Source of the DNA: Patiria miniata
Taxonomy: Eukaryota
Length of the DNA: 64,000 nucleotides
Reading direction: 5' to 3'
Assembly: GCF_015706575.1 (NCBI RefSeq)
Contig: NW_024037076.1
Span: 22,733,286-22,797,285 of the forward strand
Part shown: one piece after another, positions 1-64,000 of the stretch
How positions within the stretch are numbered: the first letter of the stretch is position 1
How the letters are laid out: the number at the start of each line of letters is the position of its first letter
Translations under genes and position numbers: made by a program
Notes under the pieces: model-generated
What the model saw: only the letters and a program-made list of their open reading frames with translations
What the model was told of the DNA's origin: nothing
Databases searched by the model: none

Positions 1-14
1 TCAGAGCCGTTTAC

Positions 15-83
15 CTTGAAGAGATAATCCAGGATCTGATCCAGATACGGCTCAGGATAATTCACCAATAACCTGGACGTAGC
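15..83 (-). CDS. GALC: GALC paralog copy B exon 2, encoding [23 protein letters not shown]. The remainder of copy B lies beyond the left edge of the window.
   Basis: Positions 1-105 are identical to 12575-12680 apart from one synonymous change. The acceptor cag and the gtaaac donor are the same as in copy A. Confidence 0.75.
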
Positions 84-829
84 CTGGACAAAAACAAGTT
101 CATCTTCAAAATTAGTGGATGTTAAGGCTTGAAATGACAATTTATGGTAGGGTACCAATAGGTACTACTTTACTTACAATCCAGATGAAAAGGGAAATTT
201 CCAGTTAACTTCCGAGAGCTCACTGCTCATGGAAATGTTAAACTTCCAACTCATTTGAAAGACACATTGGGTCGTACCCAGTGTTTGTTAATGGTCCCGA
301 GTGTGATTCTGTTATTGTTAACTTAAGTTTTGACTAAAACAGTCGTCAGGTGTGCGCTTCAGCACCAGTTGACGAGGTTCTGTGTGTTTTCTTGTGGGTC
401 TCTTGTGACCACACTGTCACACCTAGGTTATGTGAATTCCTGATGAGCTTGTTAAGCTGGAGTTACTCAAGCTAGTTTTGAAGGTGAAATCTGATGTTTT
501 TGTTGGCAATGATGGGTTTTTGGGTCAACGGTAGCTTGAGTAACTCCAGCTTTAATCCTTATCTTATGCGATAAGCATTAGAGCTGGAGTTACTCAAGCT
601 AGGTCAACAGCAGAATTGTGTCACGTGATGGCAGCACCATTGCTTGGATCCTACTATCGCCAGACCACGTCCGAATGTTATTAAATAGGCGACAAGTTGG
701 GTCCCAGTTACTCGGACTGTATGGGCTGGGGTCATTAAATGATTTATCATGAGAATGTAATGACTGTTGAACCTGACTGTTTATCAATATCTAGCATTAT
801 TACACCATTTTTAATTTGTTTGCAAATAT

Positions 830-1433
830 GGTTGAATTATACATGTACATTAAATTGAAGCTCTGGACGGGAGGAAGACAATGGCGCAAAAATAAATGCC
901 ATAGGTGCTTCCTTTCAGGAGTTATGCCCTCCCAAAGACACCATACTCGTGACTCTTCTGGTCGTCATTTGTGTCAACGTGATTGTTTTCTTAGAAATGA
1001 GCATAGGCCCTACTGTTTATTTTAAGTTCCCATTTAGTCAAACTTGACATCAAATTAAAGCTCTTGATGTGAGAAAGACAATAGTGCAAACGATATTGCC
1101 GTAAGTACTTTCCATCAGGAATTATGCCCTCCTGAAGACACCATACTCCATGAATTCGTCTGGTTGTCATTTCAGTCAACATGATATTTTAGCTTCAAAT
1201 ATAGTCAAACTTAAAATCATATTAAAGCTCTGGTGTAAACGATATTGCCATAGGTGCTTTTGTTAAGGAGTTATGCCCTCCCGAACACACCGTACTCCTG
1301 TAACTCTTCTGGGCATCATTTAAGTCAACATGACTGTTTACTTAGAAATGAGCACACTGGGTTTTTTTAAGTTCAAATTAAGTCAATGTTTACATTAAAT
1401 TAAGATAGTGGATATTTTGCCGGAGGTAATGAC
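830..1433. repeat. Tandem satellite with a unit of about 185-200 bp and three and a half copies. The units carry conserved blocks attaaagctct, gccataggtgctt, gttatgccctcc and agtcaac.tga. The array continues as a partial unit after the insertion, at 1956-2010.
   Basis: Direct comparison of 848-1050, 1051-1215 and 1216-1395 shows 80-90 percent identity between the units. Confidence 0.7.
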
Positions 1434-1955
1434 GGCAAACTAACGTTTACTAAAGGTTTGCCGGCGGCAATCCATATCAACAGAGGGCGCTGTACTCTTT
1501 AAGATAGGGCTGAATTATAAGATGTATTAAATTCTCACCAAAAGTTGTGTAGCACGTTTAGTGTAGTGGTTAAGCAAAGGCTCTAGTAAGCGGGATGACT
1601 CAGGTTCAATTCCGACCGCAGCACATTTTTAAGGTTTTTTTTCTCATCCCCAAATAAATAAGAATATTCTTCTTTTATTATTTTAACATGTCTCAAACAT
1701 TTTTTTGCAGAGTATTACATTTTCTTTTTCAGATTTGTGGCTCTGGAGGATTTTTTTTAAAAGGGAAATAAAGTCCGAAATTATAAAATGGTCTGAATCC
1801 CATCTTGTGAATACGAGGTTACAACGATAATTTTGGCATGGAGCCAGACTAAAATTTGTCACCGGAAAATGTTTAAGTACAAAAAAACAGTAACTGCGCA
1901 TGTTCAGTGCATATCCGGCAAACTAACGTTTACTAAAGGTTTGCCGTCTCTGGCA
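1434..1955. mobile_element. Insertion of about 460 bp into the satellite, bounded by two identical 30-bp direct repeats GGCAAACTAACGTTTACTAAAGGTTTGCCG at 1434-1463 and 1926-1955. Each repeat is itself an imperfect palindrome. The insertion carries the tRNA-like element and a pol-III terminator.
   Basis: The terminal direct repeats are exact. An outer inverted repeat, atattttgccgg and ctggcaaaatat, is also present. Satellite sequence resumes immediately on both sides. Confidence 0.5.
1551..1626 (+). pseudogene. tRNA-like pol-III element (tRNA pseudogene or SINE head). It has a D-loop TAGTGTAGTGGTTA and a T-loop GGTTCAATTCC but no intact acceptor stem. Oligo-T terminators follow at 1626-1642.
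   Basis: Conserved tRNA D-arm and T-arm boxes (A-box and B-box) are present. The 5' and 3' ends cannot pair into a 7-bp acceptor stem. The element lies inside a hairpin-flanked insertion. Confidence 0.45.
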
Positions 1956-2223
1956 AAATATACACTGCCTTAAATTAAACCTCTTGATGTGCAAAATACA
2001 CTAGTAGTACTAGTATAAAAAAATCTCAAATTTATTTCCATTCTCTGTTATTAAACCGCTCTAATCCACCCCACTTCCACACCCCAGTATCAGTTTCACC
2101 CCATAGGCCCATCCCACCGGTACCCCAACACAACCCACGAGTTAAACACAATATCAAGTTTACTGGTTTGGTTAGGTTATCATGGTTATGGGGCTAGGAA
2201 ATCTGCAAATTTTAAGCACTTAC

Positions 2224-2370
2224 TCCTCCACCACTGAGTCCGCCAATTCCATCAAACCGCCTTCCAAGCCCTGGTACATCACTTATCACGTATTGAGAGG
2301 CTACAGAATAGCTACCAATCAACTGCAACACGAATAAAATGTGAAAAACCTCTGCGATAAAATACGACAT
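2224..2370 (-). CDS. GALC: GALC paralog copy B exon 1. It encodes MSYFIAEVFHILFVLQLIGSYSVASQYVISDVPGLGRRFDGIGGLSGGG and is followed by a gtaagt donor.
   Basis: The 147-nt exon is collinear with copy A exon 1 and differs at 5 aa (AH to SY, AS to VP, Y to F). The donor is the same, and the 5' UTR similarity extends about 100 bp upstream (2371-2470 compared with 14421-14520). Confidence 0.8.
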
Positions 2371-2595
2371 TGTCGGCTCCTCTCGATCTCAATGTTTAAT
2401 GATCTGGTGCCCTAAAATTGTTGAATCGGTACAACTACCACACCACTAGACACCAGACATACCAGGCGCCCAAAACATATGAGGCAAGATATGAGGCACA
2501 ACTTTTGACCACATATCTTTTATATTTCGTACTTGCTGCTATTACAAAAAAAATCGCGCGAGAGCCGACATGTTCCTTATCGAGTGCTGATTGGT

Positions 2596-2608
2596 CAGTT
2601 TGGGAGGT
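2596..2608. promoter_or_regulatory. Inverted CCAAT box (gctgATTGGtcag), about 230 bp upstream of the copy B GALC start codon.
   Basis: The motif is an ATTGG or Y-box type and lies in a CpG-containing segment (tcgcgcgagagccgac) 5' of exon 1 on the coding strand. Confidence 0.25.
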
Positions 2609-3508
2609 GTGGCACTTAATATTCATAAATCTGTCACAAGTTTTTATATTGATCACGAAATTACAAATAAATGCCCGTGAACTAACTTTAGTTATTACAG
2701 CAAATAGGCCAGGCCTGACAAATAAAGAAATAAATTATTATATTATTTAAAAAAAAAAAAAAGGATAAAAAGAACTCCACTTTCTTGAAAAATCATGAAC
2801 AAATGAATGTTGCATAGATTATTTTATTTTCCTCATCTTAACGGCACTTTACATTTGTTATGTCAAGAGTTAAATCATAATTTGTGGTTGAAATAGCTGA
2901 AGAAGTAATTCAATCCGATAACCAGGTCATTTATTTGGCCATTTTACATTCAGGCATCACTGTGGGAAGTTGATGTTCAGCTAATAAACCAGCTTTTGTC
3001 TGAAGTAGTATTCTCATGAAAGATTCTCCCTCCCACAAAACTCTCACTGTTTGCCAAACCAAGGTTATAATGGTTTGATAGCATTCATCATGGAATAACT
3101 CTCAAAGAAATGTATTCATACAAGTAGGAATAGGAAATATGACAATGCAAAGGCTCATTTTATTTCACTTCTAAAAATGAAAGAAAACTTGATTAAGCAG
3201 CTGGGAACACTTCCAGCATTCTGTAAGTACACAATTAAGTAAATTTTAACTTAAATACATGTACTCAGTTCTGTAGAAATATGTGGAAAATATAAAAGAG
3301 TATTACTACTCTTCAGACTAGAAATCTACGGCATATTAAGAGTATTACTACCCTTCGGACTACTCTACAGAATAATAAAAGTATTACTATCCTTCCGAAA
3401 AAAACAACTAGTTTTAATAATACAATGTAGTACCATCCAGTACATCAGTTTTTCAAATTCTCAGTAACACTAGCCAAATCAACCTGTATATTATGTTTTA
3501 GAGTGGTT

Positions 3509-3514
3509 TATTTA
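3509..3514 (-). terminator. Candidate polyadenylation signal (AATAAA) of GALC copy A, about 440 nt downstream of the stop codon.
   Basis: The plus strand reads tttatt within gagtggtttatttattg. The position suits a 3' UTR of a few hundred nt, and no other coding sequence follows. Confidence 0.35.
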
Positions 3515-3952
3515 TTGTGTCAATGGTAGAAACCAGATGATCATTTGCCATTTTTACCATCATGATGTTTACCATTTATATTTAAACTTCAACTTTACTG
3601 TTGACGTTAATAATATGTATTATGTCCACTTTTAAATGTATTTTTTTTGTTAGTATACATGTAAATGTTACCATGTGCAATTCAGCTGCAAGGATGCAAT
3701 ACATTGGATTTTGTAATACACCAAAATAATACATTGGTGTACTGAATTAATTCTTGGTTTTACGCCCCCCCCCCCACAAAAAAAAAGGGCAAAGAAGGAC
3801 GTTACTCATCAAAAGTTTAATGTTACTGTTTCTTGTAGTAACACTTGCATCATATGCCTGCCTTCATAGGCTAAATGGTTTGTTTTTTAAGTTACAGGTC
3901 AGTAATAACTGATCATGTTACACATGTAAGTACCTGGCACTGAGCTATCAAT

Positions 3953-4105
3953 CTAAGATGCTGAAATAATGTCGAAATTATCAAACTGCGCTGATGCATA
4001 GTTAGGCATTCCCATGGCAACGAATCCATGACTGGGGATTGTCTTAGGATCTAGTGATGCAGTGAACAGCGTCTTGCCTTGGACGAATCCTGTAGCTTTG
4101 TTGTC
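3953..4105 (-). CDS. GALC: GALC copy A terminal exon 15, encoding DNKATGFVQGKTLFTASLDPKTIPSHGFVAMGMPNYASAQFDNFDIISAS and the TAG stop at 3953-3955.
   Basis: The acceptor is ttgcctccag. The sequence matches the human C-terminus [25 protein letters not shown]. An AATAAA signal lies on the minus strand at about 3509-3514. Confidence 0.88.
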   Translation of the reverse strand, partial: DNKATGFVQGKTLFTASLDPKTIPSHGFVAMGMPNYASAQFDNFDIISAS

Positions 4106-4436
4106 CTGGAGGCAACACAGAGAAAATAAAACAAATGAAAAACAGTCACAGTGACCATCTGTGTACCATCAATACGTATCATGATCAAAACTGCATTCTC
4201 AAATGCACTGTGTATTACTAAATCTTTTAAAACTGGAATGTTGTAATTATTTTAGTATTTTAATGACAACAGATCCGCGATCCATGTCAATAAAATAATG
4301 TAATACCAAATATTCTCATTCATTCATAAATTGGCCAATTCAAAATCTGACCTTATAATATGCAACCATCTAATCAACAGACCATAAAGCCGTTGCTTAA
4401 CTTGGACATCCTGACCAACCACCGACAATTTCTTAC

Positions 4437-4513
4437 CTGAATCAGAAGTTGCATTTTGAACCACATTCCACTCTTGACATCAACTTGACCGGAATTCAGA
4501 AGAAATTGGCGAT
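4437..4513 (-). CDS. GALC: GALC copy A exon 14, encoding (H)RQFLLNSGQVDVKSGMWFKMQLLIQ.
   Basis: The acceptor is tttttttcaattcag and the donor is gtaaga. The sequence matches human [25 protein letters not shown]. Confidence 0.82.
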
Positions 4514-4724
4514 CTGAATTGAAAAAAACAACATTAAATTGTTAACATGACAAAGATATCTTTTGTAGTATTTCCTTGTTTTGGGTGCTACAGTGAGTAA
4601 TAGGCAGGGCTGTTTTTGGTATTACAATGACTAAAGGATTAAATCAATTACTTCATTATTCCAAAGGTAAAAAGTTACACCAAATTCAGTTGAAAGGCTC
4701 TGTGATATATAACAATGAACTTAC

Positions 4725-4882
4725 GTATGTCTGAGTAAACAGCAAATGTCCCATTGGAGTAAACAATAAAGAACAGTCCCGTTGCCGCGACAACCTTACA
4801 GCCACCATGGTTGATACGTTGCGCAAGAAATGCACCGGTATTATCTCCCAGCTTGACGTCCATGGAAACGTTGGCGTTCTGC
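4725..4882 (-). CDS. GALC: GALC copy A exon 13, encoding QNANVSMDVKLGDNTGAFLAQRINHGGCKVVAATGLFFIVYSNGTFAVYSDI.
   Basis: The acceptor is ttccattgtag and the donor is gtaagt. The sequence matches human [56 protein letters not shown]. Confidence 0.88.
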
Positions 4883-5252
4883 CTACAATGGAAATAAATA
4901 GCAAGGTAGTTCTAACATCACAGTGTAACATACATGGAGGAGAATACAGAATGATCAAATAAATCAAATGCCTACACTTGCAACACATTGGCAAACCAAA
5001 AAATATGTTGATTGGCAAAACAAAAAATGGCTAAATATTTTGGACGCACCAGTCAGATAAACACTACAAGCCTCTTAGGAGTTCCTGTGAGATCCATCCC
5101 CCCACCCCCGAAATAATCCACTGATAAAATGTCTTATTTTGCTCCCATCTGCAATCCAGTCTGTGCCGACTTGGTCACAAAACACAACCTAAGGACAAAG
5201 AAAACACAGACAGGCAGACCAACTAACAAACGATAAGACCAAATCCATTTAC

Positions 5253-5427
5253 CAGGAGTAGTTGCCAATGACAGAGATAGGAGACTCAGCCGCTGGACAC
5301 CAATAGACTGGTGACTCAAGGACAACCTGTTCCATCACCAATTTATGAGTCGGGTCACCAGACTCTCGAATCTCCCAAACACCGGCCTGGTCAGCAAAGT
5401 TACTAGCTTCGCTGAATTCTGGGTAAT
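5253..5427 (-). CDS. GALC: GALC copy A exon 12, encoding (N)YPEFSEASNFADQAGVWEIRESGDPTHKLVMEQVVLESPVYWCPAAESPISVIGNYS(W).
   Basis: The acceptor is ccatccag and the donor is gtaaat. The sequence matches human [60 protein letters not shown]. Confidence 0.88.
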
Positions 5428-5812
5428 CTGGATGGATAGAATTCATTGGCAGAAAAACAAAACAATAATTGAATGTAGAGGGTATATTCATGTGGAATTT
5501 AACCTGATTATTGTTGAAAATTTGCTGTTGATAAATTGAAAGCAACAATATCATCGGCAGCACCACTAAGTGACATATCGTGTGCACAAAGTCCATCTAC
5601 AGATGCACCCAACAATATGAAAGAAAAAAACTGGAGTGCAATTTTGACGAAAAGCACAGAAAGAGATAAAGGCGGCTACAAAGGCACAAACAAAGAATTT
5701 AAGTGATACAACCTTAATACCACAACAGGTTCAAAGCCTTTTTCAACAGAAGTGAACTTTGTTGGGAGCTATGGTTAGGTTGCATAGATGATATAATTGA
5801 AAACAAACTCAC

Positions 5813-5954
5813 TGTCAAAGTTATCTGAGTAAGGTACAGGGAAGGGGGCAGATGGCGGGGGTGTAGGGTAGTTCCCCTTATAACCCCTCTCAGTGGTTGT
5901 CAGGGTGTAAACCTCATCAGGATTCAGACTTAAGGTGAAACTGCCATTCACAAC
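5813..5954 (-). CDS. GALC: GALC copy A exon 11, encoding VVNGSFTLSLNPDEVYTLTTTERGYKGNYPTPPPSAPFPVPYSDNFD.
   Basis: The acceptor is tttcag and the donor is gtgagt. The sequence matches human [47 protein letters not shown]. Confidence 0.88.
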
Positions 5955-6164
5955 CTGAAATTAAGCAAGAGGCGAAATGTTCAAATCCAGCATTAAATGA
6001 AAAGTCAGGCCAGTCGGTCAGGCTGAGCCAAAAAAAGTCATTTCAAACCAACAAAATTGTCTTTGCCAACCATTATCAAAATATTTGAGGCAGTAAGAAT
6101 ACGATTCTGTGGTCTTTACGTTAAGTCAGGAATTAGACAAACACCTCGGACATTGAAAGCCTAC

Positions 6165-6254
6165 CTTAATTGGATTCTTCTTGGCAAACATTGTTGATGT
6201 CTGGCCACTGAATGTGAGCTTGGAATACCACACATTAAGACTGCTAACTTTGGC
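6165..6254 (-). CDS. GALC: GALC copy A exon 10, encoding AKVSSLNVWYSKLTFSGQTSTMFAKKNPIK.
   Basis: The acceptor is cttttcag and the donor is gtaggc. The sequence matches human [25 protein letters not shown]. Confidence 0.85.
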
Positions 6255-6563
6255 CTGAAAAAGTAAAAGAAAAAAAGAAAATAGAATACCGACCCATTTT
6301 GCATTTGTTTGGAGATACAATTATTGAAAAATAAACAAAAACTGTTGCAAACTTCTGACTTATTAGATTTACCTGAAATGTAAAACTATAAAATTTAGGG
6401 GGCCTAATGTGAAGATCGTAGATGGATCTTTTCTTTTTAAAGTTTCTGCTTAGATCAAAATGTCAAGACCTCCAACTTGATTGTTTGTAGATAATGTGTC
6501 ATCACAAATGTGAACTGAACTTATATTTTGTTATTGTTCTAATAAAGATGACATTTTACTCAC

Positions 6564-6653
6564 AAAACTGCCTTGGAGAGTAAACTTGGCTGTCTGGGGT
6601 GCCACATTGTAAGGTGGTAAGTAGGGGCGGATACACTTAGAATGATCATGAGT
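6564..6653 (-). CDS. GALC: GALC copy A exon 9, encoding [30 protein letters not shown].
   Basis: The acceptor is ttttttttacag and the donor is gtgagt. The sequence matches human [30 protein letters not shown]. Confidence 0.88.
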
Positions 6654-7011
6654 CTGTAAAAAAAATGTGAATTAAATGTTATTGTGTGTTACAAGGTTTT
6701 TTCTTCAGTGGAACTGTTTCCTTGAATTTTAGTACACTTAAAGCATGACATATCTTTAATATCTTGTAATATGAAGCTTGGCAAGAAAAGATTATATATT
6801 ATTGCATAATTTCTCTTCATTCCACCTTTAAACTAAAACTTCAGAATCCTGCCTTCGGATGTCTTGAATAAGACAGAACGTGAAATGTGATTTTGTCATA
6901 TGAAAGCAGTTTAAAGCAATCAATCGTTTCTACAAGTTCATACTTGAATAAAATTCAAAATAAGTTTCTGGGTTTTTTCTTAAATAGATTTTTTCTTAAG
7001 TGTCTACATAC

Positions 7012-7145
7012 CATAGTCTCTATAATGATGGTCAAATTAACACCGTCCGTCATGGATACAAAGCTTCCTCCCTTGTCTAGATGCTGCACTCCAGACTTGT
7101 GCTTCAAATACATCCATCCCGGATCAGTAAACTGAGTGGTATGAG
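7012..7145 (-). CDS. GALC: GALC copy A exon 8, encoding (A)[44 protein letters not shown].
   Basis: The acceptor is ttgttcag and the donor is gtatgt. The sequence matches human [43 protein letters not shown]. Confidence 0.9.
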
Positions 7146-7677
7146 CTGAACAAAATATACAGTCGATTAGACAATTATGTGTAGACGATTCAGACTTTGT
7201 GTCTGTGGCTACAGATGTTCACGGTAGTGTGTCAATCATTGCAAAGCCGTAGTCAAATAAATACTGGATTACAACATATTTGACAGTCTGCATGATGAAG
7301 TTAGCAATGAGAGTAAGTTTGCAGTAGAACTATTTATGTCTGTGGGTTTGTGTGGTTCCGTTACAATCCAGGAAATAAAACATGTTGTATAGTAAGCTCT
7401 GCCTGATCATCAGAACTCTCAATAAATAACTGATTTAGAATGTGGTCTTACAAATTTTTACTACCAACTTCTTAACTGCGGGAGCGGAGGGATTTAGCCA
7501 CAACGTTGAATGAAGAGGTTGTGATGAACTCGCAAGCTACGTCATGCTTAACAAAATCAAAATCAGACTCTGAAAGGTAACTATCATTTCTATGTCAACT
7601 TCGTAACTGATTGGTCTTCATCAGTCCATTATGTTTACGGCAAACTGAACATCTTACAGAGCGCCCTCATTACATAC

Positions 7678-7840
7678 CCGTTATCCAGATTGTATCAGTG
7701 ACCTCATAGTGCGAATTCCACGGCTCGTTGGCTGTCATAAGTCCGTCACGTGTATACGGCAAAGCGTCATAGTACGATGCTATCAGGTTCCAGGAGATTG
7801 TAGAAGTCATCATTCCATTCACGTAGTTCTGGTTCAAGAT
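7678..7840 (-). CDS. GALC: GALC copy A exon 7, encoding [54 protein letters not shown].
   Basis: The acceptor is tctgcag and the donor is gtatgt. The sequence matches human [54 protein letters not shown]. Confidence 0.9.
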
Positions 7841-8113
7841 CTGCAGATAGCAAGTCAGGAATTCCAATCAATTTGGAATGAGCGATACAGGTGCAGTGCC
7901 AACAAATGGAGACTTTCAACCAGTTCTTTTGAGAACTACACAAACTTACAAAAGAGATTTCTTTCACATGGTGCACCAACAAACTTCCTCTGACACAACT
8001 TTACCAGATAAAATGATTAAATAAACCAACAAAGATGCTTGCATGCAACAAAATAAGTTAAAACAGCCTACACAGATTTATCACACACCAAAAAAACCAT
8101 AACTGTCGCCTAC

Positions 8114-8231
8114 CCTGGCCCAACATCCTGCTCCAACTTCATTATTGTTTGTGCTGTAATCTTCCGATGCCCAGATGGTCTTGCCAGTTTCCAACGTGTA
8201 GTTGGTGACTTGAGTCCCAGGATAATGCACC
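8114..8231 (-). CDS. GALC: GALC copy A exon 6, encoding [39 protein letters not shown]. It contains the nucleophile-region motif SEDY (human SSEDF).
   Basis: The acceptor is cctacag and the donor is gtaggc. The sequence matches human [39 protein letters not shown]. Confidence 0.9.
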
Positions 8232-8740
8232 CTGTAGGAAGTACATTTTATTTTATTGCAATTATACAACTTAGAGTGCATCACAAATTTCAATTCATGA
8301 TGTGTTTGATGATCTTTAGTTTTGGTATAATTTATTACCTATCTGCTCATTGTTCTCCACAATAGAAAGTTCTTATCTCTAACAAAAAATGCATGTCTAA
8401 ACACTGATGGTGCTCATATGATGTAATGACATTGCTAAATATTTACCGTTATTGATAATGTTCAATTGCTTCAAGTTAACAACTTTGCTAATACCATCTT
8501 TAAAAGTTAATTACAATATAATTAGCTTGCTTAGGAATGATAAACTCATTTACAAGTGAAGTTAGAGTGTCATGGTGTACAGCAGAATGGTAGGTGCGCT
8601 GGTTTTAAGGAAGCACAGGAGATCAAAGGAGTATGATATGAACAGAAAATATGAAAGAAAATAATAAATGAACCTCAGCCACCAAACAGTTGCAGTCCAA
8701 TTGATTGATGAAATAGGAAATACATGTGTTTGAATCATAC

Positions 8741-8907
8741 CCAATAATAGCCACATCTTTGGCAATTTCTGGGTCGTTGTGTATCGCGATACTGATGAAT
8801 TCAAGATTGTCAGCTGCTACAATTAGCGTCTCAGAAAGACCTTTCTTATCCAGCGTTTTTCGGAGAACTTTTATGTATTCAATATCAAAGGGTCGTTCGT
8901 TCCATAT
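8741..8907 (-). CDS. GALC: GALC copy A exon 5, encoding IWNERPFDIEYIKVLRKTLDKKGLSETLIVAADNLEFISIAIHNDPEIAKDVAII(G). It contains the WNE acid/base motif.
   Basis: The acceptor is cag and the donor is gtatga. The sequence matches human [34 protein letters not shown]. The exon ends with GG, completed to a glycine codon by exon 6. Confidence 0.9.
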
Positions 8908-9338
8908 CTGATAACAGAAGAAGCAAAGTTACCGTATAAACAAACAAAAAAGTTTTATATGCCATGAATTTCAAGATGTGGCACATTCAAAACATTTGAC
9001 AAAGTTTAAAAATATGCAAATACGTTCTCGCTCGAACCTTGGATTGGGCATCATGGTCCAAAGATTGACAGTCATATTGGGGAGGCCATTTTACAGTTAC
9101 CGCAGACCTTTGACCTTTGTATCCCATGAATGGAGTTTTGATAGCCTGCCCTGAAATTTAACTACAATTGCCCCCCAAAAATGCAAATTCTAAGGCAACT
9201 TCACTGCAACAGGAACCTTCCAAGGAAAATGTTACTGGTTTTAAGTTAGAATGATGCATTAATTCGCGTGATAAGGAAGCATTAGTGCAGCCATCTTGGT
9301 CATGTTCCCTAATAACTGCTATAAAGGGCCATCAGATC

Positions 9339-9532
9339 CATTCGCTCTTTGCACGTTCCTCCATATGTAAGCATGCAGTGCCTCGATCTGGCAACTTTGC
9401 ACGATAAAAATAGCCGGTTTAGTGATTCCCATGTATACACGCGAATAACTGAACCGGCGATATTTATTGTGTAAAGTTGCCCGATCGAGGCTCTGCATGC
9501 TCATGGCAGCTAGAAGCGTGCAAAGAGTGAAT
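9339..9532. repeat. Long palindrome or foldback element of about 195 bp in GALC intron 4. Its arms are cattcgctctttgcacg..gcatgcagtgcctcgatctggcaactttgcacg and cgtgcaaagttgcccgatcgaggctctgcatgc..cgtgcaaagagtgaatt, separated by an inner palindrome aaatagccggtt/aaccggcgatattt.
   Basis: Reverse-complement comparison shows about 90-nt arms with only a few mismatches. Confidence 0.6.
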
Positions 9533-10304
9533 TGGCACCAGACCATTTTGTAGCAAAATTAAGTTGGCTGCAAGTTAGCTAATTGTTCGCAACATCTTAG
9601 TTACATTTCACTAATTGTTAAGACTGTCTTATATTCTGAACCCATTCTGAGACTGTGCAATAGAAAAGTGGTTGTGTATCATGTCTCTTGACGACAGGGA
9701 AGAGTATTCTGTCTGAAAATGTTGACTTTACCCGAATCTTTACAGAACCTCACAAACTCACAAAACAGATTTGTCAAGTGGCGCTAACACAAATCTTTAT
9801 GCTATTGCTATCTTCCCCACACAAACCTTCAAATTTGATTATGAGCACTGTATTTTTAATGAAATGCACTCTGATGTTTAAATGTGCGCAAAGAAAAAGC
9901 ACAGAGGTGGAAAGCAGATTTAGGATAGATGAACTCAAGCCTCCTACCCTATAATCTGAACAGCTGCAGCCAATGCTTTATCCATCAAGATATCCTGACT
10001 GATTGCTGATGTCCCATCAGCAGCAACCACTGCTATATGGCTGAGGCCAGCTTTGTTTAGAGAGGATCTCAAAGTCTTGATGTAGGTAGAGTTATATGGC
10101 CTTTCATTCCAAATCTAGAATTAGGAATATTGAATTCTTCAGTATATGGACCAATTTGGAAGAACTCTTGAATTTAAGTATCAAGTCACATAAATATTGC
10201 TAAACAAATTCAAAAAATACAATGGCATGGTAGAAAGACCAACTTAGACAAGCAGCAGCAGAGGAAAAAAAAGAAAAAAAATAATTGTAAAAATAAGCAA
10301 TTAT

Positions 10305-10500
10305 TAGTATTTTTTTTTTTTTAATTAATTTATTCAGCTTATCAAATTAGGTTTTGCCCTTCACCGACATATAAACACTGTATACTCAGTGTGTTACCTC
10401 CCGAGTGAAAGTTGGAAAGAATCACTCGGGTGGGACTCAAACCCACGACCTCCTGCTTTCTAGTGCAGATGTCTTACCACTCGACCACCGAGCTAATGGG
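10305..10500 (-). mobile_element. tRNA-derived SINE-like element in GALC intron 4. The tRNA-like head is at about 10425-10497, with a B-box GGGTTTGAGTCCC. The body ends in an A-rich tail (plus-strand T-run at 10307-10321).
   Basis: A-box and B-box motifs, a tRNA-like cloverleaf with imperfect stems, and a 3' poly-A tail are all present. The element is related to the copy at 51730-51800. Confidence 0.5.
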
Positions 10501-11098
10501 ATCGGTTGGCTGGTTCGAATCTGATGTACATAGCAGCATGGATACAGCATGGTACATCACAATACAACAGACAAAAGCCAGCAGCAAATGCCAGAAATTG
10601 AAAAAGTTAACTTATTAATAACTGTGATCGTATGGCCTTCAATACCAATACCAGTGGCTACAAATCACATACATTAAAAAGAAGAACAGTTGCCGAGTTA
10701 TATCACATTGAAGTCATGCATTTATCCATGCAAGAAAGTGGTAACTGCAAAATGGCCTACCCAATGACCTGAACTGCCTTGGCCAGTGCAGGATCCTTCA
10801 GGATATCATAACTGATTCGAAATTTGCCGTCTGCAGCAACAACTTGAACATGGTGGAGTGATTTCCGATCTAGAGTTGCCCTAAGTAATTTGATATATGA
10901 AGCATTATGCTTCCTTTCATTCCATATCTAAAATTGGGAAAAAAGAAAATTCTTGAGAATCAAAACTTTTAAACATGTTGAAAAACATGAAACACACAAT
11001 TTGAACTCATTTGATGCCTGCCATTTTGAACTATTACTTGGCTGGACAATCAAATTTGGAGGAAGAAAGCTATATAAAAATAATCAATTGAAACTTAC

Positions 11099-11263
11099 CC
11101 CAATATAATCAATGGTCAGATTGTGGTGAGTTTTTGCTCCTTGTATCCATTTGATGATGTAGTCAACAGTGACATCAATATTGACATAGGGACTTTGTTG
11201 GCCATTCCCAATCCAGCCAGGGAAAGCCCAAGGAAGGCCATACAGCTTGATGCTTGGATTGCG
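11099..11263 (-). CDS. GALC: GALC copy A exon 4, encoding [21 protein letters not shown]...NLTIDYIG.
   Basis: The acceptor is ttctgcag and the donor is gtaagt. The sequence matches human [21 protein letters not shown]...DLDIDYIG. Confidence 0.9.
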
Positions 11264-11883
11264 CTGCAGAAAGATGTAACATGAAACAGTAGTAGACTAA
11301 TAAATCACCCAAAAGATTAAAATGCCCTAATAAAAATCCAAGCATGCTAAAATTGATTCCTACAATTCAGTAAGAAAAAGCTGATCAAATGAAAAGAGAG
11401 AAGGTCAATTAACCCAGCTTACAGATTACTGAAGAAAATATAAACCTGAAACAGTAGCCAGTAATATTAGAAACCATTGATGGCAATCCTGGAAGGTTCA
11501 TGAAGAGTTTTCTTTTATAAAAAAAAGTTTATAGTGCACCATTTATCAATCTGACACCATCCGTTTGATTGAATGTGACTGAATCAGGACAAGTGTACAA
11601 CGCCAGGGAATAAGTCAGGCTGTAATTTCCTGAATGATACGATGCTACAATGCAATGAGTCTCATTAAGTCACAGGTGGTTTTGTATTGCTGCTAGGAGC
11701 AAAAAAATATGAAAATGAAGCATGGGGTGAAATCCAGGCTATGGAGTCTGCACTGAGGAAACAGTACCTTTTAGTGTCAGATGGTGTCCAATGTTTACAT
11801 CCATCCAAAACTTCATAAGTGTTCAGCCCCCCCCCCCAAAAAAAAGTGGTGTAAGAGCACCTCAAAACAAGTCTCTCTGTTAC

Positions 11884-12036
11884 CTTTTTAGCCTCCTTCA
11901 TCAGCCACCATTCATATCCTCTCTGATAATTCTCATCGTTAGCTGAATGCATATGAGATGACTCTGTTCCATCAGTGCTTTGTGAGTCTCCACCAATCTC
12001 AACCTTTAAGATGGGAAGTGATGCTCCAAAATTTGG
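11884..12036 (-). CDS. GALC: GALC copy A exon 3, encoding [51 protein letters not shown].
   Basis: The acceptor is ttaacag and the donor is gtaaca. The sequence matches human [51 protein letters not shown]. Confidence 0.9.
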
Positions 12037-12587
12037 CTGTTAACGTGCAGAATCAGAAGTAGTTCATTACTTATGTGCCTGGTTGGAGATAATGTCTGAT
12101 AAGTTTGTTCATATCTGCAGTTGTACCAAGCTGCTTAGTGCAGCCACATAGTTATAAACTAATATTAACATTTTCCTTATTTGGTGAAAATTTCAATTTG
12201 GTAGTTAAAAATAAAACTAGAGGTGGTTGTAACTGAAGATGTTCCCAACATATTTTTAACTGTCTATTGGACAGTACAAAATGATTGAATGATTTGTCCA
12301 AAATGTGTAACCATTGAAAATGAAATTTAATCTTTAATAATTGCAAAACTGGAAGAAAAGGTCACATGACCTTGACATTCCAGGAGGTGGATTCCAAATT
12401 CCAGTCTACTATGTGAAAATGTGTGAAGAAATAGAATAACTTATTGTACTGTTAAGATATGGTGGCCACAAAATTGCCTCATTAAATATTCATGACGTCA
12501 TAACACAAGAACAATAAACTGCACAGTAATAATAATGACAAAAAGACATTTATTCCTTAGAAAAGGTCAATTTTCAGAGCCGTTTAC

Positions 12588-12656
12588 CTTGAAGAGATAA
12601 TCCAGGATCTGATCCAGATACGGCTCAGGATAATTCACCAATAACCTGGATGTAGC
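12588..12656 (-). CDS. GALC: GALC copy A exon 2, encoding [23 protein letters not shown].
   Basis: The acceptor is tttttgtccag and the donor is gtaaac. The sequence matches human [23 protein letters not shown]. Confidence 0.9.
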
Positions 12657-14273
12657 CTGGACAAAAACAAGTTCATCTTCAAGCTTTACTTTAGCTTTGA
12701 TCAAATCAGAGTCAAGGTAGCCGTATTCTATGGCCATGCACTGGACTAAACTCCGTGCTGAAGGCCATACTTCCCTGACAACAAGAAGTTACTGAAAAGA
12801 TGTTCTTTTTTTTCATAGAAATCATTTGGCCTCAAACTCGGCATGCAGGTTCACTTACCCATGCGATTCCATTATTTGCCAAAATGAGGACTTCTCCGTT
12901 GTTCTTTCTGGTGTAATTTGTATCTTACTTTGTGACACGAAGCAGCCGTTCTGTCATCGATCACGCGAACATTAACGATAAGTGTTTTCAGCGCTATGGC
13001 TAGTTCCTGTGCCCGCGTATTCTCAACCGGAGAAGACCTAGACGTACAGGTAAGCTTTAGACAGGAGGTTCGGCTACAACAGTTAAATCACTTTGGTCGG
13101 AGAACTAGACTAATACTACACTCAGCTGCCAGCCATGAACTTCCACTTCGGTTGGCAAATTAATTTTTAATAAGAGGCAAATTTCACCAGAAGGAAATAA
13201 AGGGAAGTCCTAATTTTGGGCAAATATTGAAAGGTCTTTTTTTTCTTCAAACTGCCAATCTTTGGATGGAACGTGCGTAAGACCGAGCCACAGAGTTTAC
13301 TATAGACTACGGCGAGGCAAAAAACATACTGTTATTCGTTGACGAATTTTCAACTATCAGAGATTCTACAACTAATATTTTGTTTCAACAAACATTCGAT
13401 GCAAGAGTTTATACGACTGCAAAGTATGAACAAAATAGGCGAAATCACACAGTCCGAGTGATGTACTGAGGAGAACATTTTCTCCTTTTTCGTGATTTTC
13501 TAACAAGCCGTCCACATGTCAAAGCGCGAGTCCGAAATCTGTCCAAAATTTCTTTTCTTGAGTTTTTATTGAAAAATTCTGGAAAGAATGTTGCAACCTG
13601 ATGGCTGAAGCCACATCAGTGGTTGTGTACAAAGTCTATGGACAGTCAAGACAATTTTCTGATTATTTCCTTAAAACAAAATTGAAAACGTTTCTCAGTC
13701 ACAGATCCATGTCTAATCTTTATGCAATGACTGACCCTCATTGAGATGATACATGAAGAAAAAAGCAGCGTCAGGTTGCAACATTCTTTCCAAAGATCTT
13801 TGTGTATCATTATCAAGAAGCTTACAGTTTCCTTTTCAAAATGCACTCCGTAGAAACAATAGTATTGGAAACCAATTCTAAAAGAGGTCAGTTTGGAAAG
13901 ATTCCTATATCTGGCCATCACTAAAAAATTGTCCCTTTGGCTTTATTTTTAGTTACCTATCTGCCATCATAAAGAGGATCGGCCTATGTCCTAAAAAGTC
14001 AAATTTAATAACAGGAAAAATATTGAATAATGAAGTACTTACTGAGAAAACACATACACAATTTCAGAGCAGTGTCATAGGGTTTGTGCACAGGGTGACA
14101 AGTGATGGCCAGGTATGGGAATATTTCCATACGTTTTTATTTGAAGCGATCTGGAACTTGGAAAAAAATCCAGAACTGTAGGGCCTGGAAAACCACTGTA
14201 CACTGCTACTGCAAATTGCAATTGAATCGTGAAATCGGGGGGGCAAGGAAATCTGCAAATTTAAAGCACTTAC

Positions 14274-14420
14274 TCCTCCACCACTGAGTCCGCCAATTCC
14301 ATCATACCGCCTTCCAAGCCCTGATGCATCACTTATCACGTATTGTGAGGCTACAGAATAGCTACCAATCAACTGCAACACGAATAAAATGTGAAAAACT
14401 TCTGCGATAAAATGCGCCAT
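14274..14420 (-). CDS. GALC: GALC copy A exon 1, carrying the ATG and the signal peptide. It encodes MAHFIAEVFHILFVLQLIGSYSVASQYVISDASGLGRRYDGIGGLSGGG and is followed by a gtaagt donor.
   Basis: The ATG sits at 14418-14420 on the minus strand. The hydrophobic leader and the DGLGR.DGIGG.SGGG motif match the human GALC N-terminus. The exon ends at the same position as human exon 1. Confidence 0.88.
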
Positions 14421-14544
14421 GGTTTGCCTCCTCTCGATCCCAATGTTGAGTGATCTGGTGCCATGAAATTGTTGAACAAGAACTACATACCGTACCACTA
14501 GACGCCAGACATGCCAGGCACCAATTATTTCTCGTCACCTGATG

Positions 14545-14554
14545 ATCACGTGAC
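14545..14554. promoter_or_regulatory. CLEAR-like palindromic E-box aTCACGTGAC (9 of 10 positions match the TFEB/TFE3 CLEAR consensus GTCACGTGAC), about 125 bp upstream of the GALC copy A start codon.
   Basis: The plus strand reads gatgatcacgtgacccaag. GALC encodes a lysosomal hydrolase, and lysosomal genes are typically regulated through CLEAR elements. The motif is absent from the equivalent position upstream of copy B. Confidence 0.4.
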
Positions 14555-14559
14555 CCAAG

Positions 14560-15260
14560 CTTTTGGGGGCCGGGGGGGGGCCGCAGGCAAGGGGGGGGGC
14601 ACAGAAATATTTTTGGGGCAGTCAAAATAATATCTGATTCCCCAAAAAGCTAAGGCACAAGCAGTGCAATGGCACGTTTAAATGAAACAATCACTACAAT
14701 GACACAAATGACTACGGTATTAGTTTGTCATAATGCTACAAAACTAAAATTTCACTATTCTTTCAACTATAATTCTGATTCTGAATTGTAGTACTTTTCT
14801 TGTTAATATGACATGGCACATTTATTTTGAAAAAAAAAAAACTGAACTATTGAAGTGTCCCATAAATGATCACATGTCTACTGGAATTGTGTAAAGAATA
14901 GTGTCAGTTGAAGCACAGTCTACAGGCGTGGATCCAGAGGGGGGCGGGGGGGTCAAAAAAAAAAACCAGCTCTGTCCAAAAAAATTTTTTTCCATACAAT
15001 ATCCTAAAAAATAAGTCGAAAACCCCCCCTGCTGTGACACCCCAAAAAAGTTATACTGGTATAATGTTTGCCTGTTCAAAATACGGTACACCATTCTGTA
15101 ATGTAGTGTTAATAATCATCAAATTTGAACAGCGCCCCCTATTAAAGTATGGTACCAGCCCCCCCCCCCCCCAAGTGTCAGGAGAAAAAAAACCTGTGTA
15201 CATTTTCTGAATTTTTTGCTGATGAAAACCCCCCCCCCCCCCTGCGAAAATTCCTGGATC
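14560..15260. repeat. Low-complexity block rich in long G and C homopolymers (G10 at 14571, G9 at 14586, C16 at 15157, C14 at 15226, plus several G7-8 and C7 runs and A-runs), immediately upstream of the GALC copy A promoter. The segment 14922-15270 is bounded by tGGATCCagagggggg and ctGGATCCgcccctgg.
   Basis: The tracts can be read directly in the sequence. The ORF-track entries 14870..15344 fall inside this block and are artefactual. Confidence 0.6.
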
Positions 15261-18200
15261 CGCCCCTGGTCTAGTCGAACATATCAATGAATTGTGCGCT
15301 TTTTCATAAAAGCATGAAACTTGGCACAAGTGTTTTATATTCATGCAAGAAAATGTTTTAGATGTGGAGCCATCGCAAATTCACACATTTAGGGGCGTGA
15401 CGGCCATTTAAAAAAAGGGGGAGGGGCTTTATCATCATGCCCGCAGTGAAAATGGTTTTTGCCAGCCACTTATCACAAAAAAGCAGGAAACTTCGCAAAG
15501 ACAAAATTATGTAGATCATACGTGTTTTCCAGTTTCACGCTTTATAAAAAAGTGCACAATTTTGTCCACTGGACTAAGAGTAAGGAAAGACTTCAATGGA
15601 TGAAGTTCGTCACATGAAATAATCCAATTTACCAAGTAAACGATTATGTAGGAATCTTGATCACAAAATGCAATATAAACTAAAAATCTTTTCTTGGACA
15701 ACCACAAGAAGGCACACACTAACAAATATTTTGTACTTTTGTTTACAAATTATACCTTTTTATTTGCTTTATTCCCCCATCATTCTACAAAACCAGTGTT
15801 TTGGGAAAATTGCTTAATGTTATACTTTTTCCCTGACATTAGCTGGCTATGCCTAATAGTCATACAATGCACATGTATCTTACTATGGCTAACTACTCTC
15901 CACATTGTGAACCAAAATTCAACCATCAATTTCATTTTGTTTCCCAGGGTTTGTATACAAAATTAAGATATCACCCAGATCCCCATAACATCTATAATTT
16001 GTTTTTATTTGGACTCTATAGTTACTGTATCTCTGGACTAACTCATTTTTGTTTAAACCCAAATATTACATTTTGTACACTCCTCTCCAACTTTTTTTAA
16101 GTTTTGTTTACTTCTACAAACCTACACACTACTTTTGTTTATCATTTATAACTAAATTCTCCCAACCTACCATTCCAAAACACACCCACCCTTAAAATAT
16201 TTCACATTATGTATACATCTTCCTTATTAAATTCTCCCAGTGTGGTTCAACACTGGAATTTATGGACTTTTAACACATTTTTGTAACAATGGACACTGAG
16301 TACAGGTACATTTGTTTCTTACTTTAATAATCCAGCTACATTAACTAAAAACCACACAAAACAACCAATCACATTTCTGATTAGTTTCCTAAAAGGACCA
16401 ATCACATTGCTGATAATATGCACATGTGACCATTCCAAACTTGTTTACCTTTTATGGAAAAATCAGTGCACAATGCTAGAGGGCGCTTCAGTTGCTATGC
16501 CAATATGGAGCAAGTTGCTACGCCAACATGGAGCAAGTAACATCTGCCACCAACAAAATTCATTCCCATAAATTTGATTGGGGTCAATGCACTCCAGTAT
16601 TGTGCAAATATTTCAAGTATTACAATATATAATTACTGTCACATGTTTAATTATTTCACAACTGACTGGCAAACCAGTAAACTCCCAAGACTTCAGGCCA
16701 GCTCTTCCACACAGCTACAAAAACTTTCACAAAGAACGAAATTAAAGTATTTTTATATGAAACAATATCAAATATCCCCTAATATACCCACGTTCACACC
16801 CCCAACCCCACTCACAAGTATCATTCATATCACATGAGAAAAATACACACCATCATCATCCCTGAAGACATTAGGCCCTGCTTTGTTTCTTGGAACAAGC
16901 AAGACAACTCTGACGGTATAAAACTTTCATAGAAAAATTGAAAAGTTTGTTTGTGCATATCATTAAGAAACTAACGATAATCAAACAGAACTGTGGAAGA
17001 GCTGGCCTGACAGAAACTTGAGTTAATCCTCAAATCATTTCACATTAAATGGTAATAAAACCAAGTAGTCTTTGTCCAGGGTAACAAAAAAAATTGGTTT
17101 TTCAAACAACACTGAATTCTTTGTCATTTATTTTACTATTACCCTCGCTGGTCAACATGTAGGAATTTTAACTAACTGGCCAAGCAGGCAATTTAAAGGG
17201 CTCCATTCTCATTAGGCTCCTTGCGGTCAGTACCAATCTCCCATTATTTGCTTTTCCAGATGGTAACCATATAAACATGTACTAAGGAGACTTTTCATAT
17301 TTATCAACTCCATGAAATTCACCCTATTTTTTATTAACGGCAACATATATTAAACATAAAAGCACACAGTCTGACCAAACTAATTATAAATGTACACATG
17401 ATACAGCAGAAAAGTTTTACTTTCATCTCATTTTCCCAGAGAACTCCAGTGTAGAAATAGGTACAGAAAGCAAGAAACTAAATTATGCCAACAGCACCAG
17501 TAGAAAGAATAGAGGATGAATGAAAAGGTCATCCAGAAAAAGAAATCACTTTTCTTTCTTGCTTTTTTACAGCTGATTAAAGCAAAAGGCTATTCACAGA
17601 GCGCAGTGTGGTGAACTTGCTTCAAATTTAGTTTCACAACCATTTTATAAAGAAATAAACATGGTCCCCGTTATTACAAAACATTCCCGTCACAAAAGAC
17701 TATGCATGTTATAAATATCAATTCATGAGTATTAATGACCATATTAACAAGTTTATGTCCTTCACACATTTGCGAACTCACAGATTTTCACTTTAGTCAA
17801 TTTCTTCTTGCAAATTACTGTAACTGATTAAAAAAAAAGCTTTAAAAAAGGAAGCGTGAACAAGGTGATAGTGAAATTTGCAGAACTACTTTATGGAGAC
17901 AGAGAATTAATACTAAACTGCAGCACTTCATGATATGTGTGATTGCCAACTAGGTGACAAATAACATAAAATCACTGAAATCAACTTATCACAGTATATC
18001 TGACTTATCTATGGGTAGTGTTTATATACACTTAAAGACAACGGAAACCAACCAAATCCTTGTCTTTTCACATTGTTTATGTTACAGTTGTTTACTTTAA
18101 ACTTAATGTATGTATCTACTTGACGAGTTTTTTTTTGTTCTTTTCAACGAGGGCATTTCATATCACTTATTTACATTGGGCATTGTAACAAGAATGTCTT

Positions 18201-19635
18201 GAGCTATTAAGCAGTGTCATCATTTCTGTACTTTCACCAAATCTTTACCAGATTGCAACTAAACTTCTCTGCACACTTATTCACAAAAGTTAAATCCAAA
18301 ATGGCACACTCTGTAATCAAACTGCCGACAAGACAAAAATGGCCAGGGAAAAAGGAAGAAAAAAATCCAGATAAAGTACTGCAGACAGAGACTATTTATA
18401 ACCAATTTATGAATTACATTTTACCCTTTTTTTTACTTGTTTTGATTTTTTTTGTGCAGCATCATAATTTTCATAAAATCAAACTGTGGAGTGTTGGTTA
18501 AAAAAAATGAGAAAAAATCAAACAAGGCACTAAATGATGCATTTTATACCCTGAGTGACTTGTGTCCGTCTTGATGCGCAACCCATTGCAACAAATCAAA
18601 GAGATCTCTTGAATTCATGTCGAGATATAATACACAAGTCCAATCTATTACTTTCTTATGAAGTGTTCGTCAAATGTAATCATTACTTTCAATATACAAA
18701 AGTCACAAACCAACTCTTATCAAAGCTGGTGTATATAATCCAGGATTTGAACAAATGACAGAAATATTAGATCAACATCCAAATCTCACAGAATGACATA
18801 ATACGAAGACCATCTAGAGACATTAAACACATACAACACAAAATTCAGGGGTATGCATAACGCTTACAAGCATCTCATAACAAGGTTTATTAAATGCCTA
18901 CATCAGTAACCATTTCTTGTCAAGTCTGAAACACAATAACCAAGCCATTCCTTTCTTCTTGAAAGGATGAGAATATGAACCATTTTTCTTGTTACAATGC
19001 CTTTGAATTTCATCTTGATCAATAATGAACAATGCCGACAGGTTTTGAACAGCAGAGAAATAAAACTAAAGCGTTTCCATTTTCGTCTGGCTGTTTTACT
19101 AAGTTCCATCTTTCTTACTGTGATCCATCTATGTGGCATTCTGGAAATTCCCATCTTATTGTCAATGGATTCTAATTACGCCAAATTATCTTCCTTAGTG
19201 GAATGTCCATGACTCAAAGTAAAGTAAACAGCGAGTCTCTTTATCCCCCAAAGTTGCTTTTATCACAACAGACATTGTCTGAAACCCAGGCAAGTCAACG
19301 ACATCTGTCCATACCCAAAACTTGGCAAATAACCATTTCATTTTATCTAAAACAGTTTGTACACATATAATATATATCAAAATGCAAGGATTTACCCCCT
19401 GCACTACATGTACATTTTACCCACCACCCACATTGACTTAATTTTCTTACTATTTTGTTTAATACTTTACGTTATTTCTTTGTACAATATTCATCACACT
19501 TTCTCTCTCTCGTTACTTGGTGTTATTTTTTACACCATTTGGCAATTTTTAGCCAATTTCTCATAAAGACAGCTGAGCTTCAATGACCAATCATCTGTCG
19601 CCCAATCACGCTAGGCCCGACTTCAGACAAGCCAA

Positions 19636-19795
19636 ACCACCTGACAAGTCATGTGATAAATACTAGACATCACATGGTATCACATGACCGGTTCTAAGGT
19701 TTATAGTCTCATTAATTATCAAACCACCTGACAAGCACATCATGTGATACACATATCACATGATCAGATCTGCTCATCACATGATTGAGGTAAAC
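19636..19795. promoter_or_regulatory. Cluster of E-box and M-box palindromes. It consists of two direct copies of CAAACCACCTGACAAG followed by TCATGTGATA..ATCACATG(A/G) repeats, giving about 8 CACCTG or CATGTG boxes in 160 bp.
   Basis: Boxes observed are accacctg (twice) and tcatgtga, atcacatgg, atcacatga, atcacatgat and tcatcacatga. They lie about 280 bp 3' of the TIA1-like stop codon. Confidence 0.35.
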
Positions 19796-20071
19796 TCAAA
19801 GCGTCCGATTGAAATACAACACGGGTCCAAACCCAACTTAAGGCATTCCATATCCATGAAAATACACATAAACATGATCAACCGCTCCTACAAAACCAGC
19901 CATCTCGTGTTGACATGTACAAAACATGTCTTCCAGCGCTAACATTAGCGCCAACATCGACCAGTCTTCAATATCAAAAGTTCTGTGTCTACTCCTTGAG
20001 TGAGATGAGTGATAGAGGGTGGGGGTAGCCTGCCCTCCACCCGGGGGATAGGGGGTAGGGAGGATATCTCT

Positions 20072-20267
20072 CTATTGAGTTGGGAAGCCAGTATGCATAT
20101 AATTTCCTTGGGTTGAGTTAGGAGTCATGAGTCCTCTACTGGGAGCCATTCCTTGTCCGAGGGCCGAGATTGGTTGAGTTTGCTGGGCGTACTGTGTCTG
20201 TTGAACACCTTGTCCTTGTGGGAATTGACTCTGAACGTATTGCCCTTGCATAACCATACCTGACGCC
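20072..20267 (-). CDS. TIA1: TIA1-like terminal exon encoding (Q)ASGMVMQGQYVQSQFPQGQGVQQTQYAQQTQPISALGQGMAPSRGLMTPNSTQGNYMHTGFPTQ, with the TAG stop at 20072-20074.
   Basis: The acceptor is tcatttacag. The terminus GFPTQ* resembles human SGYRVAGYETQ*. It coincides with ORF track entry 20072..20257. Confidence 0.8.
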
Positions 20268-20399
20268 CTGTAAATGAGAACAAGAAACAGGTCAGATAAT
20301 CACTTGAGGAATCAAACTACCAGATTGAAAAGGAGACACTGGAAAATAAAGACTTGTAAAAGCTATTAACCCTAACCCTCCTCAATCCAACAGGATCCA

Positions 20400-20745
20400 A
20401 CTATTTTACATATATATATCTGTTGGGTCCTGATGGACTGAGCAGTAAACCCCTAGTGTATATTCCTGTTGAAATCTGTTGGACTCAGAAGCCAACTGAA
20501 AACATTCAGAGTCAGATTCTGTTGGGTACTGGAAAATAACGCCAAGTTGGGCTCTGTTGGATCCAGCAGCAAACAGAAAAATAAGCCACAGTTGGATTCT
20601 GTTGGATTGAGCATGCCAGTCAGTTTATATGTTCAGGTACCCAACAACTTGGCAAGTTGGGATGTGTGGGACTGTGTTGGATTGAGCAGGAAACTCATTA
20701 TGAGCGATCGTCATGCTCTGTTGGATTTAGCAGGGTAGTCCTGGG
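20400..20745. repeat. Degenerate tandem repeat of 35-60 bp units built around CTGTTGGAT(T/C)(G/C)AGCAG, with about 7 copies, immediately 3' of the TIA1-like stop codon within the 3' UTR or downstream region.
   Basis: ctgttgggtcctgatggactgagcag, tgttggactcagaagcc, ctgttgggtactgg, ctgttggatccagcagc, ctgttggattgagcatgcc, tgttggattgagcagg and ctgttggatttagcagg recur in series. Confidence 0.55.
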
Positions 20746-21079
20746 GAACTACTAGGGGGTTAGATGAATGAGGTAGAACCACCATCACATGTAGGTTGCA
20801 TCAATTCAAGGGTTGTGATAACCCCCTAGTGCCACCAAGTGTCAACTGGTGTCACACCCCACCCCCCAAAAAAATCCCAATCTCTGGCAGACAGAAACCA
20901 TTTAATAGAGAAATTATTGTACAAGGCTAGCATAATACTTCCGCCATTGAAAGGGCCAATAGAAATGATCGTGTGCCGGGATTGGTCTAGACTGCCCACA
21001 TGATGTGTCACAATTTCCTTACATAAATTGTCTAACAGTAGCAACACCGATCTTGACCAATATCTACTCTATGTCCTTA

Positions 21080-21264
21080 CTGTGGATAGTTGTAGTAGTA
21101 CGTGGCCTGTGTTGATGGCGTCATCTGCAGATATTGTTGCTGTTGTTGACTGGCTTGGAACGGTTGGTTGAAATACTGCACATAGGGTTGGCCAGTCTGC
21201 TGCGTTTGTTGCACTGCCTGCTGCGGGTAGGAGGCAAAGCTCTGATATGCATACTGTTGCTGCT
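21080..21264 (-). CDS. TIA1: TIA1-like Q/Y-rich exon (prion-like low-complexity domain): QQQQYAYQSFASYPQQAVQQTQQTGQPYVQYFNQPFQASQQQQQYLQMTPSTQATYYYNYP(Q).
   Basis: The acceptor is ttgttacacag and the donor is gtaagg. The composition matches the Q-rich C-terminal domain of TIA1. Coordinates from the printed sequence are 1 nt lower than those implied by the supplied ORF track entry 21077..21292, so the true span may be 21081..21265. Confidence 0.7.
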
Positions 21265-22343
21265 GCTGTGTAACAAACGACAAACAGGACAACGTTTGGT
21301 GTAGGTAATCTAGCTTTACTTCATTGAAACACTTTGAAGAAAAAGTTTGTACATGCAGATGTCAGGTGGTGAATTAAAATTTGCTCATCAAACATTTTCT
21401 GGACATTACCACATTTGTTCCTGCAAATATGGGCTTACAATTTTTTTAAGGTTTTTTTGTTCACAGGAAATGCATTATTAGGCAGTGCAGAATTTCACAC
21501 CCTGCATGTCACACTCTCACAGGTCAAATTTGATTGAGCTAGTTCATTTTGGTCTAACTTCAACCCTCTGAGAGATTGGTAGGGTATACCTAGATATGGA
21601 TATTTTGATATCGGATGGGAGCTTGAATTCTACTCAGTTCCTATTCATCACAAATGAAATCATTCTTCTACAACTAATGACATGATTTTCTAATTCACAA
21701 CAAAGATTGACATAAAATTTAAAAGATGGTTGTTTAAGGGCAGAATTTTTTTTAAATCTTTGTGGAAAACAGGTCAGATTTGTGATAAATGTAGGAGTCA
21801 CTGGAAACAGCTTTGAGGTTGAACTGAAGGATTTATAGAAAGGACATGGACCAATATAAAACAGCATTTATACTGCAACAAATCATTTCAATTGCTAAAC
21901 GATTACCCTTTCAGCTCGTGTGCATGACAGATCTGATGTCCATAATGGATTAATCCCTTTCCATTTTAAGTGATTAATTCTGTTTTGGCCAAAACTGGAC
22001 AAGCAATTTCCATAATAGGTAAAAGGTTCATATTTCATATACTGTATTCTATCAAAACAAATGGTGAAATATTGTCTATGCAAATTTTCAAGGGATAACA
22101 AAAACAGAAGATTGTATGTTTTTCTAAAAAAAAAAAAGTACAGTGAATGAAATTATACTGTACAATTCCTAAATATTTCACTTTCATTTCTGATAAAAAA
22201 AAGAAAATTCTACCAACGCTATTTTTGCAGGTAACTTCCTAATTCTGTCAAAATTCACTAATTTGATACACATTTCAAGTGCAACTTTTATAAATAATTC
22301 AAGTTTCTCTTAACAAAATCAAGCAGAGCTAAAACTAATATCC

Positions 22344-22453
22344 CAGAAATTTGTCAGAATATAAAATGAAGGGCTGGAGTCTTCAGCACTGGAAAGATTA
22401 ACAGCCATCTTAAAGGGGAAATTCCCCTGACAATCCTTTTTCATCATATTCTG
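22344..22453 (-). ncRNA. Candidate intronic box C/D snoRNA within a TIA1-like intron. Box C is ATGATGA (plus strand 22441-22447), box D is CTGA (plus strand 22354-22357), and a 5-bp terminal stem cagaa/ttctg gives a length of about 110 nt.
   Basis: The minus strand reads cttCAGAAtATGATGAaaaagg......tattCTGAcaaaTTCTGgg, and internal ctga motifs could serve as a D' box. The assignment is speculative: no rRNA complementarity could be checked. Confidence 0.2.
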
Positions 22454-25182
22454 AAGACACCCAGTCTCCACACATGTGTTATGTGACGCAGGTGCAAGCG
22501 TTGCTCGGCGGAGCTCACAAACACGTCGCTTGTATTTGCACTAACACCCTACTAGGCTTGTCAGCTGTCAGTACACGTAAGAGCCAATGACAGAGCACGA
22601 AAGGACCCTCCCCCAACTCAATGCTCTCAAGAGGGGACTTATGAAAACAGGTAAAAGGATATCTAATCTAGGAATACACCATGTAAAGTGGTAAAAAGAT
22701 CAGGGATCAAGTACTGAAATTGAGAGGATCAGGCAGATAGAAAGTCAGGATTCAATCAAAATATTTTCATATTTCTTTCAAATTCACTTGAAAAATGAAC
22801 AAATGATGCACAAAATTATCTTTCAATGAGTGAACAATTATTCACTTTTCCTTTATTTTGGAGGTAAGAGCATATGTTTTCCATTCTCCCTGAGCCTTAT
22901 TTATGTGGAATAAAAGAAAAAGCAATTTATATTATGCAGTTACGCTGACTCACTGCAATTTGATTAAGACAACCACAATTTTTATGTCATTTATAATCCA
23001 TTTAAATGATGTATGAAGTAATAAGTATTAAATTTAAATGGGCTTCTTAGAAAATAAAGTGAGTTCAACTTTTCGTCAATATTTCACTAAACATTGACAG
23101 TAAATTCAAACAAAGAATGATAAATTAATGAAGGGAAAGCCAAGTCTTGAATACGAAATGAAATAAGAGAAACACAAAATGAATGAATGCGATTATGAAA
23201 TGGCTTGCAAGAACAAATGCGCAATAAAAGAAACCTATAAAAATGAAAAATCAAAGTTTGGAAAATCTTTCAAATATGACGAACTGTCAGAAATGTTTTA
23301 AAACAAATGAAGAAAAAAAAAGTAACAATTTTAAACTATTTGAAAATACGTTTTTGGGGGGTTTTTTGGAACATTTCTCCAAACTGAGGGATTAAGAACA
23401 AACTTGAGAGATATTGGATTTTGAAAAACAAATTACTTAAAATCAAAAATCTTACCAAATATGTTAAATAAATAAAAGATATTTAAGACTAAAAAGACAC
23501 ATAAATGCTAAAAAAAAAAAAAAATTGTAAATGCGAAGGAATCAAATAAAAAGTAAAAATGAAAAAAAATTCAAGAAATTTATATAATGATGGGTTGCTT
23601 TTCACATTAAATTTCTGTATGTCATGTCTAAGAAAAAGGCAACATCTGGAAAACTAATTATAGCCAATAATTGAAAGCAACATGCTCCCTCCCAGAAACA
23701 AGACTACACAAGCACACGTGTTAGACGTCCTACACCATCCTTTGAATTTTCTTCGTGTAGTTCATGTCAGACCACTGCACTTTTTCCTGATTACTTCCCA
23801 TCTCTCCTCCTCTTACTCACGTCAATCACAAATTTCTTGCTTGACTCCACAACACCGAGAGAAGTCGTCATTTGACCAGGCGTGATATTCCAGGCTCTGA
23901 TACCATGAAAGGTAGTCAGCGTTATCGACCAATGAACAACTCGGGATATGCACGGACTACAAATGAACGGATGGATAGGTGTTGCAAGCAAAAGAGACCA
24001 GTCTTATTAAGTTTGATCTTAATAATTGGAGGAAATAGGGATGTGGGGGGGAAAAAGGGGCCGAGAAGTTGCTCTTAAGGAGTCCAGGTCCATTTTTTTT
24101 CACAGACTATCTGAGCATAAGATGTATTTATTTATGATGATGTCCAGAAACTGATGATGAAATAATTTGATTATGACTGATTTTCTACTCTTAAGAAAGC
24201 ACTGTTCTAAAAGCAGCAGCTAGGTAATGTTAAATCTAATGAAATTAACATTTCAAATGCCGATAAAAACGAGCACTGGAAAAATAAAACATCAAATAGA
24301 AAACAAGTGACAAGTTCAAAGTAGGTCAGGTTGAATCTCTGAACCAGAAAGATTTACCCCCAAATATTTGACGGCAACCTGATAAGACTATAGAGTCTAT
24401 GCTTCACATATTTCCCTCCCTATCAACTGGTTATATTCCAAACTCTCCTTGGTCTACTAGTTGGGTTGTATCTCTGTATTCCAGCCAAGGTATGGCTGCT
24501 TGACTGAAGCAATGACCCAAGGGAGGAACGGAACAGCTCGCAACAGTCTTTCACACCTTGCAATCAAATTGCCTTGCCGAGCCTACAATGTGCCAACGGA
24601 ATAACCTGACGCTTCAAGTGTAGAGCACCGCTGAAGGGGGGAAAGGAAAGGGGGGGTAGGGATCGCTTGCAATGATAGGCAACGAATTCAAGAGGGTATA
24701 CGACCATACCGGACATAAACAGCTCAATTCTCAATTTCTCAGTTGTCACTCAGGAAAACCTCCAAGTGGAAAGCAATGATAACAGTTTGTTCCCCAAACC
24801 ATCAGTAGCTATCAAAGCTTTCTATGTAGACATCGCAATATCCGACAAACAACTGGCTAGTCAGGAACAAGACATGGATATTTCAAGCTGCACAAGGCTC
24901 CACGTTGTACATGTAATTCCAGTTTTAATGGAATTAACACCGAATATCAAAAGAACAAATACAGTGATTTGTGGGAAAAGCTGAATGTCTACATGCATAA
25001 TTACCAGTCTGTACACAGGAAAGAAACGATTTTAGAAACACTTCAATTTGCTGCTGTTTCACAAAATAACTCATCTTGTCTGCCACCATGATGTATTCTA
25101 ACCTTAAAAAACTGGTGACAATTTAATTTTGAACTCAAACAGATATATACATGTATTCTTTGCAACCTTTTTTATGTCATAC

Positions 25183-25306
25183 CTGGACATGAGATGAAGG
25201 TTCTGACGGTGTTTCTTTCCCCCACGAACATTTGACTTTATAGTTCCCCACAAGTTGACTGTGTACGCCAACTATTGCCCCAGTTGCTTCTTCATGTGAT
25301 CCAAAC
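25183..25306 (-). CDS. TIA1: TIA1-like exon encoding the end of RRM3: (R)FGSHEEATGAIVGVHSQLVGNYKVKCSWGKETPSEPSSHVQ.
   Basis: The acceptor is gtctttag and the donor is gtatga. The sequence matches human [34 protein letters not shown]. Confidence 0.85.
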
Positions 25307-25881
25307 CTAAAGACAAAATAACAAAATACTTAACATTTTACCAATTATTGGTTAAGGATTCATGATAATTTCTAAAATAGCTTAGTTATGAAAAATTGGA
25401 CTATCATATAAAACTGGAAAAAAAAATATTAAAAACCAAAGGGCAAACTGAATAATTGTTTATAAAATTATGACAAAATTTATTCAGAACGATAGCTGCA
25501 ATACTCCAACATAAATAAGTATTAAATTATAACCCAAACTCAAAAGAGTAAGGAACAGAACTATACAAAAATTATCAGCTTTTTATTTCAAGGATTTTCC
25601 TAAATTCTCGACTGACTTTGAATTTTCACTTAATTCCATCAGGCATATGAACTTTGCAGTCATTTAGGTTACGGTTCATTTGACGACTCGATCATTAAAA
25701 TCTATCGAGCGCTGGCCTGTACTTAATACCTTAGGACTATAATCAATAGGGGTAAATTAGCATGAATGGTGGCTTCATGGCGTATCTCATGCATGTGACT
25801 ATGGATAGTCAATGTTATTAGCTCTCTGTCGGCAGAATGTCAAGCTTTTTCCTCCAGCCTTCTTCCAGTATGTCGACTTAC

Positions 25882-25966
25882 CGAATAAATGCGTAACCTT
25901 TCTCTGGAAATTGCCTTATCTCTTGTATGGTACCGTAGTCCTGAAACCTTTGACGTAGTAACTCCT
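25882..25966 (-). CDS. TIA1: TIA1-like exon encoding the RRM3 RNP1 region: (E)[27 protein letters not shown].
   Basis: The acceptor is caacag and the donor is gtaagt. The sequence matches human [30 protein letters not shown]. Confidence 0.85.
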
Positions 25967-26496
25967 CTGTTGAACACAAAAACAAGACATGAAAGGAGTC
26001 CATCAGATCGCAGTGTCGGCCGAGATTAATCTGGGAAAAATCCTGAAAAAAAACTGCCAGGTTTTGTGGAAGAATTCACAAAAGCAGTTGAATTCAGAAT
26101 GACATCGGCTGGATTTATATCTTGGTTTCTGAGTGCAGGTTATTGGATTATTTTCATCAGGGTCTCTATGATTCAATTATTGATGAAAACTGGACAATAA
26201 AATACTCCACCTTCAAACTCCAAAAGGGTCTGATGATACAGAGAGGTCTTATTTTCTAAAGCCAGACCAAGAATAACCTTCCCCTAAAACATATCTTAAC
26301 TATTCTTAGCTAAAATTTGGACATTAACATTTGTACAAATATATATATTCACAAGACAATACAAATTTAGCTAATTTTTCTGGCTTGTTTGATTGTAATG
26401 GTAATTTTTCTACTATTACAATAATATTAATTTTTTTAATGTATTTACTGTTCTCATGTTTATAACTTCTGAAAAATATGATTCCTAGTAACATAC

Positions 26497-26580
26497 CTGA
26501 CATTCCATTTTGAATACCACCGCAGTATACCGTACAATTGTTGACACTTGCTTGATTATAAACATCCTCGCGTGTCTTCA
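26497..26580 (-). CDS. TIA1: TIA1-like exon encoding the linker and the start of RRM3: (M)[27 protein letters not shown].
   Basis: The acceptor is aattttgcag and the donor is gtatgt. The sequence matches human [26 protein letters not shown]. Confidence 0.85.
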
Positions 26581-27176
26581 CTGCAAAATTAGAAATTTAG
26601 TCATCAACTTACTTAATTAACTGATCAATTTTACAATTGAATACATCATCTCAAGATTAAAGCAATTACATGTGACCCTGAGCACTTAACTTGCAGAAAA
26701 CCTGTTCAGAATTACGATTCAATAAGCTCATGAGATAGAATGGTTCTGTACACCACCATCTCTATCATAGTAAAACAGCAAAACAGAAAGATCTGTAAAT
26801 GATTTGAAGCATGAAATTCGAAGTAAAATGAACAAAGTAAAGTGGCCCCAGCTCAATGCAGCCAAGACATGACTTGACTATTGCTTGCCATATTCTATCT
26901 CAAGTTTCTCAACATATTTTGAGAATGGAAAAATATTCCAAGAATACACCAGAAGATTTTGCGGAGTTTAGGAAAGTAGGGCCCATCCATTACAGATTAG
27001 GAGGTTAATCTGAAATGCAGAGGATTTTGGAGTAATCTGAAAAGTTTCTAGCAAAATTGTCACTGAATAAAACAAGTAATCTACTTTCTTTGGGCTCAAA
27101 AGTATATCAAAATAAAAACCGAATGAGGCAAACTATATGACTCGGTGTAATAAGTACAAGAAGCTTTGTGACTTAC

Positions 27177-27279
27177 TCTCAATTTTCTGCTCTGATGGTT
27201 TACGTGAGGCCCAGTTCGTACGAATGACTTTACCTCCCAATTGCTGACCATGCATTCTCTTCATCGCATTTTTGGCCTC
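27177..27279 (-). CDS. TIA1: TIA1-like exon encoding the end of RRM2: EAKNAMKRMHGQQLGGKVIRTNWASRKPSEQKIE.
   Basis: The acceptor is tttttatcag and the donor is gtaagt. The sequence matches human [30 protein letters not shown]. Confidence 0.85.
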
Positions 27280-28233
27280 CTGATAAAAACAATAGAAAGA
27301 TTTAAGCAATTACAAGTGGTTATTTAATAAATTTACCGTGAGTTTTCAAACATCAACAAAAAGGTAACGTTGACATAATTTTATATCCAATACCAAAAAT
27401 CAGACTTAATCAGCATTGGATATTGCCCTTCACCAATATAATTTCATCAGAGTAAAACCTAAGATATTTTTTTTTTCTTTTGTGAAAAGTTCCGTCCTAG
27501 ATTGGCTCCACCAAGCCATGCACCCATAACATGTCTGTATAGATCGATTTGGTTGAGTGTGTACAGACGTGCCATTATTCCTAACATACATTTTTAATTC
27601 TTGCATGATTAGGGGTACTCAAGTGCTGAATATTCTTGAGGTACATGTATGACTAAGTAAGATGCATTCCAACCCCGTCGATTAAAACAAGACAGAAAAT
27701 GAGAGATGTCTAGCAGGCAAATGCTTTAATATTAACCAGTCATCCAATATTAATGCAAGTCACTTGTTAGGTAAGTACAGAGACATACAAGCAGAGGGTA
27801 GGACACTCAAGTGTTTGAATACTGATATCTCAAGACATTGGGTATTTAGACAAGGAACACAACCACCTGCTGCCAACTACTTTCCTTGAAAACTGGCAAC
27901 AAAAAGTATGACAGACATAAACTCATGAATAAACTTATCAGTTCATTGTATGAAATTTCAACATTAAAACTAAGGTGCTGCTATGTTTGGGACAACAAAG
28001 CCTCTGTTGCCTTAATATAACATTTTAAGAATGATGCCATGACCTCTTTTCCAACCAAGAGGGCCCAAGCTTTAAAATTAGCTCATCTTGCAATAAATGT
28101 AAATTCAAAAACAAATTTTTCGAAATTACGAATGAAAATAATTATGTAATATGATTGTACGTAAATGAGAAATAGGATGCAAGGGTTAGGGTTATTGAGA
28201 ATAGTACTGAAACTAAAACAGAGATTTACTTAC

Positions 28234-28312
28234 CTCTTCTTTTTCAAAAGAAACAAAACCGTATCCTTTTGATCGATTCTCTTTTGTAGGATCTCGCACT
28301 ACACGTGTGTCT
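28234..28312 (-). CDS. TIA1: TIA1-like exon encoding the RRM2 RNP1 region: [26 protein letters not shown].
   Basis: The acceptor is ctttgcag and the donor is gtaagt. The sequence matches human [26 protein letters not shown]. Confidence 0.85.
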
Positions 28313-31300
28313 CTGCAAAGAAATTGAACCGAGAAAATACAAAAATTAAACTTGAGGAACAAATCTTAGTCACAGTGACAAGCTTTCTTTACTTCTCCAC
28401 AAACTAACTGAACGTATTCAGTTTTCATTCCAATCTAAATTTCTCATTTAAAAGCAGGTTGTTACAGTGTAAGCATCATACACCTGTTAAAATATGTGAC
28501 TCTGAAGTATGTAATGTGTTCTAAATTGAAGTAATAGGTAAATCATTACTCCAGAGGAGAGGAGACTTCAACAGTTGTGTCTTGCCATTCCTTGTTTGTT
28601 TTGTCTTCTTGTTTTTATATAAAACAATCTTATTTTTGTACAAAACAAGAACTGAGAGAAAAATAATTGAAGATGTGTAATTCAAAGGAAAAAAAACGTA
28701 GGCTTGAATTCATAAAATGATAGTAATCAATGGGAAGAAAATTCAATATCAGTTGCAATTGTGCAGGGTTGTGCATTTGAAAAGAAAAATGTAACCATAA
28801 ACCTGGCCCCACTCAGGCACCCCACTCAACTGATCTACATGTATTTCAATTCTTGCTAAACTTGATTTAGACCTGCATTCTTTCAACTTGTCTCCCTTTT
28901 ACTTGGTCAAAAGTATCCTCACAAAAAAGTGAGCTTTTAAATTTAGATTAAGCAGCTGTATGTAGAAGTACATCAAAGAATTAGAAAACTCATCATAATT
29001 TATCAAAATGAAATGACGTTTGTGAATTACATGTATAAATTGGAAACATTTCAAAGGAAAAGTGCATAATAAAGAAATGAGGAAACATAGAAAACACCGT
29101 TAATTTCAAATCGAGACAGACTCTTCATTCACTCCAATGTTTGCTAGTGACAGGTAATGAACACCTTCCAATATTTCCCTATTTATTTCATCTTAATTAG
29201 AATTCTCTTTCCACAATCTAATCTTGCATATATCAATACAAGTCTTTCATTTCATATTTTTGCCCAAACCAATCCCGCAACCAGCGGCACTCTTGATCTA
29301 TTGGAAAGTAAGGGATATTATTCCCAGCGATATGCCGTATGGGAAATCGCTCAGTCTTATTACAATCTTTTCTCCATACAGAGAAATTGTCCGTATTCAA
29401 CGACCGGCATGTCCTCTGCCTTACCAACCAACTACTTGATCATTCTGTGTAAATAAGAAACACATCCATCATCTTGACAAGTAGCTTGATAAAAACCACT
29501 TGGACTATGAAGCAGCCCGGAAAAGTGTCCAACACCGTTCTACCTCGCAAACAAGATTTGAAACTGATATGCTTAATTCCATTGAATGTCAATGTTTTCA
29601 ACAGGGAGTGGAAAATTGGATTCTTTACATGTCTTATTTAAAAGAAACCAAGATTACTGGTGATGCAAATTAGTTGATAATTTTTATAGACAATGTTTTA
29701 TCACATGTTTGTTAATTGTAAAATTTGCAGGGCTTCTCACAAAAGTAGAATTATCTTTAACACATAAGACAATTCATCAGTGCTCAGACATATAAGATTT
29801 TTTTCCATTGTCTGAACATGAATCCCCCAGATCAAAATTAGTTTCATGAGAATATCATCAAAAACCATCATTTTGGCATATCCCATTTTTAGGACAAATG
29901 GACAGTCACAAGGGAACATTTCATTTAAACTGATTTCACACTTCCTCCAGTGCTTTCTTCTCGGTGTCTGGCATCATCATACCTCTCTATACAGAGACCT
30001 AAGCAACCGGATTCATCAAATTGTTAAGAAATTAGTGTTAAATGCAGACAAAGCTGTGGAACTGTGAATCAGAGTCAGACTTTGCCTGTAGGTCAGTAGG
30101 AGGACCAAACTCCTTAGCCTACTGTCTACTGCCTCATCCCGCCTCCAGACATACACCCCAAGACCACTTGGAAATTCTCGCTAGCTCATCTCCCCCCCCC
30201 CCCCACCCCCGAGGGAGACGCTGACCTAATGACAAAACTAATCCCATCAGATGACATTGCGATAATAATTCCCCGGTTTCTATCATCATAGCCAGAGGAT
30301 GCAATGGTGAAGCAGGTACACTCCCTGAGATATCCGATTTCACCTTAGCGCCTTGTAATGCTCGGCTCGCTGGCGCGATTCTGATGGTTATCAATGCATC
30401 GCACATAAGCTAAAGAGACAAACCTCAATTAAAATTGGTCAATTTTTAGCGGGATTTTAACGTGCTTGCTCATTCTTTAGGGCAGGAAACAGCACATGAT
30501 TTGATGAATACTGGCTATTCAGAGGCACGTAACACCTCATGGTTTTGCATCTAAGTAACTCTCGCCTTCAATTTCTTCCATCGTTAATTTTCTAGCATCC
30601 TCTATACAAGACCCATTTTTGTCAATTACACAATGTTACCAAAATAAACCCATCAGGAATAGTCTCAACATACTACATTGTAAGAATCCTGCAAACTTCA
30701 TCCTTAACCTTGCATTGTTCTCTTTTGAAATACAAGAATTTACCCCCGTCCTAGATAATCAGACAGCAGACATGCTGAACTACTACTACATTATCCATGG
30801 GATAACTTGGATTTATTAATGGCCTTGACGAGTGTCTCGTTTTTAAGTGTGTCGCTGTCAGTTCAGGAGGATTCTAACAGGAAAGCGTAACAGACACTTG
30901 AGAGAGACGCACCAGACTCAATCTTCTTCCTGCTAGAAGCATCTCTCTCTGTCACTCTGAATATCCATGAACTTTCACTCCTTAGCACTCACAAACTCAA
31001 GCTGAGTAATCCAGGATGCAATCTCCAGTTGCTGTGGTGTTAAATTGCCAAGGTAACACAGGAGAACAAGAAGCTAACCATGCTAGATGCAACTTGTTCA
31101 AATCAGTGTATATTTTCTGAATGAATTAGGTAAGACGTCTTTCTAACAGAGTATAATGCCAAGATGAGTACTCAAGGAAGAAGATTCTTAAGAGGGCATT
31201 CACTGACAATCAGAGGAATTCAAGATAAACAAGAAGCCTTGTATCTCATTATTGTTCACTTTTAATTATTGCAGGAGATTTTCTTGCAATTTACCAACGT

Positions 31301-34300
31301 GTGAACATTATCATAGACTTGTGGTCTGCACCTTTTTTGATTAAAAATCTCAAGCAATAATTGGTGTGTTAGCAACATGAAGGCCACCTTGTACAGGTAT
31401 TATTGGATAGCAGAAGGAACGGGAACGATTATTGCCCATCATTTTTTGGGGGGGGGGGGAGTGGTGGGAAGATTGTTAATTTCTTTCTGAAAGATAAGCA
31501 AATATGGTCAATTGTTTGACAGGAAATATTCCTAAAAGATTGCTAAATTTTAAGAGAATAATATGGCACTGGAGAGAAAAGAAACTACTTTTGAGAAGGT
31601 TTTGCGAGAGGTGGGAGATTTTGGGGCTGTTTCCATCTCCAGTAAAACATTTCTTAACAGAAAAGTTGTAGTGTGGAAGCAAAAAGGAGTCATGTGAGGC
31701 TGAAATGTTGAGCTTCATTAAAAAAAAAACCCAGAATATTACGAATCAAATGTTAAAAACCTATTAAAAAAACAAAACAAAGTTGTGTTGTAAAATAAAT
31801 AAGATGATAATGTATGTCTTTGTAATAAAATAGTGAAAAAACTCCCACTGGAAAATCAATGAAATTTATAAAGAACCAAAAATGAAAGAAAGATAAAAAT
31901 TAATTTAAAATATAACTGAGACAATTAAAAGAATGAAGTTTAAAAAAGTAAGAGATATAATGTGTTTTCAAAATGTATTTTTAAAAATGCAGTAAAAATG
32001 AAAAGAATAAAATGTCATACGTAGCCTGGGTTTCTAGACAACGTGCATTAAATAATGCATTAGGATTGTCCCACTGCACTGAGGAGAACGGGCTCTGAAA
32101 ATTTGGAAAAATCAACAGAAAAATATCACTTTAAGGGTTTTTATCACACGACAAAACAATGAAAGATACATACATGTGCTTGGTTGGACAACAACAATTG
32201 AATTCGAAAATGTCCAAAACCTCAGCTTAGAAATTGTCAAGAACACAAAATCTTCATAAAAAAAATAAAATCTAGGTTCCTAGTTTTTGGAGAGTAATAT
32301 TTGAGAGAAAATGATCTAATAAACAAGGATAAATTTGAAAGTTGAGTTTTGATAACCTTGCAAAATGGGGAAACAAACCAAAAGAAATATTAAGACTGGC
32401 AAATGCATACAAGAAAGAGTGCCTTGGCAGTAAAGATGCAAACAGAATAATTTTGTCAATTATCTAAGCTCTCTTTATCAGTTTGAGACTGTCAATGAAG
32501 CTCAAACCATCCTAGGAAAATTAAACGGATGACTCAAGCCACTAATGTGCTTCTGTGAGAAGGACCATTAGTCCATGAAAATGCATTTACAATGTAAACA
32601 GCCACTGCCAACCATTATTACAATTATGGCATGTTTATTTGCCAAGGGAAAAAGGGAAATTAAACCAAGCATTATTATATCTAGTCTGACTTGGTGAATG
32701 TGGCATCAACCTGTAGCATCTTTCACGAGAAAGGGGTGTGGAAGTGAGAATATAACAGGTGAAAAAGGGTGACATGGCTCCACCTTTCCACTGCTAGATT
32801 TGGTTGTATTCTGAAGGTTAGCGTTCAAGGCAGAACAACAAGCAGCTCAACGAGGAGGACGAGAATTTACAAAAAATAAAACCATAAAATATTCTTTATT
32901 CAAGATCTCTCCCTTCACCAGACACAATCATTTCTAATTTACTCTCCTTGCGTTAATACTTCACCATTAAACCTACATGTAAACCTACCCTATGTAACTC
33001 CCTACATAATCCCTCTTTGGTACATCAGTCTACAGTCCGTACACACATTAAATTTGCATCATTAATAAGTACGGCGCCAGGGCCCAGTCTATAGCCACAA
33101 ACAACCACAAAACGCTGCCTCGCTTTCAAATTTATCATTCTGGCTGGCGCTAACTGTTCAGGCCTCGGCAAAACCAACTGAGTATGAAATTTATATGGGG
33201 CAGTACAAGCATTTCACAGTGTAGGGCATCTACCCTACACATACATATACTATCGATTAGTAACACAAAGCATTGCAAGGTCGCATGTGTAATAATGACA
33301 CGCACATACTGGAATTCAGCTGACGCCTCATGTATTATGATGAATGGATGGCCAAAACACCCATTTATGGATTTTGAAGGGGGTGGTTTTCCCATTGCCT
33401 GCCCAGGAAGCTATGTACATGTACAGATTTGAAAACAATTTCATTTGTTTTGTTTTTCATCTAAATAGTGTCTTTTCCTTTGTAGTTTTTTTTCTGTGAA
33501 CTCTGGATTAAACTATGGACGCAAAATGAATTTTTCACTGATCTATCCATATATCATTGTGACAAGTGTACTCATCCCCATGATGTAGACTGCAGGTCTA
33601 TATCATAACCAAGATCCATTAGTACACCAAGCCTCCACTAATTAAGCTGCTGTCCAAAGCAAATAGACCCTGTAGGAATAGCCAACAATTTACAGTCAGA
33701 TACTCAATGGCCAGTCATCAGCCCGATGCTTGCATTGGCTTACGCAGTAAATGCACCAAAGAAATGTATGCATTTACATACTGTACATTTGTCTTGCACT
33801 TAAAATGAATGACCAGAATAAGCACTCAATGTGTACACATCAAACAATGGAAAGGAAGGTCCTAGTAATTGCACTTTAAACATTTATTTCTTTGCACTAC
33901 CAATTAACTAGATCTGCTGCTTTGCAGCTACTGGAATATTTATCATAATGATAGGAATATTCAACACAAACTCTGAAAGGGCGTCGTAATGAGTCATGGC
34001 TAAGCTAAGTAGAGTGCCTCCCAAGTTTGCTTGAAATACGCATACATTGAAATATCAGTCAGGCATTGAAGAAAAATACTGTGAAATGAAAGCTGCAGAT
34101 GATGTAGGTAAAAATGGTTGGATACAAGACAAGTCAGGTGAAAAGAAAGTATTACACACTACCCTATCAAGACAATTACAACTTGACCAAAGTCAACCCG
34201 GACAAAATTGGAAAATGTCCAACAAATTGGTATTGTACTGCTTATACTATGTAGTACATTTTTGTACAACAATGGTACCTTTATTTAGAAACCCCATCCC

Positions 34301-37300
34301 CTCAAAAAGTAACAGATGATATCTGTTTTTGTTTCTGAAGCGTTAAATACAAAATGCAATCCTTTCAAAATAGTTTTATTTGATCAATAGGATCAATATT
34401 ATTGACGTGGTCATGATATGGTCAAATGCATGAGTAACGTCTAGGGGTTTGTTATGCCGTTCACGTAGAGTTCACGCTAATACCAAACCCATCTTCCTTT
34501 CACAATTATTTTCTTGCGGACTTGTCGTGGCGGTCACGTACACCATTCAAACCACTCGTCAGGAAGTGTGCAGTACTAAAAGTGTGTTGTCACTTGACTG
34601 GATGCTAAGAGCGGCAGTCAGTCCTCTTAGCAACAGATGCTCAGCCGATGATTGTATCCAATCTTGTCAATATTTTAGATGTGTTGAGTTTAAAGGGATT
34701 CGGGACTGAAACTCAGAAGACGTTGACCCTGCTTAATGGTTATGGGTGGTTCATGGGGAGTTAAAATGATGAAATGTTTATCACCTGAGGCCACGGAGGA
34801 AGGAAAACAGAGTGCTAAAATTTGCTAATGTAGAAATTTGCTCAGCACAGAAAATATCTGACTGAGCATCTCACCTTTCCAACTATCATTATTCTCACCA
34901 TCATTTTTACCAATTCAGAACATGATTTACAAACTAACCACAGACCACTTCCTTTATCACCATCCTTGCCAATTCATCAAAACCTTTCAATTTCTGTCCA
35001 AACACTCACCAAGGCAACTGTCTACACTGTACATCCAATCATCAGGCAACCTTAAACAAATCCAAATTCCACTAACAACACGCCGACCATCCTTTCCCTC
35101 CTATCCAAAGCTCCCCTACCACTTTAGTTTTTTTCCCCAGGTAGACATTAACAATAAACCATATGTTAGAAACCCAACCAGCATTGCAAATAGATCATTT
35201 GACACGTTCCTTCGTCCAGGTTCCCGATACTTGTCCCCTGTAAAATGAGCTCTTTGATATTCCAGTCTTGGCACAAGCGTGTTCATGGCTTTGTTAACGT
35301 GCATATCCAAAAAGTCTCAAAACAAACACCAGCTGATAGGGTTGCAGAATTTGCAAGTGCATGCAGGCCTAGAGGGGGGGAGTGTTTTCTCTCTTCCCAA
35401 CCTCTGCCTCTGTTGCTAATCATTTTGGAATGGTTAGGTTTTGATGAGGACATCTATGGGTCGTGCTTGTATAGTGTGACTGGGTTAGAATAACAGGGAG
35501 TGGTAAGTGATACTTTGCCGATGATTAGAGGCAAGACGTGAGAGAGGATGTGCAAGGATGCGGCTTGAAGGATGACCACAAAAACAAATACAGAATAATT
35601 AATATAGAGATAATAAAAGGAAGTATAGGTATATGATCTGAAAAATAGCAAGATACGGACAGTTAACTGGGAAAAATCTGAGTGGAATGAATGTGGGATT
35701 GGACGAAAGCAAACAGGGTGATATTAGATTTAGCAGCTTAGACTGTCCTACATGTACAGACTACTACTGAGAAAGATGTGAGAATGAACAAATATGAAAT
35801 GAAGAGACTCTAAAGGATGGGGCAAAGAACAAGACAGAAAGAGAACATACAAGAGGAATAACAGTAACATAAAACACAGAGTCAAACATGACAAATACAA
35901 CAAACTAGTAAAAGGCAAGCTAAGAGTAGCATGACCACTACACCAACAAAAAATTAATACATGAACATAAACAATTGTGTAATATATGAGGAATATCTAC
36001 CATGTAGAAAACCAGTACACAAATTGTTTGATACAGTTTTTGAAGCATAAACCGGAATGAAAAAGTAAACCAAAAATGAAACTTAACAAAGAGCAAATAA
36101 TCAGAACTCATACAATGAATATATGGCTTCAGACAGTAGAAATATAAAAATCAGACTGGAAAACAGAAACAGACAGATCGGACTGAAAGATATCAATGTA
36201 ATGGGAATGACGATGTTGGTAACAGATGTTGTGGCCAGAATCAGATAAGCTAAATATTATTAGACCAACTTAACTGTGTTATCTTAAAACAACTGATCAA
36301 TAGCTAAAACTCAACCATTAGCATTACAGCTCCTTTGATACTTAACTCAGACAAAAATTCTCCAAATGTACAAGTGAGGATTGTAGGAAGTTAACCCAAA
36401 TTCTATCTCATGGAAAACAAGAATTAATGAAATCCTTAAGGACATATGAATTTCAATCAAACTATTTTATTTTGCCTGTTTTACAACATCACATTTTGAC
36501 ATTTTGAGTAAAACAGAGTTCATCTTTTGTCAGTTAACAAAAAGTTAACATTGTAAATGACACTGAATAAAATCAGGTTACTAGAAAGTAAAAATTAACC
36601 ACATTTATCATTTTCCTCTTTGTTCATCTTCCGATTGTCTCCTTTCAATGCAATTAATGAAGGCATGACAGCTTTTCAAATTACATTAAAAAAACCTTGG
36701 TCAACCATTTAAGGTAAACGTGACTTTGTGCAATTCGCTAAATTTACAAAATCTGATTTTCAAAAGATATTCAACATGCCAAGGAGAAAAAAAATCTCTT
36801 ATGAAAATGAAGCAAATCAGACCTACACTGTACATCTCATCGCTCGTCGCTTTAGAAAATCCCATGATTTCATTCAGAAAACTAAAATGGTTAATACACA
36901 GCCCCTTTTCAAACCAATGACTCTACAAAACTCCTACAGTGTGTAGGTGTTAATCATTCAATATGTCACAAATCTCAAGTCATATTTACGGAGGTCCAAG
37001 GAACTAGTTCCATGAACTTCTTAATCACGTTAACACTCAAATATGAAATTTCAGACATCTGACTATCATACGGAGAAGACCTACTTTGCCTCAAGAGCTT
37101 TTTACATTGTACTGAAGGTTGCTTACAGCCCCAAAGTTGATCATGCTTAAAACATACACGACCTCATCAAAATGGTTTATAACGAACAAAGTTTAAAAGT
37201 TGTGTTCTACAAGAGTCAGTGTTGTTGCATGCATAAATCCAATCACTATTAAAAGAAAAACTGAGCTCCAACAAGGTTAGCATGGCAAGCACCAAAATGA

Positions 37301-37356
37301 AAGTGAAAGAAAAAAAGAAAACGTCATAGATGTTTTAAGATTTTGTTGATACTTAC

Positions 37357-37444
37357 GAAACGGTTCCATAAGCTGAAAAGGCGTTATAGAGATCAGCTGT
37401 CTCAACTGAAGGGTCTAAGTCACCAACAAATATATGATGATGAC
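37357..37444 (-). CDS. TIA1: TIA1-like exon encoding the start of RRM2, including the RNP2 motif: (G)HHHIFVGDLDPSVETADLYNAFSAYGTV(S).
   Basis: The acceptor is ctgcag and the donor is gtaagt. The sequence matches human [29 protein letters not shown]. Confidence 0.85.
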
Positions 37445-40400
37445 CTGCAGACAAAACAAACAACAAGAGAGAAAGATGAGGTCAAAGGTTACATATAGGT
37501 CAAAGATCATCAAAGTTATAATGGACATTTACATACAGTTAAAGTAGAATGTACAATGTGTGTGGGTTGCAACAGCTTGGACATCTATTTATTTTCTCAA
37601 CCACACTGTTGGGAACCGTCCGTAAATTTGTCTCCATTTTGTCAACAAAACTTTCACGGCTGGCATTTACTCAATGAATTAATTAGTAATTTTTTACCTG
37701 ATGATACCACACACGTGACACAACGATAAATATATATATATATCTAAAATGAGTTTGTGATATCTAGAACATCAATAACACCCTTGTGAAAGACAACAAA
37801 TATTGTTCCACGTGGATCCAGCTGAGTAAACAATATTTAAATAAATATGACATACATGTACGTGGATAAGTTCGGACTCCAACAAAATAATTGTTTTATA
37901 ATTTATTTATCATGCTGAGTTTACCGCATCTTGAACATAGTACCGGAGTATGTCAATGAATTGAAAATGTCTGATCATTTAAAGTCCTACAGGATAGGTC
38001 ACACTTCAAACCACAAGCTTCTAAAACAAACAAGAGGGAAAGGACAAGAAGGAGCAAAGACTGGCAATCTCCACCTTATATCACCATGGTGATACCGGTA
38101 CATGACTATGATGATGTATTTCATCTCAGGATTGTAATATGCCCTGCAATGTGATATCATGACCATGCAGCATTCACAGCCACACGTCATACCCAGCTAG
38201 GCTCCCCTCATAATAAGCCGAGTGCTTGACCGAGCATGAGCTGCCGACGGCCAAACCATGCCTGATATTACCCACCATCCAACCCTCCAATGAACCCTAC
38301 TCAAGCCCACGGCATCGTCTTAGATTCAACCCAACTGTTTCCCTTACTAAGACCAGACAACCTGATATAAATCGCTCTGTTTTTATCTGATTCTGATCCG
38401 AGAAATGAAGAAATAGAATCTGTGGATGGGTTACCTTGTCCAGCTAAATGACACCTTTATAAAAAATCTATACATAAACCACTACTTAATCCAAAGTCTA
38501 CATGTACATGTATAAAGAAGCCAACTCGGTTATGGTTATGGAAACTCTCCAATGCACAGTGTGATTTTAATTACACTGAGTGGGACAAAATTAAAATGCA
38601 GTTGCAAACTCATGCAATTTTTTTTTCCAATAAATTAAAAAAATTTCAGACATGCAGTGGCAAGCGTTGTACATGTACAACCCAAGGCCACTCCAACTGC
38701 TTTGTATTGCAGAATGTATGTATGTATACTGTATCTTGGGAACATCAGCAGTTAGTCTTTCCCAACATTAGACGATGCGTATCTATGGTGATTTGTTTTC
38801 AACATCCTGAGCCGTGAACTTTGATGCGGTGCGACAGAGTCCTGGAAACCATTAATACAATCAACTAGAGCATGGCGCCTGCACTATACATCACCAATTG
38901 CCGTCAGTTCTTGTTGTAAACCTAAGTCTTAGCATCACCGATCCTCTCTACATGTAGGTTTTCCAATAAACCATTCCACAGAAGTATGTTCATTGTCTCA
39001 GTGTTTCACTCCGATATAAGGCTTTTCCAAACCGTTGCTTTTTTAGGTCCCTGAGTTGAGGCATCTGGTTCGATGTGCCTTCATTTTCTCCAACAACAAT
39101 AAATGTTAGGCCATCTGTTAATTTGGTTCTACCTGTAAACCTTTGAAAATGATTCTGAAAATGATTCTGAAACCCATGATGAAACCAAAATACAAAAAGG
39201 TAAGCCAAAATTTGAAAAATGGCTGTAGAACATCAATGTTCCTTTTGAACTCTTGACCTTTTGAACTCTTGACACGGGGTCTACTTACTTCAATAATTGA
39301 AATTTCTGCATGCATTCCTTCTTGCAAAACCAGTTATTTTTTACATTTCTTAAGTGAAACTAAATCAATTTCTCAATTTCATATTGCTACCAAAAAAAAA
39401 CAATGGAAAATGATATAATTTCAATTTGTCAGTGCTACTATTACACTCAAGTTAATTTCGAACGGAGTAACTTCTTTGTTTTTCTGGGACCGCTACTGTG
39501 GGAAATTAGCAATGTAATAACATATGGTGCACCATTCAAATATGAACAGTCCTGTCTGTCTGAGAGCAACTTCAAACGACAACCATCAGTCGACTAGAGG
39601 TTGATTTGTGACAGACGGTAACTTACGCAGGCCTGCGCACTAATAGCATCACGCGAACACCTCTAGTCAAACAAAGGTCAAAACTCCTGGCTCCCCGTTG
39701 TGCTTTATGATGCGCGCAGCTATTGGTAACCAGTGATGTAACCGTGCCCGTGCTCTGGTTCCAAATAGTCAACTCGAGTAGTCCAACCATCCCTCATTCC
39801 AGCAAAGTTAGTCGATTTAAGGTTAACTATAGTTCGCGCCTGAACTTGCTCTAGTATGACACTTTTCATGCAACTAACAAGAGAAAAAATATAAATCCTG
39901 AAAAAAGTGTTAAACGGACAATCCTTCAATTATTCAAATTTCTTACAACGCTTCAAGGTGTTTTCCTTCCAGGAATAATGGACACAATTATCTCAGAATA
40001 TATAAACTGTGCCAAATTTGTCTCCTTCGATGTAATTTTGTTCTGTTTATCAGAGCAAGACATACTTCCTTGCAGGAATGATCTAATATATTGTAGATTA
40101 ATCAAGTAACTCTATACATCCAGGTATTTGGAAAGTCGGTCAGGGAGTCTCATATAAAACGAAAGAATTACGACAGAGGACAGAAGCATGTTAAATATTC
40201 CCACCAGGGAGGGTTGATCCCCTGTTACATTTATTCTTATATAATGTCAGTTGTAATGTATTCTTCTACAGAAGCACCCGGAGGTTACATGTAGGTGCCA
40301 GGGGAGGGGAGGGGGGGAGGGGATGTGTGATGGGCGGGAGAGGGGGTAGTTGACGTTACTTCAGAGATATAAAGTAGCGTGAACAGTTACGTAGGATCCA

Positions 40401-40961
40401 TTGCTGTAGTTAACAAACCGTGACGTTTTCCTGTGAAGTTATGGATGACATCTTCTAATTACAACCGTACCAAGTGCAAATTTTAATAAGCAACCAACTA
40501 CATGTAGAACATTAGGTTTACTGGCCCCACTTCCCCCTCTTCTATCTATATTAATGAGTATTTGGCAGTCCTCTGTCAACTTTGGAGAGGTGTTAATACA
40601 TACAACTGTCCACTAATGAACAGGGCATACTACTTACTGACCTAGCAAGTTAATTTCGTGTCATCTGTGGCATCAGCAACCTGATTAAAATGTCAGTTTC
40701 ACTGCAGGAAACCATCAATACATCTTCTTCCCTCGTCTCTCAAATTGTCAAAGGAAACTCAGTGCATTTAGACCGTATACTTCATTGTCTACAGTCTTTT
40801 CATCAAAGCCACTGCACTTCACCCCAGGCAGGAAATGCACAATGCATACTAACTTCAAATTTATAAAATGAAATATCTTTTAAACAAGCCTAAGCACGTA
40901 AAAGCAATCGGACCCAAGAATGTCACTTTAGGACATTATTTATGCTTAATGACTCAGTCTT

Positions 40962-40997
40962 TCAGTCAGTCAGTCAGTCAGTCAGTCAGTCAGTCAG
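40962..40997. repeat. (TCAG)9 tetranucleotide microsatellite.
   Basis: The plus strand reads ttcagtcagtcagtcagtcagtcagtcagtcagtcagtcg. Confidence 0.9.
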
Positions 40998-41959
40998 TCG
41001 ACTTTGTCAGAGGACAACTAGCCAGCCCTTCTGATCCAGAAAAAAAACAGAAAAACAAATTTCAGAATGCTGAGGCCCATTGAAAAAACATCAATTTTCA
41101 ACCAAATTGTGAAACAGGTGCAATAACGCTTCCATTTCAACGTGAAGTACTTTCCGTCCATTAATACAAGCAGCTTTACCCCAAGTATATAATGGTGAGA
41201 ACAAGCTTCAACATCCCTCCGGATACAAATAAGACCTTAGTGACTATTAAAGATAGGATTCAGCGTAATTACGGAGCGGTAATATCCCTGTCATGAATAT
41301 TTCAAGACAAACAGACGATGGGTCAGTCTTTTTCTCATGGTTTGATGAGGTTTGCAAGGAAGACGAAAGGTGTGACTTCAAGCAGAGATGACCCGCAAAA
41401 CTCATCGACTAGGCCGGTCCAAGGGAGGTGACATGGCGTCTAAATAGCGCCATCGGCATACCCCAGCAATTCCCAAAAGTCCCAGGTAGCTTGAGCGCTT
41501 GGTGTGAAAATGGACTGATACTGCATGCAATGCCAAACATCCACGAGATAATTGCAGTTTCGACCAAGGCATAACAATTCAAGGATTCCATCTAGTTCTA
41601 TTATATTTCTTTCTCCAGATAAATTTCCATTTTGATAGATGTAAGTAATTCTCATTACTCTGGTAATGATAATTGCTGCAGATTATGATGTGAATGACAA
41701 ACGCTCTCCGCCTTCTGAAAATTTAATCTGCTTCTCACTTTCAGCCCCAGAATGATTTTTTTTAATATTCCAATTCTGCTGGCCTTATAAGTTCAGTACT
41801 TTGTATTACTAAATTGTGGAAATATTTTTATTTTTTTTGTTCTATATCCTGAATATTCAAAAGGAATAATAAAAGTTATTCACAAATGTAATCAACGAAG
41901 ATAACACGGTAATCAATTCCTTATTTTCCTTTTAAAAATCATACAAGTTTTTTTATTAA

Positions 41960-42336
41960 CCCTAACTTTCCCAAATCCTCCAAAAGATCCTTGCAAAATG
42001 GAGGATTTTGCAGGATTGAGGCTATATGGCCAAACTGTGTGGCTGATTTTGGAAGATGCACTGTGTCAAGGTGTTTATGCTCAACCATGCATAAATTTAG
42101 GCCTACATGTAGATTATACTTGAAATCCTCAGCACTGTTCCAGGATGTCACTGGCTCTGCCTCAACATGTACTGACAGTGATTGCTGGAGGATTTTGCAG
42201 GATTGAGGCAGTGGTCACCCCTCCAAGGTCCACATTCAAGATACAGTATAACGTAGGATTCTGCAGCATTGAGGCTGTGCAATTTTTAACATGGAGGCAG
42301 TTGGAGGATTTTGCAAAAATGCCTAGGGAGTTAGGG
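41960..42336. mobile_element. piggyBac-type MITE of about 377 bp. It has terminal inverted repeats CCCTAACT(T/C)(T/C)CC and is flanked by TTAA at 41956-41959 and 42337-42340. Internally it contains three to four tandem subrepeats GGAGGATTTTGCAGGATTGAGGC.
   Basis: The left end reads TTAA|CCCTAACTTTCCCAAATCCTCC and the right end reads GGAGTTAGGG|TTAA. piggyBac-superfamily elements insert at TTAA and begin with CCC..GGG. A second, partial copy is at about 62158-62230 and 63250-63300. Confidence 0.6.
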
Positions 42337-45300
42337 TTAAGAAAGTTGAGGGACTAGCCAATAATTTGTGTACATTTCCATGGGCAAGACAAATCTCAGC
42401 CAAAGTTTGACTGTATATTAAAGTTTGTATGCAATGCATGACTAGATTACTACCCAGAATATTTTCTGACCTGGTGCCTACAGCACAACCCTATTGTTTC
42501 ATGCATGCTGCATCTTGCATGAGGGGAAGTGGACAAAATCGTGTCCGTGCGTTCAATTTGAGCACGAGATAGAGACTCTGGAGATGTAAAACGCCAACAA
42601 ACAATTCCACCTGACATTTACACCCGTCCCTCTACAGGTAACCCAGACCGCATAAACACTATGCTTCAAAAGACAGCACAGGGACAAAGCGAAATGGGAC
42701 CTGATTAGTAGTAATTGTGCTCCCTGAAAGAGAGCCCGGCAAAAATCTAAAGAATAATCTCAGAGGAAAAGTGCAAATCCAATTTCCATTGGTAATAGGC
42801 CGCTCATCTAATAATAGAGTCAAGATAATTGGTCTGAGGCTGTGAGAGGGTAACGGGGTATAACTAGGAAGTGGCCTGCTGCCCCGATCAATGTTAACTA
42901 CTTCATCCATCAACCGACACCACTGACGTCTGCACTAGTCATATTATTGTCAGTATTCTGCTGGATATCGGGAGTAGATTCAGAGAAGCTGTCACTGAGA
43001 GTCAAACTCAGAGTTGTTTGTATCCTTTCTCAGCGGCATGAAGCAAACACCTGCTGAAGTGTCTCTTCAGGGAAGACTCAACCACCTGATGGTTGGAATA
43101 CTTCAATAATGCAACAAGCTCATCAGGGGGACCACACTTCATCCGTGCATGCTGGCCTCGCATTCAATAAAGCACCCAATGGAGAAATAACAAGCTTCCA
43201 GATGCTACTATGAACCATTACTTCCAGTAATTTACCCCTCACAGCAACAAGCCCACGGATAATACACAGGAAGAAATTGCTGGAGTATTAATCAGTCAAT
43301 GTCATTAAGTGCGCATCAGTTTCCCTTTCAAAGCGTTTTACCACATCCCAGCCATCACGAGATACTCTCATCATTACATGTAAAGGTGGTTCAAAAGTGG
43401 TCAAATTACAACATCTCATATTTCCAATTCCAGAATTGACAAAAACTTAATTAAAATATTAAATTTAGTTTGATTCAAAATAATTTTTTTAAAAATACAA
43501 TTTATCAACAAAGCTGCCAAGCTGCCAAAACAGAAAAGATTTTCTTAGCTAAAATGGTTTACCAGCTACAATGTCATACGACATATATTGCTACTAACTG
43601 GTACTCTGCCCGTTTCCTCTTTTCACGTAAATTTACATGCAATATTCTTTGCATAAAAGCCCATGAAACTGGGTCCAGGTTTGAAGTTACGTAAATCCCA
43701 AAGTGTTCAGAAAACTAGGTCACACGATCTCATTTCCCAGCAACTCCCCTCAGACATCAGTCATGCTCTCCCCACAACCCTTCCGATCTATTTTTAGCAT
43801 CCCAATAATTGCCTAAACGACCTTTCACAATGTCTGTATTCTGATAGACCTCTAGCTCGGTCTTTTACCACGTTTAACTGTGAAATCTAACAGCCGAGTC
43901 TCCGCGTGGCTAATGTACATGGGTATTATTTGAACCAAGTGGAGTGGAAGGGTTCACCATCTAGAGAGAGGTGGCCACGTCTCTAGTCATTCTCAAAACA
44001 CCTCTGAGGATTGAGACAAACCCTCTCAAAACACATCTTATATTCCTTTATTTGTCTAACAAATTGCCACTTTATGCAGATGGGAAATGTCTATTTGGAT
44101 TCTATCAAGATCTTTTCAAGAAGCAATTTTTTTCTTCAAAATTTATGGATGAAGTGCGTGAACATGTACATTTGTATAATAATTGAGCAGTACGTATGTA
44201 AGTTGAAGATTTTCCATTTGTACGGTAGCGAGTGTTCCTTACAATATCATAAAGATGCAGAAATGCATCTGCACAAAAACTACAGGAAGATTCCCAAAAT
44301 ACAATCAAGACAAGAAACGTACTCTCCAGATAAAACCAAAGGCCTTATGATCACATGAACTCCTGCAGTAGTGACCATCAAGTACCCCTGGTGTCCTGAT
44401 GGCAGGGTACCAGGGTACCAGCGTACCAGTCATTTTATGACCGAGTGTGTATAAATCATACGGACACTGAGACAAGTTTTTGCATGGTTCCCTGTTTGCC
44501 TGGTCCCATCTATCAAACATCCCATCCATACTGACAAGCAGTGTGATTAATTGCTCTCTTCTCGCTTTGGTAATGGTATAGACGAGACTTGTTGACGCAC
44601 ACAACTTCCAAATGATATCGTATTTTCAACGTAAAAAAGCTATCAGCATGTGATTTTCTTCTTTTATAGCAGTACCAATGCTTCCTGTACATCTTCAGAC
44701 CTGCACTCTGTGAGGCTGTATGATTGACAGGTGATAATGTCATACGTACGTGTGCATGTGCATTCAAAGCAGGTGCAAATGGTCAATGGGTGCAGATGAA
44801 TGGTGTCTAAGACAATTCTTACATCCGGCTTGTACCGTATGCCACCGTGCCATAATCACATTTTCCTTTTAATCTGTTAAGTGGAATAGTTATGTCTATA
44901 GTTTTTATGAAGGCCTACATGTAAGGAATAAAGTACAGGGAATACTTTCATGACTTTCTCAGCCACCTGCAGTCCTGCACACACACAATAAGTGATACTA
45001 TTTCTTCTAAAAAAAAATAGTGAACATACCTGAGAAAAAAAAGTCACATGTGAACGAGACCTATAAACCTCTAATATCCTCGGGAGAAACTGGATGTGCT
45101 TGGCCAGAGTCTCAATATTGACTTGGTGGTTCCAGGTCCCATAATACCAATTGGCATAGCATCTTGAGACCCACATTCATAACATCCTAATTATGTTTGT
45201 AAAGGTCTAGAATTACACTCAATCTATACACTGCTTCATTCTATTTCTTGTTCCCGTCTCTCGGGAAAGAGGCTGAAACCGCATCTTTGCGACATGCTGC

Positions 45301-47497
45301 ACGCTCATTTCCCTGTCCTGTGTGTCACTAATAGGCTTTATTCACGAGTCGGCCATATTAAATTGAAAGCGGGGTAACTTCTTCATTGTTACAACTTGTG
45401 AATTTATAGAAATGAAAGCAATGACATCAAGTTAATTACAAATAAATACCAGTCTGCTCTGATGAATAATTGAAATTTGTGATTAAACATATTTGTACCC
45501 TAATATTTTCAGCTACATTTCAAAAGACAATTTTAAATTGAGGCTTGGAACGTATAAATAGTCTGGCACCGTCCCATTCAACATTTTAAAATGTATAAAA
45601 TCCCTTCAGGGAACATGATCAAAAATGGCTGCCTCATGAATCAGGTCTATTCAAACACCCAACTCATTTTCATTTTAAATAAAATATGCTGCCTCAATGA
45701 AAATCTCAGAACAGTAGTTTTATCACTGTATATTTCTTTGTAGAAGTTTAGCTTATTTAAGGTCACTTTGTCACATTGCCTGTCACATATTTTTGTGGTT
45801 TTTTTTATCTGAAATTTTTTAGACAACTTCGTAAACTTCATATCTGCAATGACAAGAGTGTACAATTTGGACTCATTTGGGCAATTTTTAAACAGTATGC
45901 AAATAATGGGCGTGATGATTATTACCCCCACTAGACTCTAGATCTAGATACAACCCACAACCTCCAAAAAGAAAAGGAAAAGAAACAATGTTGCCACTGA
46001 TTAGTACTCATAAATATTTCACAACATCTGACCATATCCAAGGTGCAATTAAAACTGTGCAATGTGTCCCCCCTCGCATCCATGGTCATTTGCTGGCAAC
46101 AGAGATCTAATTGAAACATCCCATCTCCAAAACAACACTGACTGCACAAGAGATGACAGCCTGAATGAATAAATGGAAATGCAGTCTTTCTTTTTCCTTT
46201 TTTTTTTTTTAACTGACCTATTTCCTAGGTTTCTGACCGCAGTTGTCCTTTTGTGTGGCACCGACTCTAGCATTATCAGTACCCATCTCCAACCATCCAT
46301 TTGAAGGCCTTTTATTCCTTAGCATCTTCCATCCTTTTTAGATGATTAATGATGGAGAGTGTCTTAGCATGGAGCAAGAAAGGAGGAAGGAATTCCAACT
46401 TGTGTTCTATGCTCTTTCGGTTTTAGGCCAATCATAACAAGTCAGACCCAAAAAAATGTTCTTTGATGGCTCAAATTGTTTTTAAATTCAGAAAATAAAG
46501 ATGGGTTTCATTAAAAGGTGGCTTTCAAGATTTAAAGTACGATTAAATGCCAAAGTGCGATATGTACAGTAGACTGTAGTGAATCTGTTATTAAATAATT
46601 AATAAATAGGTGAAAAAATTTACCTGAAATAATCTGACGTTGAACTGTTGATAAAATACAAGACAAAATTTAAGATCTGGAAATGGGCAATGACACAAAA
46701 CTTACACAAAATATATCAAATGTTTCTCACACAACTGTCCAGAAATATGACAATTTGTTTTTAAAAACTACAAGTGTATTGTACCCCGGTACTAGCTGAC
46801 TACATGTAGTGGCCATAATACAGATTGAACACTGGTACACTGGTTCTGTTTTGAAAACTTTAATGTAACTCATCGAGTACCGATTAAATGCCTTCATTAG
46901 ACCACATTAAAACAATGCGCTATGACTGGGGTGCCATCTCTGGGGAAAGCTGTTCTATGAAGGGGCAAATGTTCTATAGTGATTACATGTATATGAAATG
47001 TGTTTCTTCATGAGGACTGTATTGATTCACACCTCAAAGCACTGAGCAAAGCAAACAATAAAAGCCTGACCATTATTATTTCGGGGCGTTTCAGTAATTC
47101 AATTTCTATTGCCTTCATGGAGTATAATTCTCCCACATTGTAAGTTTTTATTTCTCACTGCAGACCAACCCCAATCCCCCACCCCTTACCCCCCAACCAA
47201 CTGATCATCCTCTGCTGGAACGACTCGCCCCTTGACATCTCAAGAGTTATACCTCCAATGTATAAGTGGCATATCATGTTAACGTGGTCTAGTACCGTTC
47301 ACCAAAGTCTGTCCAAGCATAATTCATGAGAGGGGTTTGATTTCTCGTCCGTGAAGCCCCCCTCTCGGACAGTCAATTCAAACTCCCCTCGGATGTTGAC
47401 AAGCTCTCCATAGTGATGTTGTGACATGATTAATACACCACCTGCCAACCTCTGAAAAGTCCTCTGGAATAATTTCAGACGGACAACAAACTGACTA

Positions 47498-47802
47498 TGA
47501 TCAAAACCCCTGGGGGGGGGGGGGGATAGGAAGGGGAAGGGGTGTGAAGTACCTGAGGTCAAAGGTTACTGAATAAACAGAGTCAAAGACTGTTCTGTTA
47601 TTGGATAAAGAGGACATCGGCGATGTCATAACCGGAATGGACCAGTGATGATGATCAAAACCCCTGGAGGGGTGGAAGGGAAGGGGGAAGGTTGATTTGA
47701 AGTACCTCAGGTCAAAGGCCGTTGTGTCAACGAGATTGTGGAGTCTCAGACTATTCTTTTATTGGATAAGGATGACATTAGTGACATCACAACTGTCATA
47801 AA
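47498..47802. repeat. Tandem duplication of two units of about 150 bp. Each unit starts tgatcaaaacccctgg, followed by a G-run and then ggaagggg, and contains gaagtacctgaggtcaaagg and ttattggataa.
   Basis: Unit 1 at 47498-47648 and unit 2 at 47651-47802 are about 75 percent identical. Unit 1 contains a G14 homopolymer at about 47512-47526. Confidence 0.6.
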
Positions 47803-50800
47803 GTCTGCGTTTGAGGGGAGCTTAGTTGCTAATAACACACATGTCAAAGAAGCTTTTACAGGTATCTCAAAATAAGACAGAGAATTATGGGGAGGAGGTT
47901 ATTCAAAACAGAATCCAATTCACATTGGCTTGTGGGTATTGAGGTTGGTCATTTGTAACAACATGCCAGATGAAGACTGTCTAGACATTAAGCTTGCACT
48001 GAATCCTAGTAACATAGATGGGATAAACACTGTCAGTGTTACTTCCCTGACTGACACTGTTTTGTTTTGGTGCTGGATGTCAGGATGTACATGTAGTCTA
48101 CAAGGTGCCTCGATGTTGTAATGTACTGTATAATTTGTCTTATCTTCAAAACGAGTCCAAAACTGGGTTATCTATGGACGCTCTGGTAAATTTAATCACA
48201 TAAGGGTTATTTTAATGTTGGATGTTCATAATGTAGCAATTGAAAGTCACACATGAGCAGAATTGTTTTCAAGTTCACAACATGGGAGGAGTCTAGGCAG
48301 CATGGAGGAGGGAGGAGTTCACGTCAACGTCCTAGCACTCTCTTGGGCCATGATACTGTCATCCTGAAGCATATGATCGCAGTCAAGGAGGCAATCAAAA
48401 CTGTCGACAAATCACTCCCAGTCCAAACTCTCCATGGTCTCTCGGCAGATCACAGCCCCCCAAGTCCAAGGGTCAACCGTGAAGTAGCGATTAAGACGAC
48501 CCGTAATAACATCCACGACAGTCATGTCCACGTCTAGATTGTCAATCAGTACTTTTAACGATGCATTTATTTGTCCTTTACGCGCTACAGATGATCATTA
48601 GATTGTTGTCTACATGTATACGCAATAAATCCTTTCCGATATGCAAAAAGTGGCTATATTTTATGCGTTTACAACTTCAAGTATGACATGGAGCGCACTG
48701 GATGATATATGTCGGTATTAAAGCAATTTGTGATTGCAATATAGATCAAGCAGGCTAGTGGGCTTGCTACATTGTATGTATTTTTATTGGTATACAATGA
48801 TCAGACAGCTAAATGCATCCTGATTGCAATAAAAATAATACTAGTTGGCTTTTCAATGGCTGCACTTCTATTATTCAATGAGGAAAAAAATGAGACGAAA
48901 AATTGAAAACAAGCTTAAGCAGGTGTATGCTTTGCCTTTGGGGGTCAAGCATACCGTAACAAGCTGAATAACTGAATGACAAATTGTGCTGTTATCAGGA
49001 AAATTGCCATTTACAGGTAGATGACACTCCATTCATTTTCCAACTTCATTTTCTTCTCATGAATAAATAAAAAAGGGGACAAATTGAAACCTGCAAAATG
49101 CATGCCAGAAAAAACAAAAAAATTTTGAATAGACTGCTGTTATAATGAAGGTAAGGGAGACTGACTGTGTGTACATGTAAAAGAGAATTTGAAAATTAAG
49201 TATGGCCACTTTTTTATCAAACAAAATTGTTGTTGGACAGATTTTACTCAGTGATTTTAGGCCTTCATGTTAAGGCAAGTTATTGTTACATGCACACAAT
49301 CTAAATGCATTGGGTGCATTTTAAAGCTGATATACATGTATTGGCATAAAGGTACCGGTACTTTGTCAGATATGCTACACATGTACATGTACACGCAGAC
49401 TGTTCAAATGCATCTGACACAGACAATTTTCGAATGTAAATAAACATACATCTCTGCATACAGTTTACTGCCTGAAAGTACCCTTCCTACCCCCTACGTA
49501 CCATACTCAAATTTGCAAAAGAGCAAAAATTGTTTTTGGCAGAAACATCACATTTACTCATATCAAACAGATACAATGCACAATGGTCACAATTTCTAGT
49601 TTTGACTTTCATGCACTGCAAATATTATCTTCACCTGACCTAGAATCAAGGTCACACAAAGTGATGCATTATGGGTACACTTCGGTAAATACGCAATACA
49701 ATTACCTACCAGTGTGATAGACATTTCATGCCTCAACTTCTTTTTAATAGAATTATGAGAATGGTGCTCTTGAGGGATTATATGAAATGGATAGAAAATC
49801 CTAAACCCGGAACAAAATACACGTACATGTAGCCCACAACAAAGTCCTCTTTAGCTACGCAATAGAAAGATTGCATGCACCTTTTACATGTTTTAGGTAT
49901 TGTGCTTCTTATTAATACAGTTTCAGAGAAACTGTACTGAAATATGAACAATGTTCCTAACACACAGGTACTAGTAGTTCAGCACCATTCTGCTCGACCT
50001 TTCCAAACATCCATAACAAAACAATTATAATCAAAATTAAAATTAAAAAAAACCAGACCAATAGTCATCCTTATTTTAAAGGTAATATGCAATGTTTTTT
50101 TTTTCTTTTAATTTTCAAAAATTCATGGATTTTGGGGGTTAGTATTATTAGTTGGTATTATTTTATAGCAATTTTTGTTACACTGACGTGTTTAAAGTTT
50201 AATGATTAAAGATGCTGCAAAAATCAAAAAAAAAATTGCTGTTCTTGTACATGTGTAGTCTGGTTCCCTTTACTTCTGATGAGACGGAGCATAGACGTCA
50301 GAGAATTGTCAGGTCAGGGAAGCTGACTAGCTGGCTTGCACCCGTTCACGAATGTGTAATCGATTGCAAACAAAATGTGGGCTTACTAAATTTGGTAACT
50401 TGGTGGCAGTATTTGGAAAAAGTCAGTTTTTTCCAACGATACTTGGTTGACCATCATTAGAAATTAATGAAAACAATTCCACTTTTCTTAAAAAATGGCA
50501 GCAAACCTGATGCCACGATTTCACAGGATGCTTGAGACTATTAGTCACTTGTAGTCTAGTAGGTTATTTCATAATAATTTGGTAGTTTTGTCTTTTGATG
50601 TTAGAATTACCTTTAAACTACAATTAGTATTTTGTTTGTCCTACAATGTACCTGGGTGCATACCGGTACCTACATGTACCTGGTTTGTAATCTCTGCAAT
50701 ATTTACCGTTCACTACATGCGCATCATGCATAACAGTATGTTGTCTAACGATACAAACACCTAGGTAATTATAAAAGCCTGGTTTCAGACTCTCCTAACA

Positions 50801-51487
50801 CAGGCCCCACACTAAACAATGTTACAAACTAGCCAGCAACCAGACTCAAGTCAACCAACTAACTACCAAACCATTTTCCTTGCCCAGCCAGAACGCCGAC
50901 ATCTTTGATTTCCTTCAAACCAAGAACGCAGTGACAGGGTGTAATTTAGCGACAGATGCTCGGACCAATAACGTCGTCTTATCCATCCCTCTTTGGTTGC
51001 CGAATGAGTTACATCCATGGAGTAGATTTCTGGCAGTTTCATCGCTCTAACAGTGCCAATGACAACTACTATACTAATGATCCCCAATACACACAATTAC
51101 TGTCTACTTGTTGTGATGTCTGTCACTGTTACATCTGTTGAATACGATGGTTTGTGTGAACGTAGACAGTGGGGTACATTTATGCACAATATGACTGAAT
51201 GAATGCAAGTATGGAGTACTAGGAAAAAGAGACAAACTAAGCAAACATCAACAAATGAAAACAGTCTGTAACATGAAACAAAAAACAACAAACAAAACAA
51301 AAAGGACTATTCTGAGATTTAGCATTCTTTTCCTTTTTGAAAGGTGAATATATTTCTGTCAATATTTTTTAAAAAATGATTAATTAAACTCGGAAGCATG
51401 TCATCATTCGCGACTCATGTACAAGCACAAATAGTAGGAGTAAATCAAACCTCATTTATTCTAGCAGGGTTCCAGTTTAATACTTAC

Positions 51488-51539
51488 CACTGGTGTCTCT
51501 TTTTGCACTTGGTGTAGTCGCCCAATTTACTTTGATATC
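51488..51539 (-). CDS. TIA1: TIA1-like exon encoding the RRM1 C-terminus [17 protein letters not shown](G).
   Basis: The acceptor is tttttcatgcag and the donor is gtaagt. The sequence matches human [20 protein letters not shown]. The trailing G joins GT of the next exon to make a glycine codon. Confidence 0.8.
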
Positions 51540-51729
51540 CTGCATGAAAAAACAACAATAAACAAAAATAGTAGTTAAAGTACAAAAATCCAAAAGCAAC
51601 AGTAGTTGCAAACATCATAAAAATATCAATGATAACAAAACTTTATAGACAGGAATCAGCCATGTTATTGTGGAAGTACGGTAGTGTTCACCATGTCCAG
51701 TAAGCAATGAGAAATAAACCTTTGGTTGT

Positions 51730-51800
51730 CTGAGGCAGGACTCGAACCCATAACCTACTGTCTACAAATGCAGACATCGGAACCCTTCCTCATCAACTCA
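51730..51800 (-). mobile_element. tRNA-derived SINE head of the same family as the element at 10425-10497, lying in a TIA1-like intron (B-box GGGTTCGAGTCC).
   Basis: The sequence is similar to the other tRNA-like copy (atctgca..gcag.aggt..tgggtt.gagtcc). It is not a foldable canonical tRNA. Confidence 0.4.
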
Positions 51801-52724
51801 AACTGGATGTACACTGTAGCCACATTTCGTTGGAATTTCAAATAGTTGGCACAGCTTTGAAAGATGTGGTAAAATAGACATTGTACAAGAACATTTTCAC
51901 TAACCATTTTGAAACAAGATCCAATAGTTTGTGGGATCCTGTAGGTTTGAGGACGATATATCTCTTGTCCATTATTGGATTGGTTGCATTCAAGAGTGAC
52001 ATATTGGTGAACATTTGTTGGTTAAACGTTTGAGGCTTTTTTCTCAACTTGTACATGCTATGCATTGTACTACTTCGCTGATTGGATACAATAAATATTA
52101 CCGTATGGCACGTGCAAACTTCTTTCATTTAATTGTACAGACCATTATAATAATTTTTGAAAGGAGACACTGTGTATGTATGTTGAGTTATTGTCTTTAT
52201 CCATGAATGATTTATAGAAATGGTTTACTTCAGGCTGTAATGTATTAATTACTGGATGTTGCTGGTATGTGGAAATTCCCTTTGCTGTTCATTAAATGCT
52301 GGTACGTGAACAGCTTTATGCATGTAGACCATCAATGATTGCTTTCCTATGCTACCATACCAGCACACTCTAAATAAAACTAAACCCTAAAAGATAATGA
52401 CCATAATCATCATCTGCTTATCATAAAATAGTCTGCGGTAGATTAACAGGTGCGCTGTAGTGCAACGTGGCATTTCACATTACCATATATGACAACAGGT
52501 TGTTTTTGAGATAAATTGAAACCGAGCCGGACCCAAAATGACTGCAGCCACAGCTGTTTCAACGATAACCATTCCCAACACAAACTCATACAACTCAGTT
52601 TTTTTTTCCCCTTCTTTTTAAATCTATAACCAATATTGCTAGAATCTACACAGACCTCCACACTCTAAACAGTTAGGGTTTAGCTAGAGGCTTGACAGAC
52701 GTTAAGCTTGAGGGGGCTTTTTAC

Positions 52725-52753
52725 ACGAGTGCACCCACAAAGAGCTTTTTCAT
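52725..52753 (-). CDS. TIA1: Tentative first coding exon of the TIA1-like gene. It starts at the ATG at 52751-52753 and encodes MKKLFVGAL(V), matching the RRM1 RNP2 motif KTLYVGNLS. The donor is gtaaaa or gtgtaa.
   Basis: The motif resembles the human TIA1 N-terminus MEDEMPKTLYVGNLS. A CpG-rich putative promoter lies immediately upstream at 52850-53050. The donor is weak and the following exons were not located. Confidence 0.35.
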
Positions 52754-55700
52754 GTAAACGGCAGATGAATAAGTCTCCCCGCCATTTATTTTACCAGAGG
52801 ATATCCAACACAAGCTAATGATTTTTTCTGCAGCTCCCTCGAGGATCAGAGAGCGAGCCCGGGAATCGTGGACCGTATGGCCCCGCAACGCAACAGCGCT
52901 CAAAGGGTCTTCTTAAACCCTCATCAAATTTCAAAGGCGTTCATTGGTAGTTCAGCTTGCGGAAGCGGCACCGTGTCTGATGTTGAAGCCTTAGGAGTCA
53001 CTAGGGAATCAGTCAAGTGCTGGCTGTAGTTCCAAAGAGCTCCTAAATATTGCCGCTCGTATCGTCTTTTGTTTAGAAAAGGAAAAAAGCATTGATGAGA
53101 GGCCTAAATTTACCTGTACACCCTCATCTTTCCACAATCCAAAACAGCAAACTATTAATGTCTAATATTAGAAATAAATCCTGTAGCAAGAGCTATTATA
53201 GTTGATACTACCGCCAACAACCGAGTAACATAATAACACTCAGGTGTAAACTTGTACAAAATTTCAAATAACACAATATTACGTTTCGGTAGTAATCCAA
53301 ACATACTTGGAAGTCAAACAATCCAATGATACCCGCGACGGATAACATCAATCATCTAGTGGCTACGTTTATCTATTATTCTTAAGGATATTGTTTAGTT
53401 CCAGTAGACTCATACCAGTATGCTTTCCTGCGCATCAGGTCGCATCAGGTATGCCACAGTCTGTGTGACCTTGTCTTAACGTAGCATTATCTGTACTTGT
53501 TTTCTACTGCAGTCAATTTGTACGAGTTCCACCGTCGGAACACGGACTGCCTCCATTCCATGACAGATAACGACATTCATGTAGCAAAGACCTTGGCACA
53601 ACCTCAAACAGTAATGCAATGTTTGTGCTATCCATGTACATGTACAACTATGCTTCACGTACAGTATACATACATGTACACCAGTAGCGCACCATTCTAT
53701 TCAACACATTTCAATAACATAATCCAATTTGGAACAATTCTCAAAAGGAATGCACGCTTGAGATTACAGTTTGCAACATCAAAGAATTCAACTTTAAATT
53801 GGGATAGAGAATAATGACAATAATTGCATGTAAATTTGCAATAGGAATACGCATAAGTGTACATGTGCATGTAGCTCACAAATCTGTATGAATGTTGAAA
53901 CTTTCTGGAAAGAATTCGAAACAGGAAGGATGCTACATGTAAAATGGTTTCACTTGACCCACTTATAAGCCTGGTATCAATGATTCAACACGGCTGTTGA
54001 ATAAGGTAAAACCACTCAAACCATGGCTATTTTCTTGCCAGCAAGATATTAACTTTCATTCAGAGTACGCTTTCTCAAGGACCAATATCTTTAAATATCC
54101 ACGCCAAACCATGGGGGAAATAAATGAGCAAATTTTGACCGTGCAGTATCAGCGTTACATATCCCTAGTGCTGCATTTTGCAATGGTTTATCATTGCATT
54201 TGTGTTGATTGTTGGATGGTTGCGATGACCTGCAAAGTTTGGTGCTTACTCCCGTGAGACAAATGTTCACATTAAGATGACCAGGACATCCATCTAACCA
54301 TTGTGACTGGCAATTCACGAGTCTTGCCGAGTTTCCAGATTTATCCACTTGATTCCTATCATTCTCATTTTTCTGACGGACAATGGAGATTGGATCACTT
54401 TCTACAAACATCCACTATAAATAAGTATACAAAAATAGAAGTACAAATATGTTTATACATATATTATCTTGTGATCAAAGCAAAAGTATATCGCTACAGA
54501 AATAAAAGATTTGGAAATAAAAGTACGTGTATAAGCATATGCAGGCACGTTTTGAAGAGTATAAACTGGAAAAGTAACAAAAAAGTGAAAAGCAAAAAGG
54601 GAAACACCATAAAGGGAGAAGTATTAGTTATTTGCCTAAAAAAAAAACACTTAAATATCAAAATTGTATAATTTAACTTTTTTTTTAAATCCAGGCAGGC
54701 GAAACATCACCCTGAGTCTCCATATCAATTTCTGAAGTAAATTGCAAAAAGTCGAATGATAATTTGGGAAATGGATCCACGCTATGAATCATGTGACCAA
54801 TTTACGTCTGCTCATATTTCGTGTAATTTTACCGTTATGAAATTATATGCACAGAAGCCAGACATAATGGACAAACCATCTGGTTCATAAATAATGCCAG
54901 AAATGTAAAAGAAACTCATATCATGCCATCTACAAGAATTGACTTACACCCTGTGATAGCTTTCATGTTTTTGACTTACATTATCCCACTTTTTATTTCA
55001 CTTTTATTAAGTGATTTTGAAGCCCGACCTTAATTTCATCTTTGTGTTTTTTTGCAATTTTGCTTTTCAAGAAAAAATTCTAAAAAGAAACCACGTACAG
55101 TCGTATTTATCTGCAACACTAAAATTCAAGTATTTATTTTCCAAGACCTTAAATTCAATTTTTTTTTTAATGATCACAACCACTTCCATTGTATTTCAGC
55201 AAAACCACTGAAGTTGTGCCAACTTGAATTTTACTCATGATTGATATACACATGTATGTCCCATTTCCCTCAATAATAATCATTTGTTGAATCTTTTCTG
55301 TTTCAAAAAAATCTCACTTTATACAGCAGGTTTTTCATTAACTTTTTGCAATGAGAAAACCTTTCTTTGTCACCATACCTGAGGATTTTCTACGACACTA
55401 CAGAAAGCATTTACAAGCTACCAGCAACAATTCACTCTCATTCCCTTTTCTCTTGTCATCCATTATTCCTTTTAAATTGGTAGGAGAAAAATGCAGGTTG
55501 TATTACCCGTACAATGGGTGAAAATAAATTAGACTGTACGTTTCTAGTGGGGTGATTTTTTGTTTTTCAATCTAATTTTAGACAATGACCAGAAAGAATG
55601 GGTGAAAATTGATTGACGCAGATCTAGCAATACAAGGTTATAATGCTCTGTAAGCTCATTGCATAAAATGTGTGAATCCAAATGGTTTACATTGTATCTA

Positions 55701-57749
55701 CCCATTATTTCTATTAGTGTAAAACTGAATAGGATTTCTGGATGAGTGGACAAATTGTAACAATTTAATAATGGGCATCTTTTAAGGGAAAACCCATATT
55801 GATTCTTCTAAACTCTTTTGCTGTGCAAGAACCCAATGTTTAACGTTCTGTACTTCAGATTTTCAAGAGGCATGTAACAGCTGCTTGGTATGTTTCTCAA
55901 TTCGGAACAAAAAATCAGAAAGATTCCTTGGATTTGGGAGAATATGGTTTAACACAGAAACATAAAAGTACAGTGACACTTGCCACTGGGTGCCTAGTAT
56001 AATACAGGACCAATTTGTTCTTATTGGACAGTCTGGTAAAAACAATTTCTCAATTAAGATCAATGACTGCCACCTGTAGTATCATTAAATTGGTAAAAGT
56101 ACAGGCAACAGAATGTCTAAACACCACGCTGATCAACACTCATCACAATTATGCTAATTATAATAGGCTCCAAATTACTCCAAATTGTAACCAACTGCCG
56201 ACCATGCCAGACAGACGTAATTACTTTTGCAGAAAAAAATTATACGCAATAAGGTTCACATGCTTTTCCATTAGTGGACAAATTTATTCCCCAACTTAAC
56301 CGAATCAAGCAGAATAAATGCCCACTAAGAGTTTTTTTTTATGAGAAAGATGGTAATGGTATATCATTCTTCAGAATGAGGAGTTTTTACTGCTTCACTT
56401 AACGAAAATTTAGTCAAGGAAGAATTGGTCGGCATACCTGTGTACTTGTGCCGTGTTCCCCTCTTGCTTTTTGTCGTAATTAGTGCACGGATTAATGCAC
56501 TGAATGAACTGCTAGATAGCCCAGGCGAGCATCAACAGAGAGTGTACGGTAATGTAAGATGCCTAGCACTGGGTTCATATTAGTTGATCGTACTAGGTGA
56601 TCGTACTTTGGATGGGATGATTATAGGCCACATTAAAGACCAACAGCTTGCTCATTCATCATGCAACTAGTCGTTTCCATGCCTCACTTTGCATTAAGTT
56701 TCCTCTTAATGTCCAAACATCAATCCTACAAAGACACTGCCGGAAAAAGATGACATATGAACTCGGTTGCTGTCATCTTTCTTTTACGTTATCCACAATC
56801 CCATGGTCTTAGCCTTAACCCTTCTACCTGCCTGCCTAAGTGGCCAAGAAAGAGTACACACTCACAGAAAAAAAGGAGTTAAAAGACTTGGAGGAAAACT
56901 CAACAAGACTGGGCTTGCCCAGTCAGGCTGGACCAGGAAGTCTCAATTAACTAACTCAGTCAGTCGCGGAGTCGGGGAGTCAGTCAGTGACTTAGTCTTC
57001 AAAAGAACAGCAGGCTTGCCCGTTGGGTCTAGCAAAAAGTAAAGAAATTCAGACATCGTCAAGGGACAGAAAAGGACAAAAAGAAAATTAAAAAACTCAA
57101 AGATTGGAGAAATTCAGACATGTATGCTTTGATCAAAACATGTCAGTAAAATCCAGATGAGATCTTATTGCTTCTCGGATTAATCAACCAGTAATAAGAA
57201 GTGACTGCATGATGCATCCTGTTCCTTCTTTGTTCATTCTTATATTCATTCATTCTTTGGATTCATTCTTAGATTGTACCGATACATAACATGTCTTTCT
57301 TCTGAGGGCTTTCTCCCTACCTATTTTTATCAAGGACGGTTGAAGATCGGAGAAAATGGATTTGGGGCAAAGGTAATGACAATAAAGAAGGGATTGTGAA
57401 GATGTAAAGGATGATGTCTGTGCATCAAAGAAGCCAAACAAAGTCAGATGGAAATTGAACAGTCTAATGAATATCTACCAATTAAAATAGAAAAGTAAGA
57501 TCGCTAAGGAACCTACATAACACGGCCTTTGAAGTTTTCTAGGTCACATTTTCTCATACTTCGCTGAATCTAAAGATCGGCTCCAATGTTCCAGCGAGCC
57601 ATTTGAACCACAAAAGGTCCATGCTATATACGTCTTTGAAAATGATAAAAAGTCATAATTTAGTAACCGTCGCCCTAAACAATGCTCTGCAGAGACCTTT
57701 TTGTTGGCACACATCCGATGCCAATTTACACTCTTAAATCACTCTTAAT

Positions 57750-58110
57750 CACAGGGATTCAGAATTAATAGAATTTTCGGTCTCAGGAAATGCGGTATCA
57801 ATCTCTATCAGCAGGAGGGTATGCCAGGCTACTGACTACAATACGGACTACCGGCTAAAAGGCAGATCAGTATAGCGTGTATTACAAGGGGTACAATCGA
57901 GCATAATAAGACATCCAGTTTCATTAGCCGGTACCCTGTCAGGATGGTTGAAGCGGTCGGTTTTACTTGATCGTCGGTCGGGCTCCGAGGCAATAAGGAA
58001 CTGGGATATTACGGCAATGCTTGATTGATGACGGTATACGGAGACTACACCTCAATATTACCTACGCTATTGCCGCTGCTTTTGCCAGCATGGCCAGCGA
58101 GTGTTTACTA
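57750..58110. other. CpG-rich segment with GC of about 50 percent and no CpG depletion, in otherwise AT-rich DNA. It contains an inverted repeat ccggctaa/ttagccgg.
   Basis: The segment has many CG dinucleotides (tacggactaccggctaaaagg..gcggtcggttttacttgatcgtcggtcgggctccgagg..). No ORF of 60 aa or more lies within it. Confidence 0.4.
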
Positions 58111-61100
58111 TAATACTGCATGTATATGTAAATTGCAGGCCTTTTCTTCAGACATTCAATTTTCGCAGTCCATGAGGTGACGAGATCGGAGCTTGAAATA
58201 ACAATGGTAGCAGCAGTGCTAATAAGAGTCTGATAAAGCCATCCACGTGAAACGTTTCTAATACAAATAAACTCCAGTTACTTCAATATCATTTCCATCT
58301 CCAAAAGTGCTTTTAACAAATAATTTCTTATGTTTTTCTTCAATATAATCATTCCTTTGATTATTCATTCCTTTTGATTCCTTTTTATAACTAATCCTAA
58401 CTTTATTTCAGTCAACAAAAAAATTTCCCCAGGAAGCATTGTAAAGATAAATGTGAAATGATCAATTCATTCTGCTAAAGCATTCGTTATATCAACCTCA
58501 ATAACATTTTAACACAAAGACTCTGTCATCAATAAAAGCCACTGCTCGCAAGGCAAATTTACCCAAAGTGCAGAGGGATTTTCCAAGGCTTTGATGCCAG
58601 CATGAACCGCCCAGCTTCTGATAATTTTTGTCCAAAGAAATTTTCACAGGAAATTATACGGTGCCTTTGAAAGGCAGTTAGAAGGTGAGCAAACATCTAG
58701 CCAAAGTGGCTTACGCATGCCATGCCCGCAAGGCTCCAAAAGTGGACAATTGAATCTAGACATCAAACGGCAGTCGAGTGGAAAAAGAAGAGATAGCACA
58801 TAAAAAACAGTCGAAGGTTGACTGCCGTTTGCTGAGGGGAATAAACGCTGAAAGGAACCTTAGACTGAATCCGAAGGCCATGTAGTTCACTCTAAAAACA
58901 AAAAAGGAGGTCTCTGACCAATAAATGAATTATGCCGAATCGAAGAGTTTCCTTGCCTAGTGCCTAGCTTTCCTGGCTTTTGATTGTGCAGGTGCATTTG
59001 TCCAAACTGCATCAAGTTAAAAAAATATTAAGGATTGATTGGGCATCCGGTGAAGTAGCAACAGAATGCTTAGGATTGAACATTGATATCTAAACATAGG
59101 CTTGAGATGTTTATACCGGTACATAGATGCCATCTTGCTGCTTTTAAGGTCGCTGCAGACTTCAAAGAAATACATGTACATGTACACTGTACATGTTCTC
59201 CAAACATTTTATTGTACAAATTTGACTAGACGGGGATTTGTTCTGGTTTCTGGAAATCAGATTTGCAACAGACTGATACTCTTCACGGCACACACTTCCA
59301 AGACACTTCACACAGACGTGAGTCACCTGCCTAACAATATTAAGACCTAAGTCCTACATGTGTAACTCTATTCAGTTCTGTGTACTGTGTTCTCTCATGT
59401 CAAACAGACTGTATTTAACCTTAAGACAGGCACTTGCAAAGTACTAAGCATGAGTTTTATTATACGCCTTCATTATTAAACCCACTATACCCTCAGTGTA
59501 CGCAGTTTGATCCTTCACACTGTATAGCCAAGCATGAACGGCCTTCCCTACCATCAAATAAGTAATTATTTAAGACGTATCAACCAAACGGACAGGAAAT
59601 ATCCGCAAAGACAATAACGGAAGTTCTTGGGATGTAATCAAGTTGCCTCCATGACGAGAGATTTCTCTAATCATATAGACATGCCTCATCAGTTGACCGT
59701 GACCATTCTAGCTTCTCAGACCCGCTTCGTGTTTACCAATAATTCCCTGCCTTGGCCAACTGTGCTCCCCAGGGAACACGTTTGCCTGCATGGAACATGA
59801 ATCATTCCTGCTACGTTGACTAGCATGCCTCTCTCTCTAGATCACAAGACTGGGTGTTAAGGGTTGACCTACTCGGACCATCTTGTCTCCGCAGACCACC
59901 TGTCAAATATAACCAGGCATCGATGCTCGCAATAAAATCAAGAATATCTACAAGTAGCTGCAAATTAGACAATCTGTTATTCAAGGTTTCGTACGTATGC
60001 ATCAACTGCACAACAACGTCTGAAAAAAATTGTCAGATACAAACTAGTAATACTAATAATACTAGTAATACTAAAAATAGCAAAAAATGAAAGGTGTTGA
60101 GTGGGAAATTTCTTTTGGGGAAAAAAATTGATAAACAGGGTCAGACGTATGAAATGCGTATCCGTAGGTGATTTATGCAATATCTCCTTTGGGATTTTAA
60201 GACTAGCAACATCATCTATATGTACAGCATTACTTCACTATACTGTGTACAAAATTACTTTCCTCCAATAACCTGAAAACTCTAGAACAAAAAGAGTGGA
60301 TATAAGAAGGTCTTTCAGTACCGGCAAGCACCTTCATGTTCCTCCGTCCCTTGACTATACCCTCACAGCTTCACCAATAACACCAAACCATGTCCAACTC
60401 TCTACGATTTTCAATCATTCCTCCCAATGGGTTGAGATTACCCCATAGCCTACATGCATGACTTCTCCTTTAATGAATATATACATGGAGTCCCCTCATC
60501 GCATCATTCCTTATTATTGTTATCATTGGGAGGAGAAGGGAAGTGAGGTGATAGAAGGTTGGATGGCAGACTTGCGGACTTAGCGCCCTCCTCATCATCC
60601 AATTCTCCTGCATGTTTATCCTGAGAGTCTCTGGGGAAATATCCCCTGATGTTGCCGGACGGTTTACACGATTTGGAAGCTTGCTGATAAACGTCTTGAG
60701 TGAAACTCACTCACAGAGCTGCTTCTCAAGCTTTTCCTAATCTGCATCATGTCATCACCATTTGTGCACTCAATCCACCTTTTTCACACAGCTTCTTAGC
60801 AAGTTAAAGGGCAACTCTAATGATGTGATGATTTTTTACACCCAAACTCAACAACTTCCTCCAGTAGACCACTGTGGGGACAAAAGCACCTGACCAATTC
60901 TAACAAGCACCAACAGTTACCTTCTTATTCGAGTGTAAGAAATAAGAAATATGTGCATCTTCATGAACACTCTTGTTGCTGAATCGAGACGAGATCAAAC
61001 CCCAAAAAATCCTGGAGATTTTCAAGTTTGATATGAGCAGTTAAAAAGACATTTGGGTTGTTGAGTTTTTTTTATAATCTGGCTAACTTAGGAATTCGAC

Positions 61101-62157
61101 AAATTTTGGAACCAGCAGATTGTGCCAAAGAGGAAATCAAAAATGGGGGAATTCCCTCACCCAAATAAACATACTGTACATGACATTGTACACATATGCA
61201 TTAAAAAACAGCTTTGTTTTCCTCATGGAAATCACACAAAAAGACTCTGCAATTTAAATGATTTTATGAGGCAGTTTCTTTCCTCAATTATCTGAGAAGT
61301 GCTTCCCATGCATGACACCTCTGAACACGGTCACAGAGTGTCAGTCCCTCAAGGGATGTCTATCGACCCCTCTGCCTTCCTTCTCGATACATATCGATCA
61401 AGTCACATCCCGTGGAGCTGGGGGCCTAGGCTTGAGATTCCCCTCGGTCCGGCCACACCAGATGTCACACTACCGACACTTGTTCTGTCATTAACAGCCA
61501 AGGGTTGAATAAATACCCGAGCCCAGAGACCCGAGAATCCTTTGGCTTCAATTGCTTCATCAGCTATCCACAAGGACACCAGGATCATTGAGAATGGACC
61601 GCAAGTCCTCGCTTTTAGGACGGTACCGACGGACTCCCATATCCTCCATGCCACATCTAGCCTCAGCCTCACTACAGTTGATACATCCATTATTAACACC
61701 ATCATCAGTCTAATGCTACAAAATATCCATATCAATGATGAATAATTAAATCGTGCTTGGCATTGGACTCAGACAGTGGATTAAGCTTAGCCAAACAGGT
61801 ACTTAATGAGACTCTGTAATCCATATTTCTGGATCTGGCTCCCAGCAACAAAGTTGTAACTGATCTTAAATTGACCCCATGGGCAGAATGCAAATCTTTT
61901 ATCATCGTACATGTATGGCTTCACAATCATACTTTAACTCTGGCACTTGCTACATAAATATAGAGCTCCTGTAAGGCTGTATTCAACTGCAAAGTCGCAC
62001 AATGATGCCATGAAAGTCTCCAAGATGCTAGTATAAAGACATTTAAAAATCATTTCCTCTCTCAGACTTCCTTTACACAGAACAAATATTTGAGACAACA
62101 ATAATTCAACCTGTGATATTGTACAACCCAAAGTATTACTTGGAAGTTTATTTCTTT

Positions 62158-62232
62158 AACCCTAATTCCCTAGGCATTTTTACTAGGATTTTAACTTCAA
62201 TCCTGCAAAAACCTCCAACTGCCTCCATGTAA
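62158..62232. mobile_element. Second copy of the MITE terminus (TTAACCCTAATTCCCTAGGCATTTTT, then ..AATCCTGCAAAAACCTCC) in the inverted orientation. Related internal subrepeats lie at 63250-63300.
   Basis: The sequence matches the reverse complement of the right terminus of the element at 41960-42336. Confidence 0.4.
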
Positions 62233-64000
62233 AAATTGTTAATATTTATATGCTGGTATATGTTCACGGTATATTATTCAGTGCCCATTGCCAATATTAC
62301 GCTTGCTTCTCCTAGACAAACACTGACTGTTATCATTACCATAAATAGTCTGGTGCCTAAGGTGTATTAACACATCCTTTCCTGTAGCAGGTACGTGGAA
62401 CGCATCATGAAGCATTGCTAAATATTCAATTTCTATGTATGCATAAAGCATATGGTAGACCATACACATTAATTTATAGAGACAGTCACAAACCACTTGG
62501 ATGGTTGAAAATTCTACACATGATCCAAATTTAAATAACCCAGCAATCAGTTTGTTTTTTTAAATTGTCTTTTTTAAAATAAATTAAAATATTTTCTTGA
62601 CTATGTGCTCAAAAATGTAATAATTCTTAAAATAAAAACTTTTTTTCATCTCATTTATCTCAATTACTAACAATACTCTATCAATTCAAAACCTTTTCTA
62701 GTTCACTTTAAAATACAATGATTTGGTAACTGTTTTAATAAAATGTTTTTAAAGTTTAACTTGTTTAAATTTCTTTCCAATCCTCTATTCCTGTGATTTT
62801 TTAGTAAATCACTGCTCTTGCTTGCAATTGCCAGCTGTTTCATTCCCAAGACACTTCACCTTATACCAGCCCGTCTACCCACCACCTGTATACCAAGCAG
62901 ACAGTCCTTCCAAGGTCTTGGTATTCTCATGTCCCCATTCATTCAACATCTGGAGACAAGTGCCTATTGTTAGAGTATATTGATAGTGACCAGCTGATGC
63001 CTGGTCTATTGTTGGAAATGCTCCAGCCTTTTGTCAGGGTAGCCTATAAACAGACAGAACTTGAGGTCATACACATGTGTCTGTTTGTGCTCAAATTATC
63101 ACAAGTGCATTCTCCAATGATGCTTAAATGATAGGTTCTGATATTATCATTGGTTGGTTTGCAGCGATTCAGGAATGTTAGAAAGTGCATGGAAAGGCAC
63201 GGCTGGACTCTCCATCAAAAGAAAATTAACTTAATCTTTCAAAATCCACCCAATTTTTTTTTTGAGGATTTTGTAGGATTGAGGAAGGGACTGATGCTCC
63301 TTGAATGTACAAGGAATGTGCTCATGGTTTGCTACACAGTGGAGAATTTTTGAGGTTTCAGGAAGGTTTCTTGCAAAAATCTTGTAGTGCACCTACAAAA
63401 ATCCAATTTGCATGCCTGTATGATGTACATGTACATGTAGGCAACAAATAAATTCAGCTCATCAAAAAAAATATCTAGGCCTACATGTACATCACACAGG
63501 TTACGTGTAGATCAAGGGTCTAAATGAGAAATATACGGTCTATAAGAAAGAGACTTCAATAATGAACTAAGGAGAAAGCTATATGTACAGTACTCACAGA
63601 GTAGATCTGTGCATGTGTGTGTGAAGCCTTCAAACTGTCATTCTGTCTACAAAGACTACACAGCAGCCACTTCAACCATACTTAGACCCAAATTAAACCC
63701 ACAAACGACTGAACGCATTCAATAAACTGCAACACTGAGCACTGAAAAATGTAATTAGTGTGGCACAAACATGTCTCAGAATTTGTTTTACTCTCCAAGA
63801 AGGTTAAAAACAAACAGCCCTGGGAAAAAAGACGGACGATTGAAACAAGGTTAGAAGATTGACAAAAGGACATCGCTGAACGCTGAGCATACCTCCTACA
63901 TGTACCATTATTATAAATGAAGAGAAACAAGTGATGAGAACAAAGACACGACTACTTGGCTATTACTCAGTACGTTAGAGACTTGAAAAATACGTTCATG

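Follow-up and report, generated by a model that had tools for sequence, protein, structure and literature searches.

The window analysed here, a 64,000-nucleotide stretch of Patiria miniata DNA, carries on its minus strand a complete galactocerebrosidase (GALC) gene (copy A) and, directly downstream of it, the first two exons of a second one (copy B; Table 1). Copy A consists of 15 exon positions with the ATG at 14420 and the stop codon at 3953, contains an intact open reading frame (ORF) of 666 aa, and shows GT-AG at every splice junction when spliced by hand, in agreement with the complete gene proposed in the sequence-only reading of this locus. The three spliced copy A models were each 100% identical to a RefSeq protein (XP_038045330, -331 and -332). 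Every copy A exon was covered by tblastn with GALC, while no additional GALC exons were found by tblastn at 14.5-64 kb of the window. All listed sugar-binding residues are retained by copy A, and the full set of three GH59 Pfam domains occurs both in copy A and in the copy B protein. In our best explanation copy A is, judging from its sequence, a functional lysosomal galactosylceramidase.

Copy B runs beyond the left window edge after exon 2. Its coding DNA in the window amounts to 216 nt, and the rest of the gene is known from the computational RefSeq model XP_038045329.1, a full-length protein of 666 aa whose residues 1-72 match the window exons exactly. Compared to copy A, exon 1 carries seven nucleotide differences, five of them non-synonymous (A2S, H3Y, A32V, S33P, Y39F) and two synonymous, and exon 2 carries a single synonymous one; the coordinates of both exons and the earlier count of 5 differing residues out of 49 were thereby reproduced. 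Over the full length, the two proteins are identical at 623 of 666 positions (93.5%), with 43 residues differing and no indels. Both copies have consecutive accession numbers on the same 28.6-Mb contig, with three RefSeq isoforms annotated for copy A and one for copy B. Given that the copy A models equal RefSeq proteins and that the copy B exons equal residues 1-72 of XP_038045329.1, the head-to-tail tandem pair is real and annotated, as the sequence-only reading had argued, and the further copy B exons to the left of the window exist according to the RefSeq annotation. At the level of gene models the pair is thus no discovery; new are the active-site changes of copy B, the promoter breakpoint and the mosaic divergence described below.

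Table 1. Features of the GALC locus, in window coordinates.
Feature	Position	Strand	Remarks
GALC copy A, ATG-to-stop coding span	3953..14420	minus	hand splicing, tblastn, RefSeq identity
Copy A exon 1	14274..14420	minus	147 nt; signal peptide and TIM barrel start
Copy A intron 1	12657..14273	minus	1617 bp
Inverted-repeat pairs in copy A intron 1	13580-13601/13771-13792 and 13891-13922/14101-14132
Copy A exon 2	12588..12656	minus	69 nt
Copy A exon 5a	10761..10927	minus	167 nt; catalytic acid/base motif WNE182; RefSeq isoform X3
Copy A exon 5b	9948..10114	minus	167 nt; isoform X2
Copy A exon 5c	8741..8907	minus	167 nt; isoform X1
Spacer, copy A stop to copy B ATG	2371..3952	minus	1582 bp; 3' region of copy A and copy B promoter region
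Copy B exon 1	2224..2370	minus	147 nt; residues 1-49 of XP_038045329.1
Copy B intron 1	84..2223	minus	2140 bp; interior non-homologous to copy A intron 1
Perfect 31-bp direct repeats in copy B intron 1	1433-1463 and 1916-1946		flanking a segment that includes a tRNA-like stretch
Tandem array in copy B intron 1	847-1403		three copies, unit ~190-200 bp, 66-79% identical; self-blastn
Inverted repeat in copy B intron 1	532-601
Copy B exon 2	15..83	minus	69 nt; residues 50-72 of XP_038045329.1
Duplicated block 1, copy A	14240..14522	minus	~100 bp 5' flank, exon 1, 34 nt of intron
Duplicated block 1, copy B	2190..2470	minus	upstream edge ~2470 = duplication breakpoint
Duplicated block 2, copy A	12574..12682	minus	exon 2 with 26 nt of intron 1 and 14 nt of intron 2
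E-box pair	14534..14554	.	just beyond the duplicated block; motif match
RRM-domain upstream neighbour, last coding exon	20064..20293	minus	tblastx with Asterias amurensis flank

Copy A carries three mutually exclusive versions (5a, 5b and 5c) of its catalytic exon 5, which the sequence-only reading had overlooked. These exons are neighbouring and homologous, have identical length and phase, and are each bounded by AG/GT splice sites. Each RefSeq isoform of copy A uses one version, and two together would shift the frame. The sole annotated exon 5 of copy B is of the 5b type: it is identical to 5b at 53 of 56 residues and clusters with it at 100% bootstrap within the sea-star 5b group. Type 5c is common to other sea stars and the brittle star Amphiura. 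Mutually exclusive tandem exon clusters, in which homologous, adjacent exons are each used singly, occur in many animal genes; unlike in such clusters generally, the module swapped here holds the catalytic acid/base residue and a loop beside the saposin site. Our literature search found no paper reporting mutually exclusive catalytic exons for GALC.

Active-site residues were mapped by alignment to mouse GALC (3ZR5/4CCC), with the correspondences E182 = E182, E258 = E257, S261 = S260 and R380 = R381. In its RefSeq model, copy B replaces two galactose-binding residues, S261 by N and R380 by W, and carries K in place of P302, a proline at the surface that adjoins the saposin-A site. In GALC, the sugar is hydrogen-bonded by W135, G48, T93, S261 and R380 (PMC4445328), and the human R380W protein is folded yet catalytically inactive (PMC5031207). 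P302R and E215K adjoin the SapA site, and P302R has been described as active (PMC5764952). S261 and R380 were unchanged in all 119 other homologs, and in a larger set both were kept in 149 of 150 GALC proteins, copy B being the lone exception. Beyond these two positions, four further near-invariant residues are altered in copy B; changes affect H374, Y318 and I274 (conserved in 119, 118 and 117 of the 119 other homologs, respectively). Copy B retains the catalytic glutamate pair and, of the eight sugar-pocket residues listed, six (G48, T93, W135, N181, W291 and W524). Because human GALC loses its catalytic activity through R380W and none of the other 149 GALCs departs from S261 and R380, copy B is probably not a functional duplicate of the enzyme, and we infer that it would no longer act as a saposin-dependent galactosylceramidase. 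As this loss is extrapolated from mammalian GALC, copy B may instead possess a compensated or re-specified sugar pocket. In the light of S261N, R380W and P302K, the picture of two working hydrolases implied by the earlier reading is doubtful.

Both Patiria copies can be aligned over the full length to mouse GALC (GH59; 3ZR5, 4CCC; E = 3e-226), share the three GH59 domains and the catalytic pair E182/E258 with the mammalian enzyme, and the exon structure of copy A parallels that of the vertebrate gene. They differ from mammalian GALC in the three alternative acid/base-glutamate exons of copy A and in the residues of copy B at positions 261, 380 and 302. Two of the latter recall the human Krabbe alleles R380W and P302R, copy B having W and the basic K at these sites; unlike those alleles, the copy B changes are fixed paralog differences beside an intact copy A, and their effect is predicted. 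Strongylocentrotus purpuratus likewise has a head-to-tail tandem GALC pair, with an upstream gene having alternative exon-5 isoforms (XP_030841404/05) and a ~90% identical downstream gene with a single isoform (XP_030841403). The downstream urchin copy shows a unique sugar-binding residue change, T93G, and its unused exon 5 has decayed by a stop codon and a frameshift (L003 13322-13483); the corresponding part of Patiria copy B is located beyond the window edge. The urchin paralogs cluster together and apart from the Patiria copies, indicating that the urchin duplication was independent or has been homogenised. Zebrafish galca and galcb, which go back to the teleost genome duplication as dispersed co-orthologs and are both treated as active enzymes, differ from the Patiria pair in not being tandem and in lacking a changed sugar pocket in one copy. 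The retention of these two paralogs in zebrafish (PMC12493051, PMC11002810) and of two loci in several fish contradicts, for teleosts, the earlier statement that GALC is single-copy in vertebrates.

Two duplicated blocks were detected by blastn: block 1 is 89.8% identical over 283 bp (2190-2470 versus 14240-14522; E = 1.5e-104), and block 2 is 99.1% identical (1-109 versus 12574-12682; E = 2.9e-50), its copy B side being clipped by the window edge. The common 5' flank extends for approximately 100 bp, with 82 matches, 18 mismatches and 2 gaps (~80% identity), and then ends abruptly, in line with the earlier description of a 5' flank of this length and of diverged promoters; beyond this flank, no similarity was found between the spacer with the copy B promoter region and the region upstream of copy A. 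The breakpoint, ~100 bp 5' of the copy B ATG, cuts copy B off from a conserved E-box pair (GTCACCTGA and GTCACGTGA) that is located 114-134 bp upstream of the copy A ATG and is missing from the upstream region of copy B. The same E-box motif is found 49-57 bp upstream of the ATG of Asterias GALC and, in S. purpuratus, ~255 bp 5' of the downstream copy, and by motif match the pair is a candidate lysosomal-gene (CLEAR-like) promoter element. In the spacer, CCAAT (~2591-2595) and TATAAAAG (~2517-2524) were recognised by eye, and the 5' region of copy B (2251-2750) has a CpG observed/expected ratio of 0.94. Given the position of the breakpoint, copy B would be driven by unrelated sequence, and it may be silent in transcription.

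The first introns of the two copies, earlier described as entirely different, align over their first 34 nt (94%) and last 26 nt (100%) only; the description holds for the interiors, between which word-7 blastn gave zero matches. The satellite proposed in copy B intron 1 was recovered by self-blastn as the array listed in Table 1, although it is diverged and was not called by TRF. For the proposed SINE, a stretch at ~1557-1630 is tRNA-like by eye and lies between direct repeats, but neither ARAGORN nor Rfam returned a call for it. The CpG-rich segment of copy A intron 1 is confirmed in its CpG observed/expected ratio (0.83-0.97 at 12751-13750, versus 0.47 window-wide), but with a G+C content of only ~0.40 it is no classical CpG island. 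No notable ORF was found in copy A intron 1.

Relative to Acanthaster, 22 informative sites united copies A and B as sisters, with 1 and 5 sites for the alternatives. On these alignments we place the duplication after the split from Acanthaster, as specific to the Patiria lineage. In Asterias, a single GALC occupies the syntenic place, and the 10 kb to each side of it contain no further copy. Among the matches listed, down to ~54% identity, neither Acanthaster nor Asterias showed a second GALC. The RRM-domain gene upstream of copy A has its syntenic counterpart upstream of Asterias amurensis GALC, indicating that copy A is at the ancestral position. Copy B evolved 2-3 times faster than copy A: changes unique to A and B numbered 11 and 22 with Acanthaster, the closest outgroup (p = 0.055, marginal), 6 and 20 with Asterias (p = 0.006), and 4 and 16 with Amphiura (p = 0.007).

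The difference between the copies is distributed unevenly over the exons (G = 37.2, Monte-Carlo p = 0.0005). Some exons and splice-site flanks are 99-100% identical, and in others 10-20% of the residues are changed; 'low' and 'high' exons differ by 1.5% and 12.5% between A and B, and by 16.7% and 20.6% from Acanthaster. This patchiness, together with the unalignable intron 1, suggests gene conversion or intron replacement, and could alternatively result from exon-specific relaxation near the active site without gene conversion. Synonymous divergence, a comparison raised in the earlier reading, is low (dS ~0.06, exons 1-2 only). With sister copies and such a dS, the unalignable intron needs interior replacement or exon-homogenising gene conversion rather than simple ageing; of the old duplication with intron turnover proposed earlier, the unalignable intron stands, while the sister status and dS make 'old' a relative term.

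The analysis shows directly the anatomy of the locus, its RefSeq identity, the residues replaced in copy B, the unequal rates of the two copies and the synteny, whereas loss of activity, gene conversion and the promoter effects are inferred. The best explanation is a real, lineage-specific head-to-tail GH59 duplication in which copy A holds the ancestral position and copy B is altered (probability about 0.72). A closely related possibility, which we hold only tentatively, is that copy B is a young, promoter-orphaned pseudogene under neutral drift, its ORF open by chance or through conversion repair; the two explanations overlap and differ solely in whether selection maintains copy B. Radical changes at invariant sites, the accelerated lineage, a pairwise omega of ~0.5 (exons 1-2), the lost E-box pair and the analogous urchin copy with one alternative exon 5 destroyed by stop and frameshift are all compatible with a pseudogene. 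Set against this are the absence of stops, frameshifts and indels across the 666 codons of copy B, its RefSeq record as a normal protein (neither low-quality nor pseudogene), and a 5' region with CCAAT and TATA-like motifs and the CpG ratio given above. The open ORF is nevertheless a weak sign of selection, since neutral simulation gave a 13-29% chance of zero stop codons after 22-36 missense changes (P = 0.13-0.29).

We consider it improbable that both copies are fully functional galactosylceramidases, redundant or sub-functionalised and differing mainly in regulation. Copy B does have a signal-peptide-like N-terminus, three GH59 domains at full score, its catalytic glutamates, six of eight sugar-pocket residues and an indel-free ORF, and promoters unrelated past ~100 bp would fit regulatory sub-functionalisation; however, R380W alone inactivates human GALC (PMC5031207), copy B stands by itself among 150 GALCs at S261/R380, four additional near-invariant residues are altered, and its rate is 2-3 times that of copy A. 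Slightly more doubtful still is an ancient duplication, no younger than the sea stars themselves, in which concerted evolution gives A and B their sister look and copy B was lost in other sea stars. The bimodal similarity of exon classes that are equally diverged between species, an intron 1 unalignable despite 95-99% identical exons, and the matching urchin arrangement of multi-isoform upstream and single-isoform downstream genes would agree with it, but informative sites unite A and B even in the divergent exons, the copy B exon 5 falls with 5b inside the sea-star 5b group, and the searches in Asterias (10 kb) and among the listed Acanthaster and Asterias matches revealed no second copy. Marine invertebrates are highly polymorphic and the exon-2 block is 99% identical, but an assembly artefact placing two haplotypes of one heterozygous locus in tandem is very improbable in view of 43 aa differences, some at universally invariant active-site residues, a 5' flank merely 80% identical with sharply ending homology, 1.6-kb and 2.1-kb intron 1 interiors without common sequence, three versus one annotated isoforms, and the same arrangement in the independent species S. 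purpuratus.

Under the preferred reading of a Patiria-specific duplication, copy A would have retained the ancestral site, the ancestral E-box pair, every active-site residue and the three exon-5 versions that make up the sea-star set, while copy B, starting 1.58 kb downstream of the copy A stop under non-homologous upstream sequence, would have kept an open frame, accelerated and acquired S261N, R380W and P302K. Gene-conversion patches from copy A and replacement of the intron interior would have produced the mosaic similarity. Copy B may thus represent a re-specialised or non-catalytic GALC paralog, or a gene entering decay.

Copy A, the complete galactocerebrosidase (GALC) gene of the window, was modelled from a reading of positions 1-15200 and from tblastn with GALC sequence, and was hand-spliced at GT-AG junctions. 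The resulting minus-strand gene extends from an ATG at 14420 to a stop codon at 3953 and encodes 666 amino acids in a reading frame that is uninterrupted with whichever single version of exon 5 is used. The best protein match to the spliced product was a Patiria miniata 'galactocerebrosidase-like' protein, and the corresponding 90%-identity cluster consisted of four RefSeq proteins, all encoded on one 28.6-Mb contig. XP_038045330, -331 and -332 (isoforms X1, X2 and X3) were 100% identical to the copy A models containing exon 5c, 5b and 5a, respectively. No further GALC exon was detected by tblastn in the remaining 14.5-64 kb of the window. A plus-strand hit to the histone 3' UTR stem-loop family was observed at 7917-7962, antisense in the intron that separates exons 6 and 7 of A; at 30.7 bits (gathering score 34) it is probably a chance match.

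Exons of copy A (positions in the window) and exon 5 versions in the GALC loci of Asterias amurensis (L001) and Anneissia japonica (L002)
Feature	Coordinates	Strand
Copy A E1	14420-14274	minus
Copy A E2	12656-12588	minus
Copy A E3	12036-11884	minus
Copy A E4	11263-11099	minus
Copy A E5, alternative 5a	10927-10761	minus
Copy A E5, alternative 5b	10114-9948	minus
Copy A E5, alternative 5c	8907-8741	minus
Copy A E6	8231-8114	minus
Copy A E7	7840-7678	minus
Copy A E8	7145-7012	minus
Copy A E9	6653-6564	minus
Copy A E10	6254-6165	minus
Copy A E11	5954-5813	minus
Copy A E12	5427-5253	minus
Copy A E13	4882-4725	minus
Copy A E14	4513-4437	minus
Copy A E15	4105-3953	minus
Asterias amurensis exon 5 versions	L001 14529-14696, 17616-17789, 19391-19567	
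Anneissia japonica exon 5	L002 6503-6670	

Downstream of A's stop codon and in the same orientation lie exon 1 (2370-2224) and exon 2 (83-15) of a second GALC gene, copy B, which starts 1.58 kb beyond that codon and continues past the left edge of the window. Copy B's ATG is preserved, and so are both splice sites of each of the two exons. The count of five differences in 49 amino acids, made for exon 1 in the sequence-only reading, was exact; at the nucleotide level the copies differed at 7/147 positions in exon 1 and at 1/69 in exon 2, and over these 216 nt dN was 0.031 and dS 0.062 (omega ~0.5). Residues 1-72 of the RefSeq protein XP_038045329.1 (666 aa), which is encoded on the same 28.6-Mb contig as A's proteins and has a consecutive accession number, correspond exactly to the two B exons of the window. 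Since this protein begins with these exons, copy B is annotated as a separate full-length gene adjoining A. The proposed head-to-tail pair was thereby borne out, with same-strand adjacency visible for B exons 1-2 and full length known from XP_038045329.1, and the GALC exons whose absence to the left would have marked copy B as a fragment are supplied, via annotation, by the full-length model. All statements on copy B past residue 72 refer to this RefSeq model, the DNA evidence being confined to exons 1 and 2.

Aligned without any indel, the A and B proteins differed at 43 of their 666 residues. These amino acid differences, the unalignable intron 1 and the dissimilar 5' region strongly favour paralogs over alleles or an assembly duplication. 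No pseudogene lesion (stop, frameshift, lost splice site or lost start) was found in the window exons or in the 666-aa RefSeq product. As a gene model, the tandem pair is an ordinary lineage-specific duplication that is already present in RefSeq.

The duplicated DNA of the window falls into two blocks by blastn. Block 1 (2190-2470 against 14240-14522; 89.8% identity over 283 bp) spans from ~100 bp upstream of the ATG to 34 nt inside intron 1, and its 5' flank is ~80% identical (82 matches, 18 mismatches, 2 gaps). Block 2 (1-109 against 12574-12682; 99.1%) begins 26 nt ahead of exon 2 and extends beyond the window edge. Both block edges within intron 1 are abrupt, and the intron 1 interiors of A (1617 bp) and B (2140 bp) displayed no homology in blastn at word size 7 with +1/-1 scoring.

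Two elements previously proposed for B's intron 1 were recovered in part. The 'satellite' corresponds to three diverged repeats of a ~190-200-bp unit at 847-1403 in self-blastn, but was absent from the TRF output; the 'SINE' corresponds to a tRNA-like stretch enclosed by perfectly matching direct repeats of 31 bp (1433-1463 and 1916-1946), but received no ARAGORN or Rfam call. The sole confident tRNA-like element from the repeat callers lies in copy A, on the minus strand at 10422-10494, in the intron that separates exons 5a and 5b (Rfam tRNA, 47.3 bits). It adjoins an A-rich tract, has an aberrant anticodon loop according to ARAGORN, and is probably a tRNA-derived SINE. Long palindromes able to form hairpins were seen in both copies, at 9371-9500 in A's intron between 5b and 5c and, as an inverted repeat spanning 532-601, in intron 1 of B; both gave sub-threshold matches to miRNA precursor families and resemble MITE-type elements. 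Intron 1 of A contains two pairs of short inverted repeats and, as the sequence-only reading had noticed, a CpG-rich segment (CpG observed/expected 0.83-0.97 at 12751-13750 vs 0.47 window-wide), in which ORFs were at most 91 aa long and none was recognisable. A further CpG peak (0.94 at 2251-2750) covers B's exon 1 and its upstream region. Both peaks may represent unmethylated regulatory DNA or young insertions.

The relative age of the copies was evaluated by synteny and by site patterns. A single GALC gene is present in the Asterias amurensis locus (GALC plus 10 kb per side), and the last exon of the upstream RRM-domain neighbour in this locus matches window positions 20064-20293. Further sequence from upstream of Asterias GALC is conserved in non-coding blocks at 15673-15923, 16158-16253 and 17461-17547 of the window; these are either 3' UTR of the RRM gene or intergenic elements kept between two sea star orders. 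Given this synteny upstream of A, it is copy A that sits at the ancestral site, B being the copy that was added. In a four-taxon comparison that took Acanthaster for the third taxon and Asterias for the outgroup, 22 informative sites joined A with B, compared to 1 and 5 for the other pairings, and no second Acanthaster or Asterias GALC was found among hits down to ~54% identity. Because of this site support and the lack of a second hit, the duplication is dated as younger than the split between Patiria and Acanthaster, unless an older history has been wiped out by concerted evolution.

Divergence between A and B is distributed unevenly over the gene. Exons 2, 4 and 11 have no A-B difference and exons 3, 8 and 12 have one each, and ~20% of the residues differ in exons 9 and 14. 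Heterogeneity among exons was significant when the expected counts were scaled to between-species divergence (G = 37.2, Monte-Carlo p = 0.0005). When pooled, the 'low' exons showed an A-B difference of 1.5% and an A-Acanthaster difference of 16.7%, and the 'high' exons 12.5% and 20.6%, respectively. The 99% identical exon-2 block with its sharp edge in an unalignable intron, the 80% identical 5' flank and the uneven exons are together consistent with gene-conversion patches superimposed on older divergence. Alternatively, change could have been concentrated in E6, E7 and E9, the exons of the active site, with the interior of the intron replaced wholesale.

Homology between A and B ceases ~100 bp upstream of the ATG, so the promoters were correctly described as diverged, and the duplication breakpoint cut B off from A's upstream region. 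Just beyond the duplicated block, 114-134 bp upstream of A's ATG, lies the E-box pair GTCACCTGA and GTCACGTGA (14534-14554). CLEAR (TFEB-type) elements are palindromic GTCACGTGAC-like E-boxes near the transcription start of lysosomal genes, and we take GTCAC[CG]TGA upstream of A to resemble them. The 64-kb window holds three matches to GTCAC[CG]TGA vs 0.77 expected, the third being located within B's intron 1 (620-628). The 41-kb Asterias locus holds a single match (L001 9944-9952), which precedes the GALC ATG by 49-57 bp; the exact TCACGTGA had no match in Asterias, the relaxed motif alone being common to both. A match also occurs ~255 bp upstream of the downstream GALC copy of Strongylocentrotus purpuratus (9738-9746 of its GALC locus, L003). 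The E-box pair of A is a candidate CLEAR element, a lead rather than a result. Upstream of B, a CCAAT motif (~2591-2595) and the TATA-like TATAAAAG (~2517-2524) were read by eye.

Copy A contains three versions of exon 5, a feature unmentioned in the sequence-only reading. Exons 5a, 5b and 5c are homologous, have their own AG/GT sites, share the same phase and measure 167 nt each (167 mod 3 = 2). As two versions together would shift the frame, exactly one must be used, and the RefSeq isoform models X3, X2 and X1 contain one version each (5a, 5b and 5c, respectively). By adjacency, length, phase and frame, the three exons are predicted to form a mutually exclusive cluster. The exchanged segment extends from IWNE182R, which holds the catalytic acid/base, to the loop matching mouse W214/E215 beside the saposin-A surface.

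The phylogenetic distribution of the cluster was followed in the GALC loci of the table and in GALC proteins (P0005, P0135, P0007, P0137, P0141, P0143, P0145 and P0147). Three versions of exon 5 occur in Acanthaster and Asterias, two in three genera of sea urchins as well as in the brittle star Amphiura, and one in the crinoid Anneissia. In a neighbour-joining tree built from the 56-aa peptides, sea-star sequences of the 5c type grouped with Amphiura (93% bootstrap), which places the origin of the cluster before the sea star-brittle star split, and B's exon 5 grouped with A's 5b (100% bootstrap). Alternative versions of exon 12, which encodes the lectin-domain loop with W524, were observed in Amphiura filiformis (P0135/P0005 vs P0136/P0134), where one version has R at W524, and in the gastropod Babylonia areolata (P0154 vs P0155), in which alternative exon 5 versions are present as well.

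We compared the two copies at the residues that define GALC function. Both display the GH59 architecture of a Glyco_hydro_59 TIM barrel, a central beta-sandwich and a C-terminal lectin domain, with Pfam scores far above the cut-offs for all three domains (402/153/171 bits for A, 403/142/171 for B), and both keep the catalytic acid/base and nucleophile (mouse E182 and E258; Patiria E182 and E257). Judged by domain content and catalytic glutamates, A and B are assigned to GH59. Patiria positions were converted to mouse numbering by alignment with 3ZR5/4CCC (E182=E182, E257=E258, S260=S261, P301=P302, R381=R380). Galactose is hydrogen-bonded by the side chains of W135, G48, T93, S261 and R380, its C2 substituent is contacted by N181 and E258, and galactose specificity is set by W291 (PMC4445328). 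From this source we took the set G48, T93, W135, N181, S261, W291, R380 and W524. Copy A has the full set, each residue being equal to the consensus of 119 homologs, and by this comparison it passes every active-site test.

Copy B has an incomplete set, with S261N and R380W. In Patiria numbering its changes are S260N, R381W (with the neighbouring I380T) and P301K. S261 and R380 are invariant in an alignment with 119 further GALC proteins, which range from sponges to vertebrates, and among 150 GALC proteins copy B is the only one changed at either position. It is further changed at H374 (conserved in 119/119), Y318 (118/119) and I274 (117/119). The Krabbe mutation R380W affects the active site and is described as abolishing catalysis while leaving folding intact (PMC5031207); copy B has, in an otherwise intact GALC, the inactivating Arg to Trp change known from human GALC in infantile Krabbe disease. 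P302R and E215K are active, correctly trafficked mutants located beside the saposin-A binding surface (PMC5764952). Like the residues of the sugar pocket, these positions are unchanged in copy A. In Tajima-type counts with exon 5 left out, unique changes in B and A numbered 22/11 with Acanthaster (p = 0.055), 20/6 with Asterias (p = 0.006) and 16/4 with Amphiura (p = 0.007) as outgroup.

The intact reading frame of B was considered as a sign of selection and found to be a weak one: in a neutral simulation on A's CDS, no stop arose in 13-29% of runs after 22-36 missense changes (P = 0.13-0.29).

As the sugar-binding test failed at two residues, copy B is not filed here as an active galactosylceramidase, and we infer that the ancestral activity, a saposin-dependent galactosylceramidase, has been lost or altered in B. 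The gene may either be kept for some other role or be in early decay. A more specific reading, which we consider doubtful at a probability of roughly one in four, is that B is a non-decaying GH59 paralog, maintained by selection, that would have given up galactose hydrolysis (S261N, R380W) and saposin-A coupling (P302K) for a new role under a newly acquired promoter of non-lysosomal type. That role would be either that of a glycolipid-binding pseudo-enzyme or that of a hydrolase with a new sugar specificity. The earlier description of GALC as single-copy in vertebrates does not apply to teleosts, which carry galca and galcb.

A similar situation was found in the sea urchin S. purpuratus, whose locus also contains a head-to-tail GALC pair (L003 1-6392 and 10001-21579). 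Of the two genes, the upstream one comes in two exon-5 isoforms (XP_030841404/05). The product of the downstream gene, XP_030841403, is 677 aa long and 89-92% identical; in this gene the first exon-5 version has decayed through a stop codon and a frameshift (L003 13322-13483), and the retained exon 5 has a 4-aa insertion. XP_030841403 further displays GCL in place of GCW and a change of the sugar-binding T93 to G that is unique among the 150 proteins. A GALC gene has thus been duplicated in tandem, and its downstream copy then eroded or remodelled, at least two times in echinoderms, or else the pairs have been homogenised twice.

In the literature searched we found no paper on Patiria GALC and none on mutually exclusive exons of GALC. 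The Krabbe-type substitution in a paralog, the conserved exclusive catalytic exon and the urchin parallel, likewise not found described there, are modestly interesting, and the useful part is the state of the second copy rather than the tandem pair as a gene model. The exon-5 swap of the catalytic acid/base segment together with the saposin-adjacent loop suggests isoform-level tuning of lipid-substrate presentation, which was not described for the Krabbe gene in this literature. Copy B constitutes a natural experiment that combines a Krabbe-type change, a second sugar-binding change and a change beside the saposin-A site in an otherwise intact GALC, and it allows testing whether the GH59 scaffold is re-used without galactosidase activity, or how fast the duplicate of a lysosomal hydrolase decays. 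If B is indeed a maintained paralog with a new role, active-site remodelling of a tandem GALC copy would be a recurrent theme in echinoderms, with T93G of S. purpuratus as an independent case.

Follow-up and report, generated by a model that had tools for sequence, protein, structure and literature searches.

A probable MITE-like DNA transposon in the fourth unit of a decayed tandem repeat within a galactocerebrosidase-like intron of Patiria miniata

What interrupts the short tandem repeat at positions 830-2010 of this locus, and what kind of mobile DNA, if any, does the interrupting sequence represent? We addressed this question within the whole stretch of DNA that was analysed (64,000 nucleotides, hereafter the window), whose base composition has eukaryotic character (GC 37.5%, CpG observed/expected 0.47). 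On the minus strand, galactocerebrosidase (GALC) exons were recognised in stop-free frames, and the best protein-search match of the joined exons was Patiria miniata (bat star) 'galactocerebrosidase-like'. When four proteins of the P. miniata GALC-like cluster were compared to the window by tblastn, individual exons matched at 100% identity, and two tandem GALC-like genes were located on the minus strand. Three of the exons were placed as follows:

2251-2370, minus strand: coding exon 1 of XP_038045329.1, galactocerebrosidase-like (tblastn, 100% identity)
9-83, minus strand: exon 2 of XP_038045329.1 (tblastn)
14420-14301, minus strand: exon 1 of XP_038045330-2, the neighbouring GALC-like gene (tblastn)

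With exon 1 and exon 2 placed at 2251-2370 and 9-83, respectively, the region 830-2010 falls wholly within intron 1 of the XP_038045329.1 gene. Intron 1 of the neighbouring, paralogous GALC-like gene (12683-14240), considered as a pre-insertion reference, had no similarity to the intron that holds the feature, and the GALC locus of Asterias amurensis showed neither similarity to the P. miniata intron nor the hairpin motif described below.

The initial annotation had described the surrounding repeat as a satellite array of about 185-bp units. Repeat finding and blastn showed that the tandem units are real, but that they make up a single, local and decayed array, with units of ~210, 167 and 178 bp that are 66-82% alike, followed by a truncated fourth:

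808-1017, plus strand: tandem-repeat unit 1, ~210 bp, 5' part diverged (in register with units 2 and 3, 66-79%)
1018-1184, plus strand: tandem-repeat unit 2, 167 bp, ~33 nt shorter at its end than unit 1 (repeat finding, multiple alignment)
1185-1362, plus strand: tandem-repeat unit 3, 178 bp, internal deletion of 18 nt (repeat finding, multiple alignment)
1363-1403, plus strand: left part of unit 4, with the left target-site duplication at its end (alignment to units 2 and 3 stops at 1403)
1979-2005, plus strand: right part of unit 4, where the array ends (repeat finding, alignments)

Seed-based repeat finding placed three in-register copies at 847, 1047 and 1196 (spacing 200 and 149) and recovered a second register at 1018, 1185 and 1363 (spacing 167 and 178), with overall identities of 62-85%, and blastn self-matches between the units had 66-79% identity. 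TRF did not report the array when run on the whole window, even at a minimum score of 30, and only seed-based repeat finding and blastn made it visible. The three units and the truncated fourth are arranged head to tail, as in satellite DNA. The array is shorter than 0.8 kb, and blastn found no further copies of it elsewhere in the 64-kb window; 'satellite' is a generous word for one local array of three units and a fragment within 64 kb.

The limits of the interruption could be read from the repeat itself. In a multiple alignment, unit 4 matched its sister units until ...ACATTAAATTAA (1403) and then diverged, and the sequence past the second of two 31-bp motifs (see below) re-entered the unit at the same TTAAATTAA columns, in phase, as ACCTCTTGATGTGCAAAATACACTAGT. 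When 1363-1403 was joined to 1979-2040 and compared to unit 2, 66 nt aligned gap-free across the junction (54/66, score 42), whereas with the insert left in place the match to units 2 and 3 ended exactly at 1403. Taking out 1404-1978 brings unit 4 back in phase. The array holds an insertion with these limits:

1395-1403, no strand: left target-site duplication, TTAAATTAA (both copies in the same unit columns)
1404-1969, plus strand: inserted element, 566 bp, non-coding, MITE-like (unit alignments, terminus alignment, frame analysis)
1970-1978, no strand: right target-site duplication, TTAAATTAA (sequence and alignments)

The TTAAATTAA duplication is 9 bp long, perfect, and directly adjoins both termini; the chance of 9/9 flank identity at fixed positions was estimated at ~6.5e-6 at this base composition. 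Units 1-3 are uninterrupted at the homologous site and have nothing like the 566 bp there, and these intact sister units bear out the earlier claim of a real insertion into the repeat. The unit alignments moved its break from 1434 to 1403/1404, and replaced the proposed element of ~460 bp with one of 566 bp plus the 9-bp duplication. The repeat was also said to go on past the insertion, which is true in that it resumes in phase, but it does so for only ~27 nt (1979-2005) before it ends. Before integration the empty site is predicted to have read ...ACATTAAATTAAACCTC..., and the host repeat serves as an internal 'empty site' control for what is probably a small, cleanly delimited inverted-repeat transposon in the bat star.

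The termini of the element are imperfect inverted repeats of ~60 nt each. Comparison of 1404-1480 with the reverse complement of 1900-1969 gave a local score of 27.5, compared to 8.1 +/- 1.7 (maximum 16) over 1000 shuffles. Repeat finding paired outer arms at 1395-1425 and 1948-1978, and with arms of 31 nt that are 84% complementary, the flanking outer inverted repeat of the initial annotation is present and is longer than first reported. Each terminus can be divided into an outer stretch and an inner palindrome:

1404-1464, plus strand: left inverted terminus (inverted alignment 27.5 vs 8.1 +/- 1.7)
1404-1425, plus strand: outer 22 nt of the left inverted terminus, GATAGTGGATATTTTGCCGGAG
1426-1431, plus strand: 6-nt spacer GTAATG of the left inverted terminus, at the left end only
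1432-1464, plus strand: 33-mer of the left inverted terminus, A-CGGCAAAC-15-nt loop-GTTTGCCG-G
1433-1463, plus strand: left 31-bp palindromic motif, 8-bp stems and 15-nt loop (exact repeat search, fold)
1915-1969, minus strand: right inverted terminus, 33-mer at 1915-1947 and then outer 22 nt CTCTGGCAAAATATACACTGCC at 1948-1969 (repeat finding, alignment)
1916-1946, plus strand: right 31-bp palindromic motif, loop oriented as on the left (exact repeat search)

The inner 33-mers are 33/33 identical allowing for the flip of the loop, whereas the outer 22 nt match at 18/22 positions (GATAGTGGATATTTTGCCGGAG against GGCAGTGTATATTTTGCCAGAG) and are followed by the 6-nt indel. The terminal 19-mer occurs exactly twice in the window, on opposite strands. 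The terminus sequence suited to comparison with transposon ends is GGCAGTGTATATTTTGCC.

The 31-bp motifs account for one aspect of the locus as it was first described, namely identical 30-bp direct repeats taken to be the ends of the element. An exact 31-bp direct repeat, CGGCAAACTAACGTTTACTAAAGGTTTGCCG, does exist (two copies in the window compared to 0 expected), but it is subterminal, and the true ends are formed by the outer inverted repeat. Each copy is near-palindromic, as had been noted, with 8-bp stems around a 15-nt loop, and the DNA folds into a stem-loop of -9.1 kcal/mol (z = -2.6). Since the stems are a perfect palindrome, they read identically in either orientation; the direct orientation is real for the 15-nt loop alone, and the 'identical direct repeats' are subterminal palindromes in inverted termini. 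The case illustrates how palindromes within inverted termini can pass for identical direct repeats. The bases that border the 31-mer show inverted symmetry as well (A...G on the left, C...T on the right), which a direct duplication would not require.

Further inward the symmetry is lost, as no inverted similarity was detected past the palindromes (score 8.5 vs shuffle mean 7.9). Each end carries three copies of the motif TTTGCC(G/A)G / C(C/T)GGCAAA in mirror order, an arrangement typical of subterminal binding-site arrays. In addition, TTTGCCGGCGGCAAT (1457-1471) repeats TTTGCCGGAGGTAAT (1416-1430). Similarity between the element ends and the repeat units was not significant (score 9.5 vs shuffle mean 9.1), so that within this array the hairpin belongs to an insertion and not to the satellite unit, as the initial annotation had supposed. 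On the same comparison, derivation of the satellite from the element, or the reverse, was considered and rejected.

The interior of the element is A/T-rich and non-coding, with a longest stop-free stretch of 79 codons and no Pfam match above threshold. Within it lies the tRNA-like cargo:

1544-1625, plus strand: decayed tRNA-gene-like unit (A and B box motifs; unrecognised as tRNA by Rfam and by default ARAGORN)
1559-1569, plus strand: A box, TAGTGTAGTGG (motif)
1603-1613, plus strand: B box, GGTTCAATTCC (motif)
1626-1642, plus strand: T5 (1626-1630) and T8 (1635-1642), pol III terminator-like, directly past the tRNA-like 3' end (sequence)

The A box and B box are 33 nt apart, and a pair at tRNA spacing was found at this one place in the window and in none of 100 shuffles. 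The B-box pattern alone was found twice compared to 0.17 expected, whereas the A-box pattern alone showed no enrichment in the window (4 observed vs 4.6 expected). The proposed tRNA-like cargo held up in these respects, with A box, B box and T runs at the right spacing, but it was not recognised by standard detection: Rfam searches of 1-4000, and of 1500-1680 (181 nt) at E<=10, returned neither RF00005 tRNA nor any other credible family for the cargo, and ARAGORN reported nothing by default and called it as a tRNA only when the threshold was lowered to 70%. The cargo also folded no better than shuffled sequence (z = -0.5). We read it as the decayed relic of a tRNA gene that keeps promoter-like boxes, and which could still recruit RNA polymerase III.

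Over its tRNA-like part, the cargo aligns at ~60% to another tRNA-like sequence on the minus strand at 10422-10494, which is far better preserved (47 bits vs the Rfam tRNA model, with an 8-nt anticodon loop). The score of this alignment, 18.5, is within the range of shuffled sequence (13.6 +/- 1.7, maximum 19.5), and at most the likeness would reflect shared tRNA character, with no proof of one family. The sequence at 10422-10494 sits in an intron of the neighbouring gene.

No second copy of the element was found in the 64-kb window by searches with the 29-mer, a degenerate palindrome or the terminal 19-mer, or by blastn at word sizes 9 and 7. A site at 60629 was considered as a further copy of the hairpin and rejected, as it has 3 mismatches and looks like chance. 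In public collections, the hairpin pattern had 0 matches in metagenomes and 0 in viral contigs, and the combined terminus-plus-hairpin pattern had 0 in prokaryote genomes and matched one metagenome contig. This contig is GC-rich, bacterial-like sequence, and the match was treated as chance.

We favor, with a probability of about 0.6, the reading that 1404-1969 is a single small non-autonomous, MITE-like DNA transposon that sits in unit 4 of an old, decayed repeat. A transposase supplied in trans by an autonomous relative would mobilise the element, with putative binding sites in the palindromes and in the TTTGCCGG/CCGGCAAA repeats, and on integration a staggered cut of 9 bp at TTAAATTAA within unit 4 would give rise to the target duplication. 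The shared orientation of the loops may have arisen when the 15-nt loop inverted between its stem arms of 8-9 bp, or it may be a normal feature of the family, and the decayed tRNA gene in the interior may have been captured from the host or may be what is left of an old, nested fragment of tRNA derivation. Chloroplast DNA offers well-known examples of such small inversions of hairpin loops. Ends of the Ac and Mutator types commonly hold subterminal motifs in both orientations, and direct-orientation subterminal motifs are common among transposons of the MITE-like/inverted-repeat class. The architecture of the element is that of a normal small inverted-repeat (MITE-like) DNA transposon and not of a new element type.

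Several observations count against a single transposon. The window holds one copy, so that the anatomy of this copy is what speaks for the mobility of a family. The loops of the palindromes share one orientation, unlike what plain inverted termini would predict, and the inverted similarity stops at the palindromes (8.5 vs 7.9). Conservation is also uneven, with 33/33 in the inner part compared to 18/22 and the 6-nt indel in the outer part, a pattern that calls for termini imperfect from the outset or for a second event.

The strongest rival to a single insertion proposes such a second event. An 83-bp palindromic element (1404-1463 plus 1947-1969) would have integrated with the 9-bp duplication, and 452 bp (1464-1915) would later have entered the centre of its hairpin, where staggered nicks at both bases of the palindrome would duplicate the whole 31-mer; the foreign 452 bp, with the tRNA relic, could have come by retroposition or by capture of filler DNA in break repair. 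This nested history accounts directly for the direct orientation and 31/31 identity of the 31-mers next to outer arms that match at only 18/22 positions, as well as for interior ends that lack inverted similarity, and the reconstructed 83-mer does fold as one long hairpin (-24.6 kcal/mol vs -6.6 +/- 2.1 for shuffles). We nevertheless consider it unlikely: two separate events would be required, and the 31-bp duplication would be unusually long, with limits that match those of the palindrome exactly. The first and last bases of the supposed insert, G1464 and C1915, lengthen the palindrome symmetrically, on this reading a coincidence estimated at ~1 in 16, and since TTTGCCGGCGGCAAT repeats TTTGCCGGAGGTAAT, the likeness of the terminus runs on into the supposed insert. 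The interior ends are also without SINE/LINE hallmarks, with no A-rich or simple-repeat tail at either one, and the tRNA-like part lies 80 nt from the left 31-mer. Quite unlikely, in our view, is a local rearrangement that involved no transposon, in which break repair with inverted duplication and filler DNA produced both the arms and the duplications. That only a single copy is known would agree with it, as would the established fragility of palindromic sites, but the inverted arms were not copied from the adjacent repeat, and a clean 9-bp direct duplication of this kind, by which the host repeat regains its exact phase, is the mark that staggered-cut integration leaves.

The cargo and the hairpin each point to a further class of element. 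A tRNA-derived SINE or other retroposon, with the 31-bp repeats as its target duplication, would explain the A box, B box and T runs, and another tRNA-like sequence is present in the intron of the neighbouring gene. The tRNA-like head is internal, however, separated from the 31-mer by 80 nt and from the end of the element by 140 nt, its T-run terminators follow immediately as in a tRNA gene and not as in a SINE, no 3' tail adjoins the right repeat (none at 1900-1969), and inverted termini with a 9-bp duplication lie outside the 31-mers. The initial annotation had likewise set the locus apart from ordinary SINEs, in agreement with the internal head, the missing 3' tail and the inverted termini, and we regard a retroposon as very improbable. 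Its comparison to helitrons fared less well, even though a hairpin does lie near the right end with CTGG (CTRR) 3 nt after it. Helitrons make no target duplication, and the present element has one along with its inverted terminal repeats. It lacks a 5'-TC end, and CTGG is followed by C where an A|T (or T|T) insertion site would supply a T. A Helitron or Helentron with a 3' hairpin is thus hardly to be expected, and the same holds for a mere variant of the repeat unit without any insertion, which is excluded within this array by units 1-3, all without the 566 bp. The likeness to foldback elements that was also suggested does not extend to structure, as the long inverted termini of foldback elements are built of subrepeats and make up most of the element, whereas the termini here are ~60 nt long in an element of 566 bp with a unique interior.

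Among known systems, the element that we read as a single transposon resembles MITEs in its length of 566 bp, its lack of coding capacity, its A/T-rich interior and its imperfect terminal inverted repeats, and also in a short target duplication of the fixed-length type and ends capable of folding back. It differs from them in the same-oriented loops of its subterminal palindromes and in the tRNA-gene relic inside, and it is known here from one copy. The cargo shares an A box, a B box, the right spacing and a T run after the 3' end with tRNA genes and the heads of tRNA-derived SINEs, but its cloverleaf is lost and it lies away from the 5' end of the mobile unit.

The 9-bp duplication fits a relative of either the Merlin or the Mutator type, and we leave the superfamily unassigned. 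Merlin elements are characterized by an 8-9-bp target duplication, terminal 5'-GG and terminal inverted repeats of 24-462 bp, and in echinoderms they comprise only 8 sequences from 2 species (PMC8101967). The ends of the P. miniata element read 5'-GGCAGTG on the right and 5'-GATAGTG on the left. Its 9-bp duplication, termini of ~60 nt and GG at the right end are shared with this IS1016/IS1595-related superfamily, whereas GA in place of GG at the left end is not, and no transposase or autonomous partner was seen in the window. Mutator-like (MULE) termini usually measure 100 bp or more, and Pack-MULEs, which are non-autonomous MULEs with captured pieces of host sequence, have been described mainly in plants. 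In the 2007 classification of Wicker et al., Mutator target duplications are reportedly 9-11 bp long. The element is like MULEs and Pack-MULEs in having a 9-bp duplication and inverted termini around unrelated DNA of putative host derivation (here the tRNA-gene relic), and its inverted similarity stops after ~60 nt.

Short satellite-like arrays tied to small mobile elements in euchromatin are also found in bivalves, where DTC84 in Donax (PMC3879986) and Cg_HINE in Crassostrea (PMC7492417) are reported among tandem-repeat-containing MITEs and Helentron-associated elements. In those accounts the repeats lie inside the element, whereas the P. miniata element is inserted into repeats and its removal restores the unit; Helitron-type ends are also absent from it.

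Beyond annotation the significance of the locus is small, with the orientation of the loops and the internal tRNA-type promoter as small curiosities. Two further proposals, an undescribed echinoderm family of DNA transposons with a pol III (tRNA-type) unit in its consensus (a MITE/SINE-like hybrid) and a 31-bp duplication left by a structure-directed insertion at the middle of a palindrome able to form a cruciform, are together a long shot. If a tRNA-type promoter were common to a multi-copy family, a DNA transposon that spreads pol III units would be modestly interesting, and would also be a possible source of intronic antisense pol III transcription; the tRNA-like unit at this locus is oriented antisense to the XP_038045329.1 gene.

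Two galactocerebrosidase (GALC)-like genes, XP_038045329 and XP_038045330-2, lie in tandem on the minus strand. Their second exons are 99% identical (1-109 vs 12574-12682), and the region comprising exon 1 and its upstream sequence is 90% identical (2190-2470 vs 14240-14522), whereas comparison of their first introns (110-2190 vs 12683-14240) detected no similarity. This pairing of similar exons with dissimilar first introns suggests either gene conversion limited to exons or complete turnover of the intron through insertions. A 39-bp tandem repeat (3292-3395; 2.6 copies, 80% matches, TRF score 120) is located between the two genes.

Within the GALC-like gene, three 56-codon exons (IWNER...IIG) that resemble one another are arranged in tandem on the minus strand:

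8740-8907, minus strand, 56-codon exon 100% identical to annotated isoform X1
9947-10114, minus strand, 56-codon exon 100% identical to annotated isoform X2
10760-10927, minus strand, 56-codon exon merged into a longer alignment by tblastn, presumably the X3 version

Together they look like a mutually exclusive exon triplet.

The first intron of XP_038045329, which hosts the 566-bp MITE-like element, also contains three copies (+, -, +) of the 21-nt motif AGCTGGAGTTACTCAAGCTAG within 454-602. Two strong hairpins form in this stretch, one with 32-nt arms (532-563/570-601, 94%) and one with 28-nt arms (454-481/525-552, 89%), and searches against miRNA families gave only sub-threshold matches. 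The stretch resembles a small element of foldback or MITE-like type.

When public collections were searched with a pattern built from the inverted terminus and 31-bp palindromic motif of the 566-bp element, the sole match was at 1201-1230 of metagenome contig Ga0315270_10072587 (L001). Because this contig is GC-rich and bacterial-looking by sequence, we treated the hit as a chance match to the 22 specified bases, unrelated to the element.

Other tRNA-like sequences occur in the window. One, on the minus strand at 10422-10494, scores 47 bits, above the Rfam gathering score, and sits in an intron of the GALC-like gene that does not host the element. Its anticodon loop has 8 nt (aCUAGAAA) and ARAGORN assigns it no anticodon; the sequence is probably either a tRNA pseudogene or a SINE head of tRNA origin. 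Besides the B box within the 566-bp element, the window has one more exact B-box match, GGTTCGAGTCC, on the minus strand at 51738-51748 in surroundings that resemble a tRNA 3' half (gtaggttatgggttcgagtcctgcc), possibly a further relic of a tRNA-derived repeat.

Follow-up and report, generated by a model that had tools for sequence, protein, structure and literature searches.

The window, which is the whole 64-kb stretch of Patiria miniata DNA that was analyzed, has a eukaryotic composition (GC 37.5%, CpG observed/expected ratio 0.47) and carries two copies of GALC on its minus strand. The coding region of copy A (3953..14420) has 15 coding exons and encodes 666 amino acids, with the ATG at 14420 and the stop at 3953, and every intron of the spliced model has GT-AG ends. 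There are three alternative copies of exon 5, giving three splice variants that are 100% identical to the P. miniata proteins XP_038045330, XP_038045331, and XP_038045332. The closest GALC proteins in the database contain PF02057, PF17387, and PF21708, the domains of GH59. Because the spliced model is identical to the RefSeq isoforms and its closest relatives belong to GH59, copy A is identified as a true GALC (GH59) orthologue, that is, a lysosomal hydrolase gene. Human GALC has been treated as a CLEAR gene (PMC10998821); in the literature searched, that paper only names it a "CLEAR gene," and a mapped GALC CLEAR site was not found.

GALC copy B (15..2370, minus strand) lies at the left edge of the window. 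The window includes its exon 1 (2370-2224) and exon 2 (83-15) with intron 1 between them, and what remains of the gene lies beyond the edge. A reading of this DNA from its letters alone, referred to below as the sequence-only reading, had taken copy A to be the only complete copy. Copy B is in fact a full-length gene cut by the window edge: its product, XP_038045329.1, begins MSYFIAEVF at the ATG at 2370, has 666 amino acids, and is 94% identical to copy A. Comparison of the window with itself finds only two stretches of similarity between the copies, 2190-2470 with 14240-14522 (89.8% identity) and 1-109 with 12574-12682 (99% identity), and the introns of the two copies do not align.

The upstream neighbor of copy A is a TIA-1/TIAR homologue with a recognizable TIA-1 RRM3 sequence, located on the same strand as GALC-A. 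Collinearity with Acanthaster planci runs from -1287 to -10385, through the coding exons and the long 3' region of this homologue, and it confines the promoter of GALC-A to about 1.29 kb (14421-15707). A bidirectional promoter was considered and rejected, since the neighbor shares the orientation of GALC-A and stops about 1.29 kb upstream of it. Further away, at 19.6 kb, there is a cluster of M-boxes, and a conserved region 3' of the TIA1-like gene carries the same composite of boxes as the GALC promoters described below. A tandem repeat was rejected as the origin of the cluster because Tandem Repeats Finder reports no array there.

The upstream regions of the two Patiria copies

Two adjacent E-boxes are found upstream of copy A. 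E-box 1 is of the CLEAR type and occupies 14545..14554 on the minus strand, at -134..-125 relative to the ATG of copy A. It reads ATCACGTGAC on the plus strand and GTCACGTGAT on the gene strand, its CACGTG core is at 14547-14552, and the plus strand around it is tcgtcacctgatgATCACGTGACccaag. The gene-strand sequence matches the CLEAR consensus GTCACGTGAC at 9/10 positions and contains a perfect TCACGTGA core. The box lies within the 1.29-kb intergenic region, bounded at its far side by the conserved end of the 3'UTR of the TIA1-like gene. These observations agree with the sequence-only reading, which had described a near-perfect CLEAR element about 125 bp 5' of the ATG of copy A, and the element does stand ahead of a true lysosomal-hydrolase orthologue. 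That reading reported a single E-box; the box is real but is one half of a pair. E-box 2 (14534..14543, minus strand) reads ATCAGGTGAC on the gene strand and contains TCAGGTGA at -122. Its flanks match those of E-box 1, and it is the downstream member on the gene strand, with the two cores 5 bp apart. The whole module reads GTCACGTGAT-C-ATCAGGTGAC on the gene strand, with the boxes at -133 and -122.

Other candidate elements lie between the pair and the gene. A putative inverted CCAAT box (ATTGG on the gene strand; 14521..14525, minus strand) is located 8 nt downstream of the pair, between it and a conserved proximal block. This block, GTGCCTGGCATGTCTGGCGTCTAG (14497..14521, minus strand; -101..-77), is common to copy B and to A. 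planci, where its counterpart is at -159..-134 with a local alignment score of 28 that was matched by 1 of 300 shuffles. The proximal 102 bp of copy A (14421..14522, minus strand) are about 90% identical to 2371-2470 of copy B and are presumed to be 5'UTR or core promoter. Detectable similarity between the copies stops at 14522, inside the inverted CCAAT box.

The upstream DNA of copy B is of a different kind. Upstream similarity with copy A is limited to -102..-1 and ends 22 nt short of E-box 1 (14522/2470). Neither CACGTG nor any TCAnnTGA is present in the 1582 bp from the stop of copy A to the ATG of copy B. The sequence-only reading had proposed that the homologous position upstream of copy B has diverged and lacks CACGTG. 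The lack of the motif extends over all 1582 bp, but the homologous position is not clearly definable where the similarity has already stopped; MAFFT pairs GTCACGTGATCATCAGGTG with GATATGTGGTCAAAAGTTG at 12/19 positions, a match that could be due to chance. The motif was also said to occur upstream of copy A only. No box is found upstream of copy B, but an identical TCACGTGA was missed in its intron 1 (620..629, minus strand; GTCACGTGAT on the plus strand and ATCACGTGAC on the gene strand), 1741-1750 bp downstream of the copy B ATG. It stands alone, without a second box close to it, and it could supply copy B with the same input as copy A.

A conserved 44-bp element with a CCAAT box lies upstream of copy B at 2582..2625 on the minus strand (-255..-212 of copy B), with the CCAAT itself at -224..-220 from the ATG. 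The element is unique in the sequence compared and has a match in A. planci with 91% identity in a 45-column alignment. The A. planci match lies between the two genes, 1.87 kb past the stop of GALC and 2.1 kb before the ATG of SFXN, and it is followed there by a TATA-like stretch and then by an apparent non-coding exon ending in GTAAGT. In copy B a candidate TATA box, TATAAAAG, is located at 2517..2524 on the minus strand (-154..-147). Because the 44-bp element matches the GALC-SFXN intergenic region of A. planci, the DNA upstream of copy B originates from the region ancestrally downstream of GALC, a location other than that of the DNA upstream of copy A. The foreign DNA begins beyond about -102 (at most -212), and it supplies copy B with its CCAAT and TATA-like boxes.

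This arrangement points to a tandem duplication unit of about 12 kb (14522 down to 2471) with its junction between -102 and -212 of copy B. The E-box pair of copy B would have been either cut off by the breakpoint or lost by later decay. The difference between the copies is at least partly a replacement of upstream DNA at the duplication junction, and not point divergence alone. A promoter other than that of copy A, acquired by capture and containing CCAAT and TATA-like boxes, probably drives copy B. The suggestion of the sequence-only reading that the regulation of copy B is something different fits with what is found upstream of it, namely these boxes and no E-box module.

GALC promoters of other echinoderms

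The GALC loci of six other echinoderm species were compared, and every E-box upstream of each ATG was listed. The scanned region was 1.3 kb upstream of the ATG, and a strict box was defined as a TCACGTGA, TCATGTGA, or TCACATGA 8-mer. In Acanthaster, Asterias, Amphiura, Diadema, and both copies of Strongylocentrotus, paired boxes of a similar kind precede the GALC ATG by 40-300 bp. A. planci, which belongs to the same order as Patiria, has GTCATGTGAT at -208 and ATCACATGAT at -195. Asterias rubens has GTCACCTGAC at -56 and CACCTGAC at -39. In Strongylocentrotus purpuratus the downstream copy has GTCAGGTGAC at -263 and GTCACATGAC at -246, and the upstream copy has TCAGCTGA at -299 and GTCACATGTGAT at -275. 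Amphiura filiformis has GTCAGGTG at about -104 and GTCATGTGAC at -82, with CAGGTG between them at -93, and Diadema setosum has ATCACCTGAC at -227 and GTCATGTGAC at -214. TCAnnTGA boxes are nearly absent from the remainder of the 1.3-kb upstream regions. In A. rubens the 1.3-kb upstream scan finds CACCTG boxes only and no box of the MiT/TFE type, and in the crinoid Anneissia japonica it finds no box at all. The real promoter in other species could be elsewhere if an unannotated 5' non-coding exon exists.

The orthologous boxes share GTCA..TGAY flanks, and their core is CATGTG or CACATG, the form known as the M-box (TCATGTGA or TCACATGA). Patiria alone among the species compared has the exact CACGTG core. 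Conservation in orthologous GALC promoters, on which the sequence-only reading had made its proposal depend, is borne out in an altered form: the flanks are the same but the core differs, and A. rubens and the crinoid lack such a box. Parsimony suggests an ancestral core of the CATGTG type, with the CACGTG of Patiria as a derived, fully palindromic form of higher affinity. The second box also has a recurrent sequence. Its consensus across species, GTCAGGTGAC, differs from the CLEAR consensus by a single central base, and it retains one perfect GTCAC half-site, as the M-box does.

Judged from the window alone, E-box 1 is suggestive only. CACGTG occurs 9 times in the 64-kb window against 5.07 expected, which is not significant, and TCACGTGA occurs twice against 0.45 expected, with at least two occurrences in 7/100 shuffles. 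Dinucleotide shuffling of the 300 bp that precede the ATG of copy A yields a CLEAR-box or M-box 8-mer in about 2% of trials. The case that E-box 1 is not random comes from the recurrence of such boxes in other species and not from the window counts. Four of the six other species (A. planci, S. purpuratus, Amphiura, and Diadema) have a strict box no more than 300 bp upstream of the ATG. The Poisson-binomial probability of this recurrence is 2e-5 against the locus-wide density of strict boxes and 1e-6 against dinucleotide-shuffled promoters. The motif class was broadened from CACGTG to CAYRTG once A. planci had been seen, so that Diadema is the sole clean out-of-sample test. The Diadema locus, fetched after the motif class was fixed, is positive, and the chance of such a match is 0.02-0.03.

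Of the 49 strict boxes in 330 kb, those with a TCAGGTG/CACCTGA within 30 bp belong only to four GALC promoters and to a single conserved region 3' of the TIA1-like gene; by expectation, 0.7% of strict boxes would have such a neighbor. The core-to-core spacing is 4 to 11 bp in six of the seven pairs; outside Patiria it is 4, 6, 7, 10, or 11 bp, and it is larger in the upstream copy of S. purpuratus. The relative orientation of the two boxes varies among species.

In A. planci and Patiria copy A, a GTCAYGTGAT box lies just upstream of the conserved block GTGCC..TGTCTGGYGTCTAG, which is common to both Patiria copies. The tandem copies of S. purpuratus share 90% identity, against 58% with Patiria, which indicates that they arose by an independent duplication, and both retain the GTCACATG box. 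Sea star, brittle star, and sea urchin lineages split roughly 480 million years ago (PMC4709884). Overall it appears that the E-box pair is a promoter module common to sea stars, brittle stars, and sea urchins.

The factor that may bind the module

The explanation favored here, with about even confidence, is that E-box 1 belongs to a conserved proximal module, most likely bound by Mitf, that was retained by copy A and lost by copy B. E-box 1 would be one half of an echinoderm GALC module made of two adjacent E-boxes with CLEAR-type flanks (GTCA..TGAY), and the most likely binder would be Mitf, the single echinoderm MiT/TFE factor, as a homodimer. The CACGTG or CATGTG box would be the strong site, and the CAGGTG box with its perfect GTCAC half-site the weaker one. 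Binding of Mitf would tie GALC-A to the lysosomal gene program in the manner of mammalian CLEAR elements. From the arrangement of the sequences we infer the identity of the binder, activation by it, the start sites, and differential expression of the two copies. CAGGTG is not a documented MiT/TFE site, and the second box, which we also infer to be a weak site for the same factor, could belong to another one.

Mitf is the best candidate because the flanks are of the CLEAR type, the orthologous cores are M-boxes, the affinities of MITF fit these forms, there is a single Mitf, and human GALC is treated as a CLEAR gene. MITF's KD values toward the M-box, E-box, and CLEAR box are 2.6, 1.5, and 0.9 nM, and the protein contacts the flanking T at -4 (PMC6355916). 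MiT/TFE factors do not form dimers with MYC, MAX, or USF (PMC6355916), and the ability to bind the asymmetric M-box sets them apart from the remaining bHLH-ZIP factors (PMC9363479). The Mitf gene is single in invertebrates (PMC9363479), and this holds for sea urchins (PMC9363479, PMC4709884). There is no report of a lysosomal function for echinoderm Mitf (PMC9363479).

The preference for TCACGTGA is common to several bHLH-ZIP factors, and the module could be functional and read by USF, by Mlx with Mondo, or by SREBP, which would link GALC-A to general, sugar, or lipid signaling in place of the lysosomal program. USF binds GGTCACGTGACC-type sites, Mlx/Mondo bind a ChoRE made of two E-boxes 5 bp apart, and SREBP targets typically have an E-box or SRE adjoining an NF-Y CCAAT box. 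Copy A offers something to each of them: GGTCACGTGATC matches the classical USF palindrome at 11/12 positions, its cores are exactly 5 bp apart (CACGTG-N5-CAGGTG), and its inverted CCAAT box is close downstream of the pair. This resemblance weakens outside Patiria. CATGTG and CACATG cores are poorer USF sites, and the M-box cores of the orthologues argue against USF, Myc/Max, and ChoRE alike. With their T/A flanks these cores have the M-box form of MiT/TFE sites (PMC6355916, PMC9363479). A ChoRE as a conserved feature was rejected, since the 5-bp spacing is kept in no other species and the pair does not conform to CAYGNG-N5-CNCRTG, the second box departing from CNCRTG at position 3. Another bHLH-ZIP factor as the reader of the module is a possible but rather unlikely explanation.

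The main evidence against a simple Mitf reading is Asterias, where the boxes are of the CAGGTG (CACCTG) type only. It raises the idea that the GTCAGGTGAC (CACCTGAC) box is the dominant part, bound by class-A bHLH or Snail/ZEB proteins, so that the CAYRTG box is secondary or incidental and the CLEAR reading misleading. CACCTGA/TCAGGTG boxes are indeed widespread, occurring in P. miniata copy A, Asterias (two), the downstream copy of S. purpuratus, Amphiura (two), and Diadema, and the same composite is present 3' of the TIA1-like gene. MiT/TFE-type boxes are equally widespread, however, and CAGGTG is absent from A. planci, where both boxes are M-boxes. The single central change that separates GTCAGGTGAC from CLEAR, together with its GTCAC half-site, also suggests a related bHLH-ZIP factor and not Snail/ZEB or E-proteins, and dominance of this box is judged quite improbable. 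Least probable of all, and very unlikely, is a chance CpG-containing palindrome with no regulatory role. It would be consistent with the unremarkable counts of CACGTG and TCACGTGA in the window and with the post hoc choice of the motif by the sequence-only reading. Against it, the same class of box is found in the same place in four of the six other species (P about 1e-5 to 1e-6), the Diadema match was predicted ahead of reading the locus, and the composite is otherwise almost absent from 330 kb.

A more speculative proposal, which is considered unlikely, is that the module is an undescribed bipartite cis-element of echinoderms. It would consist of a CLEAR-box/M-box (GTCAYRTGAY) and a GTCAGGTGAC box, would mark GALC promoters across classes, and would recur 3' of the TIA1-like gene. 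Such an element could be read by Mitf with relaxed specificity for the central bases or by Mitf with a partner. If this is true, the A/B pair is a natural experiment in which the duplicate exchanged the module for the promoter of SFXN, the gene downstream.

Embryos of P. miniata are a laboratory model that can be used for reporter injection and knock-down. The paralogs differ in exactly the E-box module and so may provide an internal control for its function, and they illustrate clearly how the junction of a duplication can rewire the duplicate. Control of lysosomal genes by MiT/TFE factors is established in mammals, flies, and nematodes, and a 2022 review notes the lack of such reports for sea urchins (PMC9363479). 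The CLEAR-box/M-box module of GALC would be the first concrete, testable target for a link between Mitf and the lysosome in echinoderms.

Relation to known regulatory systems

The Patiria locus resembles several known systems to different degrees. The CACGTG-N5-CAGGTG of copy A is like the ChoRE of Mondo/ChREBP-Mlx in its layout and unlike it in its ill-fitting second box and in a spacing that is unkept elsewhere; GALC is not known as a sugar-response gene. The upstream region of copy B resembles cases of partial promoter duplication or promoter capture, through which tandem duplicates may diverge in regulation: it shares about 100 bp with copy A and then continues into foreign DNA with its own CCAAT and TATA-like boxes, the junction being somewhere in the interval given above.

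The regulons of Drosophila Mitf (V-ATPase genes) and C. elegans HLH-30 (lysosomal and autophagy genes) have in common with the echinoderm case a presumed single ancestral MiT/TFE factor and T-flanked E-boxes (PMC6355916, PMC9363479). The fly and nematode regulons have been shown by experiment, whereas the echinoderm one is proposed from the sequences of one gene family. The M-box (TCATGTGA) of MITF targets is bound by MITF about as tightly as the CLEAR box (PMC6355916), and exact TCATGTGA/TCACATGA boxes are present in Acanthaster, Strongylocentrotus, Amphiura, and Diadema. Classical M-box genes function in melanocyte pigmentation, in contrast to the lysosomal hydrolase encoded here, and the box in Patiria is a fully palindromic CACGTG.

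The mammalian CLEAR elements (GTCACGTGAC), which are recognized by TFEB, TFE3, and MITF, differ from the module in that the host here is an echinoderm, the site is putative, the partner box is a CAGGTG variant, and the orthologues have an M-box core. They are alike in having a palindromic CACGTG with T at -4 and A at +4, in a presumed promoter-proximal position, and in having a lysosomal hydrolase as the target. In addition, CLEAR genes often have more than one copy of the element per promoter, and the pair of boxes in Patiria is similar in this respect.

Alternative exons and possible gene conversion in the GALC pair

The sequence of GALC-A, the minus-strand GALC gene, suggests alternative use of exon 5. 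Three tandem copies of this exon are found on the minus strand (10927-10761, 10114-9948, and 8907-8741). Each is 167 nt long, which is not a multiple of 3, and all have intact AG/GT splice sites, so the trio looks like a mutually exclusive exon cluster. The RefSeq isoforms X3, X2, and X1, respectively, are exact counterparts of these copies. Equal-length GALC isoforms number three in A. planci and in both Asterias species, and two in sea urchins. Copy B, the tandem duplicate cut by the left edge of the window, has one isoform, and its nearest counterpart in GALC-A is exon 5b. The intron separating exons 5a and 5b contains a tRNA-like sequence (10421-10495, minus strand), which scores 47 bits as a tRNA in Rfam and whose anticodon ARAGORN left undetermined. 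Its probable identity is a tRNA-derived SINE or a pseudo-tRNA.

The two copies are unevenly diverged. The exon 2 regions (12574-12682 in copy A and 1-109 in copy B) are 99% identical, compared to 90% for the exon 1 regions (14240-14522 and 2190-2470), while the introns do not align. This pattern suggests that the tandem copies have recently undergone gene conversion.

The upstream neighbor and a nearby M-box cluster

Gene order upstream of GALC is shared among three sea stars. The upstream neighbor on the minus strand (15900 to about 25000) is homologous to TIA-1/TIAR; a fragment covering RRM2-RRM3 hits PDB 2mjn with an E-value of 2e-29, and the C-terminal open reading frames of the gene are Q-rich. 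The order RRM gene followed by GALC is common to P. miniata, A. planci, and A. rubens, and SFXN lies downstream of GALC in A. planci. A non-coding block (15707-15923, minus strand) is conserved with 88% identity to A. planci over 190 bp and 94% to A. rubens over 87 bp, and in each of the three species it lies roughly 1.0-1.5 kb upstream of GALC. An AATAAA is present in the block, which probably represents the conserved 3' terminus of the TIA1-like 3'UTR.

Six M-box-like sites (TCATGTGA, TCACATGA) are densely clustered at 19633-19785, together with two copies of AAACCACCTGACAAG. The cluster includes the same composite of CACCTGAC and TCATGTGA that is found in GALC promoters. One possibility is that it acts as a distal enhancer, located 5.2 kb upstream of GALC-A; another is that it is a 3'UTR element of the TIA1-like gene, whose stop codon lies about 300-450 nt upstream of the cluster. 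The A. planci counterpart (about 4581-4715 of its GALC locus, L002) retains one composite and an additional M-box.

Promoter surroundings and the sea urchin tandem pair

Long G-runs (14561-14603) adjoin the E-box pair, the two adjacent boxes at 14534-14554 upstream of the GALC-A ATG, and could form a plus-strand G-quadruplex. The roughly 345-bp element at 14923-15268 looks MITE-like: its two ends (14923-14953 and 15228-15268) are imperfect inverted repeats, each about 30 nt long and with many runs of G and C. In A. planci and S. purpuratus, too, poly-C runs are found upstream of the GALC promoters.

S. purpuratus likewise has two GALC genes (loci L004 and L006), arranged in tandem head-to-tail and encoding 666 aa and then 677 aa. 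They are 90% identical, and each has kept a GTCACATG box some 250-275 bp upstream. This tandem pair is a duplication independent of that in P. miniata.

What the first reader, a model, noticed from the sequence alone, without database searches (positions are those of the whole stretch)
20072..52753. TIA1/TIAL1-family gene with giant introns and a Q/Y-rich prion-like tail
Ten exons on the minus strand encode the end of RRM1, all of RRM2 and RRM3, and a C-terminal domain that is about 45 percent Gln plus Tyr (QQQQYAYQ...YYYNYPQ...QGQYVQSQFPQGQGVQQTQYAQQ). This domain is the type that drives stress-granule assembly in TIA1. The introns of about 9 kb and 14 kb carry the MITE, SINEs, a microsatellite and CpG-rich segments.
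Basis: partly seen in the sequence, partly recalled or inferred. Interest (0 to 1): 0.5.

Follow-up and report, generated by a model that had tools for sequence, protein, structure and literature searches.

The report
Sea star TIA1/TIAR gene, already annotated
This is the 3' three-quarters of the bat star (Patiria miniata) gene for its TIA1/TIAR-type RNA-binding protein, a gene already in RefSeq whose glutamine-rich tail is typical of the family, so the finding is correct but ordinary.

Summary
Nine minus-strand exons (51539-51488 down to 20267-20072) all have GT-AG borders. They join into an uninterrupted 331-aa reading frame: the last strand of RRM1, RRM2, RRM3 and a 126-aa Q/Y-rich tail.

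Every exon is 100% identical to the Patiria miniata RefSeq proteins "nucleolysin TIAR-like / TIA-1-like" isoforms X1-X5. A spliced transcript contig from another sea star maps onto the same nine exons.

Corrections:
The real RRM1 exons lie beyond the window end.
- The "14 kb intron" holds a 21-nt alternative micro-exon (46644-46624, VQRQIIS) at the position of human TIA1 exon 5.
- The exon at 21265 has a NAGNAG acceptor.
- Q+Y in the tail is 40%, not 45%.
- The gene is neither TIA1 nor TIAL1. It branches before the vertebrate duplication.

Among the intron contents, a TTAA-flanked piggyBac-like MITE and a (TCAG)n microsatellite are confirmed. The CpG-rich patches are weak. The SINEs could not be verified.

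Prion-like tails are already reported as deeply conserved in this family. The finding is already known and of low interest.

The parts
51488..51539 (-). Exon encoding [17 protein letters not shown](G), the last beta-strand of RRM1 plus linker. It corresponds to human TIA1 exon 4.
   Evidence: Borders are ...catgcag| and |gtaagt. The exon is 100% identical to P0001 residues 99-115. L001 transcript bases 256-311 map here.
46624..46644 (-). 21-nt alternative cassette micro-exon encoding VQRQIIS. It enters and leaves in phase 1 and sits in the RRM1-RRM2 linker, at the position of human TIA1 exon 5.
   Evidence: Borders are ...atcaacag|TTCAACGTCAGATTATTTCAG|gtaaat. It is included in RefSeq isoforms X1, X2, X4 and X5 and skipped in X3. 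Acanthaster has VHRQIIS at the same place.
37357..37444 (-). First RRM2 exon, encoding (G)HHHIFVGDLDPSVETADLYNAFSAYGTV(S). It contains the RNP2 motif.
   Evidence: L001 bases 309-390 map here, directly after the 51488 exon.
28234..28312 (-). Second RRM2 exon, encoding DTRVVRDPTKENRSKGYGFVSFEKEE. It contains the RNP1 motif.
27177..27279 (-). Third RRM2 exon, encoding EAKNAMKRMHGQQLGGKVIRTNWASRKPSEQKIE.
26497..26580 (-). First RRM3 exon, encoding MKTREDVYNQASVNNCTVYCGGIQNGMS.
25882..25966 (-). Second RRM3 exon, encoding [28 protein letters not shown](R).
25183..25306 (-). Third RRM3 exon, encoding FGSHEEATGAIVGVHSQLVGNYKVKCSWGKETPSEPSSHVQ.
21081..21265 (-). First exon of the Q/Y-rich tail (62 aa, 53% Q+Y). 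It has a NAGNAG tandem acceptor (cag|CAG), so the exon can start at 21265 or 21262.
   Evidence: Isoform X2 has one Q fewer at exactly this junction.
20072..20267 (-). Last coding exon: the second half of the tail (64 aa, 28% Q+Y) and the TAG stop at 20074-20072. The 3'UTR continues below 20072.
   Evidence: Similarity to the L001 transcript runs on to 19965, about 107 nt past the stop.
51540..64000 (-). Part of the intron upstream of the DIKVNW exon, at least 12.4 kb long. The exons for residues 1-98 (most of RRM1) and the alternative N-terminus of isoform X5 lie beyond the window end.
   Evidence: tblastn and a fuzzy motif search find none of them in 51540-64000. L001 bases 1-255 do not map in the window.
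52721..52753 (-). I reject it as an exon of this gene.
   Evidence: It shows only a 4-of-7 resemblance to LYVGNLS, like several other chance hits, and a stop follows. It is absent from all five RefSeq isoforms. It lies in a CpG-richer patch (52701-53050) whose reading frames have no homolog.
41960..42336 (+). 377-bp non-autonomous piggyBac-like element (MITE) in the intron between the micro-exon and RRM2. It has TTAA on both sides and termini CCCTAACT... / ...AGTTAGGG.
   Evidence: Sequence. A second copy at 62151-62238 (minus) ends at the same ...TTAGGG|TTAA, and a 5'-end-like fragment lies near 63225-63290.
40954..40999 (.). (TCAG)11.5 microsatellite in the same intron.
   Evidence: Tandem Repeats Finder score 78, 90% matches.

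Best explanation
Identity. The region holds exons 4-13 (human TIA1 numbering) of the single Patiria miniata TIA1/TIAR pro-ortholog, transcribed from the minus strand. Exons 1-3 lie off the window.

Product. The full protein has three RRMs followed by a roughly 126-136-aa uncharged tail that is glutamine-, tyrosine-, proline- and glycine-rich.

Mechanism, inferred from what is established for the family and not shown here:
- RRM2, helped by RRM3, binds U-rich or AU-rich RNA.
- In the nucleus, the protein bound downstream of weak 5' splice sites recruits U1 snRNP through RRM1 and the Q-rich tail.
- In the cytoplasm it represses translation of bound mRNAs.
- Under stress, the low-complexity tail self-associates and nucleates stress granules.

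Isoforms. Alternative splicing gives variants that differ by a 7-aa insert in the RRM1-RRM2 linker (the 21-nt cassette) and by one glutamine (the NAGNAG acceptor). RefSeq also predicts a 9-aa RRM1 variant and an RRM1-less form, both made from exons outside the window.

Introns. The long introns are ordinary for this genome and carry transposon debris.
For: Shown here:
- Nine GT-AG exons give a continuous 331-aa ORF.
- The exons are 100% identical to XP_038045333-37 of Patiria miniata.
- The full-length X1 protein has three RRM_1 domains (6.9e-48). The window-encoded part has two.
- The best solved-structure match is human TIA-1 RRM2-3 (8.7e-58), then TIAR RRM3 and RRM2. PUB1 and ELAV score far weaker.
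- A spliced 1,779-nt transcript contig from another asteroid (88% aa identity) maps colinearly, with block ends at my exon borders.
- The exon count per domain matches the human gene: end of RRM1, cassette exon, three RRM2 exons, three RRM3 exons, two tail exons. The human layout is exons 1-4 RRM1, exon 5 alternative, 5-8 RRM2, 9-11 RRM3, 12-13 C-terminal domain (PMC8836218).
- Tail composition is Q 0.29-0.30, Y 0.10, charged 0.01, which falls within the range of 24 other family members. It holds 32 Q+N in 80 aa.
- Prion-like composition is reported as deeply conserved across the Pub1/Tia1 family (PMC7169965).
- A neighbour-joining tree places the echinoderm genes outside a 100%-supported vertebrate TIA1+TIAR clade.
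Against: - No Patiria RNA-seq could be examined. Exon usage rests on RefSeq models, homology and one transcript contig from another species.
- The RNA-binding, splicing and stress-granule roles are inferred from vertebrate, fly and yeast relatives. No paper in the searched library mentions TIA1 together with Patiria miniata.
- PLAAC itself was not run. The prion-like call rests on composition and on a Q/N-count criterion that I recalled from memory (Michelitsch and Weissman: at least 30 Q/N in 80 residues).
- The tree is a distance tree on 284 columns, not a likelihood analysis.
Confidence: 0.95

Rival explanations
1. An internal first exon at 52753 (ATG AAA AAG CTC TTT | gtgggt) splices in frame to DIKVNW and gives an RRM1-less isoform. 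It would be driven by a promoter in the CpG-richer patch at 52701-53050.
For: The ATG..TTT|GTGGGT stretch would join in phase 0 to the exon at 51539 (sequence). It lies in the only 500-nt window with GC of at least 0.45 and CpG o/e of at least 0.75. RefSeq does predict an RRM1-less isoform, X5.
Against: The N-terminus of X5 is a different 51-aa sequence that is not encoded in the window. None of the five RefSeq isoforms uses this exon. The peptide is 5 aa long and its resemblance to RRM motifs is at chance level. The surrounding frames have no homolog. The transcript contig L001 does not map there.
Confidence: 0.04
2. The gene is a specific ortholog of TIA1, or of TIAL1, rather than a pre-duplication co-ortholog.
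For: RefSeq labels the isoforms inconsistently: 'TIAR-like' for X2 and X3, 'TIA-1-like' for X1, X4 and X5. The cassette exon sits where TIA1, not TIAR, has its alternative exon.
Against: Vertebrate TIA1 and TIAR sequences, including hagfish, form one clade with 100% bootstrap. Echinoderms form a separate 100% clade. Identity to both paralog groups is the same, 45-50%.
Confidence: 0.03
3. The gene belongs to a different three-RRM family (PUB1/NAM8-like, ELAV/Hu or PABP) and only resembles TIA1 locally.
For: PABP, PUB1, NAM8 and ELAV chains also match the RRMs.
Against: Those matches cover single RRMs at E = 1e-13 to 1e-45. TIA-1 RRM2-3 covers residues 17-194 in one stretch at 8.7e-58. Every listed hit below the four sea star sequences that a source names by family is called TIA1, TIAR or Rox8, and the hits share 44-58% identity with the query.
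Confidence: 0.01
4. The locus is a decaying duplicate or pseudogene rather than the functional gene.
For: Only part of the gene is visible, and the introns are full of repeats.
Against: The ORF is intact and all splice sites are canonical. The exons are identical to the RefSeq models. Identity to the transcript of another asteroid is 88% at the protein level against 75-91% at the DNA level, as expected under purifying selection.
Confidence: 0.01

Closest known systems
Patiria miniata RefSeq gene 'nucleolysin TIAR-like / TIA-1-like' (proteins XP_038045333.1 to XP_038045337.1, isoforms X1-X5)
   Same: All ten window exons, including the micro-exon and the NAGNAG variant, translate with 100% identity to these models.
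   Different: Nothing differs. The window simply lacks the 5' exons. This is the same gene.
Human TIA1 (13 exons; isoforms TIA1a and TIA1b)
   Same: It has three RRMs plus a Q-rich prion-like C-terminal domain. The distribution of exons over domains is the same, and an alternative cassette exon sits in the RRM1-RRM2 linker (PMC8836218). RRM2-3 matches at 8.7e-58.
   Different: The sea star cassette is 21 nt (7 aa) against 33 nt (11 aa) in human. The sea star tail is richer in Q (0.29 against about 0.2), has no Trp and less Gly and Asn. The sea star gene predates the TIA1/TIAL1 split.
Human TIAL1 (TIAR)
   Same: Identity over the RRMs is about the same as to TIA1.
   Different: From memory, TIAR's known alternative insert lies inside RRM1, not in the linker. 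The sea star gene is not a specific ortholog of it.
Drosophila Rox8, yeast Pub1 and the wider Pub1/Tia1 family
   Same: [quoted passage not shown]
   Different: Pub1 matches only at 5.6e-23 over one RRM. According to PMC8836218, the fly and worm tails are exceptions to the Q-rich trend.

Membership tests
TIA1/TIAR (TIA1/TIAL1/Rox8) RNA-binding proteins | Three consecutive RRM domains | tested here: met
   The window-encoded part has RRM2 and RRM3 (Pfam RRM_1, 2 stretches) plus the last strand of RRM1. The full RefSeq X1 protein, identical over the window exons, has 3 RRM_1 stretches. The RRM1 exons themselves are outside the window.
TIA1/TIAR (TIA1/TIAL1/Rox8) RNA-binding proteins | Closest similarity over the full length is to TIA1/TIAR, not to PUB1, ELAV, PABP or another RRM family | tested here: met
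   every listed hit that a source names by family is TIA1, TIAR or Rox8. TIA-1 RRM2-3 at 8.7e-58, against PUB1 at 5.6e-23 and ELAV at 5e-13.
TIA1/TIAR (TIA1/TIAL1/Rox8) RNA-binding proteins | C-terminal uncharged low-complexity Q-rich (prion-like) domain | tested here: met
   Over 126 aa: Q 30%, Y 10%, 67% Q/N/G/S/Y/P and 1 charged residue. The best 80-aa window holds 32 Q+N. The composition lies within the family range. PLAAC was not run.
TIA1/TIAR (TIA1/TIAL1/Rox8) RNA-binding proteins | Gene architecture like human TIA1 (exon 4 ends RRM1, cassette exon 5, exons 6-8 RRM2, 9-11 RRM3, 12-13 tail) | tested here: met
   Exon map, compared with the description in PMC8836218. Exact human intron positions were not aligned base by base.
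TIA1/TIAR (TIA1/TIAL1/Rox8) RNA-binding proteins | U-rich RNA binding, U1 snRNP recruitment and stress-granule nucleation | not testable with these tools
   This needs biochemistry and cell biology. It is inferred from the conserved RNP motifs and from family knowledge.
TIA1 proper (vertebrate paralog) | Groups with vertebrate TIA1 to the exclusion of TIAR | tested here: not met
   In the neighbour-joining tree with 200 bootstraps, the echinoderm clade lies outside the vertebrate TIA1+TIAR clade (100%).
TIAL1/TIAR proper (vertebrate paralog) | Groups with vertebrate TIAR to the exclusion of TIA1 | tested here: not met
   Same tree.
piggyBac-type MITE (for the intronic element at 41960-42336) | TTAA target-site duplication, terminal inverted repeats starting CCC...GGG, small size with no ORF, and multiple copies | tested here: met
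   TTAA lies at 41956-41959 and 42337-42340, and the termini are CCCTAACT / AGTTAGGG. A second copy ends at the same AGGG|TTAA. Only three copies or fragments are visible, and the genome-wide copy number could not be tested.

The most novel reading that the evidence does not exclude
The 21-nt cassette micro-exon in the RRM1-RRM2 linker is homologous to human TIA1 exon 5. It occupies the same DTS|..|HxHxFVGDL junction, enters and leaves in phase 1, has a length that is a multiple of three, and is conserved between Patiria and Acanthaster. If so, TIA1a/b-type alternative splicing would be an ancestral deuterostome, perhaps bilaterian, feature rather than a vertebrate one. An octopus isoform carries a 7-aa insert at the same site.
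Probability: 0.3. Interest if true: 0.3.

Novelty: already known. Interest (0 to 1): 0.08.

Why it matters
It matters little beyond annotation quality. The gene is already modelled in RefSeq, and the prion-like tail of the Pub1/Tia1 family is published as deeply conserved.

The exercise does show three things. The first-stage reader can reconstruct a multi-exon gene across 30 kb almost perfectly from raw sequence. It also tends to add a spurious terminal exon and to miss micro-exons.

The one mildly useful biological point is the cassette micro-exon at the TIA1 exon-5 position in an echinoderm. That position is a convenient test case for how old TIA1a/b-type splicing is.

Tried and rejected
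- Upstream exons. I searched 51540-64000 for the RRM1 exons and for the alternative N-terminus of isoform X5 and found none. I therefore rejected the exon at 52753.
- CpG-richer patch. I tested the patch at 52.7-53.0 kb for coding potential. Pfam gave nothing and the protein database gave no candidate. It stays unexplained.
- Other sea star loci. I tried to fetch the genomic loci of Patiria X1 and X2, Acanthaster and Asterias to compare introns. None is on record by exact product, so intron conservation and micro-exon flanks could not be compared.
- SINEs and RNA genes. I looked for them in 20-64 kb with Rfam at E <= 1 and got no hits. ARAGORN and Rfam find only a tRNA-like sequence at 10.4 kb, outside the gene.
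- Repeats. A long-seed inverted-repeat search found no MITE. The element at 41960-42336 was recognised only from its short repeated motif and TTAA/CCC termini.
- Other candidates. I considered and rejected a PUB1, ELAV or PABP identity, a pseudogene, and specific TIA1 or TIAL1 orthology.
- Literature. A search for TIA1 in Patiria returned nothing.
Full report
**What is in the sequence.** The window is AT-rich (37.5% GC, CpG o/e 0.47) and has the look of an invertebrate animal genome.

Inspecting each block with its flanks, I fixed nine exons: 51539-51488, 37444-37357, 28312-28234, 27279-27177, 26580-26497, 25966-25882, 25306-25183, 21265-21081 and 20267-20072. Every one has a pyrimidine-rich ...ag acceptor and a gt donor. 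The phases are compatible, and the joined 996 nt form one open frame of 331 codons ending at TAG 20074-20072.

**Identity.** The 331-aa product hits Patiria miniata "nucleolysin TIAR-like isoform X2" (XP_038045334.1) at E = 4.4e-213 with 98% identity and full coverage. Acanthaster planci, Asterias amurensis and an unnamed transcript-derived protein follow at 86-88%. Over a hundred further hits follow, at 44-58% identity, and every one that a source names by family is called TIA1, TIAR or Rox8.

tblastn of the Patiria protein back onto the window shows that each exon is identical residue for residue. The 2% difference comes from two splicing variants described below. The window is therefore Patiria miniata DNA, or something indistinguishable from it, and the gene is already modelled in RefSeq with five isoforms.

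- Pfam finds two RRM_1 domains in the window-encoded part and three in full-length X1.
- Against solved structures the best match is human TIA-1 RRM2-RRM3 (2mjn, 8.7e-58, residues 17-194 in one stretch). TIAR RRM3, TIA1 RRM2 and TIAR RRM2 follow.
- PUB1 reaches 5.6e-23 and ELAV 5e-13.

**Transcript evidence for the joins.** No Patiria RNA-seq is available here. However, protein P0002 comes from a 1,779-nt JGI contig with an uninterrupted 1,098-nt coding sequence, so it is a spliced transcript from another asteroid. Its blastn blocks fall colinearly on the nine exons, with ends at my exon borders. Base 311 (window 51486) is followed directly by base 309 (window 37445). RefSeq isoform X3 has the same join.

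   - This resembles the RRM1 start LYVGNLS in only 4 of 7 positions, like several other chance hits in the same 12 kb.
   - It is absent from all five isoforms, and the transcript contig does not map there.
   - Residues 1-98 of X1 and the different 51-aa N-terminus of X5 are not encoded anywhere in the window. The intron upstream of 51539 is therefore longer than 12.4 kb and the gene runs off the window.
2. The "14 kb intron" contains a 21-nt cassette exon at 46644-46624 (acag|TTCAACGTCAGATTATTTCAG|gtaaat), encoding VQRQIIS in phase 1.
   - It is included in X1, X2, X4 and X5 and skipped in X3. Acanthaster has VHRQIIS at the same place.
   - With it, the window does hold ten exons. They correspond one to one to human TIA1 exons 4-13 as described in PMC8836218: exons 1-4 RRM1, exon 5 an alternative 11-aa cassette, 5-8 RRM2, 9-11 RRM3, 12-13 C-terminal domain.
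3. The exon at 21265 begins cag|CAG. Isoform X2 lacks one glutamine exactly there, which marks a NAGNAG tandem acceptor.
4. Q+Y over the two tail exons is 40% (Q 30%, Y 10%). It is 53% in the first tail exon and 28% in the second.

**The tail.** The 126 residues after ...SSHV contain one charged residue and are 67% Q/N/G/S/Y/P. The best 80-residue window has 32 Q+N. That passes the 30-per-80 Q/N-rich criterion of Michelitsch and Weissman, a threshold I recalled from memory.

Compared with 24 other family members, the tail is at the Q-rich end but not unusual:
- Abalone has Q 0.30 and Y 0.10.
- Hemichordates have Q 0.26 and Y 0.13.
- Vertebrates have Q 0.10-0.23 and 3-5% Trp, which echinoderms lack.

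Su and Harrison (PMC7169965) already report that prion-like composition is conserved across the whole Pub1/Tia1 family. The TIA1 review notes the general propensity for Q-rich C-termini. The tail is what one expects.

**TIA1 or TIAL1?** A neighbour-joining tree was built on 284 well-aligned columns from 25 sequences with 200 bootstraps.
- All vertebrate TIA1 and TIAR sequences, with hagfish, fall in one clade (100%).
- The sea star and sea urchin genes form a separate clade (100%), outside the vertebrate clade.

Identity to both vertebrate paralogs is the same (45-50%). The sea star gene is a co-ortholog of both, which also explains why RefSeq names its isoforms inconsistently.

**How it most likely works.** This is inference from the family, not shown here.
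- RRM2, with RRM3, binds U-rich or AU-rich RNA.
- Bound next to weak 5' splice sites, the protein recruits U1 snRNP.
- In the cytoplasm it silences translation.
- The uncharged Q/Y-rich tail self-associates to seed stress granules.
- The linker cassette and the NAGNAG site add small isoform diversity.

**Intron contents.**
- Confirmed: a (TCAG)11.5 microsatellite at 40954-40999.
- Confirmed: a 377-bp element at 41960-42336 flanked by TTAA on both sides, with termini CCCTAACT.../...AGTTAGGG and internal GGAGGATTTTGCAGGATTGAGGC sub-repeats. A second copy at 62151-62238 (minus) ends at the same AGGG|TTAA, and a 5'-end-like fragment lies near 63.2 kb. This is a piggyBac-type MITE.
- Weak: the CpG-richer patches are 200-350 nt with GC of 0.52 or less, at 30.2, 34.5, 39.6, 41.3, 48.4 and 50.9 kb.
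- Not verifiable: the SINEs. Rfam gave no match at E <= 1 in 20-64 kb and the window has almost no internal repeats.

**Verdict.** What it identifies is an already annotated, typical member of a well-studied family. The corrections above refine the gene model but do not make it novel.

The most novel reading left open is that the linker micro-exon is an ancient counterpart of human TIA1 exon 5. An octopus isoform also has a 7-aa insert at the same junction. That is a modest point and needs genome alignments I could not obtain.

Noticed in passing
window 1-14534, minus strand: A galactocerebrosidase (glycosyl hydrolase family 59) gene lies downstream of the TIA gene. Exon 1 with its signal peptide is at 14420-14253. 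GH59 catalytic-domain exons are at 12039-11884 and about 8928-8626, and the start of the C-terminal lectin domain is near 5596-5252 (Pfam E = 5e-24, 1.2e-09 and 2.3e-12).
   Followed up: partly
window 2203-2370 vs 14253-14420; 1-109 vs 12574-12682; 2190-2470 vs 14240-14522: There is a second copy of GALC exon 1 (89% aa identity, with one in-frame stop in the region just past the splice site). There are also 90-99% identical direct repeats about 12.1-12.6 kb apart. Together these suggest a tandem duplicate of the GALC gene starting near 2.4 kb and running off the window.
   Followed up: partly
window 10422-10494, minus strand: A tRNA-like sequence (Rfam tRNA 47.3 bits). ARAGORN reports an abnormal anticodon loop and cannot assign an amino acid. 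It lies inside a GALC intron and may be a tRNA pseudogene or the head of a tRNA-derived SINE.
   Followed up: no
window 52701-53050: This is the only patch in the window that approaches CpG-island composition (GC 0.52, o/e 0.94 at peak). It lies in the TIA intron. Its reading frames have no Pfam hit and no protein homolog, so its nature (young repeat, regulatory element or alternative promoter) is unexplained.
   Followed up: partly
window 62151-62238 (minus) and about 63225-63290 (plus): Further partial copies of the piggyBac-like MITE family seen at 41960-42336. All share the GGAGGATTTTGCAGGATTGAGG motif.
   Followed up: partly
window 47492-47632 / 47646-47793: A local tandem duplication of a roughly 150-nt unit (71% identity) in the intron between the DIKVNW exon and the micro-exon.
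   Followed up: no
window 532-601: A 70-nt near-perfect palindrome (89% self-complementary) at the far left of the window.
   Followed up: no
protein P0058 (Octopus sinensis TIAR isoform X1): It carries a 7-aa insert (RSKLGLG) at the same DTS|...|HxHIFVGDL junction as the sea star micro-exon and human TIA1 exon 5. It was the only sequence outside the sea stars, among the 121 aligned, with a 7-aa insert there; four sequences could not be scored at that junction and one horseshoe-crab isoform differs there by five residues.
   Followed up: partly
window 19965-20071, minus strand: The first 107 nt or so of the 3'UTR stay about 75% identical to the transcript of another asteroid (L001). This hints at a conserved 3'UTR element just after the stop codon.
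   Followed up: no

Follow-up and report, generated by a model that had tools for sequence, protein, structure and literature searches.

Among the MITEs derived from piggyBac are human MER75/MER85 and the TTAA-specific MITEs of Xenopus and mosquitoes. As for corals, the CMITE families of Acropora are small and non-coding, with TTAA flanks, the CC[C/T]T motif and short inverted ends; they are often intronic, and several families with common terminal features are found in one genome (PMC2872659). The superfamily of elements devoid of a transposase is conventionally set by the target-site duplication and the terminal motif (PMC2872659), and the piggyBac-like signature consists of TTAA plus CC[C/T]T ends (PMC2872659, PMC5381638). 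In a survey of 157 piggyBac-like elements, the terminal inverted repeat (TIR) spanned 5–30 bp across the structural groups, and many piggyBac-like elements combine the TIR with a subterminal repeat and a direct repeat; structural group SG4, which includes T. ni piggyBac, has a short TIR, a subterminal inverted repeat and direct copies of a motif (PMC5381638).

The element analysed here, F1, lies in a 64-kb window (the whole stretch of DNA that was analysed, 64,000 nucleotides), and it shares with the coral families each of the traits listed above and with SG4 the same set of repeats. Its layout is TTAA-CCCTAACT...AGTTAGGG-TTAA, it starts with CCCTAACTTTCC and ends with GGAGTTAGGG, and the earlier proposal of an element of about 377 bp between two TTAA tetranucleotides, made by a sequence-only reading of this DNA, proved exact (Table 1). 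CCCT...AGGG occurs at both ends and fits the CC[C/T]T...A[G/A]GG terminal motif. The flanking TTAA is presumed to be the duplicated target; it is palindromic, so its 4 bp can also be read as the outer edge of the inverted repeat, and the inverted arms counted with it are 16 nt long and 94% complementary. The TIR proper is perfect over 8 bp, and a longer pairing of CCCTAACTttCCC with CCCTAACTCCC at the opposite end matches at 11 of 13 positions with a 2-nt indel. The length usually quoted for piggyBac TIRs is 12–19 bp; that of F1 is below this, and it falls within the 5–30 bp spread of the survey. The expected empty site would read AGTTTTTTTATTAAGAAAGTTGAG, with one TTAA only, and no paralogous empty site was found in the 64-kb window with the joined F1 flanks as the query.

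Table 1. Features of F1 and of its relatives, in positions of the 64-kb window
Feature	Coordinates	Strand	Remarks
Full-length F1 element, non-autonomous	41960..42336	+ (orientation arbitrary)	377 bp
Left TTAA, presumed target-site duplication copy	41956..41959	.	upstream DNA unlike the flanks of the other termini
Right TTAA, presumed target-site duplication copy	42337..42340	.	
5' terminal inverted repeat, CCCTAACT	41960..41967	+	
3' terminal inverted repeat, AGTTAGGG	42329..42336	+	
Subterminal inverted repeat, AAATCCTCCAA	41973..41983	-	11 nt; 14 nt from 5' end
Partner of subterminal inverted repeat, TTGGAGGATTT	42301..42311	+	stops 26 nt before 3' end
Internal subrepeat copy 1, GGAGGATTTTGCAGGATTGAGGC	42000..42022	+	
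Internal subrepeat copy 2	42187..42209	+	same sequence as copy 1
Internal subrepeat copy 3, GTAGGATTCTGCAGCATTGAGGC	42253..42275	+	3 mismatches
Half subrepeat, GGAGGATTTTGCAAAAAT	42303..42320	+	adjoins 3' end
Truncated F1 relative	62156..62238	-	TTAA (62156-62159) and 79 bp matching F1 3' end
Degenerate relative of F1 5' half	63227..63492 (extent approximate)	+	TTAA CTTAATCTTTCAAAATCC...
Sister family F2	20366..~20741	+	TTAA CCCTAACCCTCCTCAATCCAACAGGATCC...; ~372 bp (20370-~20741)

Regarding the repeats inside F1, the subterminal inverted repeat is placed asymmetrically, at distances of 14 and 26 nt from the 5' and 3' ends, where piggyBac has 3 and 31 bp (PMC5381638); its 5' arm belongs to a copy of the internal motif that is inverted and slightly degenerate. 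The internal subrepeats (units of 23/24 nt) had been described as tandem; instead, they are dispersed, with start-to-start distances of 187, 66 and 50 nt down to the half unit at 42303, and the output of Tandem Repeats Finder was empty. Unlike T. ni piggyBac and the other SG4 elements, F1 has no transposase gene, its motif is unrelated, and its perfect TIR measures 8 rather than 13 bp (PMC5381638). The coral families differ in other ways: their termini (CCCTTT.../CCCCTC...) have no sequence similarity to those of F1, their size is about 100 bp against the 377 bp of F1 (PMC2872659), and their families have a long conserved internal region in common, whereas F1 and F2 have in common only a terminus and a repeated 18-nt motif.

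This pair of features, the 11-nt terminus TTAACCCTAAC and the 18-nt motif GGATTYTGYWGGATTGAG, connects two otherwise dissimilar families. MITEs are expected to occur in a genome as many copies of uniform size; the 64-kb window holds a single full copy, a 79-bp end, a degenerate copy and, at a length close to that of F1, a member of the sister family. The second copy previously noted at about 62.2 kb is indeed related and oppositely oriented, although it is a terminus and not a whole copy: this solo end (62160-62238) is truncated, carries one additional 23-nt subrepeat unit, matches F1 inside the window with BLAST E-values of 1.7e-9 and 4.6e-4, and its likeness stops at 62238. The loci at 63.2 and 20.4 kb are additions to that earlier list. 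In the former, the motif is inverted at 63230-63247 and direct at 63266-63283, a further 20 nt match at 63473-63492, and the alignment z is about 3.2 versus shuffles; in F2, the motif is inverted at 20381-20398 and direct at 20594 and 20669, with weaker direct copies besides, and on its 3' side neither the last ~5 nt nor the TTAA is conserved. Where the end of a relative is preserved, at 62160 and 20370, it too has the CCCT-type terminus. A larger element with its two ends at 62160 and 63231 was considered and discarded because both face the same way, and both are hence left ends.

All four termini, at 41960, 42336, 62160 and 20370, abut TTAA, and the DNA outside each TTAA is unrelated. This observation bears on a reading of F1 as a Tc1/mariner-type (Stowaway-like) MITE, in which the true duplication would be the central TA, with the adjacent bases free to vary, and the element would be ACCCTAACT...AGTTAGGGT: since TA lies inside TTAA, a single copy cannot tell the two apart, but the full TTAA, with its extra T and A, is there every time, and an extra T at all four termini has a probability of about 0.007 at a T frequency of 0.29. 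The ends of F1 would then start with ACCC, which is not known as a Tc1/mariner signature; such an origin is very unlikely.

The counts in the window bear on whether F1 is mobile DNA at all. TTAA precedes CCCTAA at 4 of the 19 occurrences of this hexamer, the TTAA background being 0.76%, and the 18-nt motif has 10 sites compared with 0.56 expected, nine of which are within the four elements; at every preserved 5' end it is inverted beside the terminus and direct further in, and it contains two GGATT half-sites 11 nt apart (GGATT-N6-GGATT). Combined, the TTAA, terminus and motif counts are well beyond chance. An origin of F1 as a fortuitous palindrome, or as a structured or regulatory repeat local to the intron of the TIA1-like gene, would be compatible with two results: any 8-nt perfect TIR with TTAA on both sides within 2 kb arises in 21% of dinucleotide shuffles, and the single-stranded DNA fold of F1 is stabler than that of shuffles (z = -3.4). 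However, the first figure drops to 0.5% when a CC start is required, and a stable fold is expected from inverted repeats anyway; three further sites of the window have related termini and motifs within unrelated flanks, the likeness begins exactly at TTAA, and no Rfam family came near its threshold in a scan of 41500-42800, so that a non-mobile origin is barely credible. Separately, the pair TTAA-AGGTAAT...ATTACCT-TTAA at 50076-50619 was not retained, since chance alone would give about 0.9 pairs of this kind.

As for coding capacity, the ORFs of F1, among them 41991-42206 and 42145-42357, do not exceed 71 aa. The 71-aa ORF (41991-42206) had no homologue in the protein collection, an exact-match contig look-up with a 70-aa ORF returned nothing, and none of the three F1 ORFs scanned had a significant Pfam match; the lack of a Pfam match, and of any relative for the one ORF searched, agrees with the earlier suggestion that the ORF-track proteins at 41991..42357 are artefacts. 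The description of F1 as non-autonomous and without a transposase also holds, as no ORF longer than 156 codons occurs anywhere in the window: the search for an intact transposase in the 64 kb was negative (156 codons being the longest stop-to-stop frame over all frames), and tblastn of the window with the T. ni piggyBac transposase (an approximate query) gave noise only. Among metagenome contigs, the DNA patterns of F1 had 0 exact matches, and a degenerate pattern had 8, all confined to the 20-mer and attributable to chance. Bacterial and archaeal genomes had 0 matches to the terminus and one isolated 26-nt match to the subrepeat, in a Bacteroidales MAG, which is attributable to chance; viral contigs had 0 matches to the F1 patterns.

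Given these features, F1 is very probably a MITE of the piggyBac superfamily, that is, a 377-bp non-coding passenger, and the original assignment finds support in the TTAA at 4/4 termini, the CC[C/T]T...AGGG ends and the layout of subterminal and repeated motifs. Kolobok is the other TTAA-targeting superfamily with which F1 was compared: it also duplicates TTAA, the tetranucleotide that flanks F1, it is widespread in animals, and its non-autonomous elements are small non-coding derivatives (PMC9587614). Nevertheless, its termini are 5'-RR...YY-3' (PMC9587614), and those of F1 and its relatives are 5'-CC...GG-3' at all four sites, a pattern that agrees with piggyBac; a Kolobok affiliation appears highly improbable. 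Another or undescribed lineage of TTAA-targeting cut-and-paste transposons, with CCCT ends acquired by convergence, would fit a superfamily call drawn solely from target-site duplication and terminal motif, with no linked transposase; it is less parsimonious and quite unlikely, since nothing in the structure of F1 departs from that of piggyBac-like elements (PMC5381638).

Taking the piggyBac assignment, F1 would keep only the cis sequences needed by a piggyBac-like transposase: the CCCTAACT/AGTTAGGG ends, the asymmetric subterminal inverted repeat and the copies of the ~18-23 nt motif (GGATTYTGYWGGATTGAG). The piggyBac and piggyBat transposases use their C-terminal DNA-binding domain to bind a repeat close to the end of the transposon (PMC11707139), and by analogy the motif copies of F1 are presumably bound by such a domain. 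Both ends of F1 would be bound and brought together by a transposase whose gene lies at another site of the genome; this enzyme would excise the element at its two TTAAs and insert it at another TTAA, duplicated upon insertion; the present copy would have been inserted in this way into a ~14-kb intron of a TIA1/TIAR-like gene. It is from how piggyBac and piggyBat behave that we infer each of these enzymatic steps, the binding of the motif by the transposase, and an autonomous partner, which would have matching ends and encode a DDD transposase (DDE_Tnp_1_7).

Judging by its intact ends and its two identical 24-nt subrepeats, this copy seems fairly young, which hints at a piggyBac-like transposase that may be active or was recently so. 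In annotation, F1 (41960-42336) and its three relatives (20.4, 62.2 and 63.2 kb) are to be treated as repeat DNA and not as genes, which accounts for the spurious ORFs; the genome carries at least two related MITE families of piggyBac type, with about one locus per 16 kb in the window. As a piggyBac-type element F1 is an ordinary one, real and unsurprising, and nothing is altered in what is known of such elements. A bolder view is that two families of ~375 bp with a common TTAACCCTAAC end and motif array could belong to a piggyBac lineage not yet described, with a transposase that would recognise the bipartite GGATT-N6-GGATT, and, more speculatively, that the telomere-like ends or motif arrays might have a host function, for example as arrays that bind proteins within TIA1 introns; this has only a very slight probability, and it is required by nothing observed.

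The shared end contains the telomere-repeat unit CCCTAA, that of F2 reads CCCTAACCCT, and a literature search with the terminal sequence retrieved only telomere oligonucleotides; this resemblance is most simply explained as the CCCT terminal motif followed by AA. Finally, regarding the genes of the window, the translations of the TIA1/TIAR-like exons have their best protein matches at 54-57% identity, and those of the GALC-like exons at 66-69%, to frogs, fishes, amphioxus and a sea slug.

In elements that lack a transposase, the class is set by the target-site duplication and the termini (PMC2872659); members of the piggyBac superfamily duplicate TTAA and have short terminal inverted repeats (TIRs) starting with CC[C/T]T, and many carry subterminal inverted and direct repeats (PMC2872659, PMC5381638). 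These features, with a TTAA at either end as the presumed target duplication, were found in F1, a non-coding element that the sequence-only reading had described as of piggyBac type, about 377 bp long and set between two TTAAs; reading and extraction of the region agreed with this description. Its terminal inverted repeat (repeat finder I1) had 16-nt arms including the TTAA, 94% complementary, with eight perfect bases inside the TTAAs and a longer pairing of CCCTAACTttCCC with CCCTAACTCCC containing a 2-nt indel. The arms of the subterminal inverted repeat AAATCCTCCAA/TTGGAGGATTT (I2) were set back from the element's ends by 14 nt (5' side) and 26 nt (3' side), an asymmetry also present in T. 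ni piggyBac, whose 19-bp subterminal repeats are 3 and 31 bp from its two TIRs (PMC2872659, PMC5381638). The 23-bp subrepeats previously noted exist, but they are dispersed and not tandem: Tandem Repeats Finder detected no array in 41800-42500, even at a minimum score of 30.

Features of the window
Feature	Position	Orientation	Details
F1, left TTAA	41956-41959		read directly in 41700-42600
F1 element	41960-42336		377 bp; 5' start CCCTAACTTTCCC, 3' finish CCTAGGGAGTTAGGG
F1, right TTAA	42337-42340
F1 subrepeat	42000 and 42187		GGAGGATTTTGCAGGATTGAGGC, perfect
F1 subrepeat	42253		GGAGGATTTTGCAGGATTGAGGC, 3 mismatches
F1 half subrepeat	42303
F1 relative, ~62.2 kb	TTAA 62156-62159; 62160-62238	reverse	79 bp; self-BLAST of F1, pairwise alignments
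F1-like relative	~63227-63492		TTAA CTTAATCTTTCAAAATCC...; inverted motif 63230-63247, perfect direct motif 63266-63283, 20-nt match 63473-63492
F2	TTAA at 20366; 20370-~20741		TTAA CCCTAACCCTCCTCAATCCAACAGGATCC...; ~372 bp
TIA1/TIAR-like gene	~20075-51614; exons ~25.2-51.5 kb	minus	codes for an RNA-binding protein; tblastn; very long introns
GALC-like (GH59) locus	3-14534 (~1-14.5 kb)	minus

The joined flanks of F1 retrieved no paralogous empty site in the window, and collections of metagenomes, prokaryote genomes and viruses, scanned with sequence patterns for further copies or an autonomous partner, gave chance matches only, so that the assignment of F1 to the piggyBac superfamily, which is likely, is a structural one. 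The Bacteroidales MAG OY782677.1 matched the F1 subrepeat over 26 nt (96%; 6196-6221), which was judged to be chance, because the rest of the element was absent around it. Kolobok elements likewise duplicate TTAA but end in 5'-RR...YY-3' (PMC9587614), and for this reason a Kolobok assignment was rejected for F1.

Regarding coding potential, the window held no transposase, and nowhere in its 64 kb did a stop-free frame run beyond 156 codons. The three ORFs of the F1 region (41991-42206, 42145-42357 and 41939-42151; 70-71 codons each) gave no significant Pfam match (best E = 0.04, under the family cut-off); the first had no candidate among a collection of 5.8 billion proteins, and a sequence look-up found no record for the second. 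The peptide GGFCRIEA, repeated in two of them, is simply the translated subrepeat. An Rfam scan of 41500-42800 gave no match close to any gathering score; folded as single-stranded DNA, F1 paired its ends with a stability above that of shuffles (z = -3.4), the ordinary outcome expected of inverted repeats.

Chance was assessed with 200 dinucleotide-preserving shuffles of the window, searched for perfect 8-mer inverted repeats flanked by TTAAs and 50-2000 bp apart: any such 8-mer appeared in 21% of the shuffles, and one with an end starting with CC in 0.5%. The F1 palindrome on its own is weak evidence against chance; the case is made strong by three other observations. TTAA stood directly 5' of 4 of the 19 CCCTAA hexamers on both strands of the window (TTAA background, 0.76%), and the sequence common to the four termini compared (41960, 42336, 62160 and 20370) began at the TTAA and ran inward only, the outer six bases being AAGCTA, TTTTTA, ATTTCT and ACTTTC. 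Finally, the 18-nt core motif GGATTYTGYWGGATTGAG had 10 sites at ≤3 mismatches, where 0.56 ± 0.72 would be expected, and nine of the ten fall within four discrete elements. Because TTAA encloses TA, a Tc1/mariner element duplicating TA is formally possible for F1, though the extra T would then be coincidental at four of four termini (P ~ 0.29^4 = 0.007). One motif-like site (51934-51951, GGATCCTGTAGGTTTGAG, 2 mismatches) is isolated, with no terminus or element features close by.

The second copy proposed at about 62.2 kb is a related terminus in the opposite orientation, as stated, but not a full copy: similarity ends after 79 bp, which makes it a solo end, truncated. Two blocks of it, 22 nt (95%) and 36 nt (94%), match the 3' end of F1 and are separated by one additional 23-nt subrepeat unit. 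The relative at ~63227-63492, absent from the sequence-only reading like F2, aligned with a score ~3.2 SD over shuffles and may be read as the decayed 5' half of an F1-related copy; it has the orientation of the truncated end, and the two are therefore separate insertions.

F2 contains several repeats of GTTGGATTCTGTTGGATTGAGCAG, and its 3' subterminal repeat pairs with its 5' end over 19 nt (89%, I5); its 3' end is decayed, the final ~5 nt and the TTAA not being conserved. F1 and F2 share the same architecture, with an inverted motif beside the 5' terminus and direct motifs internally and beside the 3' terminus. In alignment, they have in common only TTAACCCTAAC, the adjacent AATCC...GATCC and the motif, in the form GGATTTTGCAGGATTGAG in one element and GGATTCTGTTGGATTGAG in the other, and are on this account sister families. 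Insects, frogs and mammals, among others, are known to have TTAA-specific MITEs of piggyBac type. Such MITEs also occur in corals (PMC2872659). F1 and F2 are a new addition to this known type, counting as one family or as two sister families. Two elements with a common terminus and motif yet different elsewhere, and a telomere-like CCCTAA unit in the end, are both mildly unusual and need no special explanation.

By analogy with piggyBac and piggyBat, a transposase encoded elsewhere in the genome would bind the F1 ends, pair them, excise the element at the TTAAs and insert it into a new TTAA. The solved complexes of piggyBac and piggyBat are asymmetric assemblies in which a repeat close to the end is bound by C-terminal cysteine-rich domains (PMC11707139); in F1, GGATT-N6-GGATT stands out as the candidate for such a transposase site. 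Additional subterminal sites can restrain transposition instead of aiding it (PMC11707139), and hence motif copy number gives no certain word on activity.

The sequence at 50076-50619, TTAA AGGTAAT ... ATTACCT TTAA, has a 7-nt inverted repeat and Kolobok-like RR..YY ends; a shuffled window is expected to contain ~0.9 such pairs, so that this one is probably due to chance. At 52366-52682, 11-nt direct repeats (CACACTCTAAA), 294 nt apart, surround a unit with ends TAAACCCTAA... and ...TTAGGGTTTA and a T-run inside, possibly a further small insertion whose target duplication is long; CCCTAA is its only likeness to F1 and F2, to which it is otherwise unrelated.

The window is animal DNA of ~38% G+C. 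TIA1 exons were placed by tblastn with human TIA1, a query used only for exon location. F1 lies inside an intron of ~14 kb, between exons 37356-37451 and 51489-51542, and F2 has a Q-rich open frame of this TIA1-like gene on each side (20075-20299 and 21080-21361, within 20075-21361). Exon translations searched against a protein database had best identities of 54-57% for TIA1 and 66-69% for GALC, with matches scattered among vertebrates, amphioxus, molluscs and arthropods. In the GALC-like locus, the 5' exons are duplicated (exon-1-like frames 2215-2388 and 14067-14534; exon-2-like frames 3-164 and 12570-12788), and one 'IWNER...' exon has three tandem variants (8626-8928, 9947-10114 and 10760-10927); these copies may represent tandem paralogues or mutually exclusive exons, or a mixture of the two.
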